NCBI GenBank assembly: GCA_958009085.1
Contig: OY253670.1
Coordinates: forward strand, 310,001 to 374,000
Direction of reading: 5' to 3'
DNA: 64,000 bases
Source of the DNA: Protoeuglena noctilucae
Taxonomy: Eukaryota
Shown here in pieces: positions 1-64,000 of the stretch; the first letter of the stretch is position 1; each line of letters opens with the position of its first letter. Below the pieces are notes generated by a model. The model did no database searches, was not told the DNA's origin, and worked only from the letters and a program-made list of their open reading frames with translations. Position numbers and translations under genes: made by a program.

Positions 1-582
1 GTGACCCCGGCGACTCGGCCATGGACGGCGTGCGGGACGCAGTGGCAAAGAAGGTGGGGGACTTCAAGCCCCAAGAGCTGGCGAACACGGTGTGGGCATG
101 GGCCAAGCTGGGGTACGACCCAGACAAGGAGGTTATGGATGTTATGCGGGACGCAGCGGTGGCCAAGCTGGGGGATTTCGCACCTACAAGGACTGGCCAA
201 CGCGGCGTGGGCGTGGGCTGAGCTGGGGTACGACCCCGGTAGCGCGACCATTCGTGCTGTGCGGGACGCCGTGGTGGCCCAGCTGGGGGACTTTGACCCC
301 CAAGCGCTGGCCAACACGGTGTGGGCCTGGGCCACGCTCCAGTACCAGCCTGGCCTGCCTGTGCTCCGCGCTGTAGAGGACGCCGCTGTGCAGCTGTCTC
401 CAGCTTTGGATGCCATTCATTGGCCCCAGCTGGCCTGGGGCCTGGCCAGTCTGGGGCACAGGGGCTCGAGCGTGTGGCGGGGTGCAGAGGCAGCGTGCAG
501 GGATGCCATGGTGCCACATCTCAACGCCAAGCAGCTGGCTGTGGTAGACAAGTGGTTGGGTGATAGTGCAGGCGATGTCTGA
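1..582 (+). pseudogene. Octotricopeptide-repeat (OPR)-like helical repeat gene, 3' part, frameshifted (5' end outside window)
   Basis: 38-aa repeats GDFKPQELANTVWAWAKLGYDP / LANAAWAWAELGYDP / GDFDPQALANTVWAWATLQYQP are split between two frames. An extra A at 186 (TTC GCA CCT a CAA GGA CTG) is absent from the paralog at 37.4 kb (TTT ACA CCT CAA AGA CTG). Ends TGA at 582 with no RAP domain. Could be a sequencing indel. Confidence 0.7.
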
Positions 583-790
583 GGCTGTTTGCTTATTGAC
601 TCCCGAACATTTTCCGCTACTAGCATCGCATGCCATAGAGCCTGCCATCATTCGCTGCGTGGAGTCAGTCACGCGGGTAGATTGTCGCTCAAGCCACGTC
701 TTCCATCCCAGCATTCGTGTTTGCATCGCGATGCCTATTCAAAGACAAGCCCTGGTTCCTAAGCTGCAGCCACCCTGTCACAACTAACCA

Positions 791-2476
791 TCACGTGTGC
801 CCCGCCGCTGCCTGCCACTCCTCGCACGTGTACTCCTGCCCGGCCACCGTGAAGCTCGCCCCCCCGTAGCACTCCAAGCTCATGCCCCTCAGGTCCTCGC
901 CCGTCCGCCCCGACACCTCGAGCCTGCACGACTTGTACTCGTAGTCGTAGTTGTTGTACTGGTAGCTCGACACGGACACCCCCGCCGAGCCGTCCAGGTG
1001 CACGCCGTCGAGGCGCACGCGGCCGCTGGGGCCCGACGCGCAGTACACGTGGCGAGAGGAGGCCTCCATGGAGCCACCCTTGGCGTCAAAGGTCCCCGAC
1101 TGCATGTACAGGCCGTAGGTCCCGCCCTGGATGGCCACGCCCGTCGACGTGAAGCTGCCGTCGTAGTTGACGTCTACCCCGTAGTACGTATCTGCGATCG
1201 AGCCCCCCGTCATCTCCACGCTGGCCCCGGACCCCTCCACGCGCACGCCATAGTCGTAGTAGTTCTTCTGCCCGACGATGCTCGTGTCCTCCAGCGTCAT
1301 CTTGCACCCCTCCTGGCAGTACACGTGGTGCGAGGCCGACTCCCGCACCACGCTCCCGCGCAGGGAGACGGATCCGCCCTTGGCGCGCACCCCCGCGCCT
1401 CCCGTGACGCGCGCAATGTCGGCGCCCGCCACGTCCACGTGGGCACCGGCCAGGGCCGCCACGTCCACGTGGGCACCGGCCAGGGCCACCACGCCGTGTC
1501 CCGTCAGGTCGCGGAGAGTGCCGCCCCGGAACGTGACGCGCGTCTGCACCCCCACGGCCATGATGCCGTCGCGCGACCCGGCCACCTCCACCCCCTCGAG
1601 CGTCACCGTGGCGCCCCCCTCCGCCCACAGCCCCGTGCTCGCATCCTCCAGCGAGCCCCCCGTGATGGACACCGTGGCCCCCGCCGTCGCATACACGGCC
1701 GCAAACAGCGTCCCGCCCACCCGCGAGTCCCTCATCCTTAGCTCGGCGTTCTCCACGTACACGCCCCGCCCGTGCACCTCGACGTTCTCCAGCCGCAGCT
1801 GGCGGCCCCGCGCCACCTGCGATGCGGACAGCAGGACGGCCCATGAGCGAGACAGACGCATCAGGGGCGGCCGTCATTGCTGCTGACCGCGACCCCAGGC
1901 GCAGCGCTGACCTGGATGACGTAGGGGGCGTGGATGACGTTGGAGCCCTCCACTAGCCACGCCTCGGACTGGACGCGGATGATCCCATTCCTCAGCGTGA
2001 CCGGGAAGTCCACCTCGAGCGGCTGCGTGAGCACCCACGCGAAGCCCCCCAGGTCGACGACGCCCCCCTTCTTGACCGACTCGCGCAGGTCCGTCTCCGG
2101 GTCAGCCCCGGGAGCCTGCGGGCGGCGGGGACGGCTGCTGCAGCCGCGGCGACTTTTGGGCGCAGGGCCAAGCGGGGCCTGCGCTGCCCCTCACTACCGT
2201 GATGCAGACGGGGTCGCCGGAGAAGGAAGAGGCCAGCACCGTGCCGGACCGGCAGATGCACGTCTGCCCGGAGCCGAGCACCACTCGCGTGCCGTGGGGC
2301 TTGCAGGGGTCCCCGGCAGGCGCGCACGTGTCGCTGTCGATGCAGCTTGCGGCGAGGTCGTGGACGGAGCGGGCGGTGTACGCCAGGGCGCCCGAGATGC
2401 ACAGGGCCAGGAGCACCAAGATAATGGCTCTCAGGACACCGCGCGATGGGCGTCGCGCGACGCCGGGGCGCCCCAT
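791..2476 (-). CDS. Secreted Cys-rich + right-handed parallel beta-helix (pectin-lyase-like) repeat protein; exons ~2476-2195, 2115-1912, 1816-791
   Basis: Hydrophobic N-terminus (LRAIILVLLALCISGALA), EGF-like Cys cluster (CIDSDTC..C..CICRSG..C), in-frame GT-AG introns, and ~22-aa beta-helix repeats (e.g. ATVSITGGSLEDASTGLWAEGG, ASVEMTGGSIADTYYGVDV). Confidence 0.75.
1426..1487. repeat. Exact 30-bp in-frame tandem duplication within the beta-helix CDS (ALAGAHVDVA x2)
   Basis: ccgccacgtccacgtgggcaccggccaggg occurs twice back to back. Confidence 0.9.
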
Positions 2477-3412
2477 TCTGCGACAAAGCCGATCGGGAGG
2501 CGTTTGGCACGGTCATCCCGGCTGTTGCGTGAGTTTACAGAGACGCCGTGGGCACCTGGCTATGGTAACATCGACAAGGAAGTCATCGCACGCGGGTTCT
2601 CCGTCGATGCTCCGCGGATGGCAGCCGGGTCAACCTTGCAATGTTGCGCATGTGACAGATGGTCACCGCGCTAGCCAAGGCGGGCGCAAGACGCCGGTGC
2701 CATGCTGCATGATAACTGCAAGCTGAATTGAAAGCCTGGCTATGCTTTAACTCACCTACTGCTTCACGCTAAAGGGGCGTCATCGCAAACCCTTGCAAAT
2801 GCCGTTCTGGGAGAAGCTGCAGCCGCTGCGTGTCAGCCACTGTTCAGCAGCAGGGGCGTCGATGTCTTGCGCCACTAGCGGCAGCTGCTTCTTGCCAAAT
2901 TTCGGAAACCCTAATTCCCTGTGCTGCATAAAACCCTTGGCCTTGCGCGCTCGAGCCAAGACTCCGTAAGCGAGGCTGTTTGCACCAAAAGTACTATAGA
3001 TCCACATATTCATCACCCCAGCTAGATTTTCTGCGAAGAGCCTGCGTTCGAGCAAACGGTGAAGAATCTCGCCCGGCGCTTCCAACAACCGAGGCCGCGG
3101 GGGGTCCATTCGACGCAAAAGATATTCATCAGTGGCCAGCTCGAATCCTCTACCGCCGTCTCCGCCGCAGCGAGTGGAGTGCGGACGTGGCATCCTCCCA
3201 TCGTGCCTCGCCGCCGCTATGGGAGGCGAGCAGCACGTCCAGGCCGCTCGGGCCATTCCCGTGCGGGCAGGGAGCGGCATGAAGTCCAAGGTCGGCCGCC
3301 AGCTCCAGGTGCGGGCTTCCCTCGAAGCGCGCCTAGAACCTGCTGACGCGGACGGCCCCGCTTGTTCCGGGCCCGCTCCGCGCGTTCCGTACGCTGTCGT
3401 CGCATGAATGGA

Positions 3413-6400
3413 ATGGGTGCGACATGCCATGGACCGCGTCCATGCTCAACCGCGCTCGTTGGGTGCCCTCAGGTCTTCCCGCGCGGAGAGGCGAGTCCGG
3501 CCCGCGCCATGCCCGGCGCCGCCGCGATGGCCGCGCACGCGGAGCGTAAGAGCGAGGAGGACGACGGTGGTCATCAAGGGGAGCGCCGGGAGGGCGGGTC
3601 GCGCCTCGACCAGCTTCAAGAAGCCGTGGACGCGGTGAGGCACGCCCGGGCGCGTCAGTGCCGCCGTCCCCCGCAGGTCCCCATGGCTGCGGAATGTGCG
3701 TGTGGTTGGCTCGAACAATGGCCAGAGGGCCCAGAGGCTCTTCCGGCAAGGCTCTCGTGATGGGGCACAGTAGGGGGGCCAGCGGTGCCATACCCGCCCG
3801 CGTCGCTGCCGCCGACGCCTCGTCGCGCGGTCCGTTCGACGCAGGAGACGAAGCGGCAACAGGAGATGGACTTCGGGTACGAGAGGGGCATCTGGGACCA
3901 TTACAGCATGGGCGACAAGGTCGGGGAGGGTGGCTTCGGGAAGGTCTTCGTGGTCACGCACAAGGCCACCGGGCAGGAGTTTGCGTGCAAGGCCATCCCG
4001 AAGGCGAGGGCGGGTGGATGGCAGCGGGGACGGCCGGAGTCGCCGCGATGCGCGCACTGGGGCTGCGGTATCGCTTGCTCTTCCGCAGCGCAAGTGACCG
4101 CCGCGCGAACCCCTGCGACCCTCTGCGCCCCGCAGGTGTGGTCGGGCGACAACCACGAGGACCCCGCGCGCCAGGCCAAGCACCGCCGCGCGCTGCGCAA
4201 CGAGGTTGAGGCGTTGTCGCGCCTCCGGGGCACGCTCAACGTGGTGCACCTTGAGGGGGCCTTTGAGGACGACGAGCACGTCTTCCTGGTCACGCAGCTG
4301 TGCCGCGGCGGCGAGCTGGCCCACCGCATCGGCGAGCGCGCCTACACGGAGCGCACCGTGGCATCCATCATGCGCGCCGTGCTCCGGACGCTTGCCCAGT
4401 GCCACGCCCACAAGTGAGTGAGGGCCGCGGCAGCAGGCAGAGGAGCGCCGTGGTTTGTGAGGGTCTGTTACATACATAAGCTGACAGACAAGGGTAGTTC
4501 TGATTCCCAAGTGTTTGCTGGTTGCTGGTCCCCCTTCCTCGTCACGCGAACCTCGTTGTTCCCTCACCCACCGCCCCTCCCCCCCCGCAGCATCGTGCAC
4601 CGCGACGTCAAGCCGGGCAACTTCATGCTTTTGGATGCGTCTGACGAGTCGCGCATCAAGGCCATCGACTTTGGCCTCGCGGTGCCTTTTGAGGACGCCG
4701 ACCTGCCGTTGACCGAGCTGGGGTTCGAGGGCACGCCTTGGTACATGGCCCCCGAGGTCCTCCGATCCGAGGTCGTCCCCGCCTCCGATCTCTTCGCGGC
4801 GGGCGTAATGGCCTACCAGCTTTTATCCGGGCGCTTCCCGTTCGACGATCGCCAGAACCCCTTCCGTCCCGCACTCTCGGCGGTCTGGCGATCGGTCCTC
4901 ACCGACGAACCCGACTTCTCGAAGCGGCACTGGCAGGAGGTGTCCGAGGAGGCCAAGGACCTCGTCGGACGGCTGCTGCACAAGGACCCAAAGCAGCGGC
5001 CAACAGCAGCGGAGGCCCTTGCGCACCCGTGGCTGCAAGGGGAGGTGTCGGAGCGCCACGCGGCCGGCCCCCGCCCCATCGAACGCACCATCGTGCAGCG
5101 CATCCAGCGCTTCGCCCAGGGCAGCGCCTTCAAGCGGTCCGTGCTGGAGCTGGTGGCCGAGGAGCTCCTCACCATGGCGCCCACCACGCGCGAGGAGGCG
5201 GCCGTGCAGGCGGCGCTCAAGAGCCCCGCCATGTCGCGCAAGGCGAGTGCAGATGTGGATGGAGCAGGGGGGGTTGCTTACGGGGTGCTTACGGGGTGGT
5301 ATTGGGAAGGGTGTTGTGAAGCGCCTTGCGGTTGCTCATTGATAGGGCTCGTGTCTGAACACCTGTCGCGCCTCTCGCTCCCTCCGCAGGCGTCCCAGGC
5401 GCACCTCTTCTCGCCCGGCCCCTCCATGCACAGCGGGGGGTCGCAGGGGGCGCTGGCGCGGGACGACGGGGGCGGGAGCATCCACGGCGCCGCGCCCAGC
5501 CCCGGCGGCAGCGCACACGGCCGGCACCTCACCCTCGAGGCCTACATCGACCTCCTCAGCATGCAGGGTGAGTCGGCGGTCGTCTATGGCGATGCATGAT
5601 ATTACCGATAAGGACTTATGCCGCACTATGCCTTGCGCAACCCAGCTACCTCGACCGCCCCTCGTCCCTCGTCACTTGCCATTCTCCCCTACACATCTCC
5701 TAACCAACCACCCCCCTCCCCGCAGCTGGAGGGTCCATCCAGGACCTTCGAAACAACGCCGTGCCCGGCCCCGGGCGCAAGTCGGCCGAGAAGACCGCCC
5801 ACCGCAGCCCCGGCCAGTCCCGGCACGGCCACCAGGGCTCCAACCTGCTCGCGGCCTACTTCGCGCGCTTGGCGGCGCAGCAGGGGGTCGGCGGGCCGGG
5901 CGGCTCCCACCACGGCAGCGGGGCGGGGCAGCCGGGGTCCAGCCGGGACAGCACGGTGCACTCGGTGGTGGGCCGGGGCCACAGCAAGCCCTACCACGGG
6001 GCCGCGGGCGCGGCGACGCCCGACCCGACGACGCACGCGGGCGCGGACGCGGTGGCGATTCCCGGGGCGGAGGGCAGCCCGGCGGGGCGGCCGGCGGGTC
6101 GCGAAGGGTCGGGCCGCGGCGGGTTGCAGCTGGCGCCCGGGCTGTCGCCGAGCCTCGCCAAGGCCCTCGACAGCGTCGACTTCGTCAAGCGCGCCGTCAT
6201 GCGCGTCGGGTCCCTGGGCGACCGCCTCAAGTGAGCGGCTACGGGCGATGAGTGATGGATGGGAGTGGATGATGATGGTCGGGTGGAGTTTCATAGCTAC
6301 CGTCTCGTCTGTTTAGGATGGCTCTGCGGGTAGACAGCGCATAGTAGTAGCTACCACTGCATCGCTCATAGCAACCTGGGCATGTCTTGCCGCGTCACTG

Positions 6401-7110
6401 CAGGAACCTGGGCTACGACCTCGACAGCGCGGAGCTGGACCAGCTCTTCGCGGCCCTCGACACGTCCCACACGGGCCAGGTGCCACGGGGCGCCTTCCTG
6501 GCTTCTCTCATTGATTGGAGGGACTTTGAGGTCCGGTGCCGCGACCAGTGGCTGGCGCTGCTCCGGCGTCAGTTCGAGGGGCTTGACGTCGACCGGGACG
6601 GCCGCGTGACGGTCGACGAGATGATCGAGACGCTGAAGGGGAAGCTGCCCGTCGTGGAGCTGCGGCTGGCCGCCGAGAGGTGAGGGGGGTGTGATGGGGG
6701 AGGTGATGGGAGATGGGGTAGGAGATGCGGGAGGTGAAGGCGCATCCACCTCGTCTCGGGTGCTGTTCCCCTTGCAACCACCCTCACCCTCACGCTCACT
6801 GCTACCCTCACACCCACCCCCACTGCCACCCCCACTGCCACCCTCGTTCTCACCCCCACCCCCACCCTCACCCACCCCCAGGATCAAGGCCGAGGCGGGT
6901 CTGGACGAGGAGGCCTTGGAGGCATCCGTGGACTTCGACACCTTCGCCCGTCTCATGTCCCACAGCGACAATGCATTGGCAGACTTGGATCTCTTCGACA
7001 GCCGCATGCCGACGTCGCCGGGGGATGTGGGCGTGAGGGGCGGGACGCTCTTCGCGCCGGGGGGGGCCCTGGCGTCGGTGCTGGAGGCGGCAGAGGCCAA
7101 CGAGGCGTGA
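3413..7110 (+). CDS. Calcium-dependent protein kinase (CDPK-like), ~9 exons; firm exons 3845-4003, 4136-4413, 4591-5242, 5390-5567, 5726-6230, 6404-6679, 6882-7110
   Basis: GEGGFGKV, ACKAIPK, HRDVKPGN, DFG, GTPWYMAPE, junction IVQRIQRFAQGSAFKR, EF-hand DVDRDGRVTVDE. Candidate start MGATC at 3413; the first exons are uncertain. Confidence 0.9.
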
Positions 7111-7582
7111 AGGGGTGACAGGCATGTCATGTCTGGGGCCATCTCGCGACCAGGCGTGAGGGGTGGCTGGTATTGACAAGGTCACCAGATGACAAGGCCA
7201 TGGCCCACGGGTTTGGAGAATCGTAGGATTGTGTTTCTGGGAACGGGGCGCAGCGATATCAACGGCGTCGACCCCGTTTCTTGCTCTCGCACGTTTTGCG
7301 ACGCGCCGCTTGTGTGCGGGTGCGCATCCTATTTCCCTAGTAGTATCTACGTCTTTCATGACTGACCTGTTCCACTCATCGGTACGCTAGACATCGTGAC
7401 GAGGGATCCTGCAGCACGCAGTCCCAGCCACCGCGCTACTGCATAGTACTACTCATCTTCCTCATCCGCTTGCCCCGACACAGCGGCAAGTGTGTCAACG
7501 GGCATTTTTTTCATTTGAACGTCAAACTACTATATATTCTCAGCTACCATGCCTAGTCGTGGCAGAGTGTGTAACGTCTCTC

Positions 7583-10500
7583 TCACCCAAGGCCCATGGC
7601 AGCGACCAGGGCCATCCTGCCAGCCTCAGGCACTCCCTTGTAAGCAACCGACACAGCCACCCCGCCCCGCCACCCCTCCACCCCGCGCCACGACTCCTCC
7701 CGCGCAGACACTCCCCCGCTCCCGCCCACGGCCCCGTCAGCCCCCAGCCTTTCCCCCACCACCCCCGCCCCCATCGCAGCAGACAGCGCACCCCTGAACG
7801 CACCCCCCGCGCTCTGCGGCGTCCTCGTCAGCCCACCACCACCCTCCTCCCCACCCTCCGCACCGCTCAGCGAGCCCCCGTCGGCGCCCTCCCCACCCCA
7901 CGCCCGCCCCGCCTGTCCCCACACCATCGACGCCGTCACGGGCGACCCCCCCAGTTCACGCTCGCTCGCGCGCCCCGACATCCGCGCCGCGTTGTTGAAG
8001 CGCGCCAGCAGGCTCGACATGGCCGCGCTGCCAGCTGCAGGACTCGATCCCAGTAACATCCGAGGGACCGGGCTGCCACCATACGTGCCCCCACCAAACG
8101 CTCCCTCATCCCCCCCCGCACCCCCGCCCGCCCTCGCCGGCGCCGCCATGGGAGTGCTCGCGGACGGGCGCCCACGGCCCCACCCGCCCCTCTCCCTCCC
8201 GCTCTGGCTGCCACTCAGTCGGTCGGTGCCCGGAGTCGCGGATTCCGCCCCGGCGCCCGTCACCTCGGCGCGCACCGGCACCCACGCCGCCAGCCGCGTG
8301 CAGTTGGTGACGTCCACGACGCGCAGGGAACCCCCGGGGAGGCTGACGGCCTCGAGACTGACACAGCCGCGTGCCAGAAACTCCGCCAGTGCCGGGGCCG
8401 GCGCGTCGAGCTCCACCCTGGTCAGGGACTTGCAGCCGGACACGTCCACGCGCTCCCAGGCGTAGAAGGACGGCGGGGGGTCGTTTGGCGAGGCGGCGAA
8501 AGGGGCGGGCGACGGTTGCACGAGGGCGGGTGGGGTGGCGCCCGGGGTGCTGAGCGATGGGGCCAGCGGCGACGGGAAGGCGGTGGCGGAGGCGGCGGCT
8601 GTCCTGCGCGGGTCCGGGAGGGCCCCGGGGGCGCCGAGGATGAGGGAGGCGAGGGCGATGCAGCCGCTGAGGTCGATGGAGGCAAGTCGTGGTGCGAAGG
8701 CAAGTAGGGCGGTGAGTGGGGCGGTGCGCAGGGCACGGCATCCCATGGCGTTCAGTTCCCGGAGCGAGGAGAAGTGGGAGAGGAGATCGCGGAGGTCCGC
8801 AGGGGCCTGCGGGGTGGCGAGGGGGGTTGCTTGAGATGGATAGATTGTGCATGTCGTGGTGGGGTGGGTGCAAAGGGGTGGTTGAGATGGATCGATTGCA
8901 TGTCGTGGTGGGTTGGGGTGCAAAGGGGTTTTAAACAGATCGATTGTGCATGTGGCGGCATGTGGGTCAATCCCCGTTCCATCCGTGCTGGCGAGTCTCA
9001 CCGGGAGTGCGGAGGGCCCCGGCGCAAGCGCATACGCGTCCATCTGCACCGGGAACAGCGCCTCGAGGAGCGGGCACTGCGCGACGACGAGCGACTGCAG
9101 GGAGCGGCACCGAACGTCGACGTGCCGCAGCCGGGGGCACCCGGAGAGGTTGAGGGCCACGAGGCGGTCGGCAGAGATGGCCAAAGACTCGAGATGGTTG
9201 CACCCCGCGAGGGAGAGGTCCGAGAGGGGGTGTCCGGTGGGAAGCAGTACAGCAGCCTGCCGCACGCTGGGGAGGGAGTTGGCTTTCAGGGACCGCAGTG
9301 CGCGTGAGAGGGAGAGGGAGGCGAGGGCTTCCCCAGACAGCTTGGGGCAGCGGGAGAGGTCGGCGACGCGGAGGGAGTTGCGGGAGATGGGGCCGGAGAA
9401 GAGGGCGCGGGCGCCTGGGGGGAAGGGAGGGTGAGTAAGGGGTGGGGGTGAGGGGTGGCGGTGGGGTGGCGGTGGGGTGGCGGTGGAAGTGAGCTGAGCT
9501 AAGGCTCATAGCTTGCTCGGCAGGTGCAGCAGTGCATGCTATGATCACTGCAACGCTATTCGTCAAGCTCTCAATCGAGTGCCTCATCCCACGCACCTGC
9601 GTCTGTGATGGCCGCGCACCCCGCAGCTGACACCGACCGCACCCCAGGCACCGACTGCGAGGACTCCCGGGCACTGGCGAGGGCGTCTGCGTCTCGCGGC
9701 GTCGTCGATGCGTAGCGAGACAGCGCCTCCATGGCACCGTCACCGACTGGGAAGGAGGGGGTGAGGGTGGGTGAGGGCGGGTGAGGGGTGCGTGGGGTGA
9801 TGGGCGAGGGGTACATGGGGTGATAGGTGGGCGAGGGGTGTATGGGTGCATGGGTGGGGTCACACCTCCCCCAATGCCATTCCACTCCCCCTGCCCCAAC
9901 AACAACCCTGCCGCGCTCACCTCTCGGGCAGTTGCTGAGCCTCACTTCCCTCACCGCGTGCATCTCCTCGCACATCACCGCCACGTCGTGGTCCGTCAGC
10001 GCCGAGCATCCCTTCAGGTCGAGCGCCTCTACGCAGACCCGGTCGCCCACCCACAGGGGGGCCGGGGAGGGGTCAGGGATCGAATCCTGGCGGGGAAGGG
10101 AAAGGGAGGGGGTAAAGAAAATGGCAACCGGGATCCCCGGAACGGCATCCATGTTCGTGCAACCAAGGGCGTCCCATAAACACAGAGTACACAGAGAGCC
10201 ATGATTGCTCCTGGCCCCAGGATCGCTACCCTGGCGCAGCGCCCGGCACCTGGGCTCGCGAGCGTGAGGCCGTGAGGTAGGGCGACACCCCCAGTGCGCT
10301 GTGGGCTCCGTAGGGCCCGTATGCCTCCGCCCGTGACTGTCGTATCGCATCTGCCTCTGCCAGGGTGCGGAAGAGGGCCTCGAAGTCATCGGTGTCGGTG
10401 GCGGGGCCGCGGAGATCGCAGCTGGGGGGGGAGGAGAGGGAGGGGAGGTGGCAGCGAGCGGGTTGGGTGCGATGGGTGGTGGCGGAGTGGGTGGGAGGGC

Positions 10501-11653
10501 TGTGAGCGACACCAGAAAGTGAAGGTGCCGAGGATGTCTGCTAGCTGCCCGCTAGCCTAGCAGGTCGCATTCAATGGAAATCTCTGCTCATCCAGTCGCT
10601 GCCTCATCTCACCGTTGGAAGGACACCGTGCGTGCGGAGGGGTGGGCGACGAGGGCGTCGCGGAGGGGCCCCTGCCGGCCGCGGCGCAGGCCCTCGACGG
10701 ACGAAGCGGGGATCACCAGGCTCGTCACTTGCGCGCGCAGGGCCGCGGCCAGGTGCGCAAAGTCCCTGCAGGTCGCAGCAGCGCGGCACGCCTCCCGCAC
10801 CGTCAGCCGGGCAAAGACCTCCAGCTTCACGTCGCCGGGGAGCGCGTGCCACGTGAGCTCCACCGCGGGCGCGCTCGATGCCGCCGGCGGCTCCCCCGGG
10901 CCCCCGTCCGGCGCTCCGAACACGAGGTCGTCGTCGGCGGTGGCGTGCGGGTCACGGGCCTGCTCCGCCATCGATATCAGCGCCTCCGTCGCGCGCTCCA
11001 CGTTGCCGGAACACGCGTCGAGGACTTGCTCGATCACGTCGGGGTCCACCGCCTGCGGGGAGCGCCGCGCGGAGCGAGGCTGGGCGAGGCGGGGCAAAAA
11101 AAGCAAGCCAGCTGCCGACCGCGACGGCTGGGAGGGTTGATAGGATTGCACGATGTCTGGAACGCTAGAACGGCGTGCTACTAGCGCGTCAGCGTGGTTG
11201 CGCGCGGCCAGCTGGCGCTCGCCTGGCCAAACATTTCGAGCAGGGAGAACAGGTCGGCACGGCCGCGGCGGTAGCCTCGATGCCCCGGGACGTTGTACCC
11301 AGGCGGTGGAACCGCGCGGTCCTGTCGACTGGGAGGAGACTTCCCCGCGGATAGACGCGAGCCCCTGCGCGGCAGCAATGGCAAGCCAAGGCACGCTGAG
11401 GTGGAGCACGCCGAGCAGGACGCGCGGCCAGGCACGGGTGCGGCGGGCTGCTCGAAGTTTTCCGGTCACGTTCAGCGGTTGACGTGCCCCGGGCATCACT
11501 GTATATTATTCGAAAAATGGAGGACAAGGCCGGCACCAACCTGCTCGGGGCGTCGTCCTGAAGTGCGCGGGCGTCCCGGGCATCGTTCTCGAACAGAGAA
11601 AGGAAAGCCATTTGTTGGCGGCTCGGCTCGCCGCGGTTGCGCCGTCGGCCCAT
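7583..11653 (-). CDS. CUE-domain + F-box + leucine-rich-repeat protein
   Basis: CUE-like LLEMFGQ|AVDPDVIEQVLDACSGNVERATEALISM (joined across GC-AG intron 11222-11053), F-box WHALPGDVKLEVFARLTVREACRAAATCRDF, and cysteine-containing LRRs (LDLKGCSALTD, LNLSGCPRL, IDLSGCIAL). Start exon uncertain. Confidence 0.8.
8831..8958. repeat. ~50-bp degenerate tandem repeat (about 2.5 copies) inside an intron of the F-box gene
   Basis: Units ttgagatggatagattgtgcatgtcgtggtggggtgggtgcaaagggg / ttgagatggatcgattgcatgtcgtggtgggttggggtgcaaagggg / gatcgattgtgcatgtggcgg. Confidence 0.8.
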
Positions 11654-12047
11654 CGCTGTGCACAGAAAAGCGACGAGGAGGGGCGAGCCCAGGCCCAACG
11701 TCGACCAATTATCGATGCCACGTCAGCTCAGCCAGCCACACGTCTTGCGCTCTGATATGGGGAACCACTGCCAATCATTCAAGCGTTCACTCCTCCATTG
11801 AGCATCTGACAGACGACGTCTCGCAAGCCACGGCATGTGTCACATGCAATCCGAACACCAGAATCTCCTATCTGCAATCGAGTCTACTCTCACTAAGCTG
11901 GTCATAATCTATCTGGACTGCCCTCAGTCTGTGTGCACGCCTGCCTGCACACCGTAGTGCACCTGCACCTGTTACGGCTGTGCTCACGGTAACGCGGTAA
12001 CGGGTCGAACCTCACGACCTGCGTCGAGCCTGCGTTTCGCACGGCAG

Positions 12048-14025
12048 CTACGCCGTGGCCCCCCGGCCCTGCTCGGCACCCGGGCGCACCGGGGAGACCT
12101 CGATGCCCACGGCGGCGGCCTTGTCGGCATCGACGGCCTTCTCTGTGTCTGCATCCTGGAAGACGTCATTGCCCTCCAGCACCTCCTGCAGCGTCACCCC
12201 GGGCCTCTCGCACGCGCCGAAGAGCGTCAGCGCCGTCCACGTGCCGTAAAGCAGGACTGCGGCGGACGCAGACGGCAGGCCTCGCTCCCCATGATGCGCC
12301 AGCAGCAGCAGGGAGCAGCGGGACTGCCGTGAGCTGCCATTTCGCCTGCCATGCCGGCCACGCGCGGAACATGCGCGGCCATACGCGGACACGCAAAGTG
12401 CATCCCACTCTATTACATCACTCTTGCATCATTCTACTGCATCGCGCACTGGTGGCTGGACCGCCCCAGCTCGGTCTCACCGAAGCAGAGGAAGTGGCAC
12501 CACATGATCCAGGCTGCGTTCCAGCGCTGGTTGAGGTATCGGTCGCACGTGGGGTCCTCGCAGTACGTGCTGTGGCTGGGGCCCATGCGCACCTGCACCC
12601 GGCTGGGGTCAGGGCACACCGACATGCGGTACTGGTCCCAGGTCACGCCGGCAGGCGAGATGATGCCCCGGCCGGAGTAGAGCTCGAGGCCGCCGTCGTC
12701 GCACCGCCCGTCGGCGATGCCCTGGGCGGTGCACGCGATGGGCGGGCAGGGCGGGCGGTGGAACATGGGCGCCACCCACTGGTCCGACGAGAGCCACAGG
12801 TCCCCCGTGGCCCACACGATCTGCAAAAGGAGGACGAGGAGAAGCCCGGTGCGTCAACGGCCGTCTGGGCACCCGCTGCTGCATAAGCGGACTGCGACGC
12901 CAGCTCTCGGCGCCCTCACGTTGCCAGTGATCCACACGAGGTTCTCGCCGGCGTGGAGGAGGTCCAGCGACCCGAGCCCGTTGCCCGTCGCTCCCCTCAA
13001 GATGTCCCCGCTGCTGGCAGAGAGTGGGTGGTGTGCCATTAGTCACCGCAGGCGCGTGCGACGAAGGGGCCAGCGGGTGCACGCCACTTTCATGTAGATG
13101 AGGGCCCATAGAGCCGTGAGGATGGCGGTGGGGATCCACAGCCCGATGCTCAGGTAGTTCCAGGCCAAGTCCTTCAGCAGCCAGAAGAGAGAGTGGCACG
13201 CCTCGAACTCCTGCGTGCGTGACTTGGTGTGTGGGCTGCAGGAATGCCGACAAGTAAGGCGCCGGGCAGGGTGCCAAGCATATTTGCAGTGCCACTCGCC
13301 CTCTGGGTCCGGAAGTAGAAGGACAGGTGCGGCGGCTTCACGTCCTTGGCCTTCTCACGGGGCAGGTCGGCGTCGAACAGGCGCAGGGGGCGCAGGATCA
13401 AATACCAGAGGCCCTGGGGGCGAAGGCGAGTGCAGGCAAGGGGTTGCAGGCGATGGCATGGGATGCTGTTTTGCTCGAGGCCCCCGACTCTGAGCATACT
13501 TGGATCGCAATCGCCGCGAACATCACGTTCCGTGCATTGATCGTGTACCGGTTGTAGAGGTCCCTGCGGGGGAGCAGGCGCGTTGCACTGACAGGACTCA
13601 GACAGCGGGCTCCGACCCAGGGCGGGTTTTGAGGCGCGCAAGTCCTGTAACCTGCAACCTGGGCATGACGATCTCACCAGTACTGCCCATGGTTGCGCCA
13701 GTCGGCTGCGAGGGAGGGGAGGTGTCGGGGAGGTGTCGCTCGCTTCGTGCTGTCGCATGGTACGGGCCGCCCGCGCACGCAGCACACGCAGCCGCGGCCG
13801 CTGCTCACAGTTCTCCGCCACGGACCACACGAGGTTGGCCATGATCCACACCGCGAGGGCTAAGAACGAGAGTCCCTCGCGGCGTAGCCCCTGGCCAAAC
13901 GCGTAGCGGGTCGCCAAGTGCAGCGAGATCAGGCAGGCGACGATGCCGAAGATGGCGCACGGGATGATGGCCCCCTGCGTCCAGGCGAGGTCCTTGGCGC
14001 CCCACGTGTAGAGCACGAGGTGCTC
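12048..14025 (-). CDS. Uncharacterised multi-pass membrane protein with two internal repeats (first exon not resolved, probably within 14030-14300)
   Basis: Spliced exons give EHLVLYTWGAKDLAW...LAVWIMANLVWSVAE and EACHSLFWLLKDLAW...NLVWITGN|IVWATGD, a Cys-rich loop and an acidic tail. Stop TAG at 12050-12048. Confidence 0.7.
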
Positions 14026-14479
14026 CTGCGACCGCGGGTGCGCGGGCGAGGGGTCGGCGCAGCGGCGCGCATGGCCAAAAGTGCGGGCCGAAATCAATAC
14101 CACATCACGAATGCATCAAACATGATGCGGATCGTGACTCGGAGGACCTGGAACGAGCGCGATCCATCCGCAAACGCAGAACCACAGATTCAACCGGCGA
14201 GGCGGCGGGGTGAAGAAGCCGAGTAGTTTTCTTGGCCGAGCAGCACGAGTGGCGTCTTGATCGGCATCTTTTGCGTCCGTCATGGCCGGTATTGTTGCCC
14301 ACTGGGCTTATCGCAGCCTCCTGGCCGTCGGGATCCCTGCCAAATTGTATCTGTCACATAGAAATGATCGCATTTACGCGAAATCAGTCGGCAAACGGGG
14401 GGTACCGGCTTCTGGCGTTTCGCATTTTTATTGCCACCCTGCAGCAGGCTCCGGCGTCATTCTCATCGATCTTGTCAAT

Positions 14480-17400
14480 ATGCTGCGCTCCGCCTGCGGA
14501 CCTGCCTCCGCTTCCGCAGGGGCCGTGCCCGCCTCTGCTCGATGGCCGAGGCGGGCGCGCGCGGTCCTCACGCGCGCGAAGAAGGACAGGAAGGGGGACT
14601 CTTCCAAGTCGCAGAAGTCAGCGGCGCCTCCCCCCGAGCCCAAGCTCTCCTCCGCGAAGCCCCGTGGTGAGGACGAGGACGGCGCTGGCTCCAAGCGCGG
14701 CGTGGCCCCGGCAAACCGTCGACGCTGCGCCGCGCACGCAATCTTTGTAATTGTCACAGCCATCCCGCGGCGCGCCACCCCGTCCAGCCTGCTCGCTCGC
14801 GTCCGAGGGAGCCGCGACGCAGTTGTGGCTCGAGGAAGGCGGTCCCTGCAGCGCTGCTCGCGCCTCGCGTGGGACCGAGGGTCGCGCCTGCGTTCCTGTT
14901 CTGTTCCCGCCGCGGCGCTGTCGGACTCGCGCCCGCCCCCGGGCCGACGAGGCGCGGCAGGTCGTTCGCAGCCGCGAGAGTCGGATCGCATCCTCGCCCG
15001 CAGAGGATGACTTCACGCTCAACCCGCTCACCCTGGGGAGGCGGTCGCGCGAGGCGTTCGACGCGGCATGGAACCAGGCGAGCTGCGCAATGCGGGCGCG
15101 GGTACTGAGGGATGAACGCAGACGTGTCGCCCCGCCCTGCAACCGCGCTCATCGACCGTGGGGCCCTCTCGCTGCAGTTCGCGTCTCTCGGAGCCTTGAA
15201 TCGCAAGGGGAGCACGCCGATGAGCCTGGAGGACATCGACATGCTGGATCGGCAGGGTGGCCCGAACGTTGCGGGGGACGGCCGCGCGCAGCGGACGCTC
15301 GTGCTGGTCATCGGGGCCACGGGTCGCGTGGGTCGTATCCTCGTGCGCAAGCTGCTGCTTCGCGGCTACCGCGTTCGGGCCCTGGTGCGGAAGCGGCCGG
15401 ACGGAAGCGAGCGCGAGCTGCTCCCCGAGAAGGTCGAGGGTGAGGCGCGAGGCGGACGGGTGCCGCGCGGGCGAAACCGATCCTTTCCATCGATCCCCCC
15501 ATCGACGCACGCCCCTCGCCTCGCCGCAGTGGTGTACGGGGACGTGTCGGACTACGCTTCGGTCCGCAGCGCCGTGCGCGCCGCGGACAAGGTCGTCTAC
15601 TGCGCGGGTGCGCGCACGATGCTCACGCCCGACCTCAGCAACGTCTACTTGGCGGGAGTTGAGACGACGCTGCGGTGAGGGGCCGGGATGGCCCATCGCA
15701 GCGCCTCCCTTGTCATCCCTCGCGTGCGGTCGCGAACAACGGCGCTTCTTGTACATAAACCCCTCGCAGGGCTTTGTTCGACGAGAGCAACGACCGCAAG
15801 CAGGGCGCGCTTTCCGTGAAGGAGGCCCAGGAGGAGACTGTAGAGGGCCTGCAGCCCAAGGTGGATGCCAAGGTTCTCCTGGCCAACTTCAAGCGACAGG
15901 GCCCGGCGGAGAGCGCCTGGAAGCTGCAGCACGTGGGACTGGTGAGTGAGCGCGCGGAGAGGGGCGGGTGGCCGACTCGGGGGCAAGCAAGTGCGGGAGG
16001 GTGTTATCGTGACGGCCATACCCTTTCTCGCAGGCCCCGACGGCGTCGCAGCTGCAGCGCACGATGTACCGCGCCCAGGACATCGCGTCAATCGATTTCG
16101 TCGAGGATGCGCGGGCCGCGAAGGCCGCCGAGCCGGCCCTGGTGGCGGCGGGGGCTGCAGGAGAGGACGCGCCCGGCGGGGCGGCGGTGAAGCGGTACGG
16201 GCGCAAGGATGGCGACGCGGCGGACGGCGACGCGGTCCCAGCGTTCCTGCGCTTCAAGGGCGTCGTCTACAACCGAGGGGCCATGGCGGAGGCGGGGGCA
16301 CAGGTGTCTGGCGGTCCCGGCACGCTGGCGGGAACGGAGGCAATCAACCTGCACGTGGGTGGCGACGGCCAGCAGTACTTATGCGTCGTGCGCGCGGGCG
16401 GGCACTCGTACGTTCAGCGCTTCCTGGCGCGCGAGGGCTTCGGCAACGTTCACCTTCCGTGGTGTTTCTTCCGACCCGAGGTTCGGGACGCCGAGGCGCC
16501 GCCTCTCGACCCCAACGACATCGACTACGTCGGGATCCGCTACGAGCCCCGCATCGGCATGGCCGGGGCCGTCGAGGTGAGCGAGCGGGGAAGAGGGACG
16601 GTGGTAGATGGCGTGTCGGTGCATGCGATGAGCCCGGGCGTGATGGGGTGGCTCGGACTGGCCCACAGCAAGGGACGGAGAACCGGCAGCGATTCAACCT
16701 GTACGTCTCCCGCATCAAGGTGTCCCCCACGCGGCCGGAGACGAACTTTGTCCTCGTGTCGTGCGCGGGGAGCGGGAAGGTGGGTGCGGTTGGGGTGGCT
16801 TGGACTCGCGTGCGCGCACGTGCCGCAGCTGGGAGGTGTCTCGACTCGCGTGTGTGCACAAGCAGCATGCATGGCATGCTTCGCTTTGTTCTGTGCACTG
16901 GCAACAACGGAGGGCTGCGGCGTGGGGCTGTTGTGGGGCTGGGTCGACTCCAGCGTCACTACTGCTCCATGCAGGTCGACATGTCTTCGGAGGACCTCCA
17001 GAAGGAGAAGCGGTGCCGGGCAGAGGGAGAGGCACGCGCCCGCACCTCGGGGGTGGGCTACACCATCATCAGGCGAGCTGGAAGGGTGGCATATCTCGAC
17101 TGTCCCGTGCAGCGCTGCACTCCCCTGTATCATATTTACAGTAAGGCTAGTGTCTGTGCTTGATATATGAACGGGGCAGTATGAGGAGCTTTATGTCGTA
17201 TCTCTCGTAGCTACCACCACCATGGCCCCGCTCGACACCTCTGCCCTTCCCCGATCCCCGCTCAGGCCCGGCCGCATCACGGAGGAGGCAGGGGGGTACA
17301 AGGCCCTGGTGTTTGACCAGGGGGACCGCGTGGACCAGGCGGTGTCTGCGGCAGATGTGGCCGACATCTGCCTCAGGTCCCTGCACGACCCGGAGGCGCG

Positions 17401-17742
17401 CAACCGGGTGCGTGCGTGCGGCGGAGATGCTTGGCTGTGCCTGTGATACATGGCTGTGGCTGCGATGCGTGGCTGTGGCGTTGATGACAGCGCGACGCTG
17501 CGGCGCTGTTCTCAGCCAATGCTGTCGTGCGTCTTCATCGGCGTCTCTCTAACTGCTCACTTACATCCCAATTGGGTTACGATTGGTTTCCAATTGGCTT
17601 TCTCCGATTGCTCCCACCGCAGACGTTCGAGGTTTGCTTCGAGTACCCCTCCGGCAATGCCTACGAGCTGGTGGCGCACCTGCCCGACCGCGACAACAAC
17701 TACCTGGGACCCGCGCTGGCCACCCTCGAGCGCAACACCTGA
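14480..17742 (+). CDS. HCF173: HIGH CHLOROPHYLL FLUORESCENCE 173-like atypical SDR (NAD(P)-binding + CIA30-type insert), plastid-targeted; 10 exons
   Basis: Transit-peptide-like N-terminus; LNPLTLGRRSREAFDAAW; VLVIGATGRVGRILVRKLLLRGYRVRALVR; YTIIRPG..EEAGGYKALVFDQGDRVDQAVSAADVADIC; C-terminus YELVAHLPDRDNNYLGPALATLERNT, matching plant HCF173. Confidence 0.9.
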
Positions 17743-18280
17743 CGGGACGTGCCGATGGGGCTGTGTTGGACGTCGGGTGTCGTGCGAGCCGCCGTTCGCG
17801 GCAACCCTTGCTGGCCAGGCAGGCCACGCTGCGAGGTGCCGAGTTCGCTGTTCGTTGCTGTGGTTCCCTTCGATCAAGCGTACCTTTGAAGATGAACACG
17901 AACATGAATATCAACATGAACACGTGTTTGTTCAAAACGCATCGAGACGTCAGCTCGATGTCAGTCACGCCGCGTCACAGCACCGGCCGTGCCCCTCTGA
18001 GACTAAGCAGGCCCGCCATCGCCATCGCCACCGCCATCGCCAGCGGGGCGACCAAGGTGGCCGGAAACGCGGGGTCGTTGGCAATCGTCGCGAGCGGCCC
18101 GCCACAGCACAAGGCGCCATGCAGCACAAGCGCAAGCGCAGGCGAGGCATCGAGGCCCCGGTCACGGAAAGGGGCGATGATCAGGGAGTCATGCGCACTT
18201 GAGAGAGCTACCCAGGAGCCCAGTGCCCGATACTCAGACGCACTCGAAAGGGTTACCAAGAGAAGCCCATCGTGCGACCC

Positions 18281-20543
18281 TCAGACGTACTTGAGTGGCC
18301 CCTCGAGTAGCCCTTCCCGGAACTGCACGACGTAGGGGTTGTCGGTGCGGTCGAATTCGGGGGTGGGCCCCTCCCACACGACGCGGCCCTCATGCAGGAA
18401 GACCAGGCGGTCCGTGGCACGCCTGGAGGGGGTGGCGAGGGAGGCTGGGAATTGGAAAGAGAGCATAGCGAGAGCCGGGCATTGCGTGAGCCAGGAACAG
18501 CGACAGACAAGCATCACAAGAGCCAGGCAGTGCGAGAGCAGCAGTCGGGTCGACTGTGCCGAACTTGTCATAGCATAGCTACACAGGCAACGCTGTATAG
18601 TATCGCGCAGTGCAGCTGCCAGCCAGCCTGGCTGGCAGAGGGGCGTGGGGTGCCCTCATCCACTGCCGCCACGCCGCCGCTCGCCTGATGGTGGAGTGCT
18701 GGTGGGTGACGACGATGTAGGACGCGATGGTGCTCTCGCGGTTGTTGTGCAGGTCCCTCATCAAGTCCTCCACCACCGTCGACGCCACCGGGTCCAGACC
18801 TGCCGTCGGCTCGTCGTACATGATGACCTGGGGACATCAAAGGGAGCGACGGGATAGCTGCGGTGATGTACGTGGTGTGTTGGGGTGCTTAAGCGAGTGA
18901 CCGATGGCTATCTAATTGACTAAATGACTATCCAGCCTGAGTGACATCGTGACATTCCACACGGTGTGTACAAGAATGGCAGAGAGGCCACCCACATCTG
19001 CCCCCGCGCACCCCGAACCTGTTCTACCCCCGACAAGCAGAGACGCCCCACATCATCATGTCCCACCTGGTCTACCCCCGACGACACGTCCTCGTCTGGG
19101 ATCACCGCCCTCGCCAGCGCCACGCGCTTCTTCATTCCACCCGACAGCGACGCGGGGGACTGGTGCTCCACGTCCCGCAGGCCCACCTTGGCCAGGGAGT
19201 CCTTGACGCTGCGGGCGAGAGCACCGGATGCGATCACTCTAACATGACGCTGCGGGTGAGGCGCACAAAGCGGGCCTAGTCCATCACGACATTGGTCGTC
19301 GCAGTGAGAGCACAGAGCGCTTCTAGCGTATATCGAGCATCATCTACATGAAAGGGTGGCGACAGAAAGCAAGTGTGGTGGCAAGTGTGGTACTACACTA
19401 AGTATCGCATCTCGTGGCATCTGTGCCGCACCGTCGCACGATCTCCTCCTCGGGGAGCTTCGAGTGTTCGTACAACAAGAAGCCCACGTTCTCGCCGACG
19501 GTCAGGGAGTCGAAGAGCGCCGCGCTCTGGAACACCAGGCCGATCTTCAACGAGTGCTGGGAGTCCGCATCGTCCGCCTGTGAAGAGGGGAAGGGCAACG
19601 GCCTAGCCATGTTGCATGGCAGCGCGAAATCAGTAAGAGGAACAGCTGCCCAATCGCACTGTAACGCGAGGTAGTGCACGTGATCGGCGACAGCCAGGGC
19701 GCGACTCGCCAGGAGGCCCTGCCGCGGGCGGCCCTTGATGACGACATCGCCACTGTCGGGGGCCAGGAGGCCCGCGGCGAGCTTCAGAGTCGTCGACTTG
19801 CCCGTTCCCGAGCCTCCGATGATACCCACGGCTTCTCCTCGACGTATCTGCGCGGCGCGGCGGGCGGGGACCGCTCCCGCAAGGCCCGGCGAGGCCAACC
19901 GTGTTTCGCAAACACGCGCCCGGGCCCCATCGCGACTCCTCGCCTTGAAGCTGGCTCCCCGCAGAATCTTCTTACTACCAAAGGCCTTGTGAACGTTGCG
20001 AAGCTCGATAAGCACGTCCTCGGCGACCGGCGCGCCCGCAGCAGGCGCGTGTTGGTCCTGCAAGGTCGACGCCGCCCGAGCCGCGACGGACGAACCCGTC
20101 GTGGACGGAACCTGCACGCGACGATCCTGGCACTTCGTTCGTCCCTACGACGCAGGGAGCGCGCGATGCTGGGCACCGTGCGCTGCGCTACCGCCTCTCG
20201 CGTCCGCTGCCATGATACCACCCCCCCGCCACCGCGGATGCGGCAGCTGACGTGGTGGGAGTGCTAGTAGGCATCGTTGCTGCCCCAGTAAAAGCCGCAG
20301 CCGACGCACCGGGGCCAGCCGGTCGCCGTCCGCGCCTGGCCGTGGGCGCGCGCCGATCCCCCTCGTCACCTGGTCGTCCCCCGCGAGAACACGGCAAACG
20401 TGGCGCGGATGCTTGTCTCTTTCGACGAAAGGAAGCCCCGGCAAGCACAACGACGGCGTGGGCGCTCGAGGGCGGGAGGTGGAGGGGCACTGGAGCGCTG
20501 TACGCCCTGTCGCCGATAGTGCGCTGCCCGCGGCGCCAGCCAT
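18281..20543 (-). CDS. TGD3: Plastid lipid-transport ABC ATPase TRIGALACTOSYLDIACYLGLYCEROL 3 (MlaF-like); 7 exons
   Basis: IELRNVHKAFGSKKILRGASFK|IRRGEAVGIIGGSGTGKST, IGLVFQSAALFDSLTVGENV, LSGGMKKRVALARA, MYDEPTAGLDPVASTVVEDL, and C-terminal NPYVVQFREGLLEGPLKYV. Confidence 0.92.
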
Positions 20544-20945
20544 GATGAAAAATCGATCGAACGGAGCGCAGGAGATGACGCGGGTGGAGTTTGTGCGTGG
20601 CGCTGGGCGCGGTCGGCCCTTCTTGTCGAAACGGGGTCGCTGCAACACGCTTATGCGCGCAGATGCTCACGAGATGCATGATGTCGCGAGTCCCTCGCAT
20701 TTTCGTGAAATCGGACGCCGGCCGGGTTCGCCCGACCCGTCCGACCAAACGTCAGCTGCCGTCCTGGCGAGTCTCGCCGTCTGCTGCGGCGCGAACGGGA
20801 CATAACAATCGTATTTCCAAGCTGGACCGCGCTTCGCTCCAAGGGACCGCGTGATTCGCTCGGGGCATCGTTTCGAAAGGCGAGCATCTCGGGCGCGCTT
20901 TTGCATGGGCGTGAGCCGCCGCTGGCCGGGGGGACGCCGCTCACG

Positions 20946-23900
20946 ATGTTACCGGCGTCCGGGTTACGTGTCCCGGGCGCGCATGCCCCGCCCCTGGCCG
21001 CGCGTCCCGTCTGCAGCGCATCGCGTTGGGGCCCCTCCGGCCGCGCGCACGCGCTCGCGCACCACGCCAAGCCCCGTCGCGGACCCCGCACTGCACGGTC
21101 ATGTCCGCAGGCGTCCGCCATGTCCTTTTCTGGGGCCAGGGAGCCCTCGCCCTCGGAGGGGGAGGTCCAGGAGGAGGCGGAGGCGCTCACGCGGCCGGGC
21201 ACCATGATCGGCGCTTCGCCGCTCGCTGCCGGACGCACATCGAACGGCGACATGACGCCCGAGATCGAGGGCGGGCAGGAGTCCGGGGACGAGTCCGGCG
21301 CGGGGGGCTCGGCCCGTCGGCGCGCCAAACGGCCACGCTCCGCGCAGCCCGCGGCCAGGGCGCAGGCCGCGCAGGCCGCCATGCAGAACCGCATTCCACC
21401 GGCGGCACGCTCGCTCCGCTCGGTCCTCAAGGTCTACTGCACGAAGGTGTCCCCCAATTTCGCCCAACCGTGGAAGATGCGGTCCCAGGCGAGTCCCGGG
21501 CACGCCGCGGCCCCGCTGGGCAGATGTTCTGGCCTCTCGCCGACCGATAGGTTCTTGTTGTCCGATCTTCGAGTCGGAGCGGCCGAGTTTCGCGCCATGC
21601 GCGGGTGCGGGGTTGTCGTTGCCGCCGCACCCGGCGCGCGGCCATGTGCCCGGATCCAGCGTCCCCTGCGCATCGCCGGCCCAGATCCGGCAACTGTCGA
21701 AGCCAGCGTTGTTCCGCAGCACACGTCGTCCGGAAGCGCGTTCGTGATCGAGTCCCGACGTCGCCTCATCCTGACCAACGCGCATGTGGTGCGTCACGCG
21801 ACGAGCATCCGAGTCAGGCGGCCCGGGAACGCGACAAAGGTGCGTTTTATATGCTGGCCGCGCGCGCGGCTGCCCCTTCCGGCGCTTCCGCAGCCCCGCG
21901 TCCCGGGGTGCTGGTGCTGCAGGTGCTGCCATTGTCCCCGCGCGCGCGCCCGAGCCTCCGCGTCCCCCGGCCCGCAGTGGAAGGCTACGTTGGTTTGTTA
22001 CGGGCGCGACTGCGACCTGGCGCTGCTGACGGTTCAGGAGGACGCCTTTTGGGAGGACCCCTTCGTCGACTTGCAGATGGTGGACGAGCCGCAGCTCCAG
22101 GACACGACCCTGGTGGCCGGGTACCCCACGGGCGGCGACCAGTTGTCGATCACGAAGGGCATCGTGTCTCGCGTGACGATGGCGCGGTACACAGGGGCCT
22201 GCAGCATGCTCGCCATTCAAATCGACGCGGCCATCAACCCCGGGAACAGCGGCGGGCCGGCCTTCTCGGACCTCCCGAAGGGCGAGGTCGTCGGCGTGGC
22301 CTTCTCGCACATCAAGGGCGCCTCCAACGTGGGCTACGTCATCCCGCGCTGCGTCGTGCAGCATTTCCTTGACGAGTTCAACCAGCACGGCGTCTTCCGA
22401 GGAGTGCCGCTCATCGGTGCGACTTCGGTGTTGTTAACTATCCAAGCAGCAGCTGCCTGCTTCGCTGCTTTGCTGCACATCGCACCCGGTTGTTGTCTCG
22501 TTGCGCTGCACTCGTCGTCGCATTGCACCCTGCTCGTCTTGCATCGCACCCCTGCTTACATCTGTTCCCTCCCCCACCTCGCCCGTCCCCCTCGCACTTC
22601 GCTGACCGCGTCGCTCCCGCAGCGTTCGAGTGCCAGCGGCTGGAGAACGACAGCGTGCGCAAGTGGCTGGGGATGCCCGACGACTCCACGGGCGTCATGG
22701 TGCGCAAGCTGGTGCCGCTGGTGCAGGCGTCGCAGGTGAGATGCGGTGGATGACATGTGATGCGATTGATGGCGAGCGCGGTTGCGGTCTCTGTCCGTGA
22801 GGCTGGCCAAGCGAGGGACCGTGCGACCCTGCCGCTGCCGACAGACACCCATGCAATGGCACACACTGTGCCATCAACATCGTCACCACTTGACCACTCC
22901 CCTGTAACTCCCCTCCAGATCCTGCGCGTGAAGGACGTAATCCTGTCCTGGGGCGGCGTGCCCGTGGCCAACGATGGGACGATCGAGCTGCCCGGCCGCC
23001 CCGACGAGCGCGTCGACTTCACGCACCTGGTGCTGTCCTCGCACCTGGGGGACGAGGTGGACGTCGAGGTGTGGAGGAGCGAGCACGTCGCGGGGTGCGA
23101 GCCGGGGAGGCAGGGGCAGGTGAGGGGAGAGAGGTGGTGGAGATGAGAGAGGTGGGGAGGCAGGGGCAGGTGAGAGGGTGGGGAGGAGACGGGTCTGGGT
23201 GTGGGTGTTATTGCACTCCAGCTCTCCTCTGTTTGACAAGAAAGGCTGCCCTTACAATACACCCTCCCCACTTTCCCCACTCCCCCGCTCCCCCACTCCC
23301 CCACATACCCCCCTCTCCCCCCACTCCCCCAGGGCGGCCAGCGCCTGACGCTCCGAGTCCCCACCGAGCGTTGGTTCCCATTGGTCCCCGTGGTGGAAGG
23401 AGACGACTGCGAGCCGACCTACTTCATCATCGCGGGTCTCGTGTTCGTCCCCCTCTCCTGGCCCTTCCTGCGGGACGCCTACTCCACCAAGCACAAGCCC
23501 GCGCCACCGCCCCTCATGACCCTCTCCGCAGACTACCCGGTGAGAGTGCAGGGATGGATGGGATGTTGGGAATGATGAGTGCATGTCCTGCATCACTCGT
23601 ACTGTGCACAGGAAGCAGACAGCTGTGCCCAACTGTGTGCAGACAGCCTCAACCTCAGTACCCTCTCCGCACCTCCCCACCCTCCCACACACCCTGTCCC
23701 CCCCACCTCCGCACCCCCCCAACCCCCCCCCCCCCCCCGTAGCTCCAGGAGGGCGAGCAGGTGCTCGTCTTGCAAAAAGTGCTCTCTGGCGACACCAACT
23801 ACGGCTACAACGTCACCGACGCCCACCTGCAGCGGCTCAACGGCGTCAAGGTGCTTAACATGCACCACCTGGTGTCGCTGGTCGAATCCTGCGAGGAGCC

Positions 23901-24240
23901 TTTTTTGGAGTTCGAGCTCGACAGGGGGTGCACGGTGGTGCTGGACACCCAGCAGGCACGCGCGGCCACGCCCCTGATCCTATCGCAACACAACATCGCC
24001 AGCGACCGGAGCCCCAACCTGGTCAGGGGAGCGTCGTTCGGGCCATGGCCGGGCATGGGGCCACCGCAAGCACCGAAGGCACCCCCCCGGGCCGCGGATG
24101 ACGCGTCGGTCCATGCGGCCAATGGTGACGAGGTCATTCCACGCGACCACCCCGCTGACGTCGCGGGGGGGCTCATGGATGCGGCGGAGGGGGGGGCGAA
24201 TGTCGAGGCGACGTTCCACGGCGGGCACCGGTGGAACTGA
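20946..24240 (+). CDS. Deg/HtrA serine protease, DEG2/9/10 type with two PDZ-like domains; 7 exons
   Basis: SVLKVYCT..PNFAQPW, TNAHVV (His), DCDLALL (Asp), IDAAINPGNSGGP (Ser), PTYFIIAGLVFVPLS and NGVKVLNMHHL. Start codon uncertain. Confidence 0.9.
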
Positions 24241-25250
24241 GAGGGCAGAGTGTATGGGGTCAGTGTCGGGGGACATCGGTGGAGCTGAGGGGTCGTATGG
24301 GGGTGTGTGGTGGGGTGACAGGTTATCCGGGGTTTTGGTTGGGTGGGAGGGTTACTGTTTACTGTTGGAGATCAGAGGTGTGGAGGGTACTGGTGCAGTT
24401 CAGGTTGGGGGTTTCGGGGGTTGTCTTCATACTTGAGGGGTGCGGTGGCGTCGACCGAAGGGGTCAGAGGGAGTAGTAGTATTGGATGTGAGGCGTTCGG
24501 TTAGGCAGGGAACACGGTATCATTGTCATCTTAGGTTGTGATTGCCCGGAGCCCGCAGCAGTCTGTCAGTGGCACTGCCAGAGGCGGCGCGCCAGGCAGT
24601 CGCGTTTCGTCACGCGCAATGGGCAGCAGTGTAGCCATTTCCTGCGGGCCATCGCCCGCCATTCGCAGCGGCATTGCGCTGTGTTTCACCGTTCCCACCC
24701 GCTCGCGTGGCCCGGGCGTCTCTATATCTCAGCCCCGAGTCCCGAGCTTTACTCTGGCGCTCGCCATGTGCGTCATCATGCGTGTGGCCATGCACCATGA
24801 GCGTCACTATGCGTGTTGCCATGTATCGCCTTGCCGGCGCTTAGCTTGGGCACTTCGCACGGCCACCCGCTCTTCGCAAGTGAGGAGTCTGGTTGAGCAA
24901 GTGCCGCATTTGAATTGCTGTCATCAATGAATGGAAAGAGATGTGAACGGGTGCTTATCGACAGCCCAAGGACATTGGGCAGCGAACACCTCTGGCTCAA
25001 CATGCACCTTTGGCTCAGCATGCAACTCAGTACCTCAGCCAACAAGCATGGCTCAGCAAAGCACCTCGTCGTGTCGCACGCAAGTCACCAACCCAGCCCG
25101 AGCCCGATCGCGGCCGCAGCTGCTCTGAGGATCTGCGCCTTGGGCGTCTGGAGCTCGTCTGCCGCAGCGTCGCCATCCGTGCTACCATCGCCGTCCGCGG
25201 TGTCGGGGGATCCCCCTGCGGACGTGTCGCGCTTGCCCTGCGAGTCGAGC

Positions 25251-26458
25251 TCAGACGCACGCCGCTGCGGGCGACGGGGGAGAATTGGTGGGCACTGGTA
25301 GCAGCTGCGTTGGTGGGTTAGTAGAGCTGGGGGTACCGCAGCTCTCCCCACCCAGCAACGACAGACGGGCGAGTGGGTGCACAGCACACAAGGCAGCAAC
25401 GCTGTCGAACCCCACACCAAAACATCAACTCAACCCCAACCGCCACCTCCCCACCCCCACCCCCTCGCCTTCTTCCCCGCCCGTCTCGCCACCCCCCCCA
25501 CGCTCTTGCACTGCCCCCAGGGGTGCCCCTCCTTCCTCCCCGCGATCGCCTCAGGACCCTCGCCAGTGTTCAAGTGCACCAGGTAATCGTGGACGTCACT
25601 GAACCCCGCGCGGCGCGCGCTGGGCAGCACCTGGCCCGTGGCAGGCAGCCCGGCCTTCTTGCGACAGAGCGAGCAGTTGCAGCACAGGTTGCACCCCGGG
25701 CCGCACCCGCCCCGGCACGGCGGACACACCCACGCGCCCGACGCAATGGCCAATTCGACGTCCTCCCCGTGACGATTGCGGAGGCACGACCCGCAGAAGG
25801 ACGTGGGCATGCGGGGACCACGCGACCCCGACCCACACGTCGGCCGCGTGCACTGCACCTGGGCCTCCAGCGTCTTCTGTCTGCGAGAGCAAGGGGAATG
25901 CGTGACGCTCAGATCAGGCAGGGACGGACGGGGTCGATCTGGTGGGGTGCGCGTCAGTGAGGGTGCGATAGGGTACGCCGACTACGCGGACGCTAAGCTC
26001 CGGTGTTGGATCGATAGGTAGTGTCGTCCGCTGAGCTGACAACACTTCTTGCGCTCGGTCTCTCGCCTGCACCAGTGGCAAGTGACTCCGCTGGCGCTGT
26101 CGTAGACCTTGCCACCCTGGATGCGCACGCCCTTGCCCGAGTCCCGCGGTCCATGCGGGGACGTGACCGGCTTCTTGACGCCGCCGGCCTGGACGCCGAT
26201 GCGAGCGCCGCGCTTGTCGCTGTCCTGCAAAGCGGACTTCGGAGGATTGCAGGCGGCCGGGCAGGGCGCGGCGAGGTGTGATGGCTGCATGGGACGTCAG
26301 CGATGTGAAAAGCCCGCCTTGCTCACCTCTCCATCCGTTGGTGCATCCCCCAAAGCCGCGAATGCCTTCTCCACGTTGTAGTCGACCTTCTTCACCGAAC
26401 TCCTCGGCGTCCTCGGCCCTGGCGAAGACGCTGGGGGCGTTCCCTCCACCGCGAGCAT
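25251..26458 (-). CDS. zf-4CXXC_R1 zinc-finger protein (CDCA7-like)
   Basis: GGKVYDSASGVTCHWCR|QKT...FCGSCLRNRHGEDV....WVCPPCRG..CCNCSLCRKKAGLPATG...GFSDVHDYL. Last exon ambiguous (stop at 25251 or 25085). Confidence 0.85.
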
Positions 26459-26892
26459 CGCGCTCCCTGCCCGCTCCTGGGGCCCCGCCCTCGCCCCCGT
26501 GGGATCGCCCTGGCAGGTAAATACGAATTTTGGATGGGACGGCGGCCTCTCCCGATCTTTTGGTCCACAAAATACGAAAGCGTGGCGGGAACGACGGCGC
26601 GAGCTCAACACTGCTCCTCGAGAGACGACATGAGCACCGGGCGTCAATATATCGATGGAAGCATGCGCGCATTGGCACGAAAAGCCTCTGTGCTTCGTTC
26701 CCGCGTCGCCCGTGCCAGCAAAACGCAAGTCTGCCTTGTTGGCGCGCAGCCAAAGCCCGATCTAGGCTCATAGATGCTCCCTGTTTCGAGAACTCGCGTT
26801 GTAGTTGCCGTGCGAGCGCATTTGATTCTCCCTAGCCTTCGTGTGGCTCGCCTGCCCCCTGTCGGGGGCCGCGCGCCCTTGTGGATGACGAT

Positions 26893-29800
26893 ATGACGTC
26901 TTACTACTCTCGGGTGAGTTCCGGGGCCGAGAATTCATTCGTTACTGGCCACGCGTCAGACCACGGCCCCCCCTCCGGCCAAAATTACGCGGAAGTGAAG
27001 GCCGGAAGACATGGGGGGTCTGTGGTAACAGATGCGATAGAGGAGGGGCAGGGGGGGCCGGGTTCTGCCCCCACTCACTGCGCGGTGCCTGCCACACCCA
27101 ACCTTGCTGATGATGCGTGCCCCGTGGCCCTGGCCCCGCGATGCCGGCGTCAGCCTATCATTGATAGTCTTACATGCAACGAGGCGAGATCTTGTGCCAA
27201 ACGGGCTCCTCCTTGGCCCCCGCGCAGTCCCCTGCCGCGGCTGCGGCGCTTCTCGCGGCCATCCGGCGCAACAGCATCCCGGATGTCCAGCAAATCCTCC
27301 AAGAGAACCCTGCTGTAGGTAAGCTGTCTTGTGGAGGAGCCCTCGTCCGGAGGGAGACCGCGCGGCGTCGTGGGGACGCCACGCTCCGATGACGCCGTTT
27401 GTCCTGCCACGATTCCCGCCTGCCGCAGCTCCTCACTCCGCGCCGCGCCCTTTCCGCAGCGTCTCAGCTGGCGTCGTCGGGATCGGTGGCCACGGACTCG
27501 CCGATCCACGCAGCCGGGGCAGGTGAGCGACTTTCCCAGAGCAGGTCCGTTGCTCCCGGCTCTCGCGGGTCGCCGATCGCGCCCCCGCCTCGTCTCTCTC
27601 CGCAGTGGGCAGCTCCGCGATCATCATGACGCTGGTCAAGTACGGCGCCAACATCAACCGCATCCTGCCGCGCACGCCCGGCGAGACGGGCGGGTGCACG
27701 TGCATGGACCTGGCGTGGGAGGGCCGCCACGTCGACGCGATGAACGTCGTTCGCCAGTGCGGCGGATTTCTGCGGTCCGAGATGCCCTCCATGCCTCTGG
27801 AGACGGGCGCGCCCGCTGCTGCAGCGACTGCCCCAGGCGCATGTGCGATGCTGCTCGCATTCACCGCGATCATCATCATCGGCTATGGCCGTCTTGCCTC
27901 GCAGCGCATGGCGCTTTCGACATTCCATTTTTCCTTCCCATCCCTCCCGCGCAGGTCCGGCGCAGGCGGGGGCGCAGGGGCAGCCCGGCTATGCAACCGC
28001 GGCTGCGGGTGCGCCCACGTACGCCCCTTCCGCCGCCGCGCCCGCGGCCGGTGTTTCCTACAACGCTGCGCCCGCCGTGTCTGGGTACAGCAGCTACGCT
28101 CCCGCGGGCGGGGCGCCGGGGCACAGCTCAGGGTACCCCACCGCAACGCAGCAGGCGAGTGCAGCTTCCCACGTGCACCTGCCGCGGGGTCGCGTCGCCC
28201 CCGCAGTGGTCGAATTGGTTATAATGCAGTTTGTCGAGGTTTCGGTGGCCCTGGCGATGTACCAGGAGGGTCCTGCTCTGTGCAGTGATGCAGGTAACAA
28301 AAGCTCTTTTCTCTCTGCCCCCAGTACTCCTCCTACCCAGCGACCAGCCAGCCCGGCGCAGCGACGCAGTACGCAACGCAGCCGAGCGCTGCGGGGTACG
28401 CGCCGGCCGCGGCGACCCCGGGGGCAGCGGGAGCCGCGCCTGCGGGGCTGGGGGGTGCGGGCGGCTACTATGCACCTGGCCAGCAGGGCGGGCAGCAGGG
28501 GGCCGGATCAGGGTACGGCTACGCGGGTTACAACGCCACGGGACCGTCGCAAGCAGCGCATACGGGCGCCGGGGGCTATCCCGGCAGCGCGCAGGTGCGT
28601 GTGTGGGTATGGCCCACGCAAAGACAGGCAAGTGTGATTGGCCCGATGTGGTTGTGATCGTCGCCATATCCTCGCTCGCACGCAGGGGTACACCCAGCAG
28701 GCCGCGGGAGGCCAGTACGCACCAGCGGGTCAGGCCCAGGCCCCGCAGGGCTACGGGTCCTACCCCGGAGCGGCGCCGTCGCAGGGTTATAATACTCAAC
28801 AAGGATATTCTCAGCAGGGGTATACCCAGCAAGGACGAGGTGGCACGGCGGGCGGCGCGTACGGGCAGCAGGTGCGATGGAGGGGATCACGCATTTATCC
28901 ACTACTCGCATGCATCGTCCTGTCCCCGCATGTCGTGTGTTTCTGCCAACACAACACAACGCGACTCGCACCCCACCTCCCCATTTCGCAGGCCCCCCCC
29001 GCCGGGACCTACCCCGCCCCCTCGGCCCAGCCAGGGCAGTACCCACCTCAAAGCTACGGGCAATACCCGGCGATGCAGACCCGGCCGGGGGCCCCGGAGG
29101 TGGCACCACCCCCCAGGAGCGGCTACGGAGCTCAGATGACCACCACATCGTCAACGCCTGGGTACAACACAGCAAGTGCGCAGCCGGGCCCGCCGCCACG
29201 TCCGGACACATACGGCAGCGCTCAGGGTTACAGCTACGGGGGCCAGCCGGGCAGTGCGGCGGCGGCGCGGCCGGGGCAGTGGCAGGGGCATCAGGGCGGG
29301 CAGGGGTGGGGCGGTGCGTGGGGTGGCAGCGCGCCGGGTGCAACCCCCACCGTACCCCCGCCATCCGCCGGGCCGGGCACGGCGGGCCGCGGCTACCCCG
29401 GCGCTGCGCCCGCGCCGGCAATGCAGCCCCCGCCCCCCCGCACGCCCCCTGGCGCGGCTCCCGCCCCCGCCTATGGCCGCCCTGGCGTGGCAGCGATGGG
29501 CGACGGGTCGATGCACCCATCGCACCCAAACACGCATGCCCCGATGGGCGCCTCTGCTGCTGGCCCTCCCAACCTGGGGCCTGGATTGATCATGGCGCGT
29601 CCGTCAGGGCAGCCGCCTGCGCCCGCAGCTGCCCCGGGGTCGGTTGGGGGGATGGGAATGGCGACGGGAGTGGATGCGAGCGGGATGGGTGGTATGGGTG
29701 CTATGGGTAACATGGGTGCTATGGGTGGTATGGGTAGCATGGGTGGGTTGGATGCTATGGGCAATGCTATGGGTGTGGGGATGGGCGGGATGAACATGGG

Positions 29801-30383
29801 TGGCATGATGGGTGGTGGCATGGGGATGGGGATAGGGAGGGGCCGGGGCATGGGTGTGGCTCCGGCTATGGCGGGGGTGATGGGGGCACCTATGGGGATG
29901 GGAATGGGCATGGGTATGGGAGATGGCGTGGGGGGTGGTTTCACGATTCCTAGAGACCCCCATTCCGTGCGCAAGGCGCTTCACAAGGCCGCGAGTGCGG
30001 GGAACGTGGGGGAGCTGAAGGCGCTGCTGCTGAGCCCCCTCGTCACGCTGGTGAGAGTCATTGATAGGAGTATAGTGAATGCAAGGTGTATGTACTAGCA
30101 TATGTAGCATATTTGATGGCTGTGAGTGGTGAGGGGGCAGTGGGAGCTGAAGGCGCTGCTCACCAGCCCCCCTCCCCTCCCTCACTTTCACCACCCCCTC
30201 ACCCTCACCCCTCCCTCACCATCCCCCCAGAGCGACGTGGGCCCGAGCCTCCTCCACACCGCCGCCAGCTTCGGCAACGTGCAGACCGTGGTGGAGCTGC
30301 TGGGCATGGGCGTGCCAGTCAACTGTGTCATGGGGGCAAGACGCCTTTGGATGTGGCGAGGGCGGCTGGGTATACCACCACTG
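26893..30383 (+). CDS. Ankyrin-repeat protein with a long Tyr/Gly/Gln/Pro- and Met/Gly-rich low-complexity region; runs into the assembly gap
   Basis: MTSYYSR|SPAAAAALLAAIRRNS..., SPIHAAGA, LVKYGANIN, then YGQ-rich exons, then ALHKAASAGNVGELKALL, LLHTAASFGNVQTVVELL and GKTPLDVA. The last motif needs one extra G in the run at 30332-30336. Confidence 0.7.
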
Positions 30384-30583
30384 NNNNNNNNNNNNNNNNN
30401 NNNNNNNNNNNNNNNNNNNNNNNNNNNNNNNNNNNNNNNNNNNNNNNNNNNNNNNNNNNNNNNNNNNNNNNNNNNNNNNNNNNNNNNNNNNNNNNNNNNN
30501 NNNNNNNNNNNNNNNNNNNNNNNNNNNNNNNNNNNNNNNNNNNNNNNNNNNNNNNNNNNNNNNNNNNNNNNNNNNNNNNNNNN
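30384..30583. other. Assembly gap (200 N)
   Basis: Run of N. Confidence 1.
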
Positions 30584-30726
30584 AGAATAGGCAGTGCCTC
30601 ATCCTTATCACATCACAATCCACTCATCCCTATGAGCAACCATGCTCGTATGTACAACTATCAAGCACTGCTAACAGTACAAGCAACAGTAGTAATATTA
30701 GTACCATCACCCCCCTCCCCCCCCAG

Positions 30727-31675
30727 GATCCTGCTCATCCAGGGCCGCAACGGCGGCCGCGTCGTGAGCCTCCGCGACCTCCAGAACGTCCCCGCCGCCG
30801 GCCCCGTTTCAAGCGGCGACGCGGCCTCACTGGCGGCCGCGCTGCGCGGCCCGCCCGGCTCCGATTCGAATCTCGCGATCCTCTCCGCGCTCGCGGGGGT
30901 GCTGGCGGAAAAGGAGACCCCCCGGCCCATTACAGCTGCGGAGATGAGCACCAAGATACGGAGCATGGGGGCGGCGGGGGCTGAGCTGGCGTCCCACCCG
31001 GTCGCGTGGCTGCCGCTGCCCTACTACCGCCAGAGCCGCCTGCCGAAGATGCTCGCGACTCTTTTCGAGCATCTGTCTGTCGCCTGCGTCAGCCTGGGCG
31101 GGGCCACAGTCACGCTGGTGTGGGTGGGCAGCATCGCCTACCTGCAGGGTGAGTTGGTGGTGCTGGGATGGGATGTGTTGTGCCGACTGCGATGTGCTGT
31201 GGTGTCAAACGTTGGTAGTCTGGTGGTTTTGGATAGATGAGATGGATAGATGCGTGGCTGAGACGGCTCGTTCTTGGTATGTAATTACCGTTACATGCTT
31301 AGCTGGTGGGTGGGATGAGGTCCGCAGTACTGCTATGCTTGCTGCCGGTAGATGATACGATGCATGTTGCGGGATATGATTTATACGAAAGAATTTTACG
31401 ACGCTTGTTTTCTCATCGCAGGGAGGCGGGAGGATGGGAGCGAGGAAGAGACGGCGGGTGCGGGTGCGGGTGTGGCGTTCGGGAATGCGGTGGGGTATGC
31501 CAGCACTGAAGGTGAAGAGACGCGAGATGAGACGCAAGAAGAAGAGGGGGATGAGGGGGATAAGAGGGATGAGGATGAGGGGGATGATGAGGATGATGAT
31601 ATGGGGGACGATGATGAGGGCGATGAGGATGAGGATGAGGGGGGAAAGAGGGGGAGGAAGAGGGCGAGGGAGTGA
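30727..31675 (+). CDS. 3' exons of an uncharacterised protein with acidic tail and basic NLS-like end; may or may not continue the ankyrin gene across the gap
   Basis: Acceptor ccccag at 30726, open GC3-rich exon to ~31148, last exon ...DEGDEDEDEGGKRGRKRARE*. Confidence 0.55.
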
Positions 31676-31680
31676 GGGTC

Positions 31681-31884
31681 GGGTGTGGGGTGGGGGTGGG
31701 GGTGGGAGTGGGTGTGGGAGTGGGTGGGAGTGGGTAGGAGTGGGAGTGGGTGTGGGAGTGGGTGGGAGTGGGTGGGAGTGGGAGTGGGTGTGGGAGTGGG
31801 TGGGAGTGGGTGGGAGTGGGAGTGGGTGTGGGAGTGGGTGGGAGTGGGTAGGAGTGGGAGTGGGTGTGGGAGTGGGTGGGTGTG
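31681..31884. repeat. G-rich simple repeat (GGGAGT/GGGTGT/GGGT)n
   Basis: About 200 bp of degenerate hexamer units directly after the stop/donor-like GTGAG. Confidence 0.9.
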
Positions 31885-32449
31885 GAGGACAGGCGCAGCT
31901 TTGGTGTCATTAAGCGGCGCAGATATCATCATTATACCATGTGCAGCATGTGCGGATTGTTTGTTAATGTAGCTGCGTGGCGTGTAGGCAAGTGCGCAGT
32001 CGGTTGCAAGCTATCACTGTCATCTCTATCGTTTCAAACACGAGCGCAAGCCCAAGGGCACAGCCAGCCGCGCCGACGGGCAACTCGCCACGTGCCTGTC
32101 AGACGCTTTGCCAGTGGCTCTGCCACAAAGAGCAAGCGGGGATGGACACAGGGATCCGTCAGTCAGAGACCACGAGAGGACAAAGTGTAAGAAAGTGCAG
32201 ATCACGATATTTAGAGTTATAGTGCTTGTAAAGGACTAGGAGAGATCACAACCGGGATGGCGAGTGGGGAATGGCTACCCTCGCCAACCCCGCCGTTGCG
32301 TGACGTCAAAAACAAGCCACTGCCACCTCCAACCCTCATTACCACCTCAAACCCCACCACTGCGACCTCCACGCCCACCACTGCCACCCCCACCCATCAC
32401 CCCCACCCCCACCACCCCATCACCACCCTACTCCACCCCACCCCCACCC

Positions 32450-35400
32450 CTACCCCCTCCTCCCCCCCCGCGCATTCTTAGCCGACAGCATCCTCCCCAG
32501 TTCCGCAATCGATCGTTTCTTGGTCTCGACCATTTGAAATGCCGCGAACGCGAACCCGCAAGCGTTGATGGCGGCGTATGCCAGGTAAGTGCCGCCCGCA
32601 CCGAGGGAGGTGAGGAGGAAGGGGAAGGTGAGGCCGACTGGGGGTGGGAGGGAGAGAGAGGGGTGAGGTGAGTGAGATGAGAGTTGAGGTGAGGAGGCAG
32701 GGAGGTGAGCCGCACAAACACCCATCCACACATCCGCCCACACACCCATACCCACACCCACACACACCCTAACAACATCCCCCCTCAGCGACGATGTTAG
32801 CCACCCACACTCACACCCAAACACACACACACACACACACACACCCAATATCTCCCCCTTGTCCCTCACCGGCGATGTTGGCCACCCACACCCACCCACA
32901 CACCCACCCACACCCAAACACACGCACACTCCCAACCCCCCCTCACCGGCGATGTTGGCCACCCAGTGCGCCCCCGTCGCGAACGCCATGCCCTTTCCCC
33001 GCACGTGATCTGGCATGATCTCACTGGCATAGGTGAACGGCACGGGGCCCGCCCCCAATGCAAAGAACGCGCAGTAGAGGAATATGAGAGCGAGGGAGGC
33101 GGCGCTTGCGGTGCGGTTGCCTTGGCCGGCCCATGCGGACGCAGCCACTCCCGACAGGCACACGGCCATGCCTGCGTGGCTGAGCATCATCAGCGTGCGG
33201 CGGCCCAGGGTGTCTAAGAGGAGGGAGGCGGGAATGACGAAGGCGAAGAGGACAACGCTGGGGGGGAGGGAGAGGGTGGGGGTGAGTGGGTGGGGAAGGG
33301 GGTGTGGGGTGTGGGAGTGAGTGGGTGGGTGCGATGTGTGGGATGAGTGGGGGTGAGTGAGTGGGTGAGTTGGAAGGATCGGGCGAGTTGGGTGGGGTGA
33401 GTGAGGGTTGGGTGAGTGTGCGTCTGTGCCCATGCATGTGTGGGTGTGTCCCACCACTACCCCCATCTTCTCTCACCCAACGCCCGCCCCCCAGCTACCC
33501 TCATTTACCACCACCCCTCTCCCATTCTCTCACCCGATGCCCACCGCCCCGCCCAGGGCCATCCCCGGGGTAAACCCCGCGTCCGCCAGAACCTGACCCG
33601 AGTAGATGATGACCGTGTTGATGCCGCTCAGCTACAGCAGGCACACCGTCACCGTCGCCAAATACGTCATCCGGCCATACTGGGACCCAAACAGGTCGCC
33701 CCACGACACAGGACTCTGGCACCGGTCGTTGCCAGAACCGTCGCCAGAGTCCCCGTTGCGCGACGCTCCTTCACCACCCCCCACCTCCCGGTTTCCCTCG
33801 CCGTGTATACTCGGCCCCGGCACCGCCACCCGCACCCTGCCCCGCCTGCTCCTCTCCCCTCGCCCCTCTTCGACGTCGCATGCCGCTCCACGCCTGCTCC
33901 TCCCCTCTTCGACGTCGCATGCCGCCTCAGCTGCGCGAGTCTCCACGCTGTCCCTGCCATCCCCATCCCCCACACTCTCCGCCTTGTTATTTCCATCGCC
34001 ACCCGCACCCGTACCACCACCCGCACCCATACCACCACCCGCACCCGTACCACCACCCGCACCCGTACCACCACCCATGCCACCCATGCCACCCGCACCA
34101 CCACCACCACCCCTCGCCACCCCAGCCGTCTCCACGCCACTGGTAGTCGGCGTCAAGTCGCACTCCGCCCCAACCACGCCCACGTCGCCCTTCGCACCAC
34201 CGCCCCCGCCCCTGCCAACCCCCTTCCCCACCTCACACGTAACACCCGCCTCAGCATCCACCCGACATGCTGCTACCCCCGCACCCTCAGCATCACCCTC
34301 CCGCAATCAGCAAGTGGCCTTGCTTCCCTCTGCCGGCCCTACCGCGGCCCGGCGCTTGGCCCGCAGCACCGCATAGGCAGCAGCGGCGTCCTCGTCGCGG
34401 CCCTTCCACGCCAGCCTGCGGGTTTCAGGCAAGTGCGGGTGCGTTAGAATGCGTGTCGGAGCCAGTCAAACGCGGCACTGCATGGGAGTAACTCAAAACG
34501 TGAAGGTGAAGCGTCACCGCAGACAAGGGGTGCACGACCTGCCATCGCGTTGCTCACTGCAGAGCCCTAGATGGTGCCGCCCATGCCACAAGCACCACAA
34601 TCACCCACAAACACCACCACCATCACTGTCACCACAATCACCACATCACTCAACACACTCCCCCTTGCCCTTGCCCCAGTCACCAGAGAGGGCTCTCGGC
34701 GGCCCAGGCCCACAGCGCGGCCATGGCGAGGCACGGCACGAAAGAGAGGGCGAACATGACGCGCCACCAGCTGGGGTGGAGGGACCTTGCTGATGCGGAC
34801 TGGAGGCCGTAGGGGACGCCGGTGAGGAAGGAAAAGAGGACCCCGGCGGACACTGCGGGGGTTCGAACGGGGGACCGAGTGACGGGGTGTGCACGGGTGG
34901 GTGTGAGGGAGGCGGTGGAGTTGGTGGAGAGTGCTTGTCCCTTCACCAGCACCCACACCTCCCATCACGTACAATCACAACGACACCCACACCCGCACCC
35001 ACACTCACCCGTCAGGTGGTTGAGCGTGCCGAGCGTGCCCCGGATGTCGACAGGCGCGATCTCCGCCAGATACCGTGACACTAGGGTCACGAACACACCC
35101 ACTCCAAGACCGATTAGCACGCGTGCCGATGCCAGCAGAGGCCACCCGGCAGAGGCCGGCATGGCGGTGGAGATGGCGACTCCGATGACCAAAGGCGCGT
35201 TGGCGAGCAGGAGCGTGCGGCGGGGGGACAGGGAGTCCGCCTGGGGTGGTGGAGGGGTGTGAGGGGTCGCGATGGGGAGGTGGTGTGGTGGACGGCGATG
35301 CTTGGGACCCTATATGATGGCACAGCGTGGTCGGGCCGTTAACAGAACAAGGGCAGTGCATTGTTGTCGATTGGATAGCGAGGCCAGAGAGTGTCCTTTA

Positions 35401-35956
35401 GCCCATGATCATCGTGTGACGAGCCCTTTGGTACTAGTCACCGCCAGCGCTACTCTCTGCTGTCACCAGAGGACCAGAGGCGATGGCCCCAGCACAGCCC
35501 CCGACCAGCATGGCCGCGACGACCACGGCGGAGCGAGCGGCGCCCGAGAACCGCAGGGAGGATTGCAGCTGCGACATGGGCAAATTGAGAACGCCGAGCT
35601 GGTAGCCGAACTGTGGGGGAGGAATCAAACACGAAGCATGTCGCCGCTTTCCGCCTCGAGCTTGTGATGCGGAGTTGCAAAGTTCATGCGCAGTCTCAGC
35701 GCCATGACACGGCATCCACGAGACGAATCGGAGCACGGCATGACGAGGGCGGCAGAGCGCGGGCCGGCGCAGCGGGGGCGGTGGGAATACGGCAGAGGGC
35801 CGATTCTGTGCCCGGGTGACGAGCCTAGTCTTGAAATGCAAGCGCTGTGCAGCGAGCGAAAGCCACCTGAAACGTTCCGCACACTGCGTAGCCGACCGAG
35901 AGCCACAGCGCGGCGGGGTGACCCCGCAAGGGCGCGAAGAAGCCGGTTGAGCGCAT
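32450..35956 (-). pseudogene. GLUT-like MFS sugar porter carrying two in-frame stop codons (TGA 34309-34307, TAG 33634-33632)
   Basis: AVCGTFQ|FGYQLGVLN, ADSLSPRR, RVLIGLGVG, YLAEIAPVDIRGTLG, AESPLW, LL*LSGINTVIIYS, DTLGRR, GAGPVPFTYASEIMP..RGKG and VETKKRSIAE. Splice sites are intact. Confidence 0.7.
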
Positions 35957-37316
35957 CTCGGCGCTTCCCGGACGCCCCGCGAGCCCAGGACGGGAAGCAG
36001 ACCCAGCCACGGCTTCCGCACACGTGTGGCCCACCTAAAGCGACGGCATTGACGAGGGCGCGAGGTGCAGCAAATCTGGGAGGCCACGTCAGACGCCACG
36101 CAAGCAGCAGCGATGACACGTCTCTTTTTCCGACACTGGAGTTGCGAAATGTGACACGAACGGGCTCATTTGCTTTCGAATTGAGCGGGCCTCGAAGAAA
36201 TGCAAGAAACGGGGTCGATTGTCGGCAGATGTTGGTTCAGCAAAGCGTTGCTATGTGTCTGTGACAGAGGGGCGAGACTGCTGGCGAGAGCCCAGGTCGA
36301 CAACGGTGGCACCGCAAGCACAAGAGCAGCGTCGCGCCCTCCGTGGGGAATCCTCCCAGTCCTCGCCGCCAATTGCTCTGCCCGCTCGGCGCCAATACCA
36401 TGCGACTCAGCATATGACAGCGATGACCAGAAAGGCATCGGGCAGTCGCAGCGCGACAGCTGCGGCCACAGAGCACGGCACGCGTGAGAAGGTGCAGGGC
36501 CGCAACGTTGGTCCGCGGATCCCGCGGGACGACAGTGCGAGACGCAGTGCGCTATGACTTGGGACTCCAGAGGACGACGGACGCTGCATTTGACGCTTGC
36601 GAGCAGCCGCGCCAGCCGCGCTCAGCCAGGCCTGCCTCGTCGCATTGCGGGGCTCCCGTCCTCGCCGATGCCAGCTACACGTCGCTGGCGCGTCGGGGCA
36701 CGACAGCAGCAAGGATGCGGGCCTGCGGGGCGGCGAATGCTGCCGGGCCCGTGCGATTGGTGCGCCTGCCCGCGCCCGGGGCGGTTCTCCGGGCCACGGC
36801 GCTGCCCAGGGTCGCAATCGGACGGAGTGTGTGTCGGCCGGGTCTGGCGTGGCAGCCGGCGCGGGGTCTCGGCAGGTGCAGGGCCACCCGGATTCTCGAA
36901 GATGCACCGTGTTTGGGGGCGATGCACGCGCGATGCCTCGCGCGAGGAGTGCGATGCGATCGGCTGTGTGTATGTATACTGCACGGGCCGTTGGCCGGGC
37001 CGCGTCGCGGGCGGGGACAGCGGGCGCGGGCAGGGAATGCATCCACACCCTTTGCAGCCGGCGATGCAGCGAAGGGTCGCGCGAGAGGGGCCGGAAGGGC
37101 GACGTGCAGCATGGTGTACATGTCCCGCAGATCTGTGACGCGCCGGGCGGACGGCGGCGACGGCGATACGAGCGGGGAGCGGCGGGGCTTCCCGCGGCCA
37201 TCCCAGCCGCAGGGCAGCGGGGACACGCGGCGATCGGACGGAGCCCGGCGGGGCAGGTGAGGGGGAGGGAGCGGTCATGTTTGTCGGGACACGTCGGGGC
37301 GGGCGGGCCGTGGGAC

Positions 37317-37805
37317 TGTGGGATCGGCCAAGCTGGGCTACCACCCCGGCAAGAGAGTCATGGACACCATGCGAGATGCCGCGGTGGCCAAGATGGGGGA
37401 TTTTACACCTCAAAGACTGGCGAACACGTTGTGGGCGTGGGCTGAGCTGGGGTATGATGACCCCGGTAGCGCAACCATGGACGCGGTGCGTGAGGCCGTG
37501 GTGGCCAAGCTGGGGAACTTTAATGCACAGGATTTGGCCCGGTGTGGGCCTGGGCCACGCTACAGTACCAGCCTGGCCTTCCTGTGCTCCGCGCTGTGGA
37601 GGACGCCGCTGTGCAGCTGTCTCCGGCTTTGGATGCCATGGACTGGTCCCAGCTGGCCTGGGGCCTGGCCAGGCTTGGGCACAGGGGCTCTAGCGTGTGG
37701 CGAGGTGCAGTGGCGGTGCACAGGGATTCCATGGTGCCATATCTCAACGCCAAGCAGCTGGCTGTGGTGGACGAGTGGCTGGGTGATAGAGCTGGCAATG
37801 CCTAA
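37317..37805 (+). pseudogene. Second OPR-like paralog, frameshifted
   Basis: GDFTPQRLANTLWAWAELGY.., then a 4-bp deletion at 37539/37540 (ttggcc-cggtgtgg vs ctggccaacacggtgtgg in copy 1), then WAWATLQYQPGLP...; ends TAA at 37805. Confidence 0.75.
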
Positions 37806-38018
37806 GGCTGCTTGCTTATTGACTCCCGAGCATTTCCGCTGCGATGCTGCTAGCATCGCATGCCATAGGGCCTGCCGTCAGTAGCTGTGAGTGGCGGCTA
37901 GGCGGTAGATTGTCGCCCAAGCCCTGCCTTCAAGCCCAGCAGTTGTGCTTGCATCGCGATGCCTATTCAAAGACAAGCCCTGGTTCCTAAGCTGCAGCCA
38001 CCCTGTCACAACTAACCA

Positions 38019-38218
38019 TCACGTGTGCCCCACCGCTGCCTGCCACTCCTCGCACGTGTACTTCTGCCCGGCCACCGTGAAGCTCGCCCCCCCGTAGCAC
38101 TCCAAGCTCATGCCCCTCAGGTCCTCGCCCGTCCGCCCCGACACCTCGAGCCTGCACGACTTGTACTCGTAGTCGTAGTAGTTGTACTGGTAGCTCGACA
38201 CGGACACCCCCGCTGAGC
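38019..38218 (-). pseudogene. Orphaned 3' fragment (last ~66 codons) of the beta-helix gene
   Basis: SAGVSVSSYQYNYYDYEYKSCRLEVSGRTGEDLRGMSLECYGG...GHT* matches 791-990; homology ends abruptly at 38218. Confidence 0.85.
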
Positions 38219-38620
38219 GCCACTGTGGATGATCTGGCACGTAGGGCAGGCCCATAGGGAGTCAATTACTGCCAGCCGAATAGCCCTGCATCTCCATCTG
38301 TTTGTCCCGATCCTCACGAGTAGCTTTCATCTTCCAATCGCACCTGCGAAGTCCCGAGCTCAGCTCCGTTCCCGCCTGCAGCAGGTTGGGCCAGCAGGTG
38401 AGCCGGCCAAGGCATTCGATGATCAATTTATGCATCTAGATTTCGATGATCGCCACATACACGCTGTCGGTCCACCTGCAGGGCGAGGGCGGCATCGCAC
38501 GCTGGCGGCAGCGTACGGAACCCAGGCCCGCGCTTAGAACGCGCCGCCCGGTCGCTCACGCGCCTTCGCCGATCCGAGCGTGTCCGCTCTCCTCCGCGGG
38601 ATCGCCGCGCGAGGGCCGCG

Positions 38621-41600
38621 ATGGTGGAGTTGGTCGTAAACGTCGAGGTTTTCCTTCGGCGTCTCAAAACCCTCTATGACCGCTGGAAGGCGAGCGCGCG
38701 GGGCTCGGATCGGTCCACCGGGTCTCTTTAGAACGCTTCGTCCGATTAGAGGCGACGGGACGCGCCCACGTCCCGCCAGGCGCCCCGCGAGCCCAGCGCG
38801 GGGCGCCACCCCTGCCTCGCCCGCCGCGCCCCGGAGCGTGACCCCCGCCCCAACTAACCGGCCCGTCCCTTTTGTCGGTTCACGAATTATTTGATGGCAA
38901 GGTCCGATGTGGCGTGCGACGACGCGCTGCCCGCGCCCGGCGCTCTGCACGCAGGCCGAGCGTGCGGGCCCCTGGCAGGGCGCGGACGTCCTGGCCGTCC
39001 CCCACGGCACGCCGAGCAACGACATCAGCTACAAGAAGTCTGCATCCCTGCACATGTGGCTATTTGGCTACGAGGTGGGCGCCACGCGCGCTGCGTCTGC
39101 GCCTCCGCGCCCGCTGGCCCGCCCCGCCCCGCGCGGGCGCCCTCGCCCCCGTCCGTCCTGCTCAATCCTTCGTTTGGTTCATATATCACTCGAAATCAAT
39201 GCCAGGGTCGTCTCCGGCCCGCCCCGCGCGCCGCGAGAGCGCACTGCAGGACCGGACCCCGCACTGCGCGCCTCTCCGCAGATCCCCGACACGGTGATGG
39301 TCTTCACGCCTTCATCGATCGAAGTGGTCGCGTCCAAGAAGAAGGTGGCGTTCCTGGAGCCGCTCGTGGAGCCGCTGCAGAGCCGCATGGGCATCAAGCT
39401 CGCGCTCTTCGTCAAGGTGAGGTGTTTGAGGGGCTCTGAGTGTGGAAAGGGCTAGTCTGCGATGAAGAGTGAGGAGTGAGATGTGACAGGGTGACATGCA
39501 CGTCACGACAGTAGCGCACTGCTACCAGGGCTGCGCATGCAATGCAGATACGTCCCAGCCACACCGTCGCATTGCATCGCACCACCCCGCTCCCTCGCTC
39601 CACCCACCCACCACGCTCCCCCCGCTCCTTCCCCCTCTCAGGACAAGTCGAGCGATGGCAAGGAGGAAGTCGCTAAGATCCTCCCCTCCCTCCGTGCCGC
39701 ATCAGCTGTCGGCGTATTTGCGAAGGACAAACACGACGGTCCCCTGGTGGCGACGTTCTTTGAAGCGTTGGGGGATTCCAAGACCGCGGACGTGTCCGCT
39801 GCGGCCGCGGAGGTCATGGCGGTGAAGGACGAGGCGGAGCAGGCGAGGGGTGGGGGTGTGTGGGGGGGGTGTGTTGAGGGGCTCAAGACACAGTGATAAT
39901 CAGTGGATTTTACAGAGTTACGAGTCGATATCACCATGCAATGCATCCATTACTCTTCCGTCATCACCCATCCTCCCACCACTCCCTCTCCCTCCCCCAG
40001 AAGCTGGTGCGCAAGTCCGCGTTTCTGGCGTCTTCCGTGGTGGCCAACTTCGTGCAGCCGCGGGTGGAGGAGGTGGCGGCGTCGGGGAAGCGCGTGCGGC
40101 ACAAGGCGCTGGGGCAGGAGATTGAGGTGAGGGGAGGAGAGGGGACGAGGAGAGGGGAAGCGCGTGCGGCATCACGCAAAGTGGAGTGGCTCAGTAGACA
40201 AGCCGACAGCGCTCTTACTGCCACTCGCACCCTCACTGCCACCACCCCCACTGCCACCCCCACTGCCACACTCATCACCACCCCCACTGCCACCCCCACT
40301 GCCACCCCCACTGCCACCCAATACCCTCACCCCCACCCAACACCCCCAGGAGGCCTGCCAGAACCCAGCAGCCAAGGCGAAGATCAAGCTGAAGGCCGAC
40401 GCGGTGGACGTGGCCTATCCCCCCGTGGTGCAGTCCGGCGGCACGTTCGACTTGCGCATGATCGTGCCGTGTGACGACCGTTTCCTGCACCCCTGGTGCG
40501 TGACCGTATCGGTGGGGACGAGGTACCAGTCATACTGCGCCAACTGCGCGAGGACGTTCTTCGTCAACGCTCCTGCCAAGGCGCAGGTGAGGGATTGATG
40601 GGGTGGGGGTTGGGGTATGGGTGGTGGTGAGGGTAGAGGAGGGGTGATTGGTAGTGGCAAGGGGCGGTGGGTTCCCTTCTATCTATGCTCATCCTCACAG
40701 ACACACTTTTCTATGCCGCCCAATTTCTCATACTCCATTCCCTCTCATCTCCCCGCTTCCCACACAGACCCAGTACCAGGCCTTCCTCTCCACCCTCACT
40801 CCTGCTCCTCACAGACCCACTCTCTCATGCAAATGTACTCTCGCACTCTCTCTCATCTCTTCTCTCCCTCACCAGAGGCCCAGTACCAGGCCCTCCTCTC
40901 CGCCCTCACCGCCCTGTGCACGTCCATCCCCACAGACCCCATCTCATGCTACTACCCCATTCCACCTCTTCTAACCCTATTGTTAACACCACCACCACCC
41001 CTTTCCACACAGACCCAGTACCAGGCGCTCCTCTCCGCCCTCACCGCCCTGTGCGAGGCCCTGCGCCCGGGCGCATTGCTCAAAGACGTTTACGCTGCCG
41101 CCATCGACGCACTCAAGGCGTCCCCGCACCCGGAGCTGGCCGAGTTGCTGCCCAAGAACCTCGGATCGCTGACGGGGATCGAACTGAGGGAGGCGTCGCA
41201 CGTGATCGGGGCGGGGTGGTGAGGGGATGTGGGGTGGTGGGGTGGGGTGGGGGTTAGGGAGGGATTGTGTGGATTGGGCCGGGGTGGTGAGATGTGGGGG
41301 GGTGGACGGGTTGGGAAATGAGGATTGGGATGAGCGGAATGAGTGGGAGTTCAGTTGCGCAGTCGGCGAGATGCACCGTCACGCCTCCTCGCTTTTACTT
41401 CACTTCCCTTGCACCCCACCTCACCCCCATTCCCACTCCCTTATCACTTCGCTATCACTTACCCGTTACCACTCACCCCCCTCCCCCCTCTCTCCCAATC
41501 TCTAAGCAGGTACCCGCATGCAGCCCCACTGCTCCCCACTCCCTCATCAACCCCAACTACTAACACCACTCCCCCCACTCCTCCACTCTCTCATCACCGC

Positions 41601-44600
41601 TACCTCACTGCCCCCCACTCCCCCACTGCCTTATCACTTTGCTACCACTCCCCTCACTCCTCCCCCACTCCCCCACTCCCTCCCCATCACCCCCAACCAC
41701 TTACACCACTCCCACCACTCCTTTCCCCCTCTTCCCTTCTCCCAGCGATGCCCGCGTGGAGCCCAACTGCGCGTACGTGGTCAACCTCATGGCCTCTCCT
41801 TTGGTGAACGAAGAGGCGCCCGAGGGACCCGAGCGCACCTACGCACTGCAAGTGTCAGACACGGGTGAGTGAATGGGGGAGTAGTGATTGGGGTAGATGA
41901 GAGAGGATGGCGACGGCATAGCTGCGCTCTGCAAGTGTCAGACACGGGTGAGGGAGATGAGGAGAGTGACTAGGGGATATGGGTGCGATGAGTGTGGGTA
42001 GATGAGTGACTGGGAGATGGGTGGGGGTTGCAGTGTTGCACCTATGTCCTGCAAGTGTCAGACACGGGTGAGTGGGAGATGAGTGACTGGGGGAGATGAG
42101 CGATGGAGGGAGATGAGTGTGGGTGGCAATGGCTGGATGGGGCGATAGGGGTCGTGACCATGGCTGCAAATACTACCCTCCCTCACCCACACCCTCATAG
42201 CAACCCACACCACATGCCAACCCACCCCCCTATTCAAACAAACCCCCATTACCCCCCACCCCCCACCCCCAGTGTTGACGAAGGATGGCGCGGCTGCCGA
42301 GTTGCTGACCAGCTTCAGCAAGCGCGACTGGAAGGACCTCACGTATTTGATGGACCGAGAAGAGATGGCCAGGGACCAGGCGAGGATATGGGGGATGAAT
42401 GGGGATACCGGTTACTATGTATAATGGGGGATAGAATTATGCTGTATCAGATGCACATGTTACTGTGTAGTGCTTGTTATGTAGTCAAAGATCGGGAGGA
42501 GATGGCCAGGGACCAGGCGAGGAGAAGGGTTGAAAGGGAAATTTGGTTGTTGCTATCATAATGTATTGGGAAATGATATTGGAAGTGATGTTTGCGATCG
42601 AACGCGCAGGGTGCGTTCGTACTAACATGTTCTGACTCTATCGACTGTTCTCTCTGCTTTGCCCAATATATTTGTCCAACAAGTATATTAACGAATAATC
42701 CCTATCGCATTCTTATACCATGCTAACAACACCCCCCTTCGCAGGGCGTGGACTCCGGGGACGAGGAGGGGGAGCGTGCGTTTGCGATTGGTCGGGACGC
42801 CCTTCGTGCGGCTCGCAAGGACGACGTGCAGCAGCGGCAGAGGGAGCTGGCGGAGGAAAAGACGAAAGACACGATTGACAGGCTCAGAGCTGCGGGGGAG
42901 AAGATGGGGAGGGGAAAGGCGGGTGAGGGGTTAGGGGGGTGGATGTGGGGTGGTGAGGGAGTGGTGGGGTGACAATGAGAGACTGAAACGTCGTTATCTT
43001 CCGGGTTGCCTCTCATAAATACGATTCTGTTATCACCCACTCCCAATTCATACTCTCTCAGGCAAGGCCGTGCGCACCACCAAGAGCATCGTCAGTTACC
43101 GCGATATGGCCGAGATGCCCAAGAGCCAGGCCATGGTCATCCAGGCGAGTTGAATGGGAAGGGAGGGTTAGTTGTGTCTAGCATAGCTTTCAGTTGCATT
43201 CCGTCTTCATAATTAGCGTCCTACTTGCCTCTTTTATCATTATAATCACCCACTATCTATTCACCAATCCGTATACTATCTTCAACCATTCCCCCATCTT
43301 ACCACCCAACAGGTCGACCACCGCCGCGAGTCCCTCCTCCTCCCCATCTACGGCGTGCTGGTCCCCTTCCACATCGCGACGGTCAAGTCGATCACGTATA
43401 GCCAGGAGGGCGAGCTGCATTCAATCCGCGTCATCTTCAACACGCCCGGGTCATTCGCGGCCGAGGGGTTCCAGCCCGCTGCCGACTTCCCCCACGCCAT
43501 CTACGTCAAGGAGCTCAGCTACAGGTGAGGGATGTTTTGTATAACTGTTATAATTATAGTGTATATGTCACTATATGTGGGCACCATAATGCGCCATCTA
43601 CGTCAAGGAGCTGAGCTGCAGGCGAGTGGGGGGATGGTTTATTATTGATATCGGTACTGATAACAATAATAACATCTGCCTCTTTGGAACCCAGTCACCT
43701 CGATATCATCCAAACTTCCAACTCCCCGTCGTCATTTCCAAACACCCCCAGGAGCAAGGACGCGGGCCACGCCTCGCGCGTGGTGCAGGAGGCCAAGGCA
43801 TTGCAGAAGAACGTGAGGAGCCGGGACAAGGAGCGGGCGGAACGTGCTACGCTGGTGTCGCAGGAGAAGATGGTCACGATGCGCGTGCCGAGGGCCAAGC
43901 TCAGCGACGTGTGGGCGCGGCCGGCGCTGGGGGGCGGGAGGGGGAGGAAGGCCCCGGGGGTGCTCGAGGTGCACCAGGTGACTGTGGTGGTGTTATATGT
44001 CATATTTATTATTGATATGTATGAGGAAGTATGAACGATGCGTGTGGGTGTCTCGGTACTGTATGGAAGGCGCCGGGGGTGCTTTAGCGAGGTGCACCAG
44101 GCGAGTCTGTTATATTATATTATATTATATTATATTATATCACCACCCCTCATTCCTTGTCAATCGCAGAACGGCTTCCGTTACTCGAGCCCGCGCACGC
44201 AAGAGGTGGTGGACGTGATGTTCAGCAACGTGAAGCACGCCTTCTTCCAGCCGGCGCAGAACGAGCACATCGCGCTGGTGCACTTGCATCTCTTCGACCC
44301 CATCATGGTCAACAAGAAGAAGACCAACGACGTGCAGTTCTTCACTGAGGTGGGTATGGTTATCATGGTATCAATAGTTACGGGTAGTTACTAGTATTGG
44401 TTAGATATGGTGGTGGCAGTCAACAAGAAGAAGACCAACGACGTGCGCAGTAGTCAACACCGACACCAAGCCGTGTCCTAATCATTTGCTTACTTCGAAC
44501 ATAACTCTTTCACTCCCCCCTTCCCCTATTCCCAGGTGGTGGACGCGGTGCAGACGCTGGACGGCGCTCGTAGTAACGCGTACGACCCCGATGAGATTGA

Positions 44601-46593
44601 GGACGAGCAGAGGGAGAGGGAGAGGAAGAACAGGATCAACAAGGACTTCGAGAGGTTCTGCAAACAGGTGAGGGGAATACCGAAGACGCGCTAAAACGTT
44701 TTGTACTGCACCCATGCCTCCTCCCATCCCCGCAGCTCACCAGAACGAGCTACGATAATTTAATGGTAATAATAATTACAATAATCATCTACTATTCATC
44801 GTCCACCCCCCTTCCCACCCATCGCAGCTCCAGGACGTGTGGTCGCGCGAGTTCCCCAAGCTGGACCTGGAGTGGCAGATGCCCTATCGCAAGCTGATGT
44901 TCGAGGGGGTGCCATTCAAAGAAAACGTCAACTGCCTGCCCACCATGAAGTGCCTGGTGGAGCTCACATCCATGCCATTCCTGGTGGTGGACCTCGACGA
45001 GGCGGAGATCGTGTCCCTCGAGGCGAGTTTGGTTTGTTGTTGGTATAATTGATTTATCAGTATCTGTTACTACTGCTATTATTACTATCACTGCCAGTGC
45101 GACCTCGACGAGGCCGAGATTGTGTCCCTAGGCGAGTATCGTGGTTATTTGTTATTGTTATTACTGTTATTATCATGCTATTACTATTACTATTACTATT
45201 ACTATTACTATTACTATTACTATTACTATTACTTTTACTATTACTGTTACTATCCTTATTACTTTTACTCTTACTACTCTCAACCACCATTCCCCCCCGC
45301 AGCGCGTGGGCATTTCATCGCTTCGCAACTTTGACATTGTGGTGGTATTTAAGGACTTCACCCGACCCGTGCAGCACATCCACTCGGTGCCCGCCAAGAA
45401 GCTCGAGGTCGTCAAGGCGAGTTCTTTTTGTAATTAAATAACATAGACACATCGAATGCGAACGTGATGATAATAGATATTAAAAAATGATTATCATAAG
45501 TACAATGATGTGATAATTGTGATATTGTAATAATTATTATAAGTATAATAACCCACTCATCATCTCCCAACCCACCCCCAGCAATGGCTGACCTCCACGG
45601 GCATCCCGTTCTTCGAGAACAAGCACAACATGCGATGGGACATGATATTGAAGGAGATCACCAAGGACCCGGCCGCGTTCGAGGAAGTGGGGGGGTGGGC
45701 GGGGTTCCTGGACGCGCAGGGCGGGAGCGATGATGAGGTGAGAACAAGATGGGTGGGGTGGGGTGATGGGTGGGGTGATGATAGAGATGGGGTGTGGTGA
45801 GGGTAGCAGTGGGGGTGGCAGTGGAGTTCCGGGACGTGCAGGGCGGGAGCGAGGATGAGGTGAGGGGTGGGGTGGGTGGTGATGAGTGGGGTTGATGAGG
45901 GGTGTGTTCGCGTGGAAATGGCGAACGGGTAGCACGGACTGTGTCGCCAGTACTAGTATGCATGTATGATATTAATTAGTCAACATATCATCGTATGATC
46001 TACGCTCCCAGGACGACGGCGAGCCCTCGGATGACGACTTCCAGCCGTCAGGGAGCAGCGAGGAGGAGGAGAGCGACGACGAGTCGAGTGACTACATCAC
46101 CAGCGAGGGGGAGGTGAGTGATGAGAGTGGGATGGAATGAAGGGGGTTGTAGGTGTTGGATATGCCCCACCCTCGCTGCCATTCGCACACTCATCCCCAC
46201 TGCCACCCCCACCCCCACTGCCACCCCCACCGCCACCCCCACTGCCACCCCCACTGTCACCCTCAACATCACCCCCACTGCCACCCTCCCTCACCCCCAC
46301 TCACCCCACCCACCCTCACCCTCACCCCACTCCAGGACTCTGGCTCTGAGGAGCTTGGGAGTGACGAGGAGAGTGGCAAGGACTGGGATGAGCTTGAGAA
46401 GGAGGCAGCGGATGCGGACGCTGAGGCGGGCAGCGATGACGATGAGGAGGAGAGGCGGTTGAAGAGGAAGAGGGAAGCGATGTCTAAGAAAGGGGGTGGT
46501 GGGAGTGGGAAGGGGAGTGGTGGGGGTAAGAGTGGGGGTAAGGGGGGACCAGCGAAGGGGAGTGGGGGGCCTGTAAAGAAAGCTAAGCGATGA
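38621..46593 (+). CDS. SPT16: FACT complex subunit SPT16; 20 exons
   Basis: FLRRLKTLYDRWK, SYKKSASLHMWLFGYE|IPDT, YPPVVQSGGTFDL, GTRYQSYCANCARTF, LLLPIYGVLVPFHIATVK, GVLEVHQ|NGFRY, VKHAFFQP, YDPDEIEDEQRER and acidic tail GKDWDELEKEA. All 19 introns join in frame. Confidence 0.96.
45150..45282. repeat. AT-rich (TAT/TAC)n microsatellite in an SPT16 intron
   Basis: ttactattactattactatt... tract, far below local GC content. Confidence 0.9.
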
Positions 46594-46929
46594 GGGGGTT
46601 AGTGGGTGAGGGAGGTGGTGGGGTGAGGAGATGTGGAATTAAGCGGAAGTACGGGCGAAGGGGTGGATGTGGGTGGGGTGCTGGAGGTGGCGGTGGTGGT
46701 GGTGGTGGCGAGAGTGGGTGGCAAGGCGGTGTGCGCGTTTGCGCTGTGGAAAGTTGGGCAGGCGGAAGAAAGCTCGCGCGTTGCAGTTCGCTTGTGTGCC
46801 TCGATTGCGCCTTTAAAGCGGCGAAGTGCAAAACGCCCATGCAAAGCGCGAATGCCAAAGTGCGAACGCACTCGTGCGAGTGCGCTCTGCCAGCCAGCTG
46901 CCCGCCCCTGGGTGCCGCCCAGGTTTCCT

Positions 46930-46934
46930 TGTAA
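46930..46934 (+). promoter_or_regulatory. Putative TGTAA polyadenylation signal of SPT16
   Basis: TGTAA ~340 bp after the stop codon. The same chlorophyte-type motif follows other genes (7570, 32186 and 59383 on +; 63549-63545 on -). Confidence 0.45.
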
Positions 46935-47231
46935 ATGGTCTTATCGACAACAGTTGGCTTCTTTGATATTCAACTACTACGGATGAGACACTACAGACAC
47001 CCACACTGACACATCCTGGCACTGTGCTTGTAAGTATTTACATCCTATTCCACTATGCCCTTGCTCACACCAAACTGCCCACTCGTTTTGCCCCCTGCTC
47101 TCTCACTACACCATCACCCACTCCCACCCCCATCACCCACTCCCACTCCTACTGCCACCCTCATCACCCCACTCCCACCCCCACTCCACCCTCACCACCC
47201 CACCCAACCCCACCACCCCACACCCAAACCC

Positions 47232-50200
47232 TCACCCGTCGTCGTGTAATGCCACAATGAGCGACGGTGCCAGCATCCGGTACACCTCCCCCGACAAAGC
47301 CAGCGCCCACCCCCACGCCACCCCCGCACTGGGCCCCCTCGCCTGCACCACCTCCACGAAGCGTTTGAGGAAATCCAAGCCAGACTGACTCAGTAAACAG
47401 ACGGACGAGTCGACGTCGATGGCAGGCGATGCACTGGCATCGGCATTGGTAACGCTCGCACCACCACCCATGCCACCACTGCCACCCGCACTGCCACCTG
47501 CACCCGCACCCGCACCTGCACCCGCACCCGCAACCGCACCCGCACCCGCACCCGCACCCATACCACCACCCGTCTCTCCCCATCCCCCGAGCACCGTCGT
47601 CACAGCAAACAGCCCCGGCGCCGCCCGGCACAGCCACTGCAGCACGTCGCGCTGCGCTTGTTTCTTACGCAAACGCCTCTCCTTTCGCTCTGCGCTGTTT
47701 TCCATCCCATCAATGTCCTCGTCTGTCCCAAACAGGGAGGGGAATAGGGGCAGGCGGGAGGGGTCCACGAGGTCCAATTGGTCGGCCCAGTAGCGAGCTG
47801 CGGGGGGTGGGAGTTGGGGTGGGGATGTGAGTTTGGGGTGAGGGGGTGAGAATGGGGTGAGAGTTGGGGTAAGAGTGAGCGGGTAAAGGTGGGTTGCAGA
47901 GAGAGAGAGTGGGTGAGCTTGCGCAAGAGTGGGTAAGTGTGCGCATGCCATCTACCATCTACCATTTCCCACAATGCGCATCAGCAACATAGCAATATCG
48001 CGTTTCGTGTTGTGCTGTGCTGCGCCACATCTCTCGCCTTCCAGGTCGACGGTGCTGGTGGGGAGGGAGGAGAGGGGCAGGGAGAGGAACTGGGAGCGGG
48101 GGTCACTGGCGTTGGCGAGCTGCGGGAAGGGAGAAGGGTGTTGTTAGTATTGTTATTTGCTTGCTTGCATCGCGCTTGCATGGAAAGCGTCACAGACAGC
48201 ATCGCAGGCCATGTCTCCCACCACTCAACACTCACACCACCATTCCACTCACATACCATCCCAATCAACCGCCACCCACCCCATCTCCAACTCTCACCCG
48301 GCACAGCGTAATCGGGTACGCCATGTCACCCACCACTCAACATCCACACCCACATTACATCCAAATCAACCCCACCCACCACTTCACAACTCTCATCCAC
48401 CACTACATCAATCCCTCACCCGGCACAGCGTGATGGGGTACGCCATATCACCCCCCACATTCGCCTCGTGCACCGCCCTCATCGCCTCCGCCTCCTCCCC
48501 ATCGCCCATCCCCGCCCCGCACACCCACAGCCGCGTGTGCCGGAGCAGTTCCGGGTCCGACAGACGCACGCTCAGCTCCTGGCGCACGAAGCCACCCCCC
48601 TTAGGCCCCCACGCGCCCCACACCGCCGTCGACCCGACCGTCCCCACCGCCACCACCCGCACCCATGGCGCGCCCTCGGCCAGCATCGCGGCGAGTTCCA
48701 GCACCGCCTCCGCAGCCACGGGACGCACCAGGCCCCCGTTCAGATACACCACGATCACCCGGCGGTCGCTGGGCCCAGCCGCCGCCAGGGCGTTTACCAG
48801 CAGCGACGCCGCCAGACTGGCAAAGTCCTCGCCCCTCGCATCCGCCGCCGCCTCCATCGCAGCGAGCATCGCCGCTTTAGAAAGGCCCGGGGGTGGGTCG
48901 ACGGCCAGCTGACACGCGAGCGTCCATAGCAGCGACGCGTTGCGGGCCCACAGCGGACTGCGCAGGCCCCGGCACTCGCCGCTTGCCTGGTCGGGGAGAG
49001 CCGCGGCGAGGAGCAAACCGCACCGGCGGAGCTCTTGCGCCACCTCTGCCGCCATGCACACGGCCGGGAGCTCTGACAGACCGTCTGCTGTGCGGCACAG
49101 GCGGGACAGGCAGGGGGTGTCGGGGGCAGGGCCGGGGTGGACGCGAACGAACAGCAGCGTCTGCGGGCGCGGGACCTCGCCGACGGGCGCGGGCTCCCGG
49201 CCGCCGTCGCCGGGGGCAGCGGCACGGCGGCCGCGCCTGCGCTTGGCGCCACCCCGCAGCCGCAACGGGGGTGGGCCGTCGACCGGGGGGCCGCCGGGTT
49301 GCGGGGAGGGGTGCGGGGAGGGCGCGGGGACGCCCTGCGACGCGGCAGCGGACGGGAGGTACGGGGACAGGTGGCCCGCGGTTGCGTGGGTGGGTGGGTG
49401 CGGCCCCGCGACCCCCGCACCCCCCGCCATCCTCTGCGCCATCGCCAGCCACTCCGCCTCCGCAGCACTCCTCCCCGCGTTCGCCACCCCCGCTCCCTGC
49501 CCCTGCCTCGCCGCCACCTCTGCCCCCACCGCCTCCGCCACCCACCGCTCGCACTCTTGGGCCGCACGCATCCCCGCCTCCATTTCGAGCATCCGGGCGC
49601 GCGCCAGCTGCGCCTCTAAGGAGAGAGGACCGGACGTACCGGTATGCCCGATCATGCCCCCGATATGACCCATCATCGCGGTCAGCTCCCGCAGTGCCCA
49701 TGGGTCCCGCACCAGCGCCGCCAAAATCTCAGGGTGGGGCAAACCCTGGCCGGGAGCCGGGGCAATACCCTGGGCGGGGTCGGGGTCGGCGGGGAAGGCG
49801 CCCGCAGGCGCGTAGGGTGGCGCGCGGGAGTGGGCGAGCGCGAGGTGGGGCGGGTCGCTTGCGGGTGGCTGCCCGGCCCCTTCGGTCGCACCCCAGCCTT
49901 CGCCGGCGTCCCAGCGCCGTCCCACATCGGTCGGGGCGTCCGCTGCGCCCCACAGCGCCGCGCGCGCCGCCTCTGCCGCCGCCGCCGCCCTCTCCGCACC
50001 GACCATCGCGTCGGCAGTCACCGCCCCGAGCCCCCCCGTCCCCATCTGCGCCTCGTGCATCTGTTGCATCTGTTGCAGTTGCATCTGCTGCCACTGCATC
50101 TGTTGCAACTGCATCTGTTGCATCTGCATTTGCTGTATCTGCTGCAGCTGCGCCTGCGCTTGCATCTGGGCTGCCACGTCCTCTCCGTAACCCCACCCCG

Positions 50201-53200
50201 GCGCGCCAGGCAACCCCGCATGCACTGCCCCGTGTGCCGCACCCTCATCATACCACGGCGCCCCATCGCCACCCCCCATGCCACCCCCCACGCCACCCAT
50301 ACCACCCATCGCACCCCCCATCGCACCCCCCATCACGCCACCCCCCTGCTCCCCCCACGCGGGCAGCGGGGGCGCGCGTAGGGCCGGCAGCGTCAACAGC
50401 CGGTGCAGATGCTCTGCCGCCGGCCGCAGGGACTCAAACACCGTGCCAAAGAACCGACCCATTGCACTTCGCGTGCGCAACCACTCCCGCTCCGCAGCAG
50501 CTGCCCACGGGCCCTGAGATGCACTTGCAATACCTTCCGCAGCCCCCGATCCCGAATCCGCATCCACCGGCGCCCCCACTGGCGCGGACGGCACTGTTTG
50601 AAATGTCGGCCGCCCACCCCCTCCGCCACCGCCCATCCCCGCATCCCCACCCTCGCCCTTCGGCCCACCCCCGCCGCCACCCCCGCTGCCATCCGCACCC
50701 AATCCCGACCGCGCTCTCTGCCCCCGCCCGCCGTCCTCATTCCCATCACCGCCCTCCTCCCCACCGCGCGCCTTGCGCTTGCGACCCACTCCCTCGCCCG
50801 CGCCATGCCCCACGCTGGTACTAACAACCCCATCTCGCACGGTTGCCGTCCCCTCTGCCCCCATCGCCCCCGCTGCACCCTCCCCACCGCTCACCTCCCG
50901 ACCCACGCCCACCGCACCACCCTCCCCACCCTTCCCCTCCCCACCCTTTTCGTCTCCACCCTCTCCGCTCCCCACCGCCGCCCCGTCGCTGCTGACGATC
51001 GGAATGACCAGGGACCCGCCTTTCCCGCCCCTCTTCGCGCCGCAGAGCGCGACCAGCAAGTGGCGATAGGACACGTCGCCGTCCTGGGCCTGCGTTTGGT
51101 TGAAGTGAAGTGAGTTACTACTGTTGTTCCACAGGGAGTATGTGCTGTGTCAGACAATGGCAGAGTGGCCAAGCTCAACCCAGTACCCCTCTCTTTGCAC
51201 CACCGCTCATCACCCACCCTCCCCCACTCACCTCACCCCCACCCTCACCCACCACCTCCTCCCATCACCCACAATCGCTCACCTCCCACCACCCCCCACC
51301 ACTCACCTCACCGCCCCCCTCCCCCACCACCTCCGCCCTCGCGTACTCCGCCACCTCTTTCATATCACTCCACCGCACCACGGGAGAGACCCCCTGGCCC
51401 CATCGGAAGCACTGGGCCCAGGTAGTGCCTGGGAGGCCGTCCCTGGTCATCTGGGGACGCGAGGGAGGTGAAAGGGAGATGAAGAAGGCAATACAGTCAT
51501 GTCCAAATGTCGATTAGTAAGTATAATCACTCTCCCTCTCACCCTCACCCTCTCTGCTATCGTCACCCTTGCCTAGCACTCTCCCACTCACTCTCACTCC
51601 CATATCACCCACCACTGTCCCCTTCCATCTCACCTGGAACAGCGACGCGTACGTGTCGGCAGGCAGACCCGCCTCCTCGCACCAGGCGACGAACCACCGC
51701 ACATCCGCACGCGCCTGGAGTGCCACCACGCCATCCGCGCCCTGGGGAGGGGAAACGAGGTGATGAGAGTCGGGTTTCTAACCACAGCATCTAGTCGATC
51801 GAAAACCAGTGGAACCAAACGACGCATTCGGCACGCAGGGTTAGCGCGGGTGCACGGTTCGAATTGCGGGGAGGTGATCAACAAAGCAGGCAAGTGATTT
51901 TGAATCGCAGCCAATTGATTCAACTCATACAGATCACAGTCCCTCACCTGTCCCTGCCCCTGCCCCAGCAGCGTGAGCATGTGATTTGAATCACACCCCT
52001 CTCCCACCTGTCCCTGCCCCGGCCCCAGCAATGTGAGGAAGGCGTCGGCGTGGGCCGCGGGCTGCCACGCGTAGTCATCCCCAAAGGTCAGCGACGACCA
52101 CAGGCGGTGGATGAGAGGGGGCATGGTGCCCGGGTCACGCTGCGGGGGGTGGGGTATTGCAGTGGTGAGGAGTGGAAAGAGTGGGGCGCACACAACCCCT
52201 GCAACAGCCACCCCATCCCATCCCAACCCAACCTGTCTCATCACCATAATATCATGACCCGCACTCTTAGGTGTTTCACCTTGAGATGCGCGACGCGGAG
52301 GGTCTCTACGGTCGCAGGGATTGCCCCGGGAGCCATCGCTCCCTGCACCGCCGCTGCAGCAACACCGCCATCCGCCCCCCGCACCTCCCCAGTACCCACG
52401 CCCGCCACCATTGCACCCACACCACCCTGCCCGTCCTCTCCCACTTTCCTCTCCACCCCGCCCCTTCCAGACCCCTCCACCACCCCGCTTCCCTCCCCCG
52501 CACCCACCCTCACCCCCCCCATCGTCACCGCAGCCGCCGCCGTTAAACTCTCCATCGCCCCGCCCGCCCCCACCGCCGCCCCGACATCTAACAATTCCCT
52601 AACATCCCCCTTCTCCAACAAAGCACGTTCCCCGTCCACCCCCACCTCACGCACGCCGATACCACCCCGCCCCACCCCGCCCCCCGCCCGCTCCCCCCTC
52701 CCCAGCACACCCGCACCCGGCCCTTCCCTTGCACCCGGCGGCACCTCCTGCTCATCCGCAGCGACATGCGGGCCAGCGGTGCCTTTGACATGAGGCGGCT
52801 TGCGGCCCTGGTGACCCCCCGTGTGGCGCACCGCCCCGTGCAACCCCCCCGCCACATGCTTGGCTGGGGGCGTGTGCCGCGGCGCCGCTTCCGTTGCGAC
52901 AGCGACCGGTGCGGGCCCAGCACTACTCGGGCCGGGGCCGGGGCGGGCAGCAGCAGTGTCGCTCGCTGGCACGGCCACCCCCGCCAGCATCTGCGACCCT
53001 CCTGCACCCGCACGCACCCCAGCCGGCCCCTGCGCCCCGCTAACAGCAGCCTGCGCCCCGCCCGCCGCATTTCCCCGTGCCGCCGCACCCGCACCACCCC
53101 CCCGCTCGGCCGTTTGGCCTGCCACCGCGCCACCAGACCCCGGCGCACTCCCAGCCCCTGCCTGCCCCTCAACACCTCCCGGCAATGACGCAGCGGCAGC

Positions 53201-55051
53201 GTTACCCCCCACCTGCTGCGCTCCCCACCCCGCACCCGCCCCCGCCCCCACCATCCCCAGCACTTGCTGTGCCCACGGCCCCAGCCCACCCCCACCCGCA
53301 GCCTCTGTGACCGCCTGATCTCCGCCTGCACCCGGCCCGGCACCCCCCCACCTCGCGTCCGCAGGCATCCACCCCCCTTTCTGCATGGCATGCACCGCCA
53401 TCATTTGCTCCAATTGTTCGACCATTCGCTGCGAGCGCGCGACTGCCTCGTGCATCTCCCTGTCCCTCCTGTTAAGTTCCTCGACCAGCGCTTGGATCTG
53501 CTTCTGCGCTGGGTCGTCCTGTTTGGCTGCTGCCGATGGGGGTGACAGGCCCGGGGGCGATAGGGGCAAGAGCTCCAGGCTGTTGTTGGGCAGCCGACGC
53601 AGCACCCGCTGCGCACCGGACTCGTCTGGGGGGAAATTGGAGAGAAAAGAGAAAGTTTGAGATTTAAGAAAGATTGTTCATGCGACGCGCTAGTACCCCA
53701 CATCTCCGCACCATCGGCAGCAGTCCCGTGCGTACCGCCACCTCACATCACCGCACCCGCCCATGCCACTCACTCCCCCACATCCACCCCATGCCTCATG
53801 TCTCACCCGTGTAGAATATCTCCTGTGGGTCCGCAACCTGGTCCCCATCCATGTACCGCCTCCCAAAGACATAACGCTCGTATCCCGCCTCCACCCTCCT
53901 CAGCGTTGACAGCGCCACGATGACCATGGGTACTAACGACCACTGGAGTTTCGAATCGGGGGGCTTGTACTCTGCAAAAAACATGGTGGGTAATCTGGGT
54001 CAAACGGCTGCTGCTTGTGGCAGCGTGCATTGTGCTGGACGGTGCGGAAGTGTAACGGAGTGGGCAGGGGCGAGGCGGGCTGAATGACTTGTCGAGAAAA
54101 CAAGGTACGTCGCTGCAGCCGGTTGAGACCAGGCAATAATGGCGTATGACAGACCCACTGTCACTAACACATGCACAGGCACACGCACCGGTCATGTTGA
54201 TGGGGGCCACGTCGACGTGATCCAAATCCAGAAGGTATCGGTCGGCGTTGATGCGCGCGGCCGGCAGGTAGATGTGCGGCGTTTCGTCCGTGGCGGCGGG
54301 GACGAGAGCAAGCCGGCTGCTGGTGCCTTTCCAAAGAGACATCCCACCGAAGACCAACCTGAGAGGCAAGGCACGGTCCCGCGGGTCGGCCGCGGCTGTG
54401 CCGGAATCGAGGAGAGAACGCGCGGAATTGCGAGGTTTCATCGGCAAGGTCGGCCGGGCGCGGCAGGCTGCGGTGGATGCGCGGCGCAGCGCCCTGCACG
54501 AGGGTACCAGACGGCGAGGGGCAATGCGGGCCAGGCGGCGCGCTCCAGATTCGGGGCGCGATCGCGCCGATCGCGAGGCGTCTCCGAATGGTCACGCGCG
54601 GCGCTCACTTGTGCTTCGCGAAGACGATGATGGGCGAGACGACCGTGCATTCCCCGTCGTTCCGCTGGTGCTCCCCGACGATCACGCGGTGCCCCTTGGC
54701 CTCCCGCAGGACCTGCGCCGCGCAAGAGTCGGACAGGGTGGAACGGAGGCGGGCAGAGCGCGCTGCGCCGCCGTGGAGGGCGCCGGCCGCTTTGAGTGGC
54801 CGCCTCGCTTCCCACGACTGTCATATGTTGCGGGGCGCCGTCACCGCCGGGGGCGAGGCCGGCGCAGTCCGCATGTTAGATCAGGCGATATGACCTGCGA
54901 CAAACGCAGAGCGGAGGCCTCGGCCTACCTGGGCAAGGTAGGCCAGGTGACAGGGATTGGCGAGGTCGAACGGGACATCGGAGCCCTCTCCCCCGCTGCT
55001 CGGAACCCTCTGTCCCGGCCCTCCGGAAAGTGGCACGCTCAGATGGTCCAT
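47232..55051 (-). CDS. Large (~1900 aa) uncharacterised protein, ~11 exons, with globular segments separated by Gly/Ala- and Gln-rich tracts
   Basis: In-frame exon chain MDHLSVP...LAYLAQ|VLREAKG...AKHK|LVFGGMSLW...|EYKPPDSK..., long open exons 53625-52262 and 51090-48420, and a final exon ARYWADQL...LHDDG. No family recognised with confidence; the 3' end may extend by one more intron. Confidence 0.7.
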
Positions 55052-55441
55052 GGTGAGCGGGCCACGGGGAGACTGGAGACCGGGAGACGACGCCGCGCCC
55101 CGGGGCGGGCGGCCGGGCCCCGAGGAGCTCCACAGCGCAAGAACCAGGTCCTTGGCGCCTGCCTCTCGCGGGTACCTTGCTCTAGGCGCTCAGGCGGGCT
55201 AAGTCACCGCCCGTTCACGCGACGGGCGCCAGGCCCGCGACGCTCGGTAAATAAGACAGCTTTATCGCCTCCCGAGCCTCCCGTCTGCATGCGAGGCTTT
55301 AAGTGAGACTCTGTTTCTGACTTCATGTGTCTGACCCCGCCTTTTCTCCGTCCTCCCGGGGATCCTGGGGTCTAAGTCAGCGCCAAACGGACCCCAACAA
55401 CCAGATCCCGCTCCTGGGAGGGACGTTGGACGGGAGCGGCG

Positions 55442-58400
55442 ATGGGCCACCTTGCCCTCGCCGTCCTCCTCCTCGCGGGGGGCGCGGGGCTGCTCAGGAG
55501 CCTGGCTCATGCGGCGCCCGTGGTTTTCCCCTATCGTCATTCGGACACGAGTGATTTGCCCGCGGGACACGCTCGCCGGCTGCTGGATGACGCCGTGATC
55601 CTGCCCGTCCACGGCTCCCTCCGCGACGTGAGTCCCGCCAGCCGATTTCCCCGTGGAACGCGCCGAGGTTTACGTAATCTTTGTCTTCGTGTCCCTATTA
55701 CCCGGTGCGCCCTCCTCAGGAGCTAGCAAAGGCTCGCAAAAGTGGCACACTTAATGGGTCCGCAGCGCCTCCTCCGCGCACCGTCTCTCCCCTTGCCGCG
55801 CTCCGCAGTACGGCTACTACTTTACCGAGTACCAGGTCGGCACTCCGCCGCAAACCTTTCAGCCGGTGCTCGATACGGGATCGACGTGAGTTGCGGGGGC
55901 CGGGTGTCGCTCTCGCGCGTTTTGGAAGCCGCCCCGCTCGCATCAAAATTCTCTTTACCTTCCGCACGTATAAGTTGGTTGGGCCCAAGTCGCCCCTGAT
56001 CACATCAAGTGAAGAATGTGGACGCTTTGTTCCTCTCCGCAGCATCACTTACTTCCCCTGCTACACCTGCGGAAGTCAGTGCGGGAGCCACCTGGACCGG
56101 CCCTACGACTACACGAAGTCCTCCACAGCGTCGGTCGTCCAGTGCCGTGACAAGAACTGCTTCTGTGACACTGCCTCGTGTTGCGCAGCGGACAGCGTGA
56201 GTTTTTAGGGGCGTAGGGATGCATGACGCCCGCCGCCCGCTGCCTGCTCCCGCCACTGTAGACGATCGCTTCCGTTGCGTTGGTCGTCGCGCAGACGTGT
56301 AGCTTCTCGAGGATGTACGCCGAGGGGTCAAGTGCCAGAGGCATCATGGTACAGGACGTGCTGCACCTGGGCCCAGACCTGCAGGCCCCCGTGTCGATCG
56401 GGTGCACGACGTCGGAGACGTTCATGATCCGCAGCCAGAAGGCCGGTGAGCGGGCCAGTTGATCGTGGTATATGCACAGCGCACCGTGGTGCAGGGCGCA
56501 GGGCCGCACACCCGTCGTCGACTGTTTGTGGGTGTGTGTCGTGGATGTTGCTACAGTCTAGTACACTGGTTGATTTCATTCAGCACCTTTGCAGACGGCG
56601 TCTCTGGGCTGGGCTGGGCCGACGCGGCCCTCAACATGCAGCTGAGGGACATCACGGGAGGCGTGCACGGGGTGTGCTTGGGGGACGTCCTCGGTGGCGG
56701 CGCCCTCGTCTTCGGCCGCGTCGACCGACAGCAGGTGCGCTTGCATGGGATGGGCACTTGGTTGCACCGTTGGTGCTACCAGTGGTGCATTGGATGCAAG
56801 CGTTCGTGAGAGGCGAGATTCGACGTTATCTCGCGTATCTCTGCTATCATCCATGGCACATCCCGTCCACGCCCCCGCCCCCATCTTGCTGCCACACGAC
56901 GCACCTCGCGCACACCCTACTGAGCACCCACTAAGACACAGGCTCACCCTTACCCCCGCAGCTCCCAGTGGACGTGACCATCCCGCTTGTCCGCAAACCC
57001 TCCGTGTACCGCCAGTTCTTTACTGGGGAGCTGAAGGCCCTGCGCTTTGGGTCCGACGCGTGGCTGACGTCGACCGGCTACAACGCGACGTACGGCACGC
57101 TGTTTGACACGGGGAGCACCGCATCCGAAGTGCCCGCGGACGTCTACTCGAAGATGCTCGCGCAGATCCGCAACGCCCTGCCGAGCGTCGTCAAGCGCAC
57201 CGAGGTGAGGGGCTACCCTTCACGCCGCCCTTGCACTGCTGCACCGTCACGCTGTGCACGCCGCTGCAGGCTGGTCTTAAGATGCCTGTGCGCCGCTGCC
57301 GCTGCCGCTGCTTTGGGACAATCTGCCCAGCTGTGATCATCGCAAACTCTGTTACAGTTATTTCCACTCATCCTGGTTGCGTGCAGAACAAGGGTTTCTA
57401 CGGTGACGACGTGTGCTGGAGCATCAATAGCATCGACCCGGCCGTGGTCAAAGCCAAGGGTTTCCCTGACTTACAGCTGCAGTTCAAGAACGACCAAGTG
57501 CTGCAGCTCACGCCCTTGAACTATCTGTGGCTCCTCGCGGGGCCCTCGGACCCTGGCAACTGGTGCTTCGGGTGAGTTGCACTCCTTGCATCGAAAGTGT
57601 GCCTATCCACCAATCTGCCAGCGATCGGCGCCGCGATTGTAGCCAGAGCCTTGTCGCTACCGACCCGCAGGTTCTACCCCGGCAGCGCCGCCATCATCGG
57701 CGCTGTGTCGATGCGGGAGCTCTATGTGGAGTTCGACACGGCAGCGGGGGTCATTAACATGTCCTACACACACTGCACGGCCGACGGACCGCAGCCGAGG
57801 AACGGGCCGGTGAGACGCTGCTGCTTGTGTTAGGGGCCGGTGAGATGCTCAAACACTGGGTGGGTGCGCTGCTGAGTACACAGAAGCACTGGTGAGCTGT
57901 TCCCAGTAGATTACTGCAAGTCCCTGTGTGCTCGGCCCTCAGTCTCTCCTTCACACAAACACCCATCCGCCCTGTCTCGCAGGTCCCCACCAAGGCACCC
58001 ACCCCTACACCCTCCCCTACAACCTCCCCTACAACACCCACCCCAGCCCCAACCACGGCCCCGACGCCAAACCCCACCGCAGTGCCGACGCCGCCGTCGA
58101 CGCCCTCACCGCAAACACCCTCTCCCACTTCCACTCCCTTACCGCAACCGACAGCCGCACCCACGGCCCCACCGCCAGCCACGCCGGGCCCCAGCCCTGG
58201 CGGACCGACCCTGACCCCGCAGCCCCGCCGCAAATTCGGTGCTTTCCTCGCCGGGGCGCTGGTCCTCGCCCTCGGCTCCCTGTCTGCCGGTGAGTCACGC
58301 ACCAGTTATTGCAGTGGTGGGTGCACCATGCCGTGCTTTGGGTGTGAGCCGGGAAGGTCACATACACCATAGCTAGTTGATGCACCGCCATCGCCCCGCA

Positions 58401-59073
58401 CCCGTGTCGGCTGGAGTTCTTCCAACTTGGCCCCTCTCTCGTTGCTTGTCACTCCTGCAGGCGTCTTCGTCATCTACCGAGGCTTCCCTGGCCCCTGGGC
58501 GCCCCGCCCCGGCCAGCCCGGCCCTCGGTACGGATACACCGGCCTCGCAGACGCCGCGTGAGTGGCCAAAGGGACTTGCAGCGTGGATTTGACGCTTTCA
58601 AATGCACAATGGTACACACAACGCGTGTCATACGTCCCTTGGGCTCTGGCTCCCTAGCAAGCTCGCCTAGTCACATTCACAATCACTATCACTGCATTCG
58701 CCTCCTCCTCCATTGCAGCCCCGAGACGGCTTTGGATGCGGAGACCGCGTACGCTGCGATGCCTGGGCCCGGGGCTGGGGGGACCAGCGGGGGGCCGTGG
58801 CTGCCAATGACCCCGACGACCACGCAGGGCGCGAGTGCGGGTGTGGGTGGTGGTGTGGGTGGTGGTGTAGGTGTGGGTGGTGGTGCGGGTGCGGGTGCGG
58901 GGCAGGGAGGTGCTTTCCCAATGCAGGGGAGTCCTTTCCCAATGGTGAGCCCCCCAACGGGCAGGGATGCGGGGGCGGTTGCGGGGCAGGGAGGGGCGCA
59001 GGGTGGGGCGGGGAGCGGGGCGGGGGCGGCGGGCGGGGAAAGGGGAGGTTTTGGGGGAGGTGGGGGGTCGTAA
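55442..59073 (+). CDS. Type-I membrane aspartic protease (A1 pepsin-like) with Pro/Thr-rich stalk, TM helix and Gly-rich tail; ~11 exons
   Basis: Signal peptide; YGYYFTEYQVGTPPQTFQPVLDTGS; MYAEGSSARG; second catalytic motif TLFDTGST; IIGAVSMRELYVEFD; PT-rich linker 57983-58220; FGAFLAGALVLALGSLSAG|VFVIY. An alternative stop lies at 58561 if the last intron is unspliced. Confidence 0.9.
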
Positions 59074-59459
59074 GGCCGGGCGGATTGAGTGCACGTGATG
59101 TGACTGGGAGCATGGGCCTTGCTTGGCTCGGCGTCACTCGTTTGGCATCAATGGATCGACTTAGTCGACTTGTTCTTGTCTATCTACCTTATGCTGTATC
59201 TTACACTGCTGTTCCTATCCTACTCATGGGGACGACCCGTGATAATTGCGCGTCTGCACAAGAGAGCCCTTCCATCTGCATCTGCGTTCCAACCTTCAAA
59301 TAAACGAACATCTGAAAATAACAGCCACCTACAGTGCTGTAGTTGACACCTGCGCCTGTGCGCGATGCAGAACGCAGTAGAATGTAAAAGGCACGCGGTG
59401 TGCTTGGCGAACGTTCAACAAACGACACCCCAGCGTGCGTGCGCCATCTAGTGCCAACA

Positions 59460-61826
59460 CTACTCCTTCTGTTGGATCTGCCCCAGCAGCTTGAGCGTGG
59501 CTTCGTAGACCATAAACGTGATGGCGGAGTTGGGAGCCGTTTTGGCCAAATAGGGCACCATGCCTCGGTAAAACCCCCGCAGACCCTCCCGCTGGAATGT
59601 GGTGGCGGCCGCCTGCGCTAGGCCCACGTACTGAACTGCACGGCCATCCTGACGCTGCTGCAGCCTGCGGGGGTGAGGGTGGGAGTGGGGGTGAGGGTGA
59701 GGGTAGCAGTGAGGGTGGGGGTGCAGGTGACGGTAGCACTGGGGGCGAGGGTGGGAGTAGGGGTGGCAGTGAGGGTGGCAGTGGGGGCGAGGGTGGGAGT
59801 GGGGGTGAGGGTGAGGGTAGCAGTGAGGGTGGGGGTGCAGGTGACGGTAGCACTGGGGGCGAGGGTAGCTGTGGGGGTGGCAGTGAGGGTGAGGGTGAGG
59901 ACGAGGGTGAGGGTGAGGGTGAGGGTGGCAGTGAGGGTGAGGGTCGAGGTAGCAGTGAGGGTGAGGGCGAGAGTGGGGGTAGCATGGAGCGTACAGGTAG
60001 CAGTGAGGGTGAGGGTGAGAGGTCACGTACAGTTCTATCACCACACCAACAGAGCCTCACCTGGACTTGATGACCTGGGTGGGATACGTGATCATCCCCG
60101 CGATGATCTTGCTGGCCGCTCCACAACTCGACGCCTCCCCCGCCGTGAGACCCCGCGTCTGCGATGTCCCGGAGGGGTCGCCCTTTCGCGCCCACGCCAG
60201 CACCAGGTCCTTCAGCTCCTCGTACACTGCGGCGGTGCGATGGGAGAAGCAATGATGTATGAATATTTAATGGGAGTATGATGTTACATTGAGGAGCATG
60301 CCAGGGTGTTTCAGGTCCCTTGTACACTGCGACGGTGCGATGAGAGAAATAGCAAAAAAAGTGGGAAGCATGTAGAGAGAATATGATATGGATTTCACTT
60401 ATTGATTACTTACGCCGTGTGAACTGAAATTGCGCTTGAGTGGGCAGCCATGGCACAGCATCAATCCTCTCTCACCCATCAGCTGAATGGCCCCGTTGGA
60501 GAGCAGCAGCAGGGCCGGGCCCAGACCCCGGTAGAACCCTCGGATGCCCTGCGGGTGAGACAGATGGGAATCCATGGCGTCGCAGCCACATCACAGGGTC
60601 TCAGCCACGCACAGTATCCCGGGCTGTGACCTCAACAGGCGAGCTCACGACCTGCCCGCGATGCACCGGCCACCCAAGCCCACGCCTCGCAGCTGCCCAC
60701 GCCCCCATGCAAGCATCCACGCCTGCCTAGCGCCCTCGCCTCGGTGCGTGCGATGGTGCGTATGGCATCCCACGCCCCCACGTAGACGTGCCCCCCCGAC
60801 GCCTGGTGAGCCGCCCGCAGCGCCCCGTGCGGCTGCAGCTGCATCCGCGTCTTTACCACCCACAGAGGATTGAGCGTCAGCTGCACCACCAGCCCCGCCT
60901 GCACCCACGGCCGCGAGTTGTGCATGTCGCAACCATGGCAGTGGGCGGTGTGTGATGCAAGGCACAAGAGAGACGGGATGTTAGGTGTTCCAGGATGGGA
61001 TAGGTACCAAGGATGCAAGGGTGCAAGACAGGCACGCGAGTGTCAGTCCACCATCACCACAACACACGGCGCCACAGCCCCTACCCAGCCCACACATAGC
61101 TGCCACTGCCCACCTCCAATGCCGCCAGCATGTTTGAGATGGGCGACAGCTTCCGATTCGCATCCCCCTCCCCCCGATGCCTGCCCTTGGCCCAACTGTA
61201 GCTCTGCAGGTAAATGCCCCACGCCAGACCCGTGCTGATCTGCAGAGGCGATAGATGCGGAGAGAACGTGAACACCTTATCCATCCAAAGAGCAAGCGAG
61301 CCTCTCGGCCCTGGTCTTGCTGCAACGTGCCATACCAGCACCGGAGTCGCCATATGAGCACCACATACAACGACGCCGGACGTCGATCCTAGGTAGCAGC
61401 TCGGCCCCGCGTCTCACCAAAGCAGGCGCGAGGCCTGAGTAAAGCCCGCGGACCCCTTCTAAGCGGACGGTGCGCATGGCAGCGTCGCGAAAGCCCTGGT
61501 ACATGGGGAGGGGCCCTCCCCCGCCATCCTGCACCTGAAGCCGCGTCTTTATGACATCCAACGGATGCAGCAAAAGCACCTGCGGAAGAGGCACGCGGAG
61601 CGGTGGTCAGTCGGCGCGGCTCGCGCGCCATCGCGAGAGACAGGGCCGGGCAAGCACAGGGCGCGTGGTTGCGAAGGACCTAGCGCAAAGCCATCGCGGA
61701 CGTCGCGCGTGCCTGTGCGAGTCCGGCGGTGAATCCGGCGATGGCGTGCTGCAAATCCCACGATTCGAATGAGATGAAGCGTGCGGGGAAGCGGTCTTGT
61801 GTTACGCCGGCCTGGCTCGACGTCAT
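59460..61826 (-). CDS. Mitochondrial-carrier-family protein, folate/FAD carrier type (FOLT1/SLC25A32-like); 7 exons
   Basis: Three carrier signatures HPLDVIKTRLQ, NPLWVVKTRMQ and YPTQVIKS|RLQ, plus EGVRGLYSG, GIRGFYRG and EGLRGFYRG; HAIAGFTAG and GAIQLMVYEELK fit the folate-carrier clade. Confidence 0.88.
59670..60020. repeat. (GAGGGT/GGCAGT)n hexamer-based intronic repeat with a ~78-bp block duplicated 114 bp apart
   Basis: gagggtagcagtgagggtgggggtgcaggtgacggtagcactgggggcgagggt at ~59699 and ~59813. Confidence 0.85.
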
Positions 61827-62400
61827 GGGCGCGGAGATGGAGGCGAACGTCGGGACTCTGAACCTCCCACCACGTCGAGACACGGGGCCTGCGGCGGGAG
61901 GGCGGGAGTGGCGCCCAGCTCGGCGCGGCGCATGGCTCGGTGTTGCGGGCACGGAGGGGGCGCTCGCGCTTCGGCTGCGCCACCTAATCCCCTCCGCGGC
62001 CTCGCTACGATGGGTTTGGACGTCACATTCATGAGCGAACCCGTCGGCCCCGGCTGCAGAGCCTCAGATGCGTGCGGGGGGCAAGAGAAAGCGAGCATAG
62101 CCCAGATGCGCGCTTGCCCCAACGCTAGGCTCCCTCGCAAGCTTGCCGATCCCACTGGTGTCCCGTCGAGATAATGAATCGACTGGACTTTTCATCCAAG
62201 CCGTTTTCCTGCGACTCACCGGCACGCCTGCGCAGGAAACTTAGTTCGTTTAGCGCTGTCCAGCCACCGAAGCTGGCCCATTGTTCACCAGCAAGACGTG
62301 GACCAGTTGGAGTGTCGATAGCGGCCACCTTTGTCCTCCATCGCAAGCGGCTCGGGGGAGAGGGAGCGCGTCAAGAAGGGTCGCACACGATTCCGCGCTG

Positions 62401-63451
62401 ATGGCGCAGGAAGCGGCGGCGGGCGCAAAGCCCACGCTCGCCGCTCTCGTCCAGCAGGCGCTGCAGGTGCTGGCAACGCGGAGCCGCGACGCCACCGTGG
62501 CTTCTGCCTTGCGTCGCTTTCTCTGCACCCCGCGCCGAGTGCGCTGGCTCCAGACGGCCTCGTGGCTCATGGTCCCTGACTCTGTGCGCGCAGAATCAGG
62601 GCGGTGTGAAGGAAAAGGGCAGCGAACGACAGCGCCTCTTCGACTTTGCGCCCGAGAACGTCAGCAAGGATGTGAGGGACGGCGCGTGATTGTCATTCGC
62701 TTTTGACACCCTAGCGCGCCTCTAACGCTGGCTCTCTTGCGTCTGCAGGACTCGGAGTACGCGAAGCTGCTGCAGGCGATTGAGGAGGGGCATGGCGCGA
62801 GGAAGGTTCACTACATCCACGCGCGCGGGGCCATGGACCGCGGCGACTTGGGGTGGATGAGTGAGCTTCAGGAGCGCCAGGCGCACGGTGAGCTCGCGGC
62901 CGTGGAGAAAGAGAAGCGGCTCTTCAAGAAGCTCAAGCAGCAGTCGGTCGTGGAGGCCCCAGCCGCGGTGAGCTGCGCGCCGCTGAAGCCGCCCTGCGAT
63001 CACGATTCGCTACTCTATAGATACGTCTTGCCGCACAGGAGAAAAAGGGGCGCAGAACTGTCCCACGTCCTTCGCTGCTGTGCCTGAAAATCTTCTGCAC
63101 CCTCCCGCGCCGCAGGTGGACCCTCCCGGCCCGTCTCCTGCCGCGCTATCTCTTTTAGCTGGCAAGAAGGAGACGAGGAAGCGGGCGGCGGTGAAGATGG
63201 TGAAGAAGAGGGGCGCAGAGGCGGAGGGGACCGGGGCAGGGGATGAGGAGGGTGTCTCCGCGGTTAGCGGGGATCAAAGGGGCGTAAGCGGAAGCGTGGG
63301 GGACAGCAGGGAAGAAGGGAGCGGGGAGCGCGCGAGGAAGCGCAGCCGGGGAGGCGACGAGGAGGCAAGTGCGGGCAGCGAGGGCGATGGGGCGGGGGTG
63401 GGGGGGCTGGGGGGTTTGTTGGGGAACTACGGGAGCGACGAAGAAGACTGA
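62401..63451 (+). CDS. Small nuclear coiled-coil protein, possibly FAM192A/NIP30-like; 3 exons
   Basis: KPTLAALVQQALQ|DSEYAK...RGAMDRGDLGWMSELQERQ...EKEKRLFKKLKQ, basic patches, and C-terminal LGGLLGNYGSDEED. The family call rests on weak resemblance. Confidence 0.5.
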
Positions 63452-63735
63452 CGGGAGCGTACGGACAATGCATGGCAGTTGAGGGTCCTTACTTGAGGCA
63501 TTGGGGGTTGCGGGGCCCATGTTAATGGCCTCGCAACGTACAGATTACACCGCATGTCCATCCTTGTCGCCCACTCGTCCCAGCATTTGAAACGGACATC
63601 TAGACACAACATCCATTGGGCTTTCTCACCCAGTCCAGCCCTACAGTGCCGGGGCACATGCCATCCAGTGCTGCAGTCAGGTCACAGACCAGCTTCTCAC
63701 TCACAAGATCCCCTTGAATTCAAATATTGTCTCCC

Positions 63736-64000
63736 TCACAGCTCGTCGGGCAACTGGTACGTCTCGATCTCCCCCGCCTTGTGCTTTGCGTTGTTCATCG
63801 TGCCCCCGCCTTGGAACAAAATCCCCTGCCCCGCGACCCACTGCGCGTTGCTGTTCTGTGGCCACATACGAGTTGCGAAAGTGGAATGGAATGCAAACAA
63901 TTCGATATAAGACGAAGGTGATAAAAGAGTACGCCACTCCCTCATCAGATTCTGACATTGCCTCAGCACAGAGATCGCGTCTCACCGCGACCGGGTGCGC
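63736..64000 (-). CDS. 3' end of a gene entering from beyond the window
   Basis: Donor GCG|GTGAGA at ~63985, acceptor cacag at 63856, exon NSNAQWVAGQGILFQGGGTMNNAKHKAGEIETYQLPDEL*, and downstream TGTAA. Confidence 0.5.

Follow-up and report, generated by a model that had tools for sequence, protein, structure and literature searches.

Frequent GC-AG introns in Protoeuglena noctilucae and a donor context in which C at +2 looks nearly neutral

In the genome of Protoeuglena noctilucae, 200 of the 1,140 introns predicted by a gene finder in 737 kb have GC donors (17.5%, CI 15.4-19.9). This sample lies outside the window, the 64,000-nucleotide stretch of contig OY253670.1 (positions 310,001-374,000) in which a first-pass annotation had noticed an excess of such donors; the excess is real and genome-wide. 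The GC-AG introns are probably ordinary major-spliceosome (U2-type) introns, and C at +2 looks near-neutral, judging from its equilibrium ratio to T, in donors whose flanks are both perfect. Most counts given here are predictions of an unvalidated, purpose-built gene finder applied to 801 kb, or 3% of the genome; it found 12 of 15 RNA joints, in genes that had served to seed it, and assigns too much confidence near gene ends. The host is probably a pedinophyte green alga (Pedinophyceae), to judge from its plastid CcsA sequence. The best named matches of CcsA are Marsupiomonas (61%) and YPF-701 (53%), and it groups with Marsupiomonas (support 98/95) on a long branch of a single-gene tree that holds 17 of 120 matches.

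All 21 donors named by the first-pass annotation read GC at +1/+2. Its consensus, AG/GCGAG (the slash marks the exon end), describes them well: 20 are GCGAG, 19 follow an exonic AG and 18 fit exactly. Direct evidence comes from spliced contigs of the RNA libraries of one study, in which the 15 best supported of 41 joints on 3100-23000 comprise 11 GT-AG and four GC-AG introns. For the latter (4004-4135, 5243-5389, 15078-15177 and 17073-17265) GC-AG is the sole possible G..AG placement. Rather than junctions at nearby GT donors and a GC share at or below ~2%, the analysis thus found four joints that are uniquely GC-AG and a share of 17.5% in 1,140 predicted introns. Six further named donors within 3100-23000 fall outside the 15 best-supported joints, and the RNA is neutral on them. 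Elsewhere, a fifth GC donor is backed by a transcript-like protein record. The features of the window are as follows.

4004..4135, + strand: GC-AG intron, protein kinase gene; RNA joint; finder 1.0; Pfam Pkinase reaches the last exon residue
5243..5389, + strand: GC-AG intron, kinase gene; RNA joint
11053..11222, - strand: GC-AG intron 1 of gene 7583-11234; finder 1.0; in-frame GT absent within 60 nt; retention gives a stop
13211..13299, - strand: probable GC-AG intron (GG/GCGAG), gene with no assigned family; finder 1.0; frame only; no Pfam match
15078..15177, + strand: GC-AG intron, NAD(P)-binding protein gene; RNA joint; an unspliced contig of run X2 spans the donor with 0 other letters
17073..17265, + strand: GC-AG intron, NAD(P)-binding protein gene; RNA joint in 4/4 runs
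18423..18684, - strand: GC-AG intron, ABC ATPase gene; finder 1.0; retention gives a stop
19578..19709, - strand: possible GC-AG intron (TG/GCGAG), ABC ATPase gene; finder 0.98
19848..19943, - strand: GC-AG intron, ABC ATPase gene; finder 1.0; following exon begins at ABC_tran position 8
21489..21719, + strand: GC-AG intron, Deg-type protease gene; finder 1.0; Trypsin_2 in the following exon
25265..25468, - strand: GC-AG intron beyond the first-pass list; finder 1.0; retention gives a stop
25881..26066, - strand: GC-AG intron, zf-4CXXC_R1 gene; finder 1.0; following exon begins at Pfam position 14
28155..28324, + strand: probable GC-AG intron, low-complexity coding region; finder 1.0; weak, as all three frames are open
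38690..38954, + strand: GC-AG intron 1, SPT16; open full frame; N-lobe positions 1-18 (E 0.19), then 25 at residue 6; missed by finder
39843..40000, + strand: GC-AG intron 4, SPT16; open frame; finder at least 0.98
42380..42744, + strand: GC-AG intron 9, SPT16; open frame; finder at least 0.98
43145..43312, + strand: GC-AG intron 11, SPT16; following exon begins at Pfam SPT16 position 3; open frame; finder at least 0.98
45023..45302, + strand: GC-AG intron 16, SPT16; Pfam positions 43 and 44 abut exactly
45417..45581, + strand: GC-AG intron 17, SPT16; open frame; finder at least 0.98
47798..48037, - strand: probable GC-AG intron, large gene with no assigned family; finder 1.0; retention gives a stop
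60549..60739, - strand: GC-AG intron, mitochondrial carrier gene; Pfam positions 58 and 59 abut exactly
61580..61712, - strand: GC-AG intron (AG/GCACG), mitochondrial carrier gene; in-frame GT absent within 60 nt; retention gives a stop; Mito_carr in the following exon; missed by finder
38621..46593, + strand: SPT16 gene, 20 exons, 6/19 introns GC-AG; joined open frame; Pfam

Protein families provide a second line of support. Besides the exact abutments at donors 45023 and 60739, Pfam positions are compatible with the joints at 4004, 19943, 26066, 38690, 43145 and 61712; the remaining tested exons gave no informative Pfam match. In SPT16, the joined exons form an open frame of 1,051 codons across 19 introns, six of them GC-AG, just as first described. 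Within intron 9 of this gene, the exon end and GC donor are present a second time, at 42517. The gene first read as TGD3, with GC donors in three of six introns, retains its three GC donors among five firm introns, while the sixth intron is not firm and the identity extends to Pfam ABC_tran only. The finder recovers 18 of the 21 named donors at a posterior of at least 0.98 and misses 38690, 61712 and the RNA-proven 15078 because it truncates the 5′ ends of those genes. The weakest of the named donors are 19709, whose intron lacks Pfam support and is in frame and stop-free, so that retention is possible, and 13299, 28155 and 48037, which have finder and frame support only. Overall the finder places 22 GC, 77 GT and 1 GG donors in the window, a GC share (22%) somewhat above that of the genome sample, with three of the 22 (27807, 31664 and 32120) doubtful. 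Assembly error was ruled out as the source of the C, because an environmental contig matches exactly at donor 15078 and because the independent genome L091 also has GC donors. With respect to C-to-U editing of donors, on which contigs carry little information, the one difference listed is a G>A. An Rfam scan of the window matched no family.

Across the 801 kb including the window, GA and GG control donors number 8 in 1,240 introns. Allowing GC donors improves a GT-only model by 1,604 log units, against 46 for GA and 71 for GG, and therefore the GC excess is not due to chance; the best-fitting GC share is ~0.17. A 120-kb set kept out of training gives 34 GC introns among 150. A regional effect was considered and rejected, as one 30-kb C13 stretch holds 0/24 GC donors, yet a second C13 stretch holds 8/35. 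The warning that standard gene finders would misannotate this genome is borne out: 115 of 177 predicted genes with at least three introns contain a GC donor, and an annotation restricted to GT would break about two thirds of such genes.

The C at +2 depends strongly on its surroundings. AG/GCRAG accounts for 190 of 222 GC donors, and GC donors exceed GT donors in -2A (94 vs 59%), -1G (98 vs 92%), +4A (96 vs 71%) and +5G (99 vs 87%). When the 1,240 predicted introns are sorted by context, MAG/G.GAG has 135 C and 117 T against an intron-interior background of 229 and 260 (54% vs 47% C; OR 1.3, p 0.09), and MAG/G.AAG has 29 C and 4 T against 161 and 48 (88% vs 77% C; OR 2.2, p 0.18). The ratio falls to 22 C/97 T in KAG/G.GAG (OR 0.26), 11 C/353 T in notAG/G.GAG (OR 0.035) and 12 C/257 T in MAG followed by other sequences, the C share being below 5% in the large weaker classes. 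Two small classes depart from a sharp rule, notAG/G.AAG (3 C/12 T) and KAG/G.AAG (4 C/10 T). The pattern recurs when all donors share one matrix and the prior on +2 is flat, and in the held-out 120 kb. Because C:T in MAG/G.RAG lies at the intron background, perfect flanks on both sides seem to leave +2 nearly neutral, although an intergenic yardstick (74% and 88% C) leaves the OR for MAG/G.GAG near 0.4 and the neutral baseline uncertain. The relaxed +2 recognition first proposed thus stands in a conditional form; this conditionality, the GCAAG donors and the extension to a related genome go beyond the earlier description. CpG decay is not needed for the difference between +3G and +3A, since CpG observed/expected is 0.90-1.00 per stretch and background ratios differ likewise. 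Among GT donors, AG and RAG show a see-saw (OR 0.21), a relationship that has been attributed to U5 versus U6 pairing (PMC11732430).

GC donors compensate in the way that a mismatch would require. Their median U1 duplex is -6.7 kcal/mol, against -8.4 for GT donors and -11.1 if their own +2 were U, which argues against a variant U1 or U6 snRNA, or a minor spliceosome, that reads GC donors by base pairing. Only one U1 gene was found by Rfam model and DNA search; its 5′ end is canonical, as are the U6 ACAGAGA box and U5 loop 1, so the variant snRNAs first suspected did not materialize. That U1 scored 65.9 against an Rfam cut-off of 69.5, with 41 of 427 candidates scored, and a very divergent second copy could be missed. 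The donors, GCGAG and GCAAG, differ from the GCATCC motif of U12-type GC-AG introns. A genome search matched neither U6atac nor U12, a weak negative given that no positive control matched either. Altogether, recognition by variant pairing is highly improbable. The GC introns share acceptors, composition and a weak CTGAC-like signal ~30 nt upstream with GT introns, and neither longer enhancers nor stronger branch signals were seen at GC introns among the predicted set.

The major-spliceosome parts found are U1, U5, U6, U1-C, PRP8, METTL16 and SNRNP27. SNRNP27 keeps M141, while nearby residues differ from human. U1-C differs at three RNA-contact residues (T11S/Y12F/S19V), and these changes, together with clade-shared PRP8 substitutions, are candidates for tolerance of +2C. 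The PRP8 set includes P1912N (human numbering), two residues from a yeast +2-suppressor site, as well as I1822V, V1826T, G1867T, H1875N and F1577M. In yeast, Prp8 T1982A suppresses a U2A donor mutant (as cited in PMC11092753). The clade-shared changes do not concentrate in the RNase H-like domain (4/125 vs 20/984 invariant sites, p 0.34), and alanine changes at U1-C contact residues leave yeast growth unaffected. Tentatively, the spliceosome of this pedinophyte clade may no longer distinguish C from U at +2 in well-paired donors, through natural substitutions in PRP8 (RNase H-like domain) and/or U1-C that would mirror laboratory +2 suppressors.

Related genomes bear on whether base composition is sufficient. 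On this account every spliceosome would take GC donors in an ideal context, a GC-rich genome fills that class, and the low percentages of other algae stem from faulty annotation. Composition does matter, in line with the GC-biased substitution suggested at the outset: within the matched class, GC donors are more frequent in the third of introns with the highest GC content (65/94) than in the others (99/191). The pelagophytes Aureococcus anophagefferens and Pelagomonas calceolata, likewise GC-rich marine microalgae, have 14-17% predicted GC-AG introns, which a preprint ascribes to genome GC, with 0.32% in a low-GC relative; they are of unrelated lineage and intron-poor (0.2-0.9 per gene, versus ~5 in the alga) (bioRxiv 2024.10.30.620910). 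Some normal splicing is reported to be retained by ~15-18% of human GT>GC variants (PMC13129441). In the same phylum, annotation counts for 14 green algae, pedinophytes not among them, range from 0 to 8.5%, values that may reflect annotation; these include Ostreococcus tauri (8.5%), Micractinium (7.0%), Micromonas pusilla (5.8%) and Chlorella sorokiniana (5.7%), so that the alga has at least twice the highest (PMC6310983 supplement). Against composition as the whole answer, C. sorokiniana at 64% GC reaches a third of the alga's level, and the outside-clade L101, at 72% GC, has 0/12 GC donors and, in a small sample, 0/5 in the permissive class. Weighing against the protein changes, L101 is a long branch, with 29 private PRP8 changes and no GC donors. 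The PRP8 introns of 29 non-redundant outside loci are 55 GT, 0 GC and 4 unplaced, and L151, an outside locus dropped as redundant, has 1 GC donor of 15. Within the clade, five of seven donors on contig L091 are GC, one of them within a conserved PRP8 stretch; L090 shares the PRP8 changes, yet has 0-1 GC among 3-4 introns. Composition without a change in the spliceosome is a rather unlikely explanation.

In Aureococcus, introners have been linked to GC donors. An intron-generating transposon, or duplication of exonic AG-GC, could similarly have delivered GC donors during lineage-specific intron gain. PRP8 has at least 13 introns in the alga, 0 in L090 and 1-2 in L091, with one position common to an outside locus, and therefore many introns may be lineage-specific; junction-spanning duplications also do occur. 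Blastn nevertheless finds a relative for only 5 of 1,240 introns, mostly simple repeats, in a sample of 3% of the genome. GC introns carry no terminal inverted repeats, longer boundary repeats or excess of target-site duplications, and the +2 letter of donors shows no agreement with base 2 of the following exon (p 0.84-0.88). Moreover, one L091 intron coincides in position with an intron of the alga and has identical flanks with C in place of T; this orthologous GT/GC pair between related genomes shows switching in place, and delivery by intron gain is very unlikely.

The same switch weighs against selection for GC donors as weak, regulated splice sites, as does a C:T ratio at background. The literature reports GC donors to be over-represented in alternatively spliced genes of human, nematode and Arabidopsis. 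In the alga, by contrast, they are randomly distributed over 255 genes (p 0.23) and over intron positions, and each RNA joint among the 15 best supported has a single form, though contigs drop rare forms. Such selection is scarcely credible here.

Near-free +2 C in doubly optimal donors, drifting at mutational balance under a protein-based tolerance, is probably the best explanation. The lineage's spliceosome would tolerate +2 C at almost no cost when the donor is optimal on both sides: on the exon side, (A/C)AG would pair with U1 and U5 loop 1, and on the intron side, R-A-G at +3 to +5 would pair with U1 and then with the U6 ACAGA box. One strong side would suffice for GT donors, while GC donors would need both. 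In the doubly strong class, +2 may drift between T and C, close to where local mutation in a GC-rich genome would balance, yielding ~17% GC donors overall. The tolerance itself would arise from protein changes, with PRP8 and U1-C as candidates.

Dinoflagellates, which resemble the alga in a high use of GC donors that confounds standard gene finders, also use GA donors, whereas GA and GG donors are at noise level in the alga. U2-type GC-AG introns of animals and plants resemble those of the alga in their GC..AG ends, ordinary 3′ sites and stronger compensating flanks, but account for 0.4-0.9% of introns across five model species and average 1.2% over 121 plant annotations (PMC1557818; PMC6310983), against ~17.5% in the alga, where C roughly equals T in the best context. 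Emiliania huxleyi, with ~55% GC donors, lies far above the alga and likewise defeats standard gene finders (PMC7779022).

GC donors stand at ~1% in most eukaryotes and 15-55% in a few algae, and the alga offers a sharp, countable rule, by which freedom of C requires perfect flanks on the U5 side and the U6 side alike. Neutral fixation of GC in strong contexts was proposed in 2008 (PMC2490688), and a related genome with an in-place GT/GC switch, together with named candidate residues, opens that idea to direct testing in the green lineage. The rule on context may also help to tell which GT>GC variants in humans can be tolerated. If the clade's spliceosome has indeed ceased to distinguish C from U in well-paired donors, it would constitute an experiment of nature that identifies which residues impose the GU rule.

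All 21 donors that the first-pass annotation had named as GC do carry GC, and the proposed AG|GCGAG consensus stands exactly at 18 of them. Alignment of four metatranscriptome runs (at most three samples, one study) to window positions 3100-23000 yielded 41 RNA joints, the best-supported 15 of which comprise 11 GT-AG and 4 GC-AG introns. Among these best 15 of 41, the joints at 4004, 5243, 15078 and 17073 have GC-AG as their sole G..AG placement. Because all 15 lie in two genes, 4/15 is not a genome-wide estimate. In SPT16, 6 of the 19 introns begin with GC, as had been claimed, and the joined frame is open over 1,051 codons. A Pfam scan of 30 exons found two junctions that abut exactly and six that are compatible, the remainder having no informative match. 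Elsewhere in the assembly, PRP8 (contig C14) has two GC introns within an open frame and the U1-C gene model (contig C1) includes one; the 203-aa U1-C protein is identical to a record from a 2,136-base JGI contig, which we infer to be a spliced transcript. Two further features of the window are a depth peak of run X2 between convergent genes (17708-18371; 7,246 vs <25 elsewhere), probably a short repeat common to other organisms, and a block that carries a fragment of a repeat protein together with the neighbouring gene's 3' end, present twice by eye (1-960 and ~37320-38220).

Donors were counted with our own two-strand probabilistic gene finder, which permits any base at +2, was seeded on three genes and was self-trained on the window together with 600 kb drawn from 20 contigs. 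It recovered 12/15 RNA joints and 18/21 named donors and truncated 5' gene ends. Among 1,011 Viterbi introns in the 600 kb, calls with posterior ≥0.9 were GT 795, GC 162, GG 2 and GA 3 (16.8% GC); GC donors occurred in 19 of the 20 stretches and in 101/599 internal introns flanked by exons ≥60 nt. In 120 kb held out from training, 34 of 150 introns were GC. Pooled outside the window, the predicted introns bear out the claimed excess, with 200/1,140 GC donors (17.5%, CI 15.4-19.9). Allowing GC improved model fit by 1,604 log units, against 46 for GA and 71 for GG. A flat +2 prior with one shared donor matrix called T 639, C 154, G 12 and A 6; the last two counts imply about nine false calls per base, and many of the GC donors called in weak contexts may be spurious. 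We estimate the true share at 15-20%, and hardly doubt that the excess is real and genome-wide.

GC and GT introns have median lengths of 120 and 126 nt and are alike in acceptor, composition and branch signal. Over the whole sample, introns are polarised, G-rich past the donor (39% G) and C-rich ahead of the acceptor (44% C), with a weak branch-point motif. What distinguishes GC introns is the donor context: AG|GCRAG (R = A/G) occurs in 190/222 GC donors, AG|GTRAG in 224/1,010 GT donors. Among GT donors, exon-side AG and intron-side RAG see-saw (OR 0.21); such donor classes are linked with U5 loop 1 and with the U6 ACAGA box, respectively (PMC11732430). GC donors require both flanks. In MAG|G.GAG (M = A/C; dot, +2), C stands at +2 in 135/252 donors vs 229/489 in the intron-interior background, and in MAG|G.AAG in 29/33 vs 161/209. 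The share drops to 22/119 with G or T at -3 (vs 135/252), and is 11/364 without exonic AG and 12/269 without intronic RAG. Presuming mutation-selection balance, where the C:T ratio per context against background gives the cost of C, that cost would be close to zero in the best context and high elsewhere. With the intergenic background as yardstick (C share 74% for the GAG class, 88% for AAG), a mild cost is left in the GAG class. On balance we favour a spliceosome that tolerates +2C at almost no cost when both donor flanks are optimal. Selection for regulated splicing, which would keep GC donors in place, fits poorly with their random spread over 255 genes.

Donors born from introners or duplications are not supported by the tests run. 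Of 1,240 introns, 36 contain an internal copy ('echo') of the upstream exon's end (median 28 nt), followed by GT or GC in 39/43 echoes (shuffled control, 0). Three echo pairs switch GT/GC, the C copy being GCGAG in all three. Copies of the next exon's start lie inside 17 introns, some by chance. Introns with echoes occur at many loci outside the window and, within it, at:
41865-42272
42380-42744
43525-43751
43978-44169
45023-45302
45738-46011

Variant snRNAs reading GC donors, raised as a cause by the first-pass annotation, were not found among the U1, U5 and U6 genes of the host assembly (G000; 26.3 Mb, 27 contigs): the U1 5' end, U6 box and U5 loop 1 are canonical. Searches of G000 for U12 and U6atac found none, a weak negative. 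METTL16 and SNRNP27 are present, which fits the +4A preference at donors.
G000:C20:523585-523744, U1 snRNA gene (L001), the only one found in the assembly
G000:C12:80512-80614, U6 snRNA gene (L002), the only one found in the assembly
G000:C20:547394-547513, U5 snRNA gene (L070), the only one found in the assembly
L075:1456-1695, minus strand, SNRNP27; M141 kept, altered vs human at K136/Y137 and P149-equivalent positions

Suspicion had also fallen on U1-C, which does differ (S11, F12, V19 vs human T11, Y12, S19), its role in GC tolerance being that of a candidate. These residues are RNA-backbone contacts; alanine at contact residues leaves yeast growth unaltered, and U1 binds +2C more strongly than +2A (PMC4383343). 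Searching metagenomes with a PRP8 exon gave 80 loci, 31 non-redundant at 97%, in which L090, L091 and the host form a clade (FastTree support 1.0) sharing 24 PRP8 substitutions among 1,109 sites that are otherwise invariant. P1912N, one of these, aligns with yeast 1984, beside T1982; yeast Prp8 T1982A suppresses a U2A donor mutant (as cited in PMC11092753). That PRP8 and/or U1-C substitutions cause the tolerance is a tentative proposal, rather improbable at present. L091 shares two flanking genes with G000 and has GC in 5/7 predicted donors. Of these five, one lies within a conserved stretch of PRP8; at a G000 intron position its intron has identical flanks, with C replacing T at +2. Its genome possibly has a GC-donor share higher still than the host's. 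L090 has GC in 0-1 of 3-4 introns, depending on the model. PRP8 introns number at least 13 in G000 (L076-L077), 0 in L090 and 1-2 in L091, one position being common to an outside locus; this suggests a large lineage-specific gain, or loss in relatives, without a detectable introner family.

The main rival to a context-dependent tolerance is composition alone, argued as the cause in pelagophytes (bioRxiv 2024.10.30.620910); the window (G000:C3:310001-374000) is 64.6% GC. The outgroup data, a small sample, go against it: PRP8 introns at the 29 loci outside the clade include 55 GT, 0 GC and 4 ambiguous donors, and L101 (72% GC) has GC in 0/12 donors. L151, a redundant outside locus dropped from the set, has GC in 1/15.

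The plastid CcsA (contig C27) best matches, among 120 listed, Marsupiomonas sp. NIES 1824 (61%) and Pedinophyceae YPF-701 (53%) by name, and groups with Marsupiomonas in a 17-row tree (support 98/95, host branch long). On this one gene, the host would be a marine pedinophyte green alga. Under the splicing terms used, neither the YPF-701 genome preprint nor a 2025 pedinophyte paper has a passage bearing on the trait, and a search of mostly open-access papers and preprint main texts yielded no report of a comparable level in a green alga. GC-AG shares are 0.37-0.87% for five model species (PMC1557818); the mean across 121 plant annotations is 1.2%, and values for 14 green algae span 0 to 8.5% (PMC6310983; the latter computed from supplementary table rows). 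Of the green-lineage values compared, the host share is apparently the highest. GC-donor-rich genomes are already known from E. huxleyi (~55%; PMC7779022) and pelagophytes (14-17%; bioRxiv 2024.10.30.620910), which the host genome joins, and an earlier proposal holds that GC is fixed neutrally in strong contexts (PMC2490688). What the host adds to these is a sharp two-flank rule and a near-neutral C:T ratio.

Follow-up and report, generated by a model that had tools for sequence, protein, structure and literature searches.

Splice-junction echoes in the introns of a Protoeuglena noctilucae SPT16 gene as probable relics of short-range direct duplications

Results

The analyzed stretch of Protoeuglena noctilucae DNA (GCA_958009085.1, OY253670.1:310001-374000; 64,000 nucleotides, hereafter the window) harbors a gene for the FACT subunit SPT16, single exons of which gave Pfam matches to Peptidase_M24, SPT16, PH_SPT16 and Rttp106-like; its coordinates and those of the other features are collected in Table 1. 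Donor sites in the window read GTGAGG, GTGAGT, GCGAGG or GCGAGT (consensus GYGAGK), six of the 19 SPT16 introns being of the GC-AG type, and introns 10-17 and 19 were borne out by joints in RNA contigs from metatranscriptomes. Among the relatives found, the nearest SPT16 (L001; protein identity 60-63%) carries a single intron across residues 205-1005, as compared to 15 in the gene of the window, indicating that many of the SPT16 introns are lineage-specific here.

Table 1. Features of the window, with local alignment scores of SPT16 exon ends against their own intron and against control introns.
Feature	Position	Strand	Description	Score (own vs. control)
SPT16 gene	38621-46596	+	20 exons, 19 introns; frame-checked exon chain, 1051 codons	
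Intron 5 echo	40084-40171	+	Exon-5 interior 40084-40101 = 40154-40171, 18/18 exact, offset 70; donor excluded	36 vs. 25
Intron 6 acceptor echoes	40763-41054	+	Acceptor and exon-7 head 41008-41054; copies 40873-40919 (94%) and 40763-40809; units 135, 110	79 vs. 27
Intron 7 weak donor echo	41204-41315	+	41204-41247 vs. 41272-41315, 77% over 44 nt, offset 68	30 vs. 26
Intron 8 donor echoes	41839-42084	+	Exon tail and GTGAG, three times: real 41839-41881; echoes 41922-41964, 42042-42084; units 83, 120	59 vs. 19
Intron 9 donor echo	42353-42529	+	42353-42392 vs. 42490-42529, 88%, offset 137; GC donor kept	53 vs. 21
Intron 12 donor echo	43495-43626	+	43495-43529 vs. 43592-43626, 91%, offset 97; echo donor GT to GC	55 vs. 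21
Intron 13 donor echo	43946-44110	+	43946-43985 vs. 44065-44110, offset 119-123; 4-nt insertion	52 vs. 21
Intron 14 echo	44308-44446	+	Exon-14 interior 44308-44335 = 44419-44446, 28/28 exact, offset 111; donor excluded	56 vs. 18
Intron 16 donor echo	44987-45137	+	44987-45028 vs. 45097-45137, offset 110-111; GC donor, 2-nt deletion	58 vs. 18
Intron 18 donor echo	45686-45864	+	45686-45742 vs. 45808-45864, 84%, offset 122	72 vs. 30
Predicted intron 23120-23332	23104-23177	+	Exon tail and donor 23104-23127 echoed at 23154-23177, offset 50; also TRF period-26 array	
30.0-kb gene (ankyrin-like by eye)	30010-30171	+	Exon tail 30010-30039 echoed at 30142-30171, offset 132, 87% identical; donor (30051) excluded; intron 30051-30230 predicted	
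32.9-kb sugar-transporter-like gene (named from translation only)	32779-32965	-	Real donor copy 32940-32965; echoes 32863-32888 (26/26), 32779-32807; units ~77, ~81	
48.3-kb gene	48208-48458	-	Three-copy tandem unit, 112-122 bp; real exon tail and donor 48415-48458; echoes 48293-48336, ~48208-48247	
Predicted intron 51090-51306	51224-51338	-	G-rich exon tail and donor echoed 75 bp downstream, 36/40; low complexity, weaker case	
Direct duplication	51945-52037	-	60 bp, two donor-like sites (GTGGGA then GTGAGG); in frame, stop-free	
Intron-internal tandem array	59669-59984	-	Period 114, 2.3-2.7 copies, 91%/71% matches; C-rich intron tail, no exon sequence	
Carrier-like gene, acceptor echo	60218-60348	-	60218-60248 (polypyrimidine tract, CAG, 9 exon nt) echoed at 60318-60348, offset 100; intron predicted	

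A preliminary description of this DNA had reported degenerate copies of exon ends, here called echoes, in nine SPT16 introns and none in the first four, and had proposed a local alignment of exon ends against introns as a check. We ran this alignment at each SPT16 junction, with a query of 60 nt from the exon end and 8 nt from the intron set against its own intron, and the identical query against the 18 other SPT16 introns as control. Nine of the 19 introns scored far over every control (36-79 in the own intron vs. at most 34 in the others), all nine pairs lying where they had been described, within a few bases; intron 7 was a marginal tenth case, and introns 1-4 gave own-intron scores of 12-19, not above the controls. 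The splice-junction echoes of the SPT16 introns are real, as this analysis confirmed. When 150-nt exon flanks were compared in both orientations (threshold 27, the value that the top 1% of 1224 control scores exceed), direct copies were counted in eight of the 19 introns on the upstream-exon side and in one on the downstream-exon side, and inverted copies in 0/19 on either side.

The SPT16 echoes were 18-57 nt long, stood 68-137 bp from their source and lay in mid-intron, ending 65-215 nt upstream of the acceptors, and those of donors took in the first 5-8 intron bases. All eight donor-bearing echoes held G[T/C]GAG, in agreement with the earlier view that echoes lengthen introns and leave decoy donors; in two SPT16 echoes the donor had changed from GT to GC, and the echo donor of intron 13 (GCGAGT) was nearer to the consensus than the authentic one (GTGACT). 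That echoes usually include a donor or acceptor held for most of them, but three (introns 5 and 14 and the 30.0-kb gene) were bare patches without a donor, whose flanks lacked similarity though the patches themselves were 100% or 87% identical. Microhomologies were noted by eye at two of these patches (GGGGA with the intron head in intron 5, CCCCCTC at the 30.0-kb patch edge). In five of eight donor echoes tested, the sequence behind the echo likewise resembled the intron head behind the real donor (z 3.6-9.1; 3.6 in intron 7, 7.7 in intron 16, 5.5 in intron 18 and 9.1 between the first and second echoes of intron 8), while the intron part was not significantly alike in i8a, i9 and i12 (z 0.7-1.9); the first and second echoes of intron 6 were also alike in the intron stretch after them. 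Intron 7 in addition contained internal duplications at offsets of 140 and 190. In a comparison by codon position, echo identity went from 100% down to 87%, and mismatches between real and echoed sequence numbered 4, 7 and 15 at codon positions 1, 2 and 3, respectively (120, 119 and 120 sites).

Marine metagenome DNA contigs from another study (X5) covered positions 38184-40263, 40330-41206, 41261-44098 and 44152-45144 without a single difference or gap. These pieces contain the whole echoes of introns 5, 6, 7, 8, 9, 12, 14 and 16, that of intron 13 (44065-44110) only up to 44098, and that of intron 18 lies outside the pieces listed. The earlier judgement that the echoes are no assembly stutter was upheld, since most are unchanged in independent contigs and substitutions and indels set the copies apart from one another.

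In contigs of three metatranscriptomes (three runs), introns 12, 13, 14 and 16 and the stretch 48120-48419 were each spliced out between authentic donor and acceptor. The joint 43524/43752 of intron 12, present in three runs, and the joint 44349/44536 of intron 14 removed the echo; intron 16 gave the joint 45022/45303, intron 13 the contig pieces 43749-43974 then 44167-44347, and intron 18 a loose end at 46010 carrying the authentic tail. No echo-donor joint occurred among the RNA joints listed, none of which lies in introns 5-9, low-level use being able to escape because contigs drop rare isoforms; use of any echo donor would bring a stop codon within 1-20 codons. Where joints were listed, the dominant RNA has lost the echoes with the intron.

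Junction echoes were found in 4-6 further genes of the window, on both strands. The 32.9-kb gene holds a TRF array of period 77 with three copies, its echo at 32779-32807 has lost the donor (GT to CT), and RNA contigs stop at its exon edge 32947; an RNA joint (48119/48420) sets the intron of the 48.3-kb gene. Three-copy head-to-tail arrays are present in these two genes and in intron 8 of SPT16. Echo-bearing introns amounted to 10/19 in SPT16 vs. ~6/36 among the other introns of the window, which are unverified predictions.

As background we counted high-complexity direct repeats 50-300 bp apart. There were 11 in the 8-kb SPT16 gene (13.8 per 10 kb) vs. 10 in the window outside it (1.78 per 10 kb, four of them coding protein repeats); 49 SPT16 loci of other organisms (264.6 kb) held six (0.23 per 10 kb, ~60 times fewer per kb). 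Donor-side events exceeded acceptor-side events by 18 to 3 in the window; within SPT16 the ratio was 10 to 2 (binomial p 0.04). Unit sizes were 50-137 bp (median ~104), with all 18 donor-side units at or below 137 bp (P ~3e-9 if all sizes from 20-400 bp are taken as equally likely, a prior chosen arbitrarily), and the exon part measured 15-52 nt in 15/15 first-generation events (P ~3e-4 under uniform placement). The narrow unit size suggested earlier, often 110-125 bp, is better described as bounded, only ~8 of the 18 donor-side units falling at 110-125. Uniform placement of units of 68-137 bp in introns of ~150-200 bp would by itself make 70% of tolerated events junction-spanning, and it leaves the short exon part and the 137-bp ceiling unexplained; a defined mechanism behind the duplications is therefore likely. 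Donor-over-acceptor bias, short exon part and spread to other genes were absent from the preliminary description.

Discussion

The echoes probably go back to repeated DNA duplications, short in range and direct in orientation, that chanced to include a splice junction. Some of these would be complete tandem units, others smaller patches left by template switching. Where an exon tail, donor and intron head are duplicated, the new copy would come to lie 3' of the authentic donor, leaving the exon intact and the spare copy to depart with the intron. Such duplications would persist because the additional copy remains intronic; exon-internal duplications would be purged by selection, and so would most of those over acceptors, since splicing would probably turn to a spare acceptor on the upstream side, so that the survivors would chiefly be donor echoes. 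Copies would decay as substitutions, indels and partial deletions accumulate, and renewed duplication may turn some of them into three-copy arrays. Replication slippage, flap re-annealing or staggered-break fill-in may have produced the units on which this selective filter would act.

The duplications are in direct orientation, occur in independent DNA and are spread in age. Their excess of mismatches at codon position 3 and their range of identities fit a neutral echo beside an exon drifting at silent sites only, and show that the events are real and of differing ages. The period-114 array, free of junctions, and the duplications inside intron 7 indicate that the process acts away from junctions too. 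The recurrent short tandem duplication proposed in the preliminary description is consistent with the local direct copies and the arrays; however, bare patches with unlike flanks are not predicted by plain tandem duplication, and together with the unlike intron parts of introns 8 (i8a), 9 and 12 they indicate that its simple form fails some cases. Three further observations count against our reading: introns 13 and 14 would be 73 and 75 nt long with the unit removed, whereas every echo-free SPT16 intron has at least 139 nt; the donor excess is unexplained by uniform placement; and echoes are more frequent in SPT16 than among the remaining introns, which are predictions.

The junction itself might instead be the cause, a reading that we consider rather unlikely, in which breaks or stalls in the intron head are mended from the nearby authentic junction by repair or template switch. 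The trouble would arise in the G- or GT-rich head past the donor, and the donor would be copied together with the last 15-50 nt of the exon, primed at microhomology. The uniformly short exon part, the 18 vs. 3 donor excess, the exact and sharp-edged patches of introns 5 and 14, the microhomologies at patch edges and the absence of units above 137 bp are all in line with such repair, but the intron head is duplicated in 5/8 echoes, junction-free arrays occur, the AT-rich intron heads of introns 12-16 bear echoes too, and the same donor bias is obtainable from selection against acceptor and exon duplications. Polymerase-theta templated insertions are short copies of nearby sequence, direct as well as inverted, with microhomology at the edges; among the 19 introns we saw 0 inverted copies, microhomology was noted by eye at two patches, and 5/8 echoes are longer tandem units. 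It is doubtful that duplication in this lineage is coupled to junctions, with breaks or stalls just 3' of 5' splice sites repaired by re-copying the exon end and the donor, and we would only tentatively link such stalls to transcription, R-loops or replication through skewed intron heads.

Selection for the echoes as working sites, i.e., as spare U1-binding sites, alternative donors for unproductive splicing or aids to intron definition, seems very unlikely. It could draw on the consensus core kept in all eight donor-bearing echoes, on the two changes from GT to GC in a gene where GC serves 6/19 introns, on the echo donor of intron 13 being closer to the consensus than the real one, and on the early stops behind all echo donors, as regulated unproductive splicing needs. 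Yet by our own count the divergence of the donor core (3/40 positions) is not below that of the exon-like part (~10%), one 32.9-kb echo has lost its GT, three echoes have no donor, the RNA joints listed include none at an echo donor, and the mismatch excess at codon position 3 fits neutral decay.

We regard it as highly improbable that the echoes are by-products of introners, i.e., long target-site duplications or parts of intron-creating mobile elements. The genome resembles that of Micromonas and other introner-bearing algae in being marine, GC-rich and alga-like, with lineage-specific introns, frequent GC donors (GC and GT donors are typical of Micromonas introners too; PMC3879977, PMC11282704) and intronic repeats. 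The lineage-specificity of many SPT16 introns and the C-rich 12-mer arrays of intron tails, high-copy in the metagenome (depth ~1300 vs. ~13), would suit introners; these arrays, where metagenome contigs break and assembly joins different introns, were the only sequences both common to several introns and high-copy in a test for dispersed families. Introners are, however, dispersed copies of one element with target duplications of 3-8 nt at intron ends (PMC11282704), whereas each echo copies locally from the exon next to its intron, is 18-57 nt long and lies in mid-intron, and the inclusion of the first 5-8 intron bases implies that the echoes formed after the intron existed. Target-site duplication at intron ends was rejected as the source of the repeats for these features. 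The donor consensus GYGAGK differs from the AG/GYGCGT or AG/GTGAGAC of Micromonas IE-A introners (PMC3879977), which were likewise rejected as a match for the window donors. Spacers between real site and echo looked unlike between introns by eye, without alignment, and folding was nothing special (z -3.9 to +2.6 in 26 introns). An artefact of assembly or sequencing, by stutter or collapsed haplotypes, is extremely improbable: low-complexity arrays do break short-read contigs at 32734-32939, 41207-41260 and 44099-44151, but the X5 short-read contigs reproduce eight echoes and the covered part of that of intron 13 without differences, the copies carry substitutions and indels, and mismatches track codon position.

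Among known systems, the closest case is the minisatellite of human F7 intron 7, a 37-bp repeat across the exon 7/IVS7 boundary whose duplicated donors downstream of the authentic one are silent, the most upstream site being used (Borensztajn et al., 2006, PMC1557585). As in F7, direct repeats have their first unit over the exon-intron boundary (ten SPT16 introns and the 32.9-, 48.3- and 23.1-kb introns) and pseudo 5' splice sites match the authentic one (8/8 in SPT16, one lost at 32.9 kb). F7 is a single locus with a regular array of identical units (PMC1557585), whereas here mostly two or three decayed copies of 50-137 bp are present, unit lengths vary within arrays (83/120; 110/135), and introns 5, 14 and that at 30.0 kb hold isolated patches. 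Moreover, 10/19 introns of one gene and several neighboring genes are affected here.

Intron gain by tandem genomic duplication was reportedly described by Hellsten et al. in 2011. The route in which an exon segment carrying AGGT is duplicated (reviewed in PMC3443670) shares with the echoes a short tandem duplication in the gene body that doubles splice signals, the spare copy being spliced out; in that model the intron is the duplicated unit and the upstream exon-tail copy ends at the new acceptor (PMC3443670). The echoes instead end 65-215 nt before the acceptor, for which this route was rejected, and with the first intron bases included they extend pre-existing introns. Short direct repeats flanking the whole intron were rejected too, the second copy being internal and not at the intron 3' end.

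Flap defects in yeast rad27/FEN1 and paired-nick repair in plants give rise to direct duplications with short repeats at their borders and lengths from tens of bp to around a hundred, up to roughly an Okazaki flap or the spacing of nicks, a size class that fits the 50-137 bp seen here. Those spectra are mutant or experimentally induced, and we know of no tie between them and splice junctions; the edges of the echo units were too decayed to read for bounding short repeats.

The host is a GC-rich marine protist in which many introns hold a decayed copy of the neighboring exon end and splice site. Should duplication in this lineage prove to be coupled to junctions, the reading we find doubtful, its introns would grow by repeated donor-anchored duplication, perhaps to a workable length, and its genome would be rich in natural pairs of competing identical donors.

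Echoes in the SPT16 introns

Degenerate direct copies of a neighbouring exon end, with or without its splice site (here called echoes), are confirmed to be real, recurrent and not confined to the SPT16 gene. This gene was modelled from GT/GC-AG junctions with a reading-frame check, yielding 20 exons, 19 introns and 1051 codons, and its identity as SPT16 follows from the matches of single exons to the Pfam families Peptidase_M24, SPT16, PH_SPT16 and Rttp106-like. Donors are GC in six of the 19 introns. Contigs assembled from three metatranscriptome runs support several of the junctions (Table), none of the joints listed falling in introns 1-9.

All the junction pairs of the preliminary description were recovered by repeat search, a few bases away from where it had placed them. 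When each exon end was aligned to its own intron, with the 18 remaining introns, searched by that query, as control, echoes in nine introns scored 36-79 vs. same-query control maxima of 18-30 (highest control score of any query, 34), intron 7 was a marginal tenth case (30 vs. 26), and introns 1-4 carried no echo, in agreement with the first reading. With longer flanks and both orientations, eight upstream-exon echoes and one downstream-exon echo exceeded the 99th percentile of 1224 control scores, and no inverted copy in the SPT16 introns did so. One and the same repeat detector returned 13.8 repeats per 10 kb in the SPT16 gene, 1.78 in the remaining window and 0.23 in 264.6 kb of metagenome sequence from 49 loci that carry the SPT16 genes of other organisms; TRF alone found none of the SPT16 echoes, since their units are alike over part of their length only. 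That the echoes are not assembly stutter, as had been proposed, is borne out by independent metagenome contigs, which carry most of them without difference: in marine contigs from a separate study the echoes of introns 5, 6, 7, 8, 9, 12, 14 and 16 are identical and that of intron 13 is matched up to 44098, no piece among those listed covering the echo of intron 18.

In total, SPT16 holds 12 echo events in 10 introns, at offsets of 68-137 bp. The donor is present in eight donor-side echoes, all of which keep G[T/C]GAG, with a switch from GT to GC in two; the echoes of introns 5 and 14 are donor-less, exact copies of the exon interior (18/18 and 28/28). The intron head following the echo resembles the one following the real donor in five of eight cases (z 3.6-9.1 vs. 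shuffles), and no such likeness was found by the shuffle test for the first intron 8 echo or for those of introns 9 and 12. The exon-like part is 87-100% identical to its source, and the 26 mismatches are distributed over codon positions 1, 2 and 3 as 4, 7 and 15. This skew is expected when a neutrally evolving copy lies next to an exon under constraint and, together with the spread of identities, indicates events of different, non-zero ages.

Echoes outside SPT16

SPT16 is not alone in this pattern, which the window shows in further genes on either strand (Table). Metagenome DNA contigs break at 32734-32939, over the echoes of the transporter-like gene. Window totals amount to 18 donor-side, three acceptor-side and two to four intron-internal events. 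A crude predictor placed some 36 introns elsewhere in the window, about six of them with echoes, a rough count from predicted models: the predictor retrieved 16 of the 19 SPT16 introns, missed four RNA-supported introns elsewhere and took the echo donor of intron 18 over the real one. In the in-frame duplication on the minus strand, either donor-like site could lead to a valid protein, the two products differing by 20 residues, which makes it a possible alternative 5' splice site.

Coordinates of the SPT16 gene, its RNA-supported junctions, echoes and related repeats in the window
Feature	Position	Strand	Details
SPT16 gene	38621-46596	+
RNA contig joints (X9, X10, X12)	42922/43062, 43144/43313, 43524/43752, 44349/44536, 44667/44828, 45022/45303, 45416/45582, 46113/46336
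Junction bridged by RNA contig pieces	43977/44170
SPT16 donor-side echoes	introns 5, 7, 8 (twice), 9, 12, 13, 14, 16, 18		nine introns
SPT16 acceptor-side echoes	intron 6 (twice)		one intron
Donor echoed twice, transporter-like gene	32947/32946	-	units about 77 and 81
Three-copy unit starting in exon	intron 48120-48419	-	unit 112-122 bp; intron RNA-supported
Exon tail copy	30010-30039, copied at 30142	+	plus-strand gene
Donor echo, predicted intron	23120		offset 50 bp
Donor echo, predicted intron	51306		offset 75 bp
In-frame duplication, stop-free	51945-52037	-	60 bp; two donor-like sites
Acceptor echo	60218/60318	-
Array in intron tail, junction-free	59669-59984		period 114
C-rich 12-mer arrays	40221-40321, 46185-46310, 47106-47211, 32317-32413

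Splicing of echo-bearing introns

Authentic donors are used in the RNA contigs for introns 12, 13, 14 and 16, contigs being a type of evidence that may miss rare isoforms, and an RNA loose end at 46010 carries the authentic tail of exon 18. Hypothetical use of any SPT16 echo donor leads to a stop codon within 1-20 codons. Two further readings were rejected. Mutually exclusive exon tails, in which a cryptic donor opens the real copy and an acceptor precedes the echo, would shift the frame or find no AG (introns 12 and 14, inspected by eye); a hairpin pairing the G-rich head with the C-rich tail and holding the echo in its loop is not supported by the folds of 26 introns, whose z values against dinucleotide shuffles ranged from -3.9 to +2.6 and gave no sign of special structure. 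No Rfam family was found at gathering score between 29000 and 53000.

Base composition and other repeats

SPT16 introns 9-17 (42380-45581) are AT-rich and contain AT-rich microsatellites, which is why GC drops there to 0.49-0.55; introns 1-8, 18 and 19 have G-rich heads and C-rich tails, and all exons are GC-rich. The 3' parts of several introns hold C-rich 12-mer arrays (unit about CCACTGCCACCC), over which metagenome DNA depth reaches several hundred to about 1300 vs. about 13 nearby, metagenome contigs are interrupted and separate introns become joined in the assembly; the C-rich 12-mer is therefore a high-copy intron-tail repeat. Coding tandem repeats of 115-117 bp occur in two genes (51-338 and 37343-37522), with units of 38-39 aa and a motif like LANTVWAWAKLG; we take them to resemble helical-repeat RNA-binding proteins, and the ORF at 37261-37881 has no Pfam match. 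An X9 RNA contig at 37540-38218 shows 56 differences and nine gaps where the DNA run matches; its source is probably a paralogous gene or another, related strain. A G-rich minisatellite lies at 31694-31885 (38-bp units, 5.1 copies, 96% identity), and a 200-N gap (30384-30583) was described as adjoining it.

Origin of the echoes

As to the molecular mechanism behind the echoes, we infer that short-range direct duplication or template switching, combined with a selective filter, is the probable source, albeit with appreciable reserve. Under uniform placement, units of 68-137 bp in introns of about 150-200 bp distribute tolerated events as 35% donor, 35% acceptor and 30% intron-internal, so that frequent junction copies are expected from any active duplication of such size. 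The selective filter could account for the donor-side excess: an extra donor that follows the real one may stay silent, as shown experimentally for the human F7 intron-7 minisatellite (PMC1557585), and an extra acceptor that precedes the real one would probably be spliced to.

Three features are not explained by geometry and selection. In each of the 15 first-generation events the exon part of the unit measures 15-52 nt (P about 3e-4 under uniform placement). Units are never longer than 137 bp, for which P is about 3e-9 if a flat spectrum of 20-400 bp is taken as an arbitrary prior. Plain tandem duplication fits poorly with echoes that consist of a patch only, at exact identity. The main rival, a repair mechanism anchored on the donor, appears unlikely to us.

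Introners, with their target-site duplications, might be suggested by the C-rich arrays, high-copy in intron tails, and by the many SPT16 introns that are lineage-specific. The latter follows from the nearest relative found, a metagenome contig sequence of GC 0.71 with 60-63% protein identity, which over residues 205-1005 has one intron against 15 here, near residue 743 and at no intron position of this SPT16. The reading was rejected because the echoes lie mid-intron, include intron bases and span 18-57 nt; the donor consensus also differs from that of Micromonas IE-A (PMC3879977). Intron birth by AGGT duplication and break repair with flanking repeats (PMC3443670) both fail to match where the copies lie.

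Significance

Values reported for Emiliania huxleyi (a GC content of 65% and, in a set of 535 introns from 68 loci, 56-65% GC donors; PMC4028052) resemble the window, a likeness and not a test, while Pelagomonas, with 0.45 introns per gene (PMC9481584), is unlike it, again a contrast and not a test. A 913-aa ORF nearby scored below 0.85 throughout in an Atlas look-up, and a protein search with one SPT16 exon returned one hit. In the literature searched, no description of frequent exon-end echoes in protist introns was found, and the echoes represent a common variant, biased towards donors and limited in size, of something so far known from single loci. In practice their decoy donors can mislead gene prediction, as happened in intron 18.

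If the pattern is genome-wide, at least a third of introns would carry a mostly intact spare 5' splice site 50-140 nt downstream, and an unusually active, size-bounded duplication would shape intron length, in a lineage where most introns are young. The genome would then hold many natural versions of the duplicated-donor experiment, so far limited to single constructs such as human F7. With its short introns and its use of GC donors besides GT, the organism could serve to test how a spliceosome decides which of several identical donors to use.
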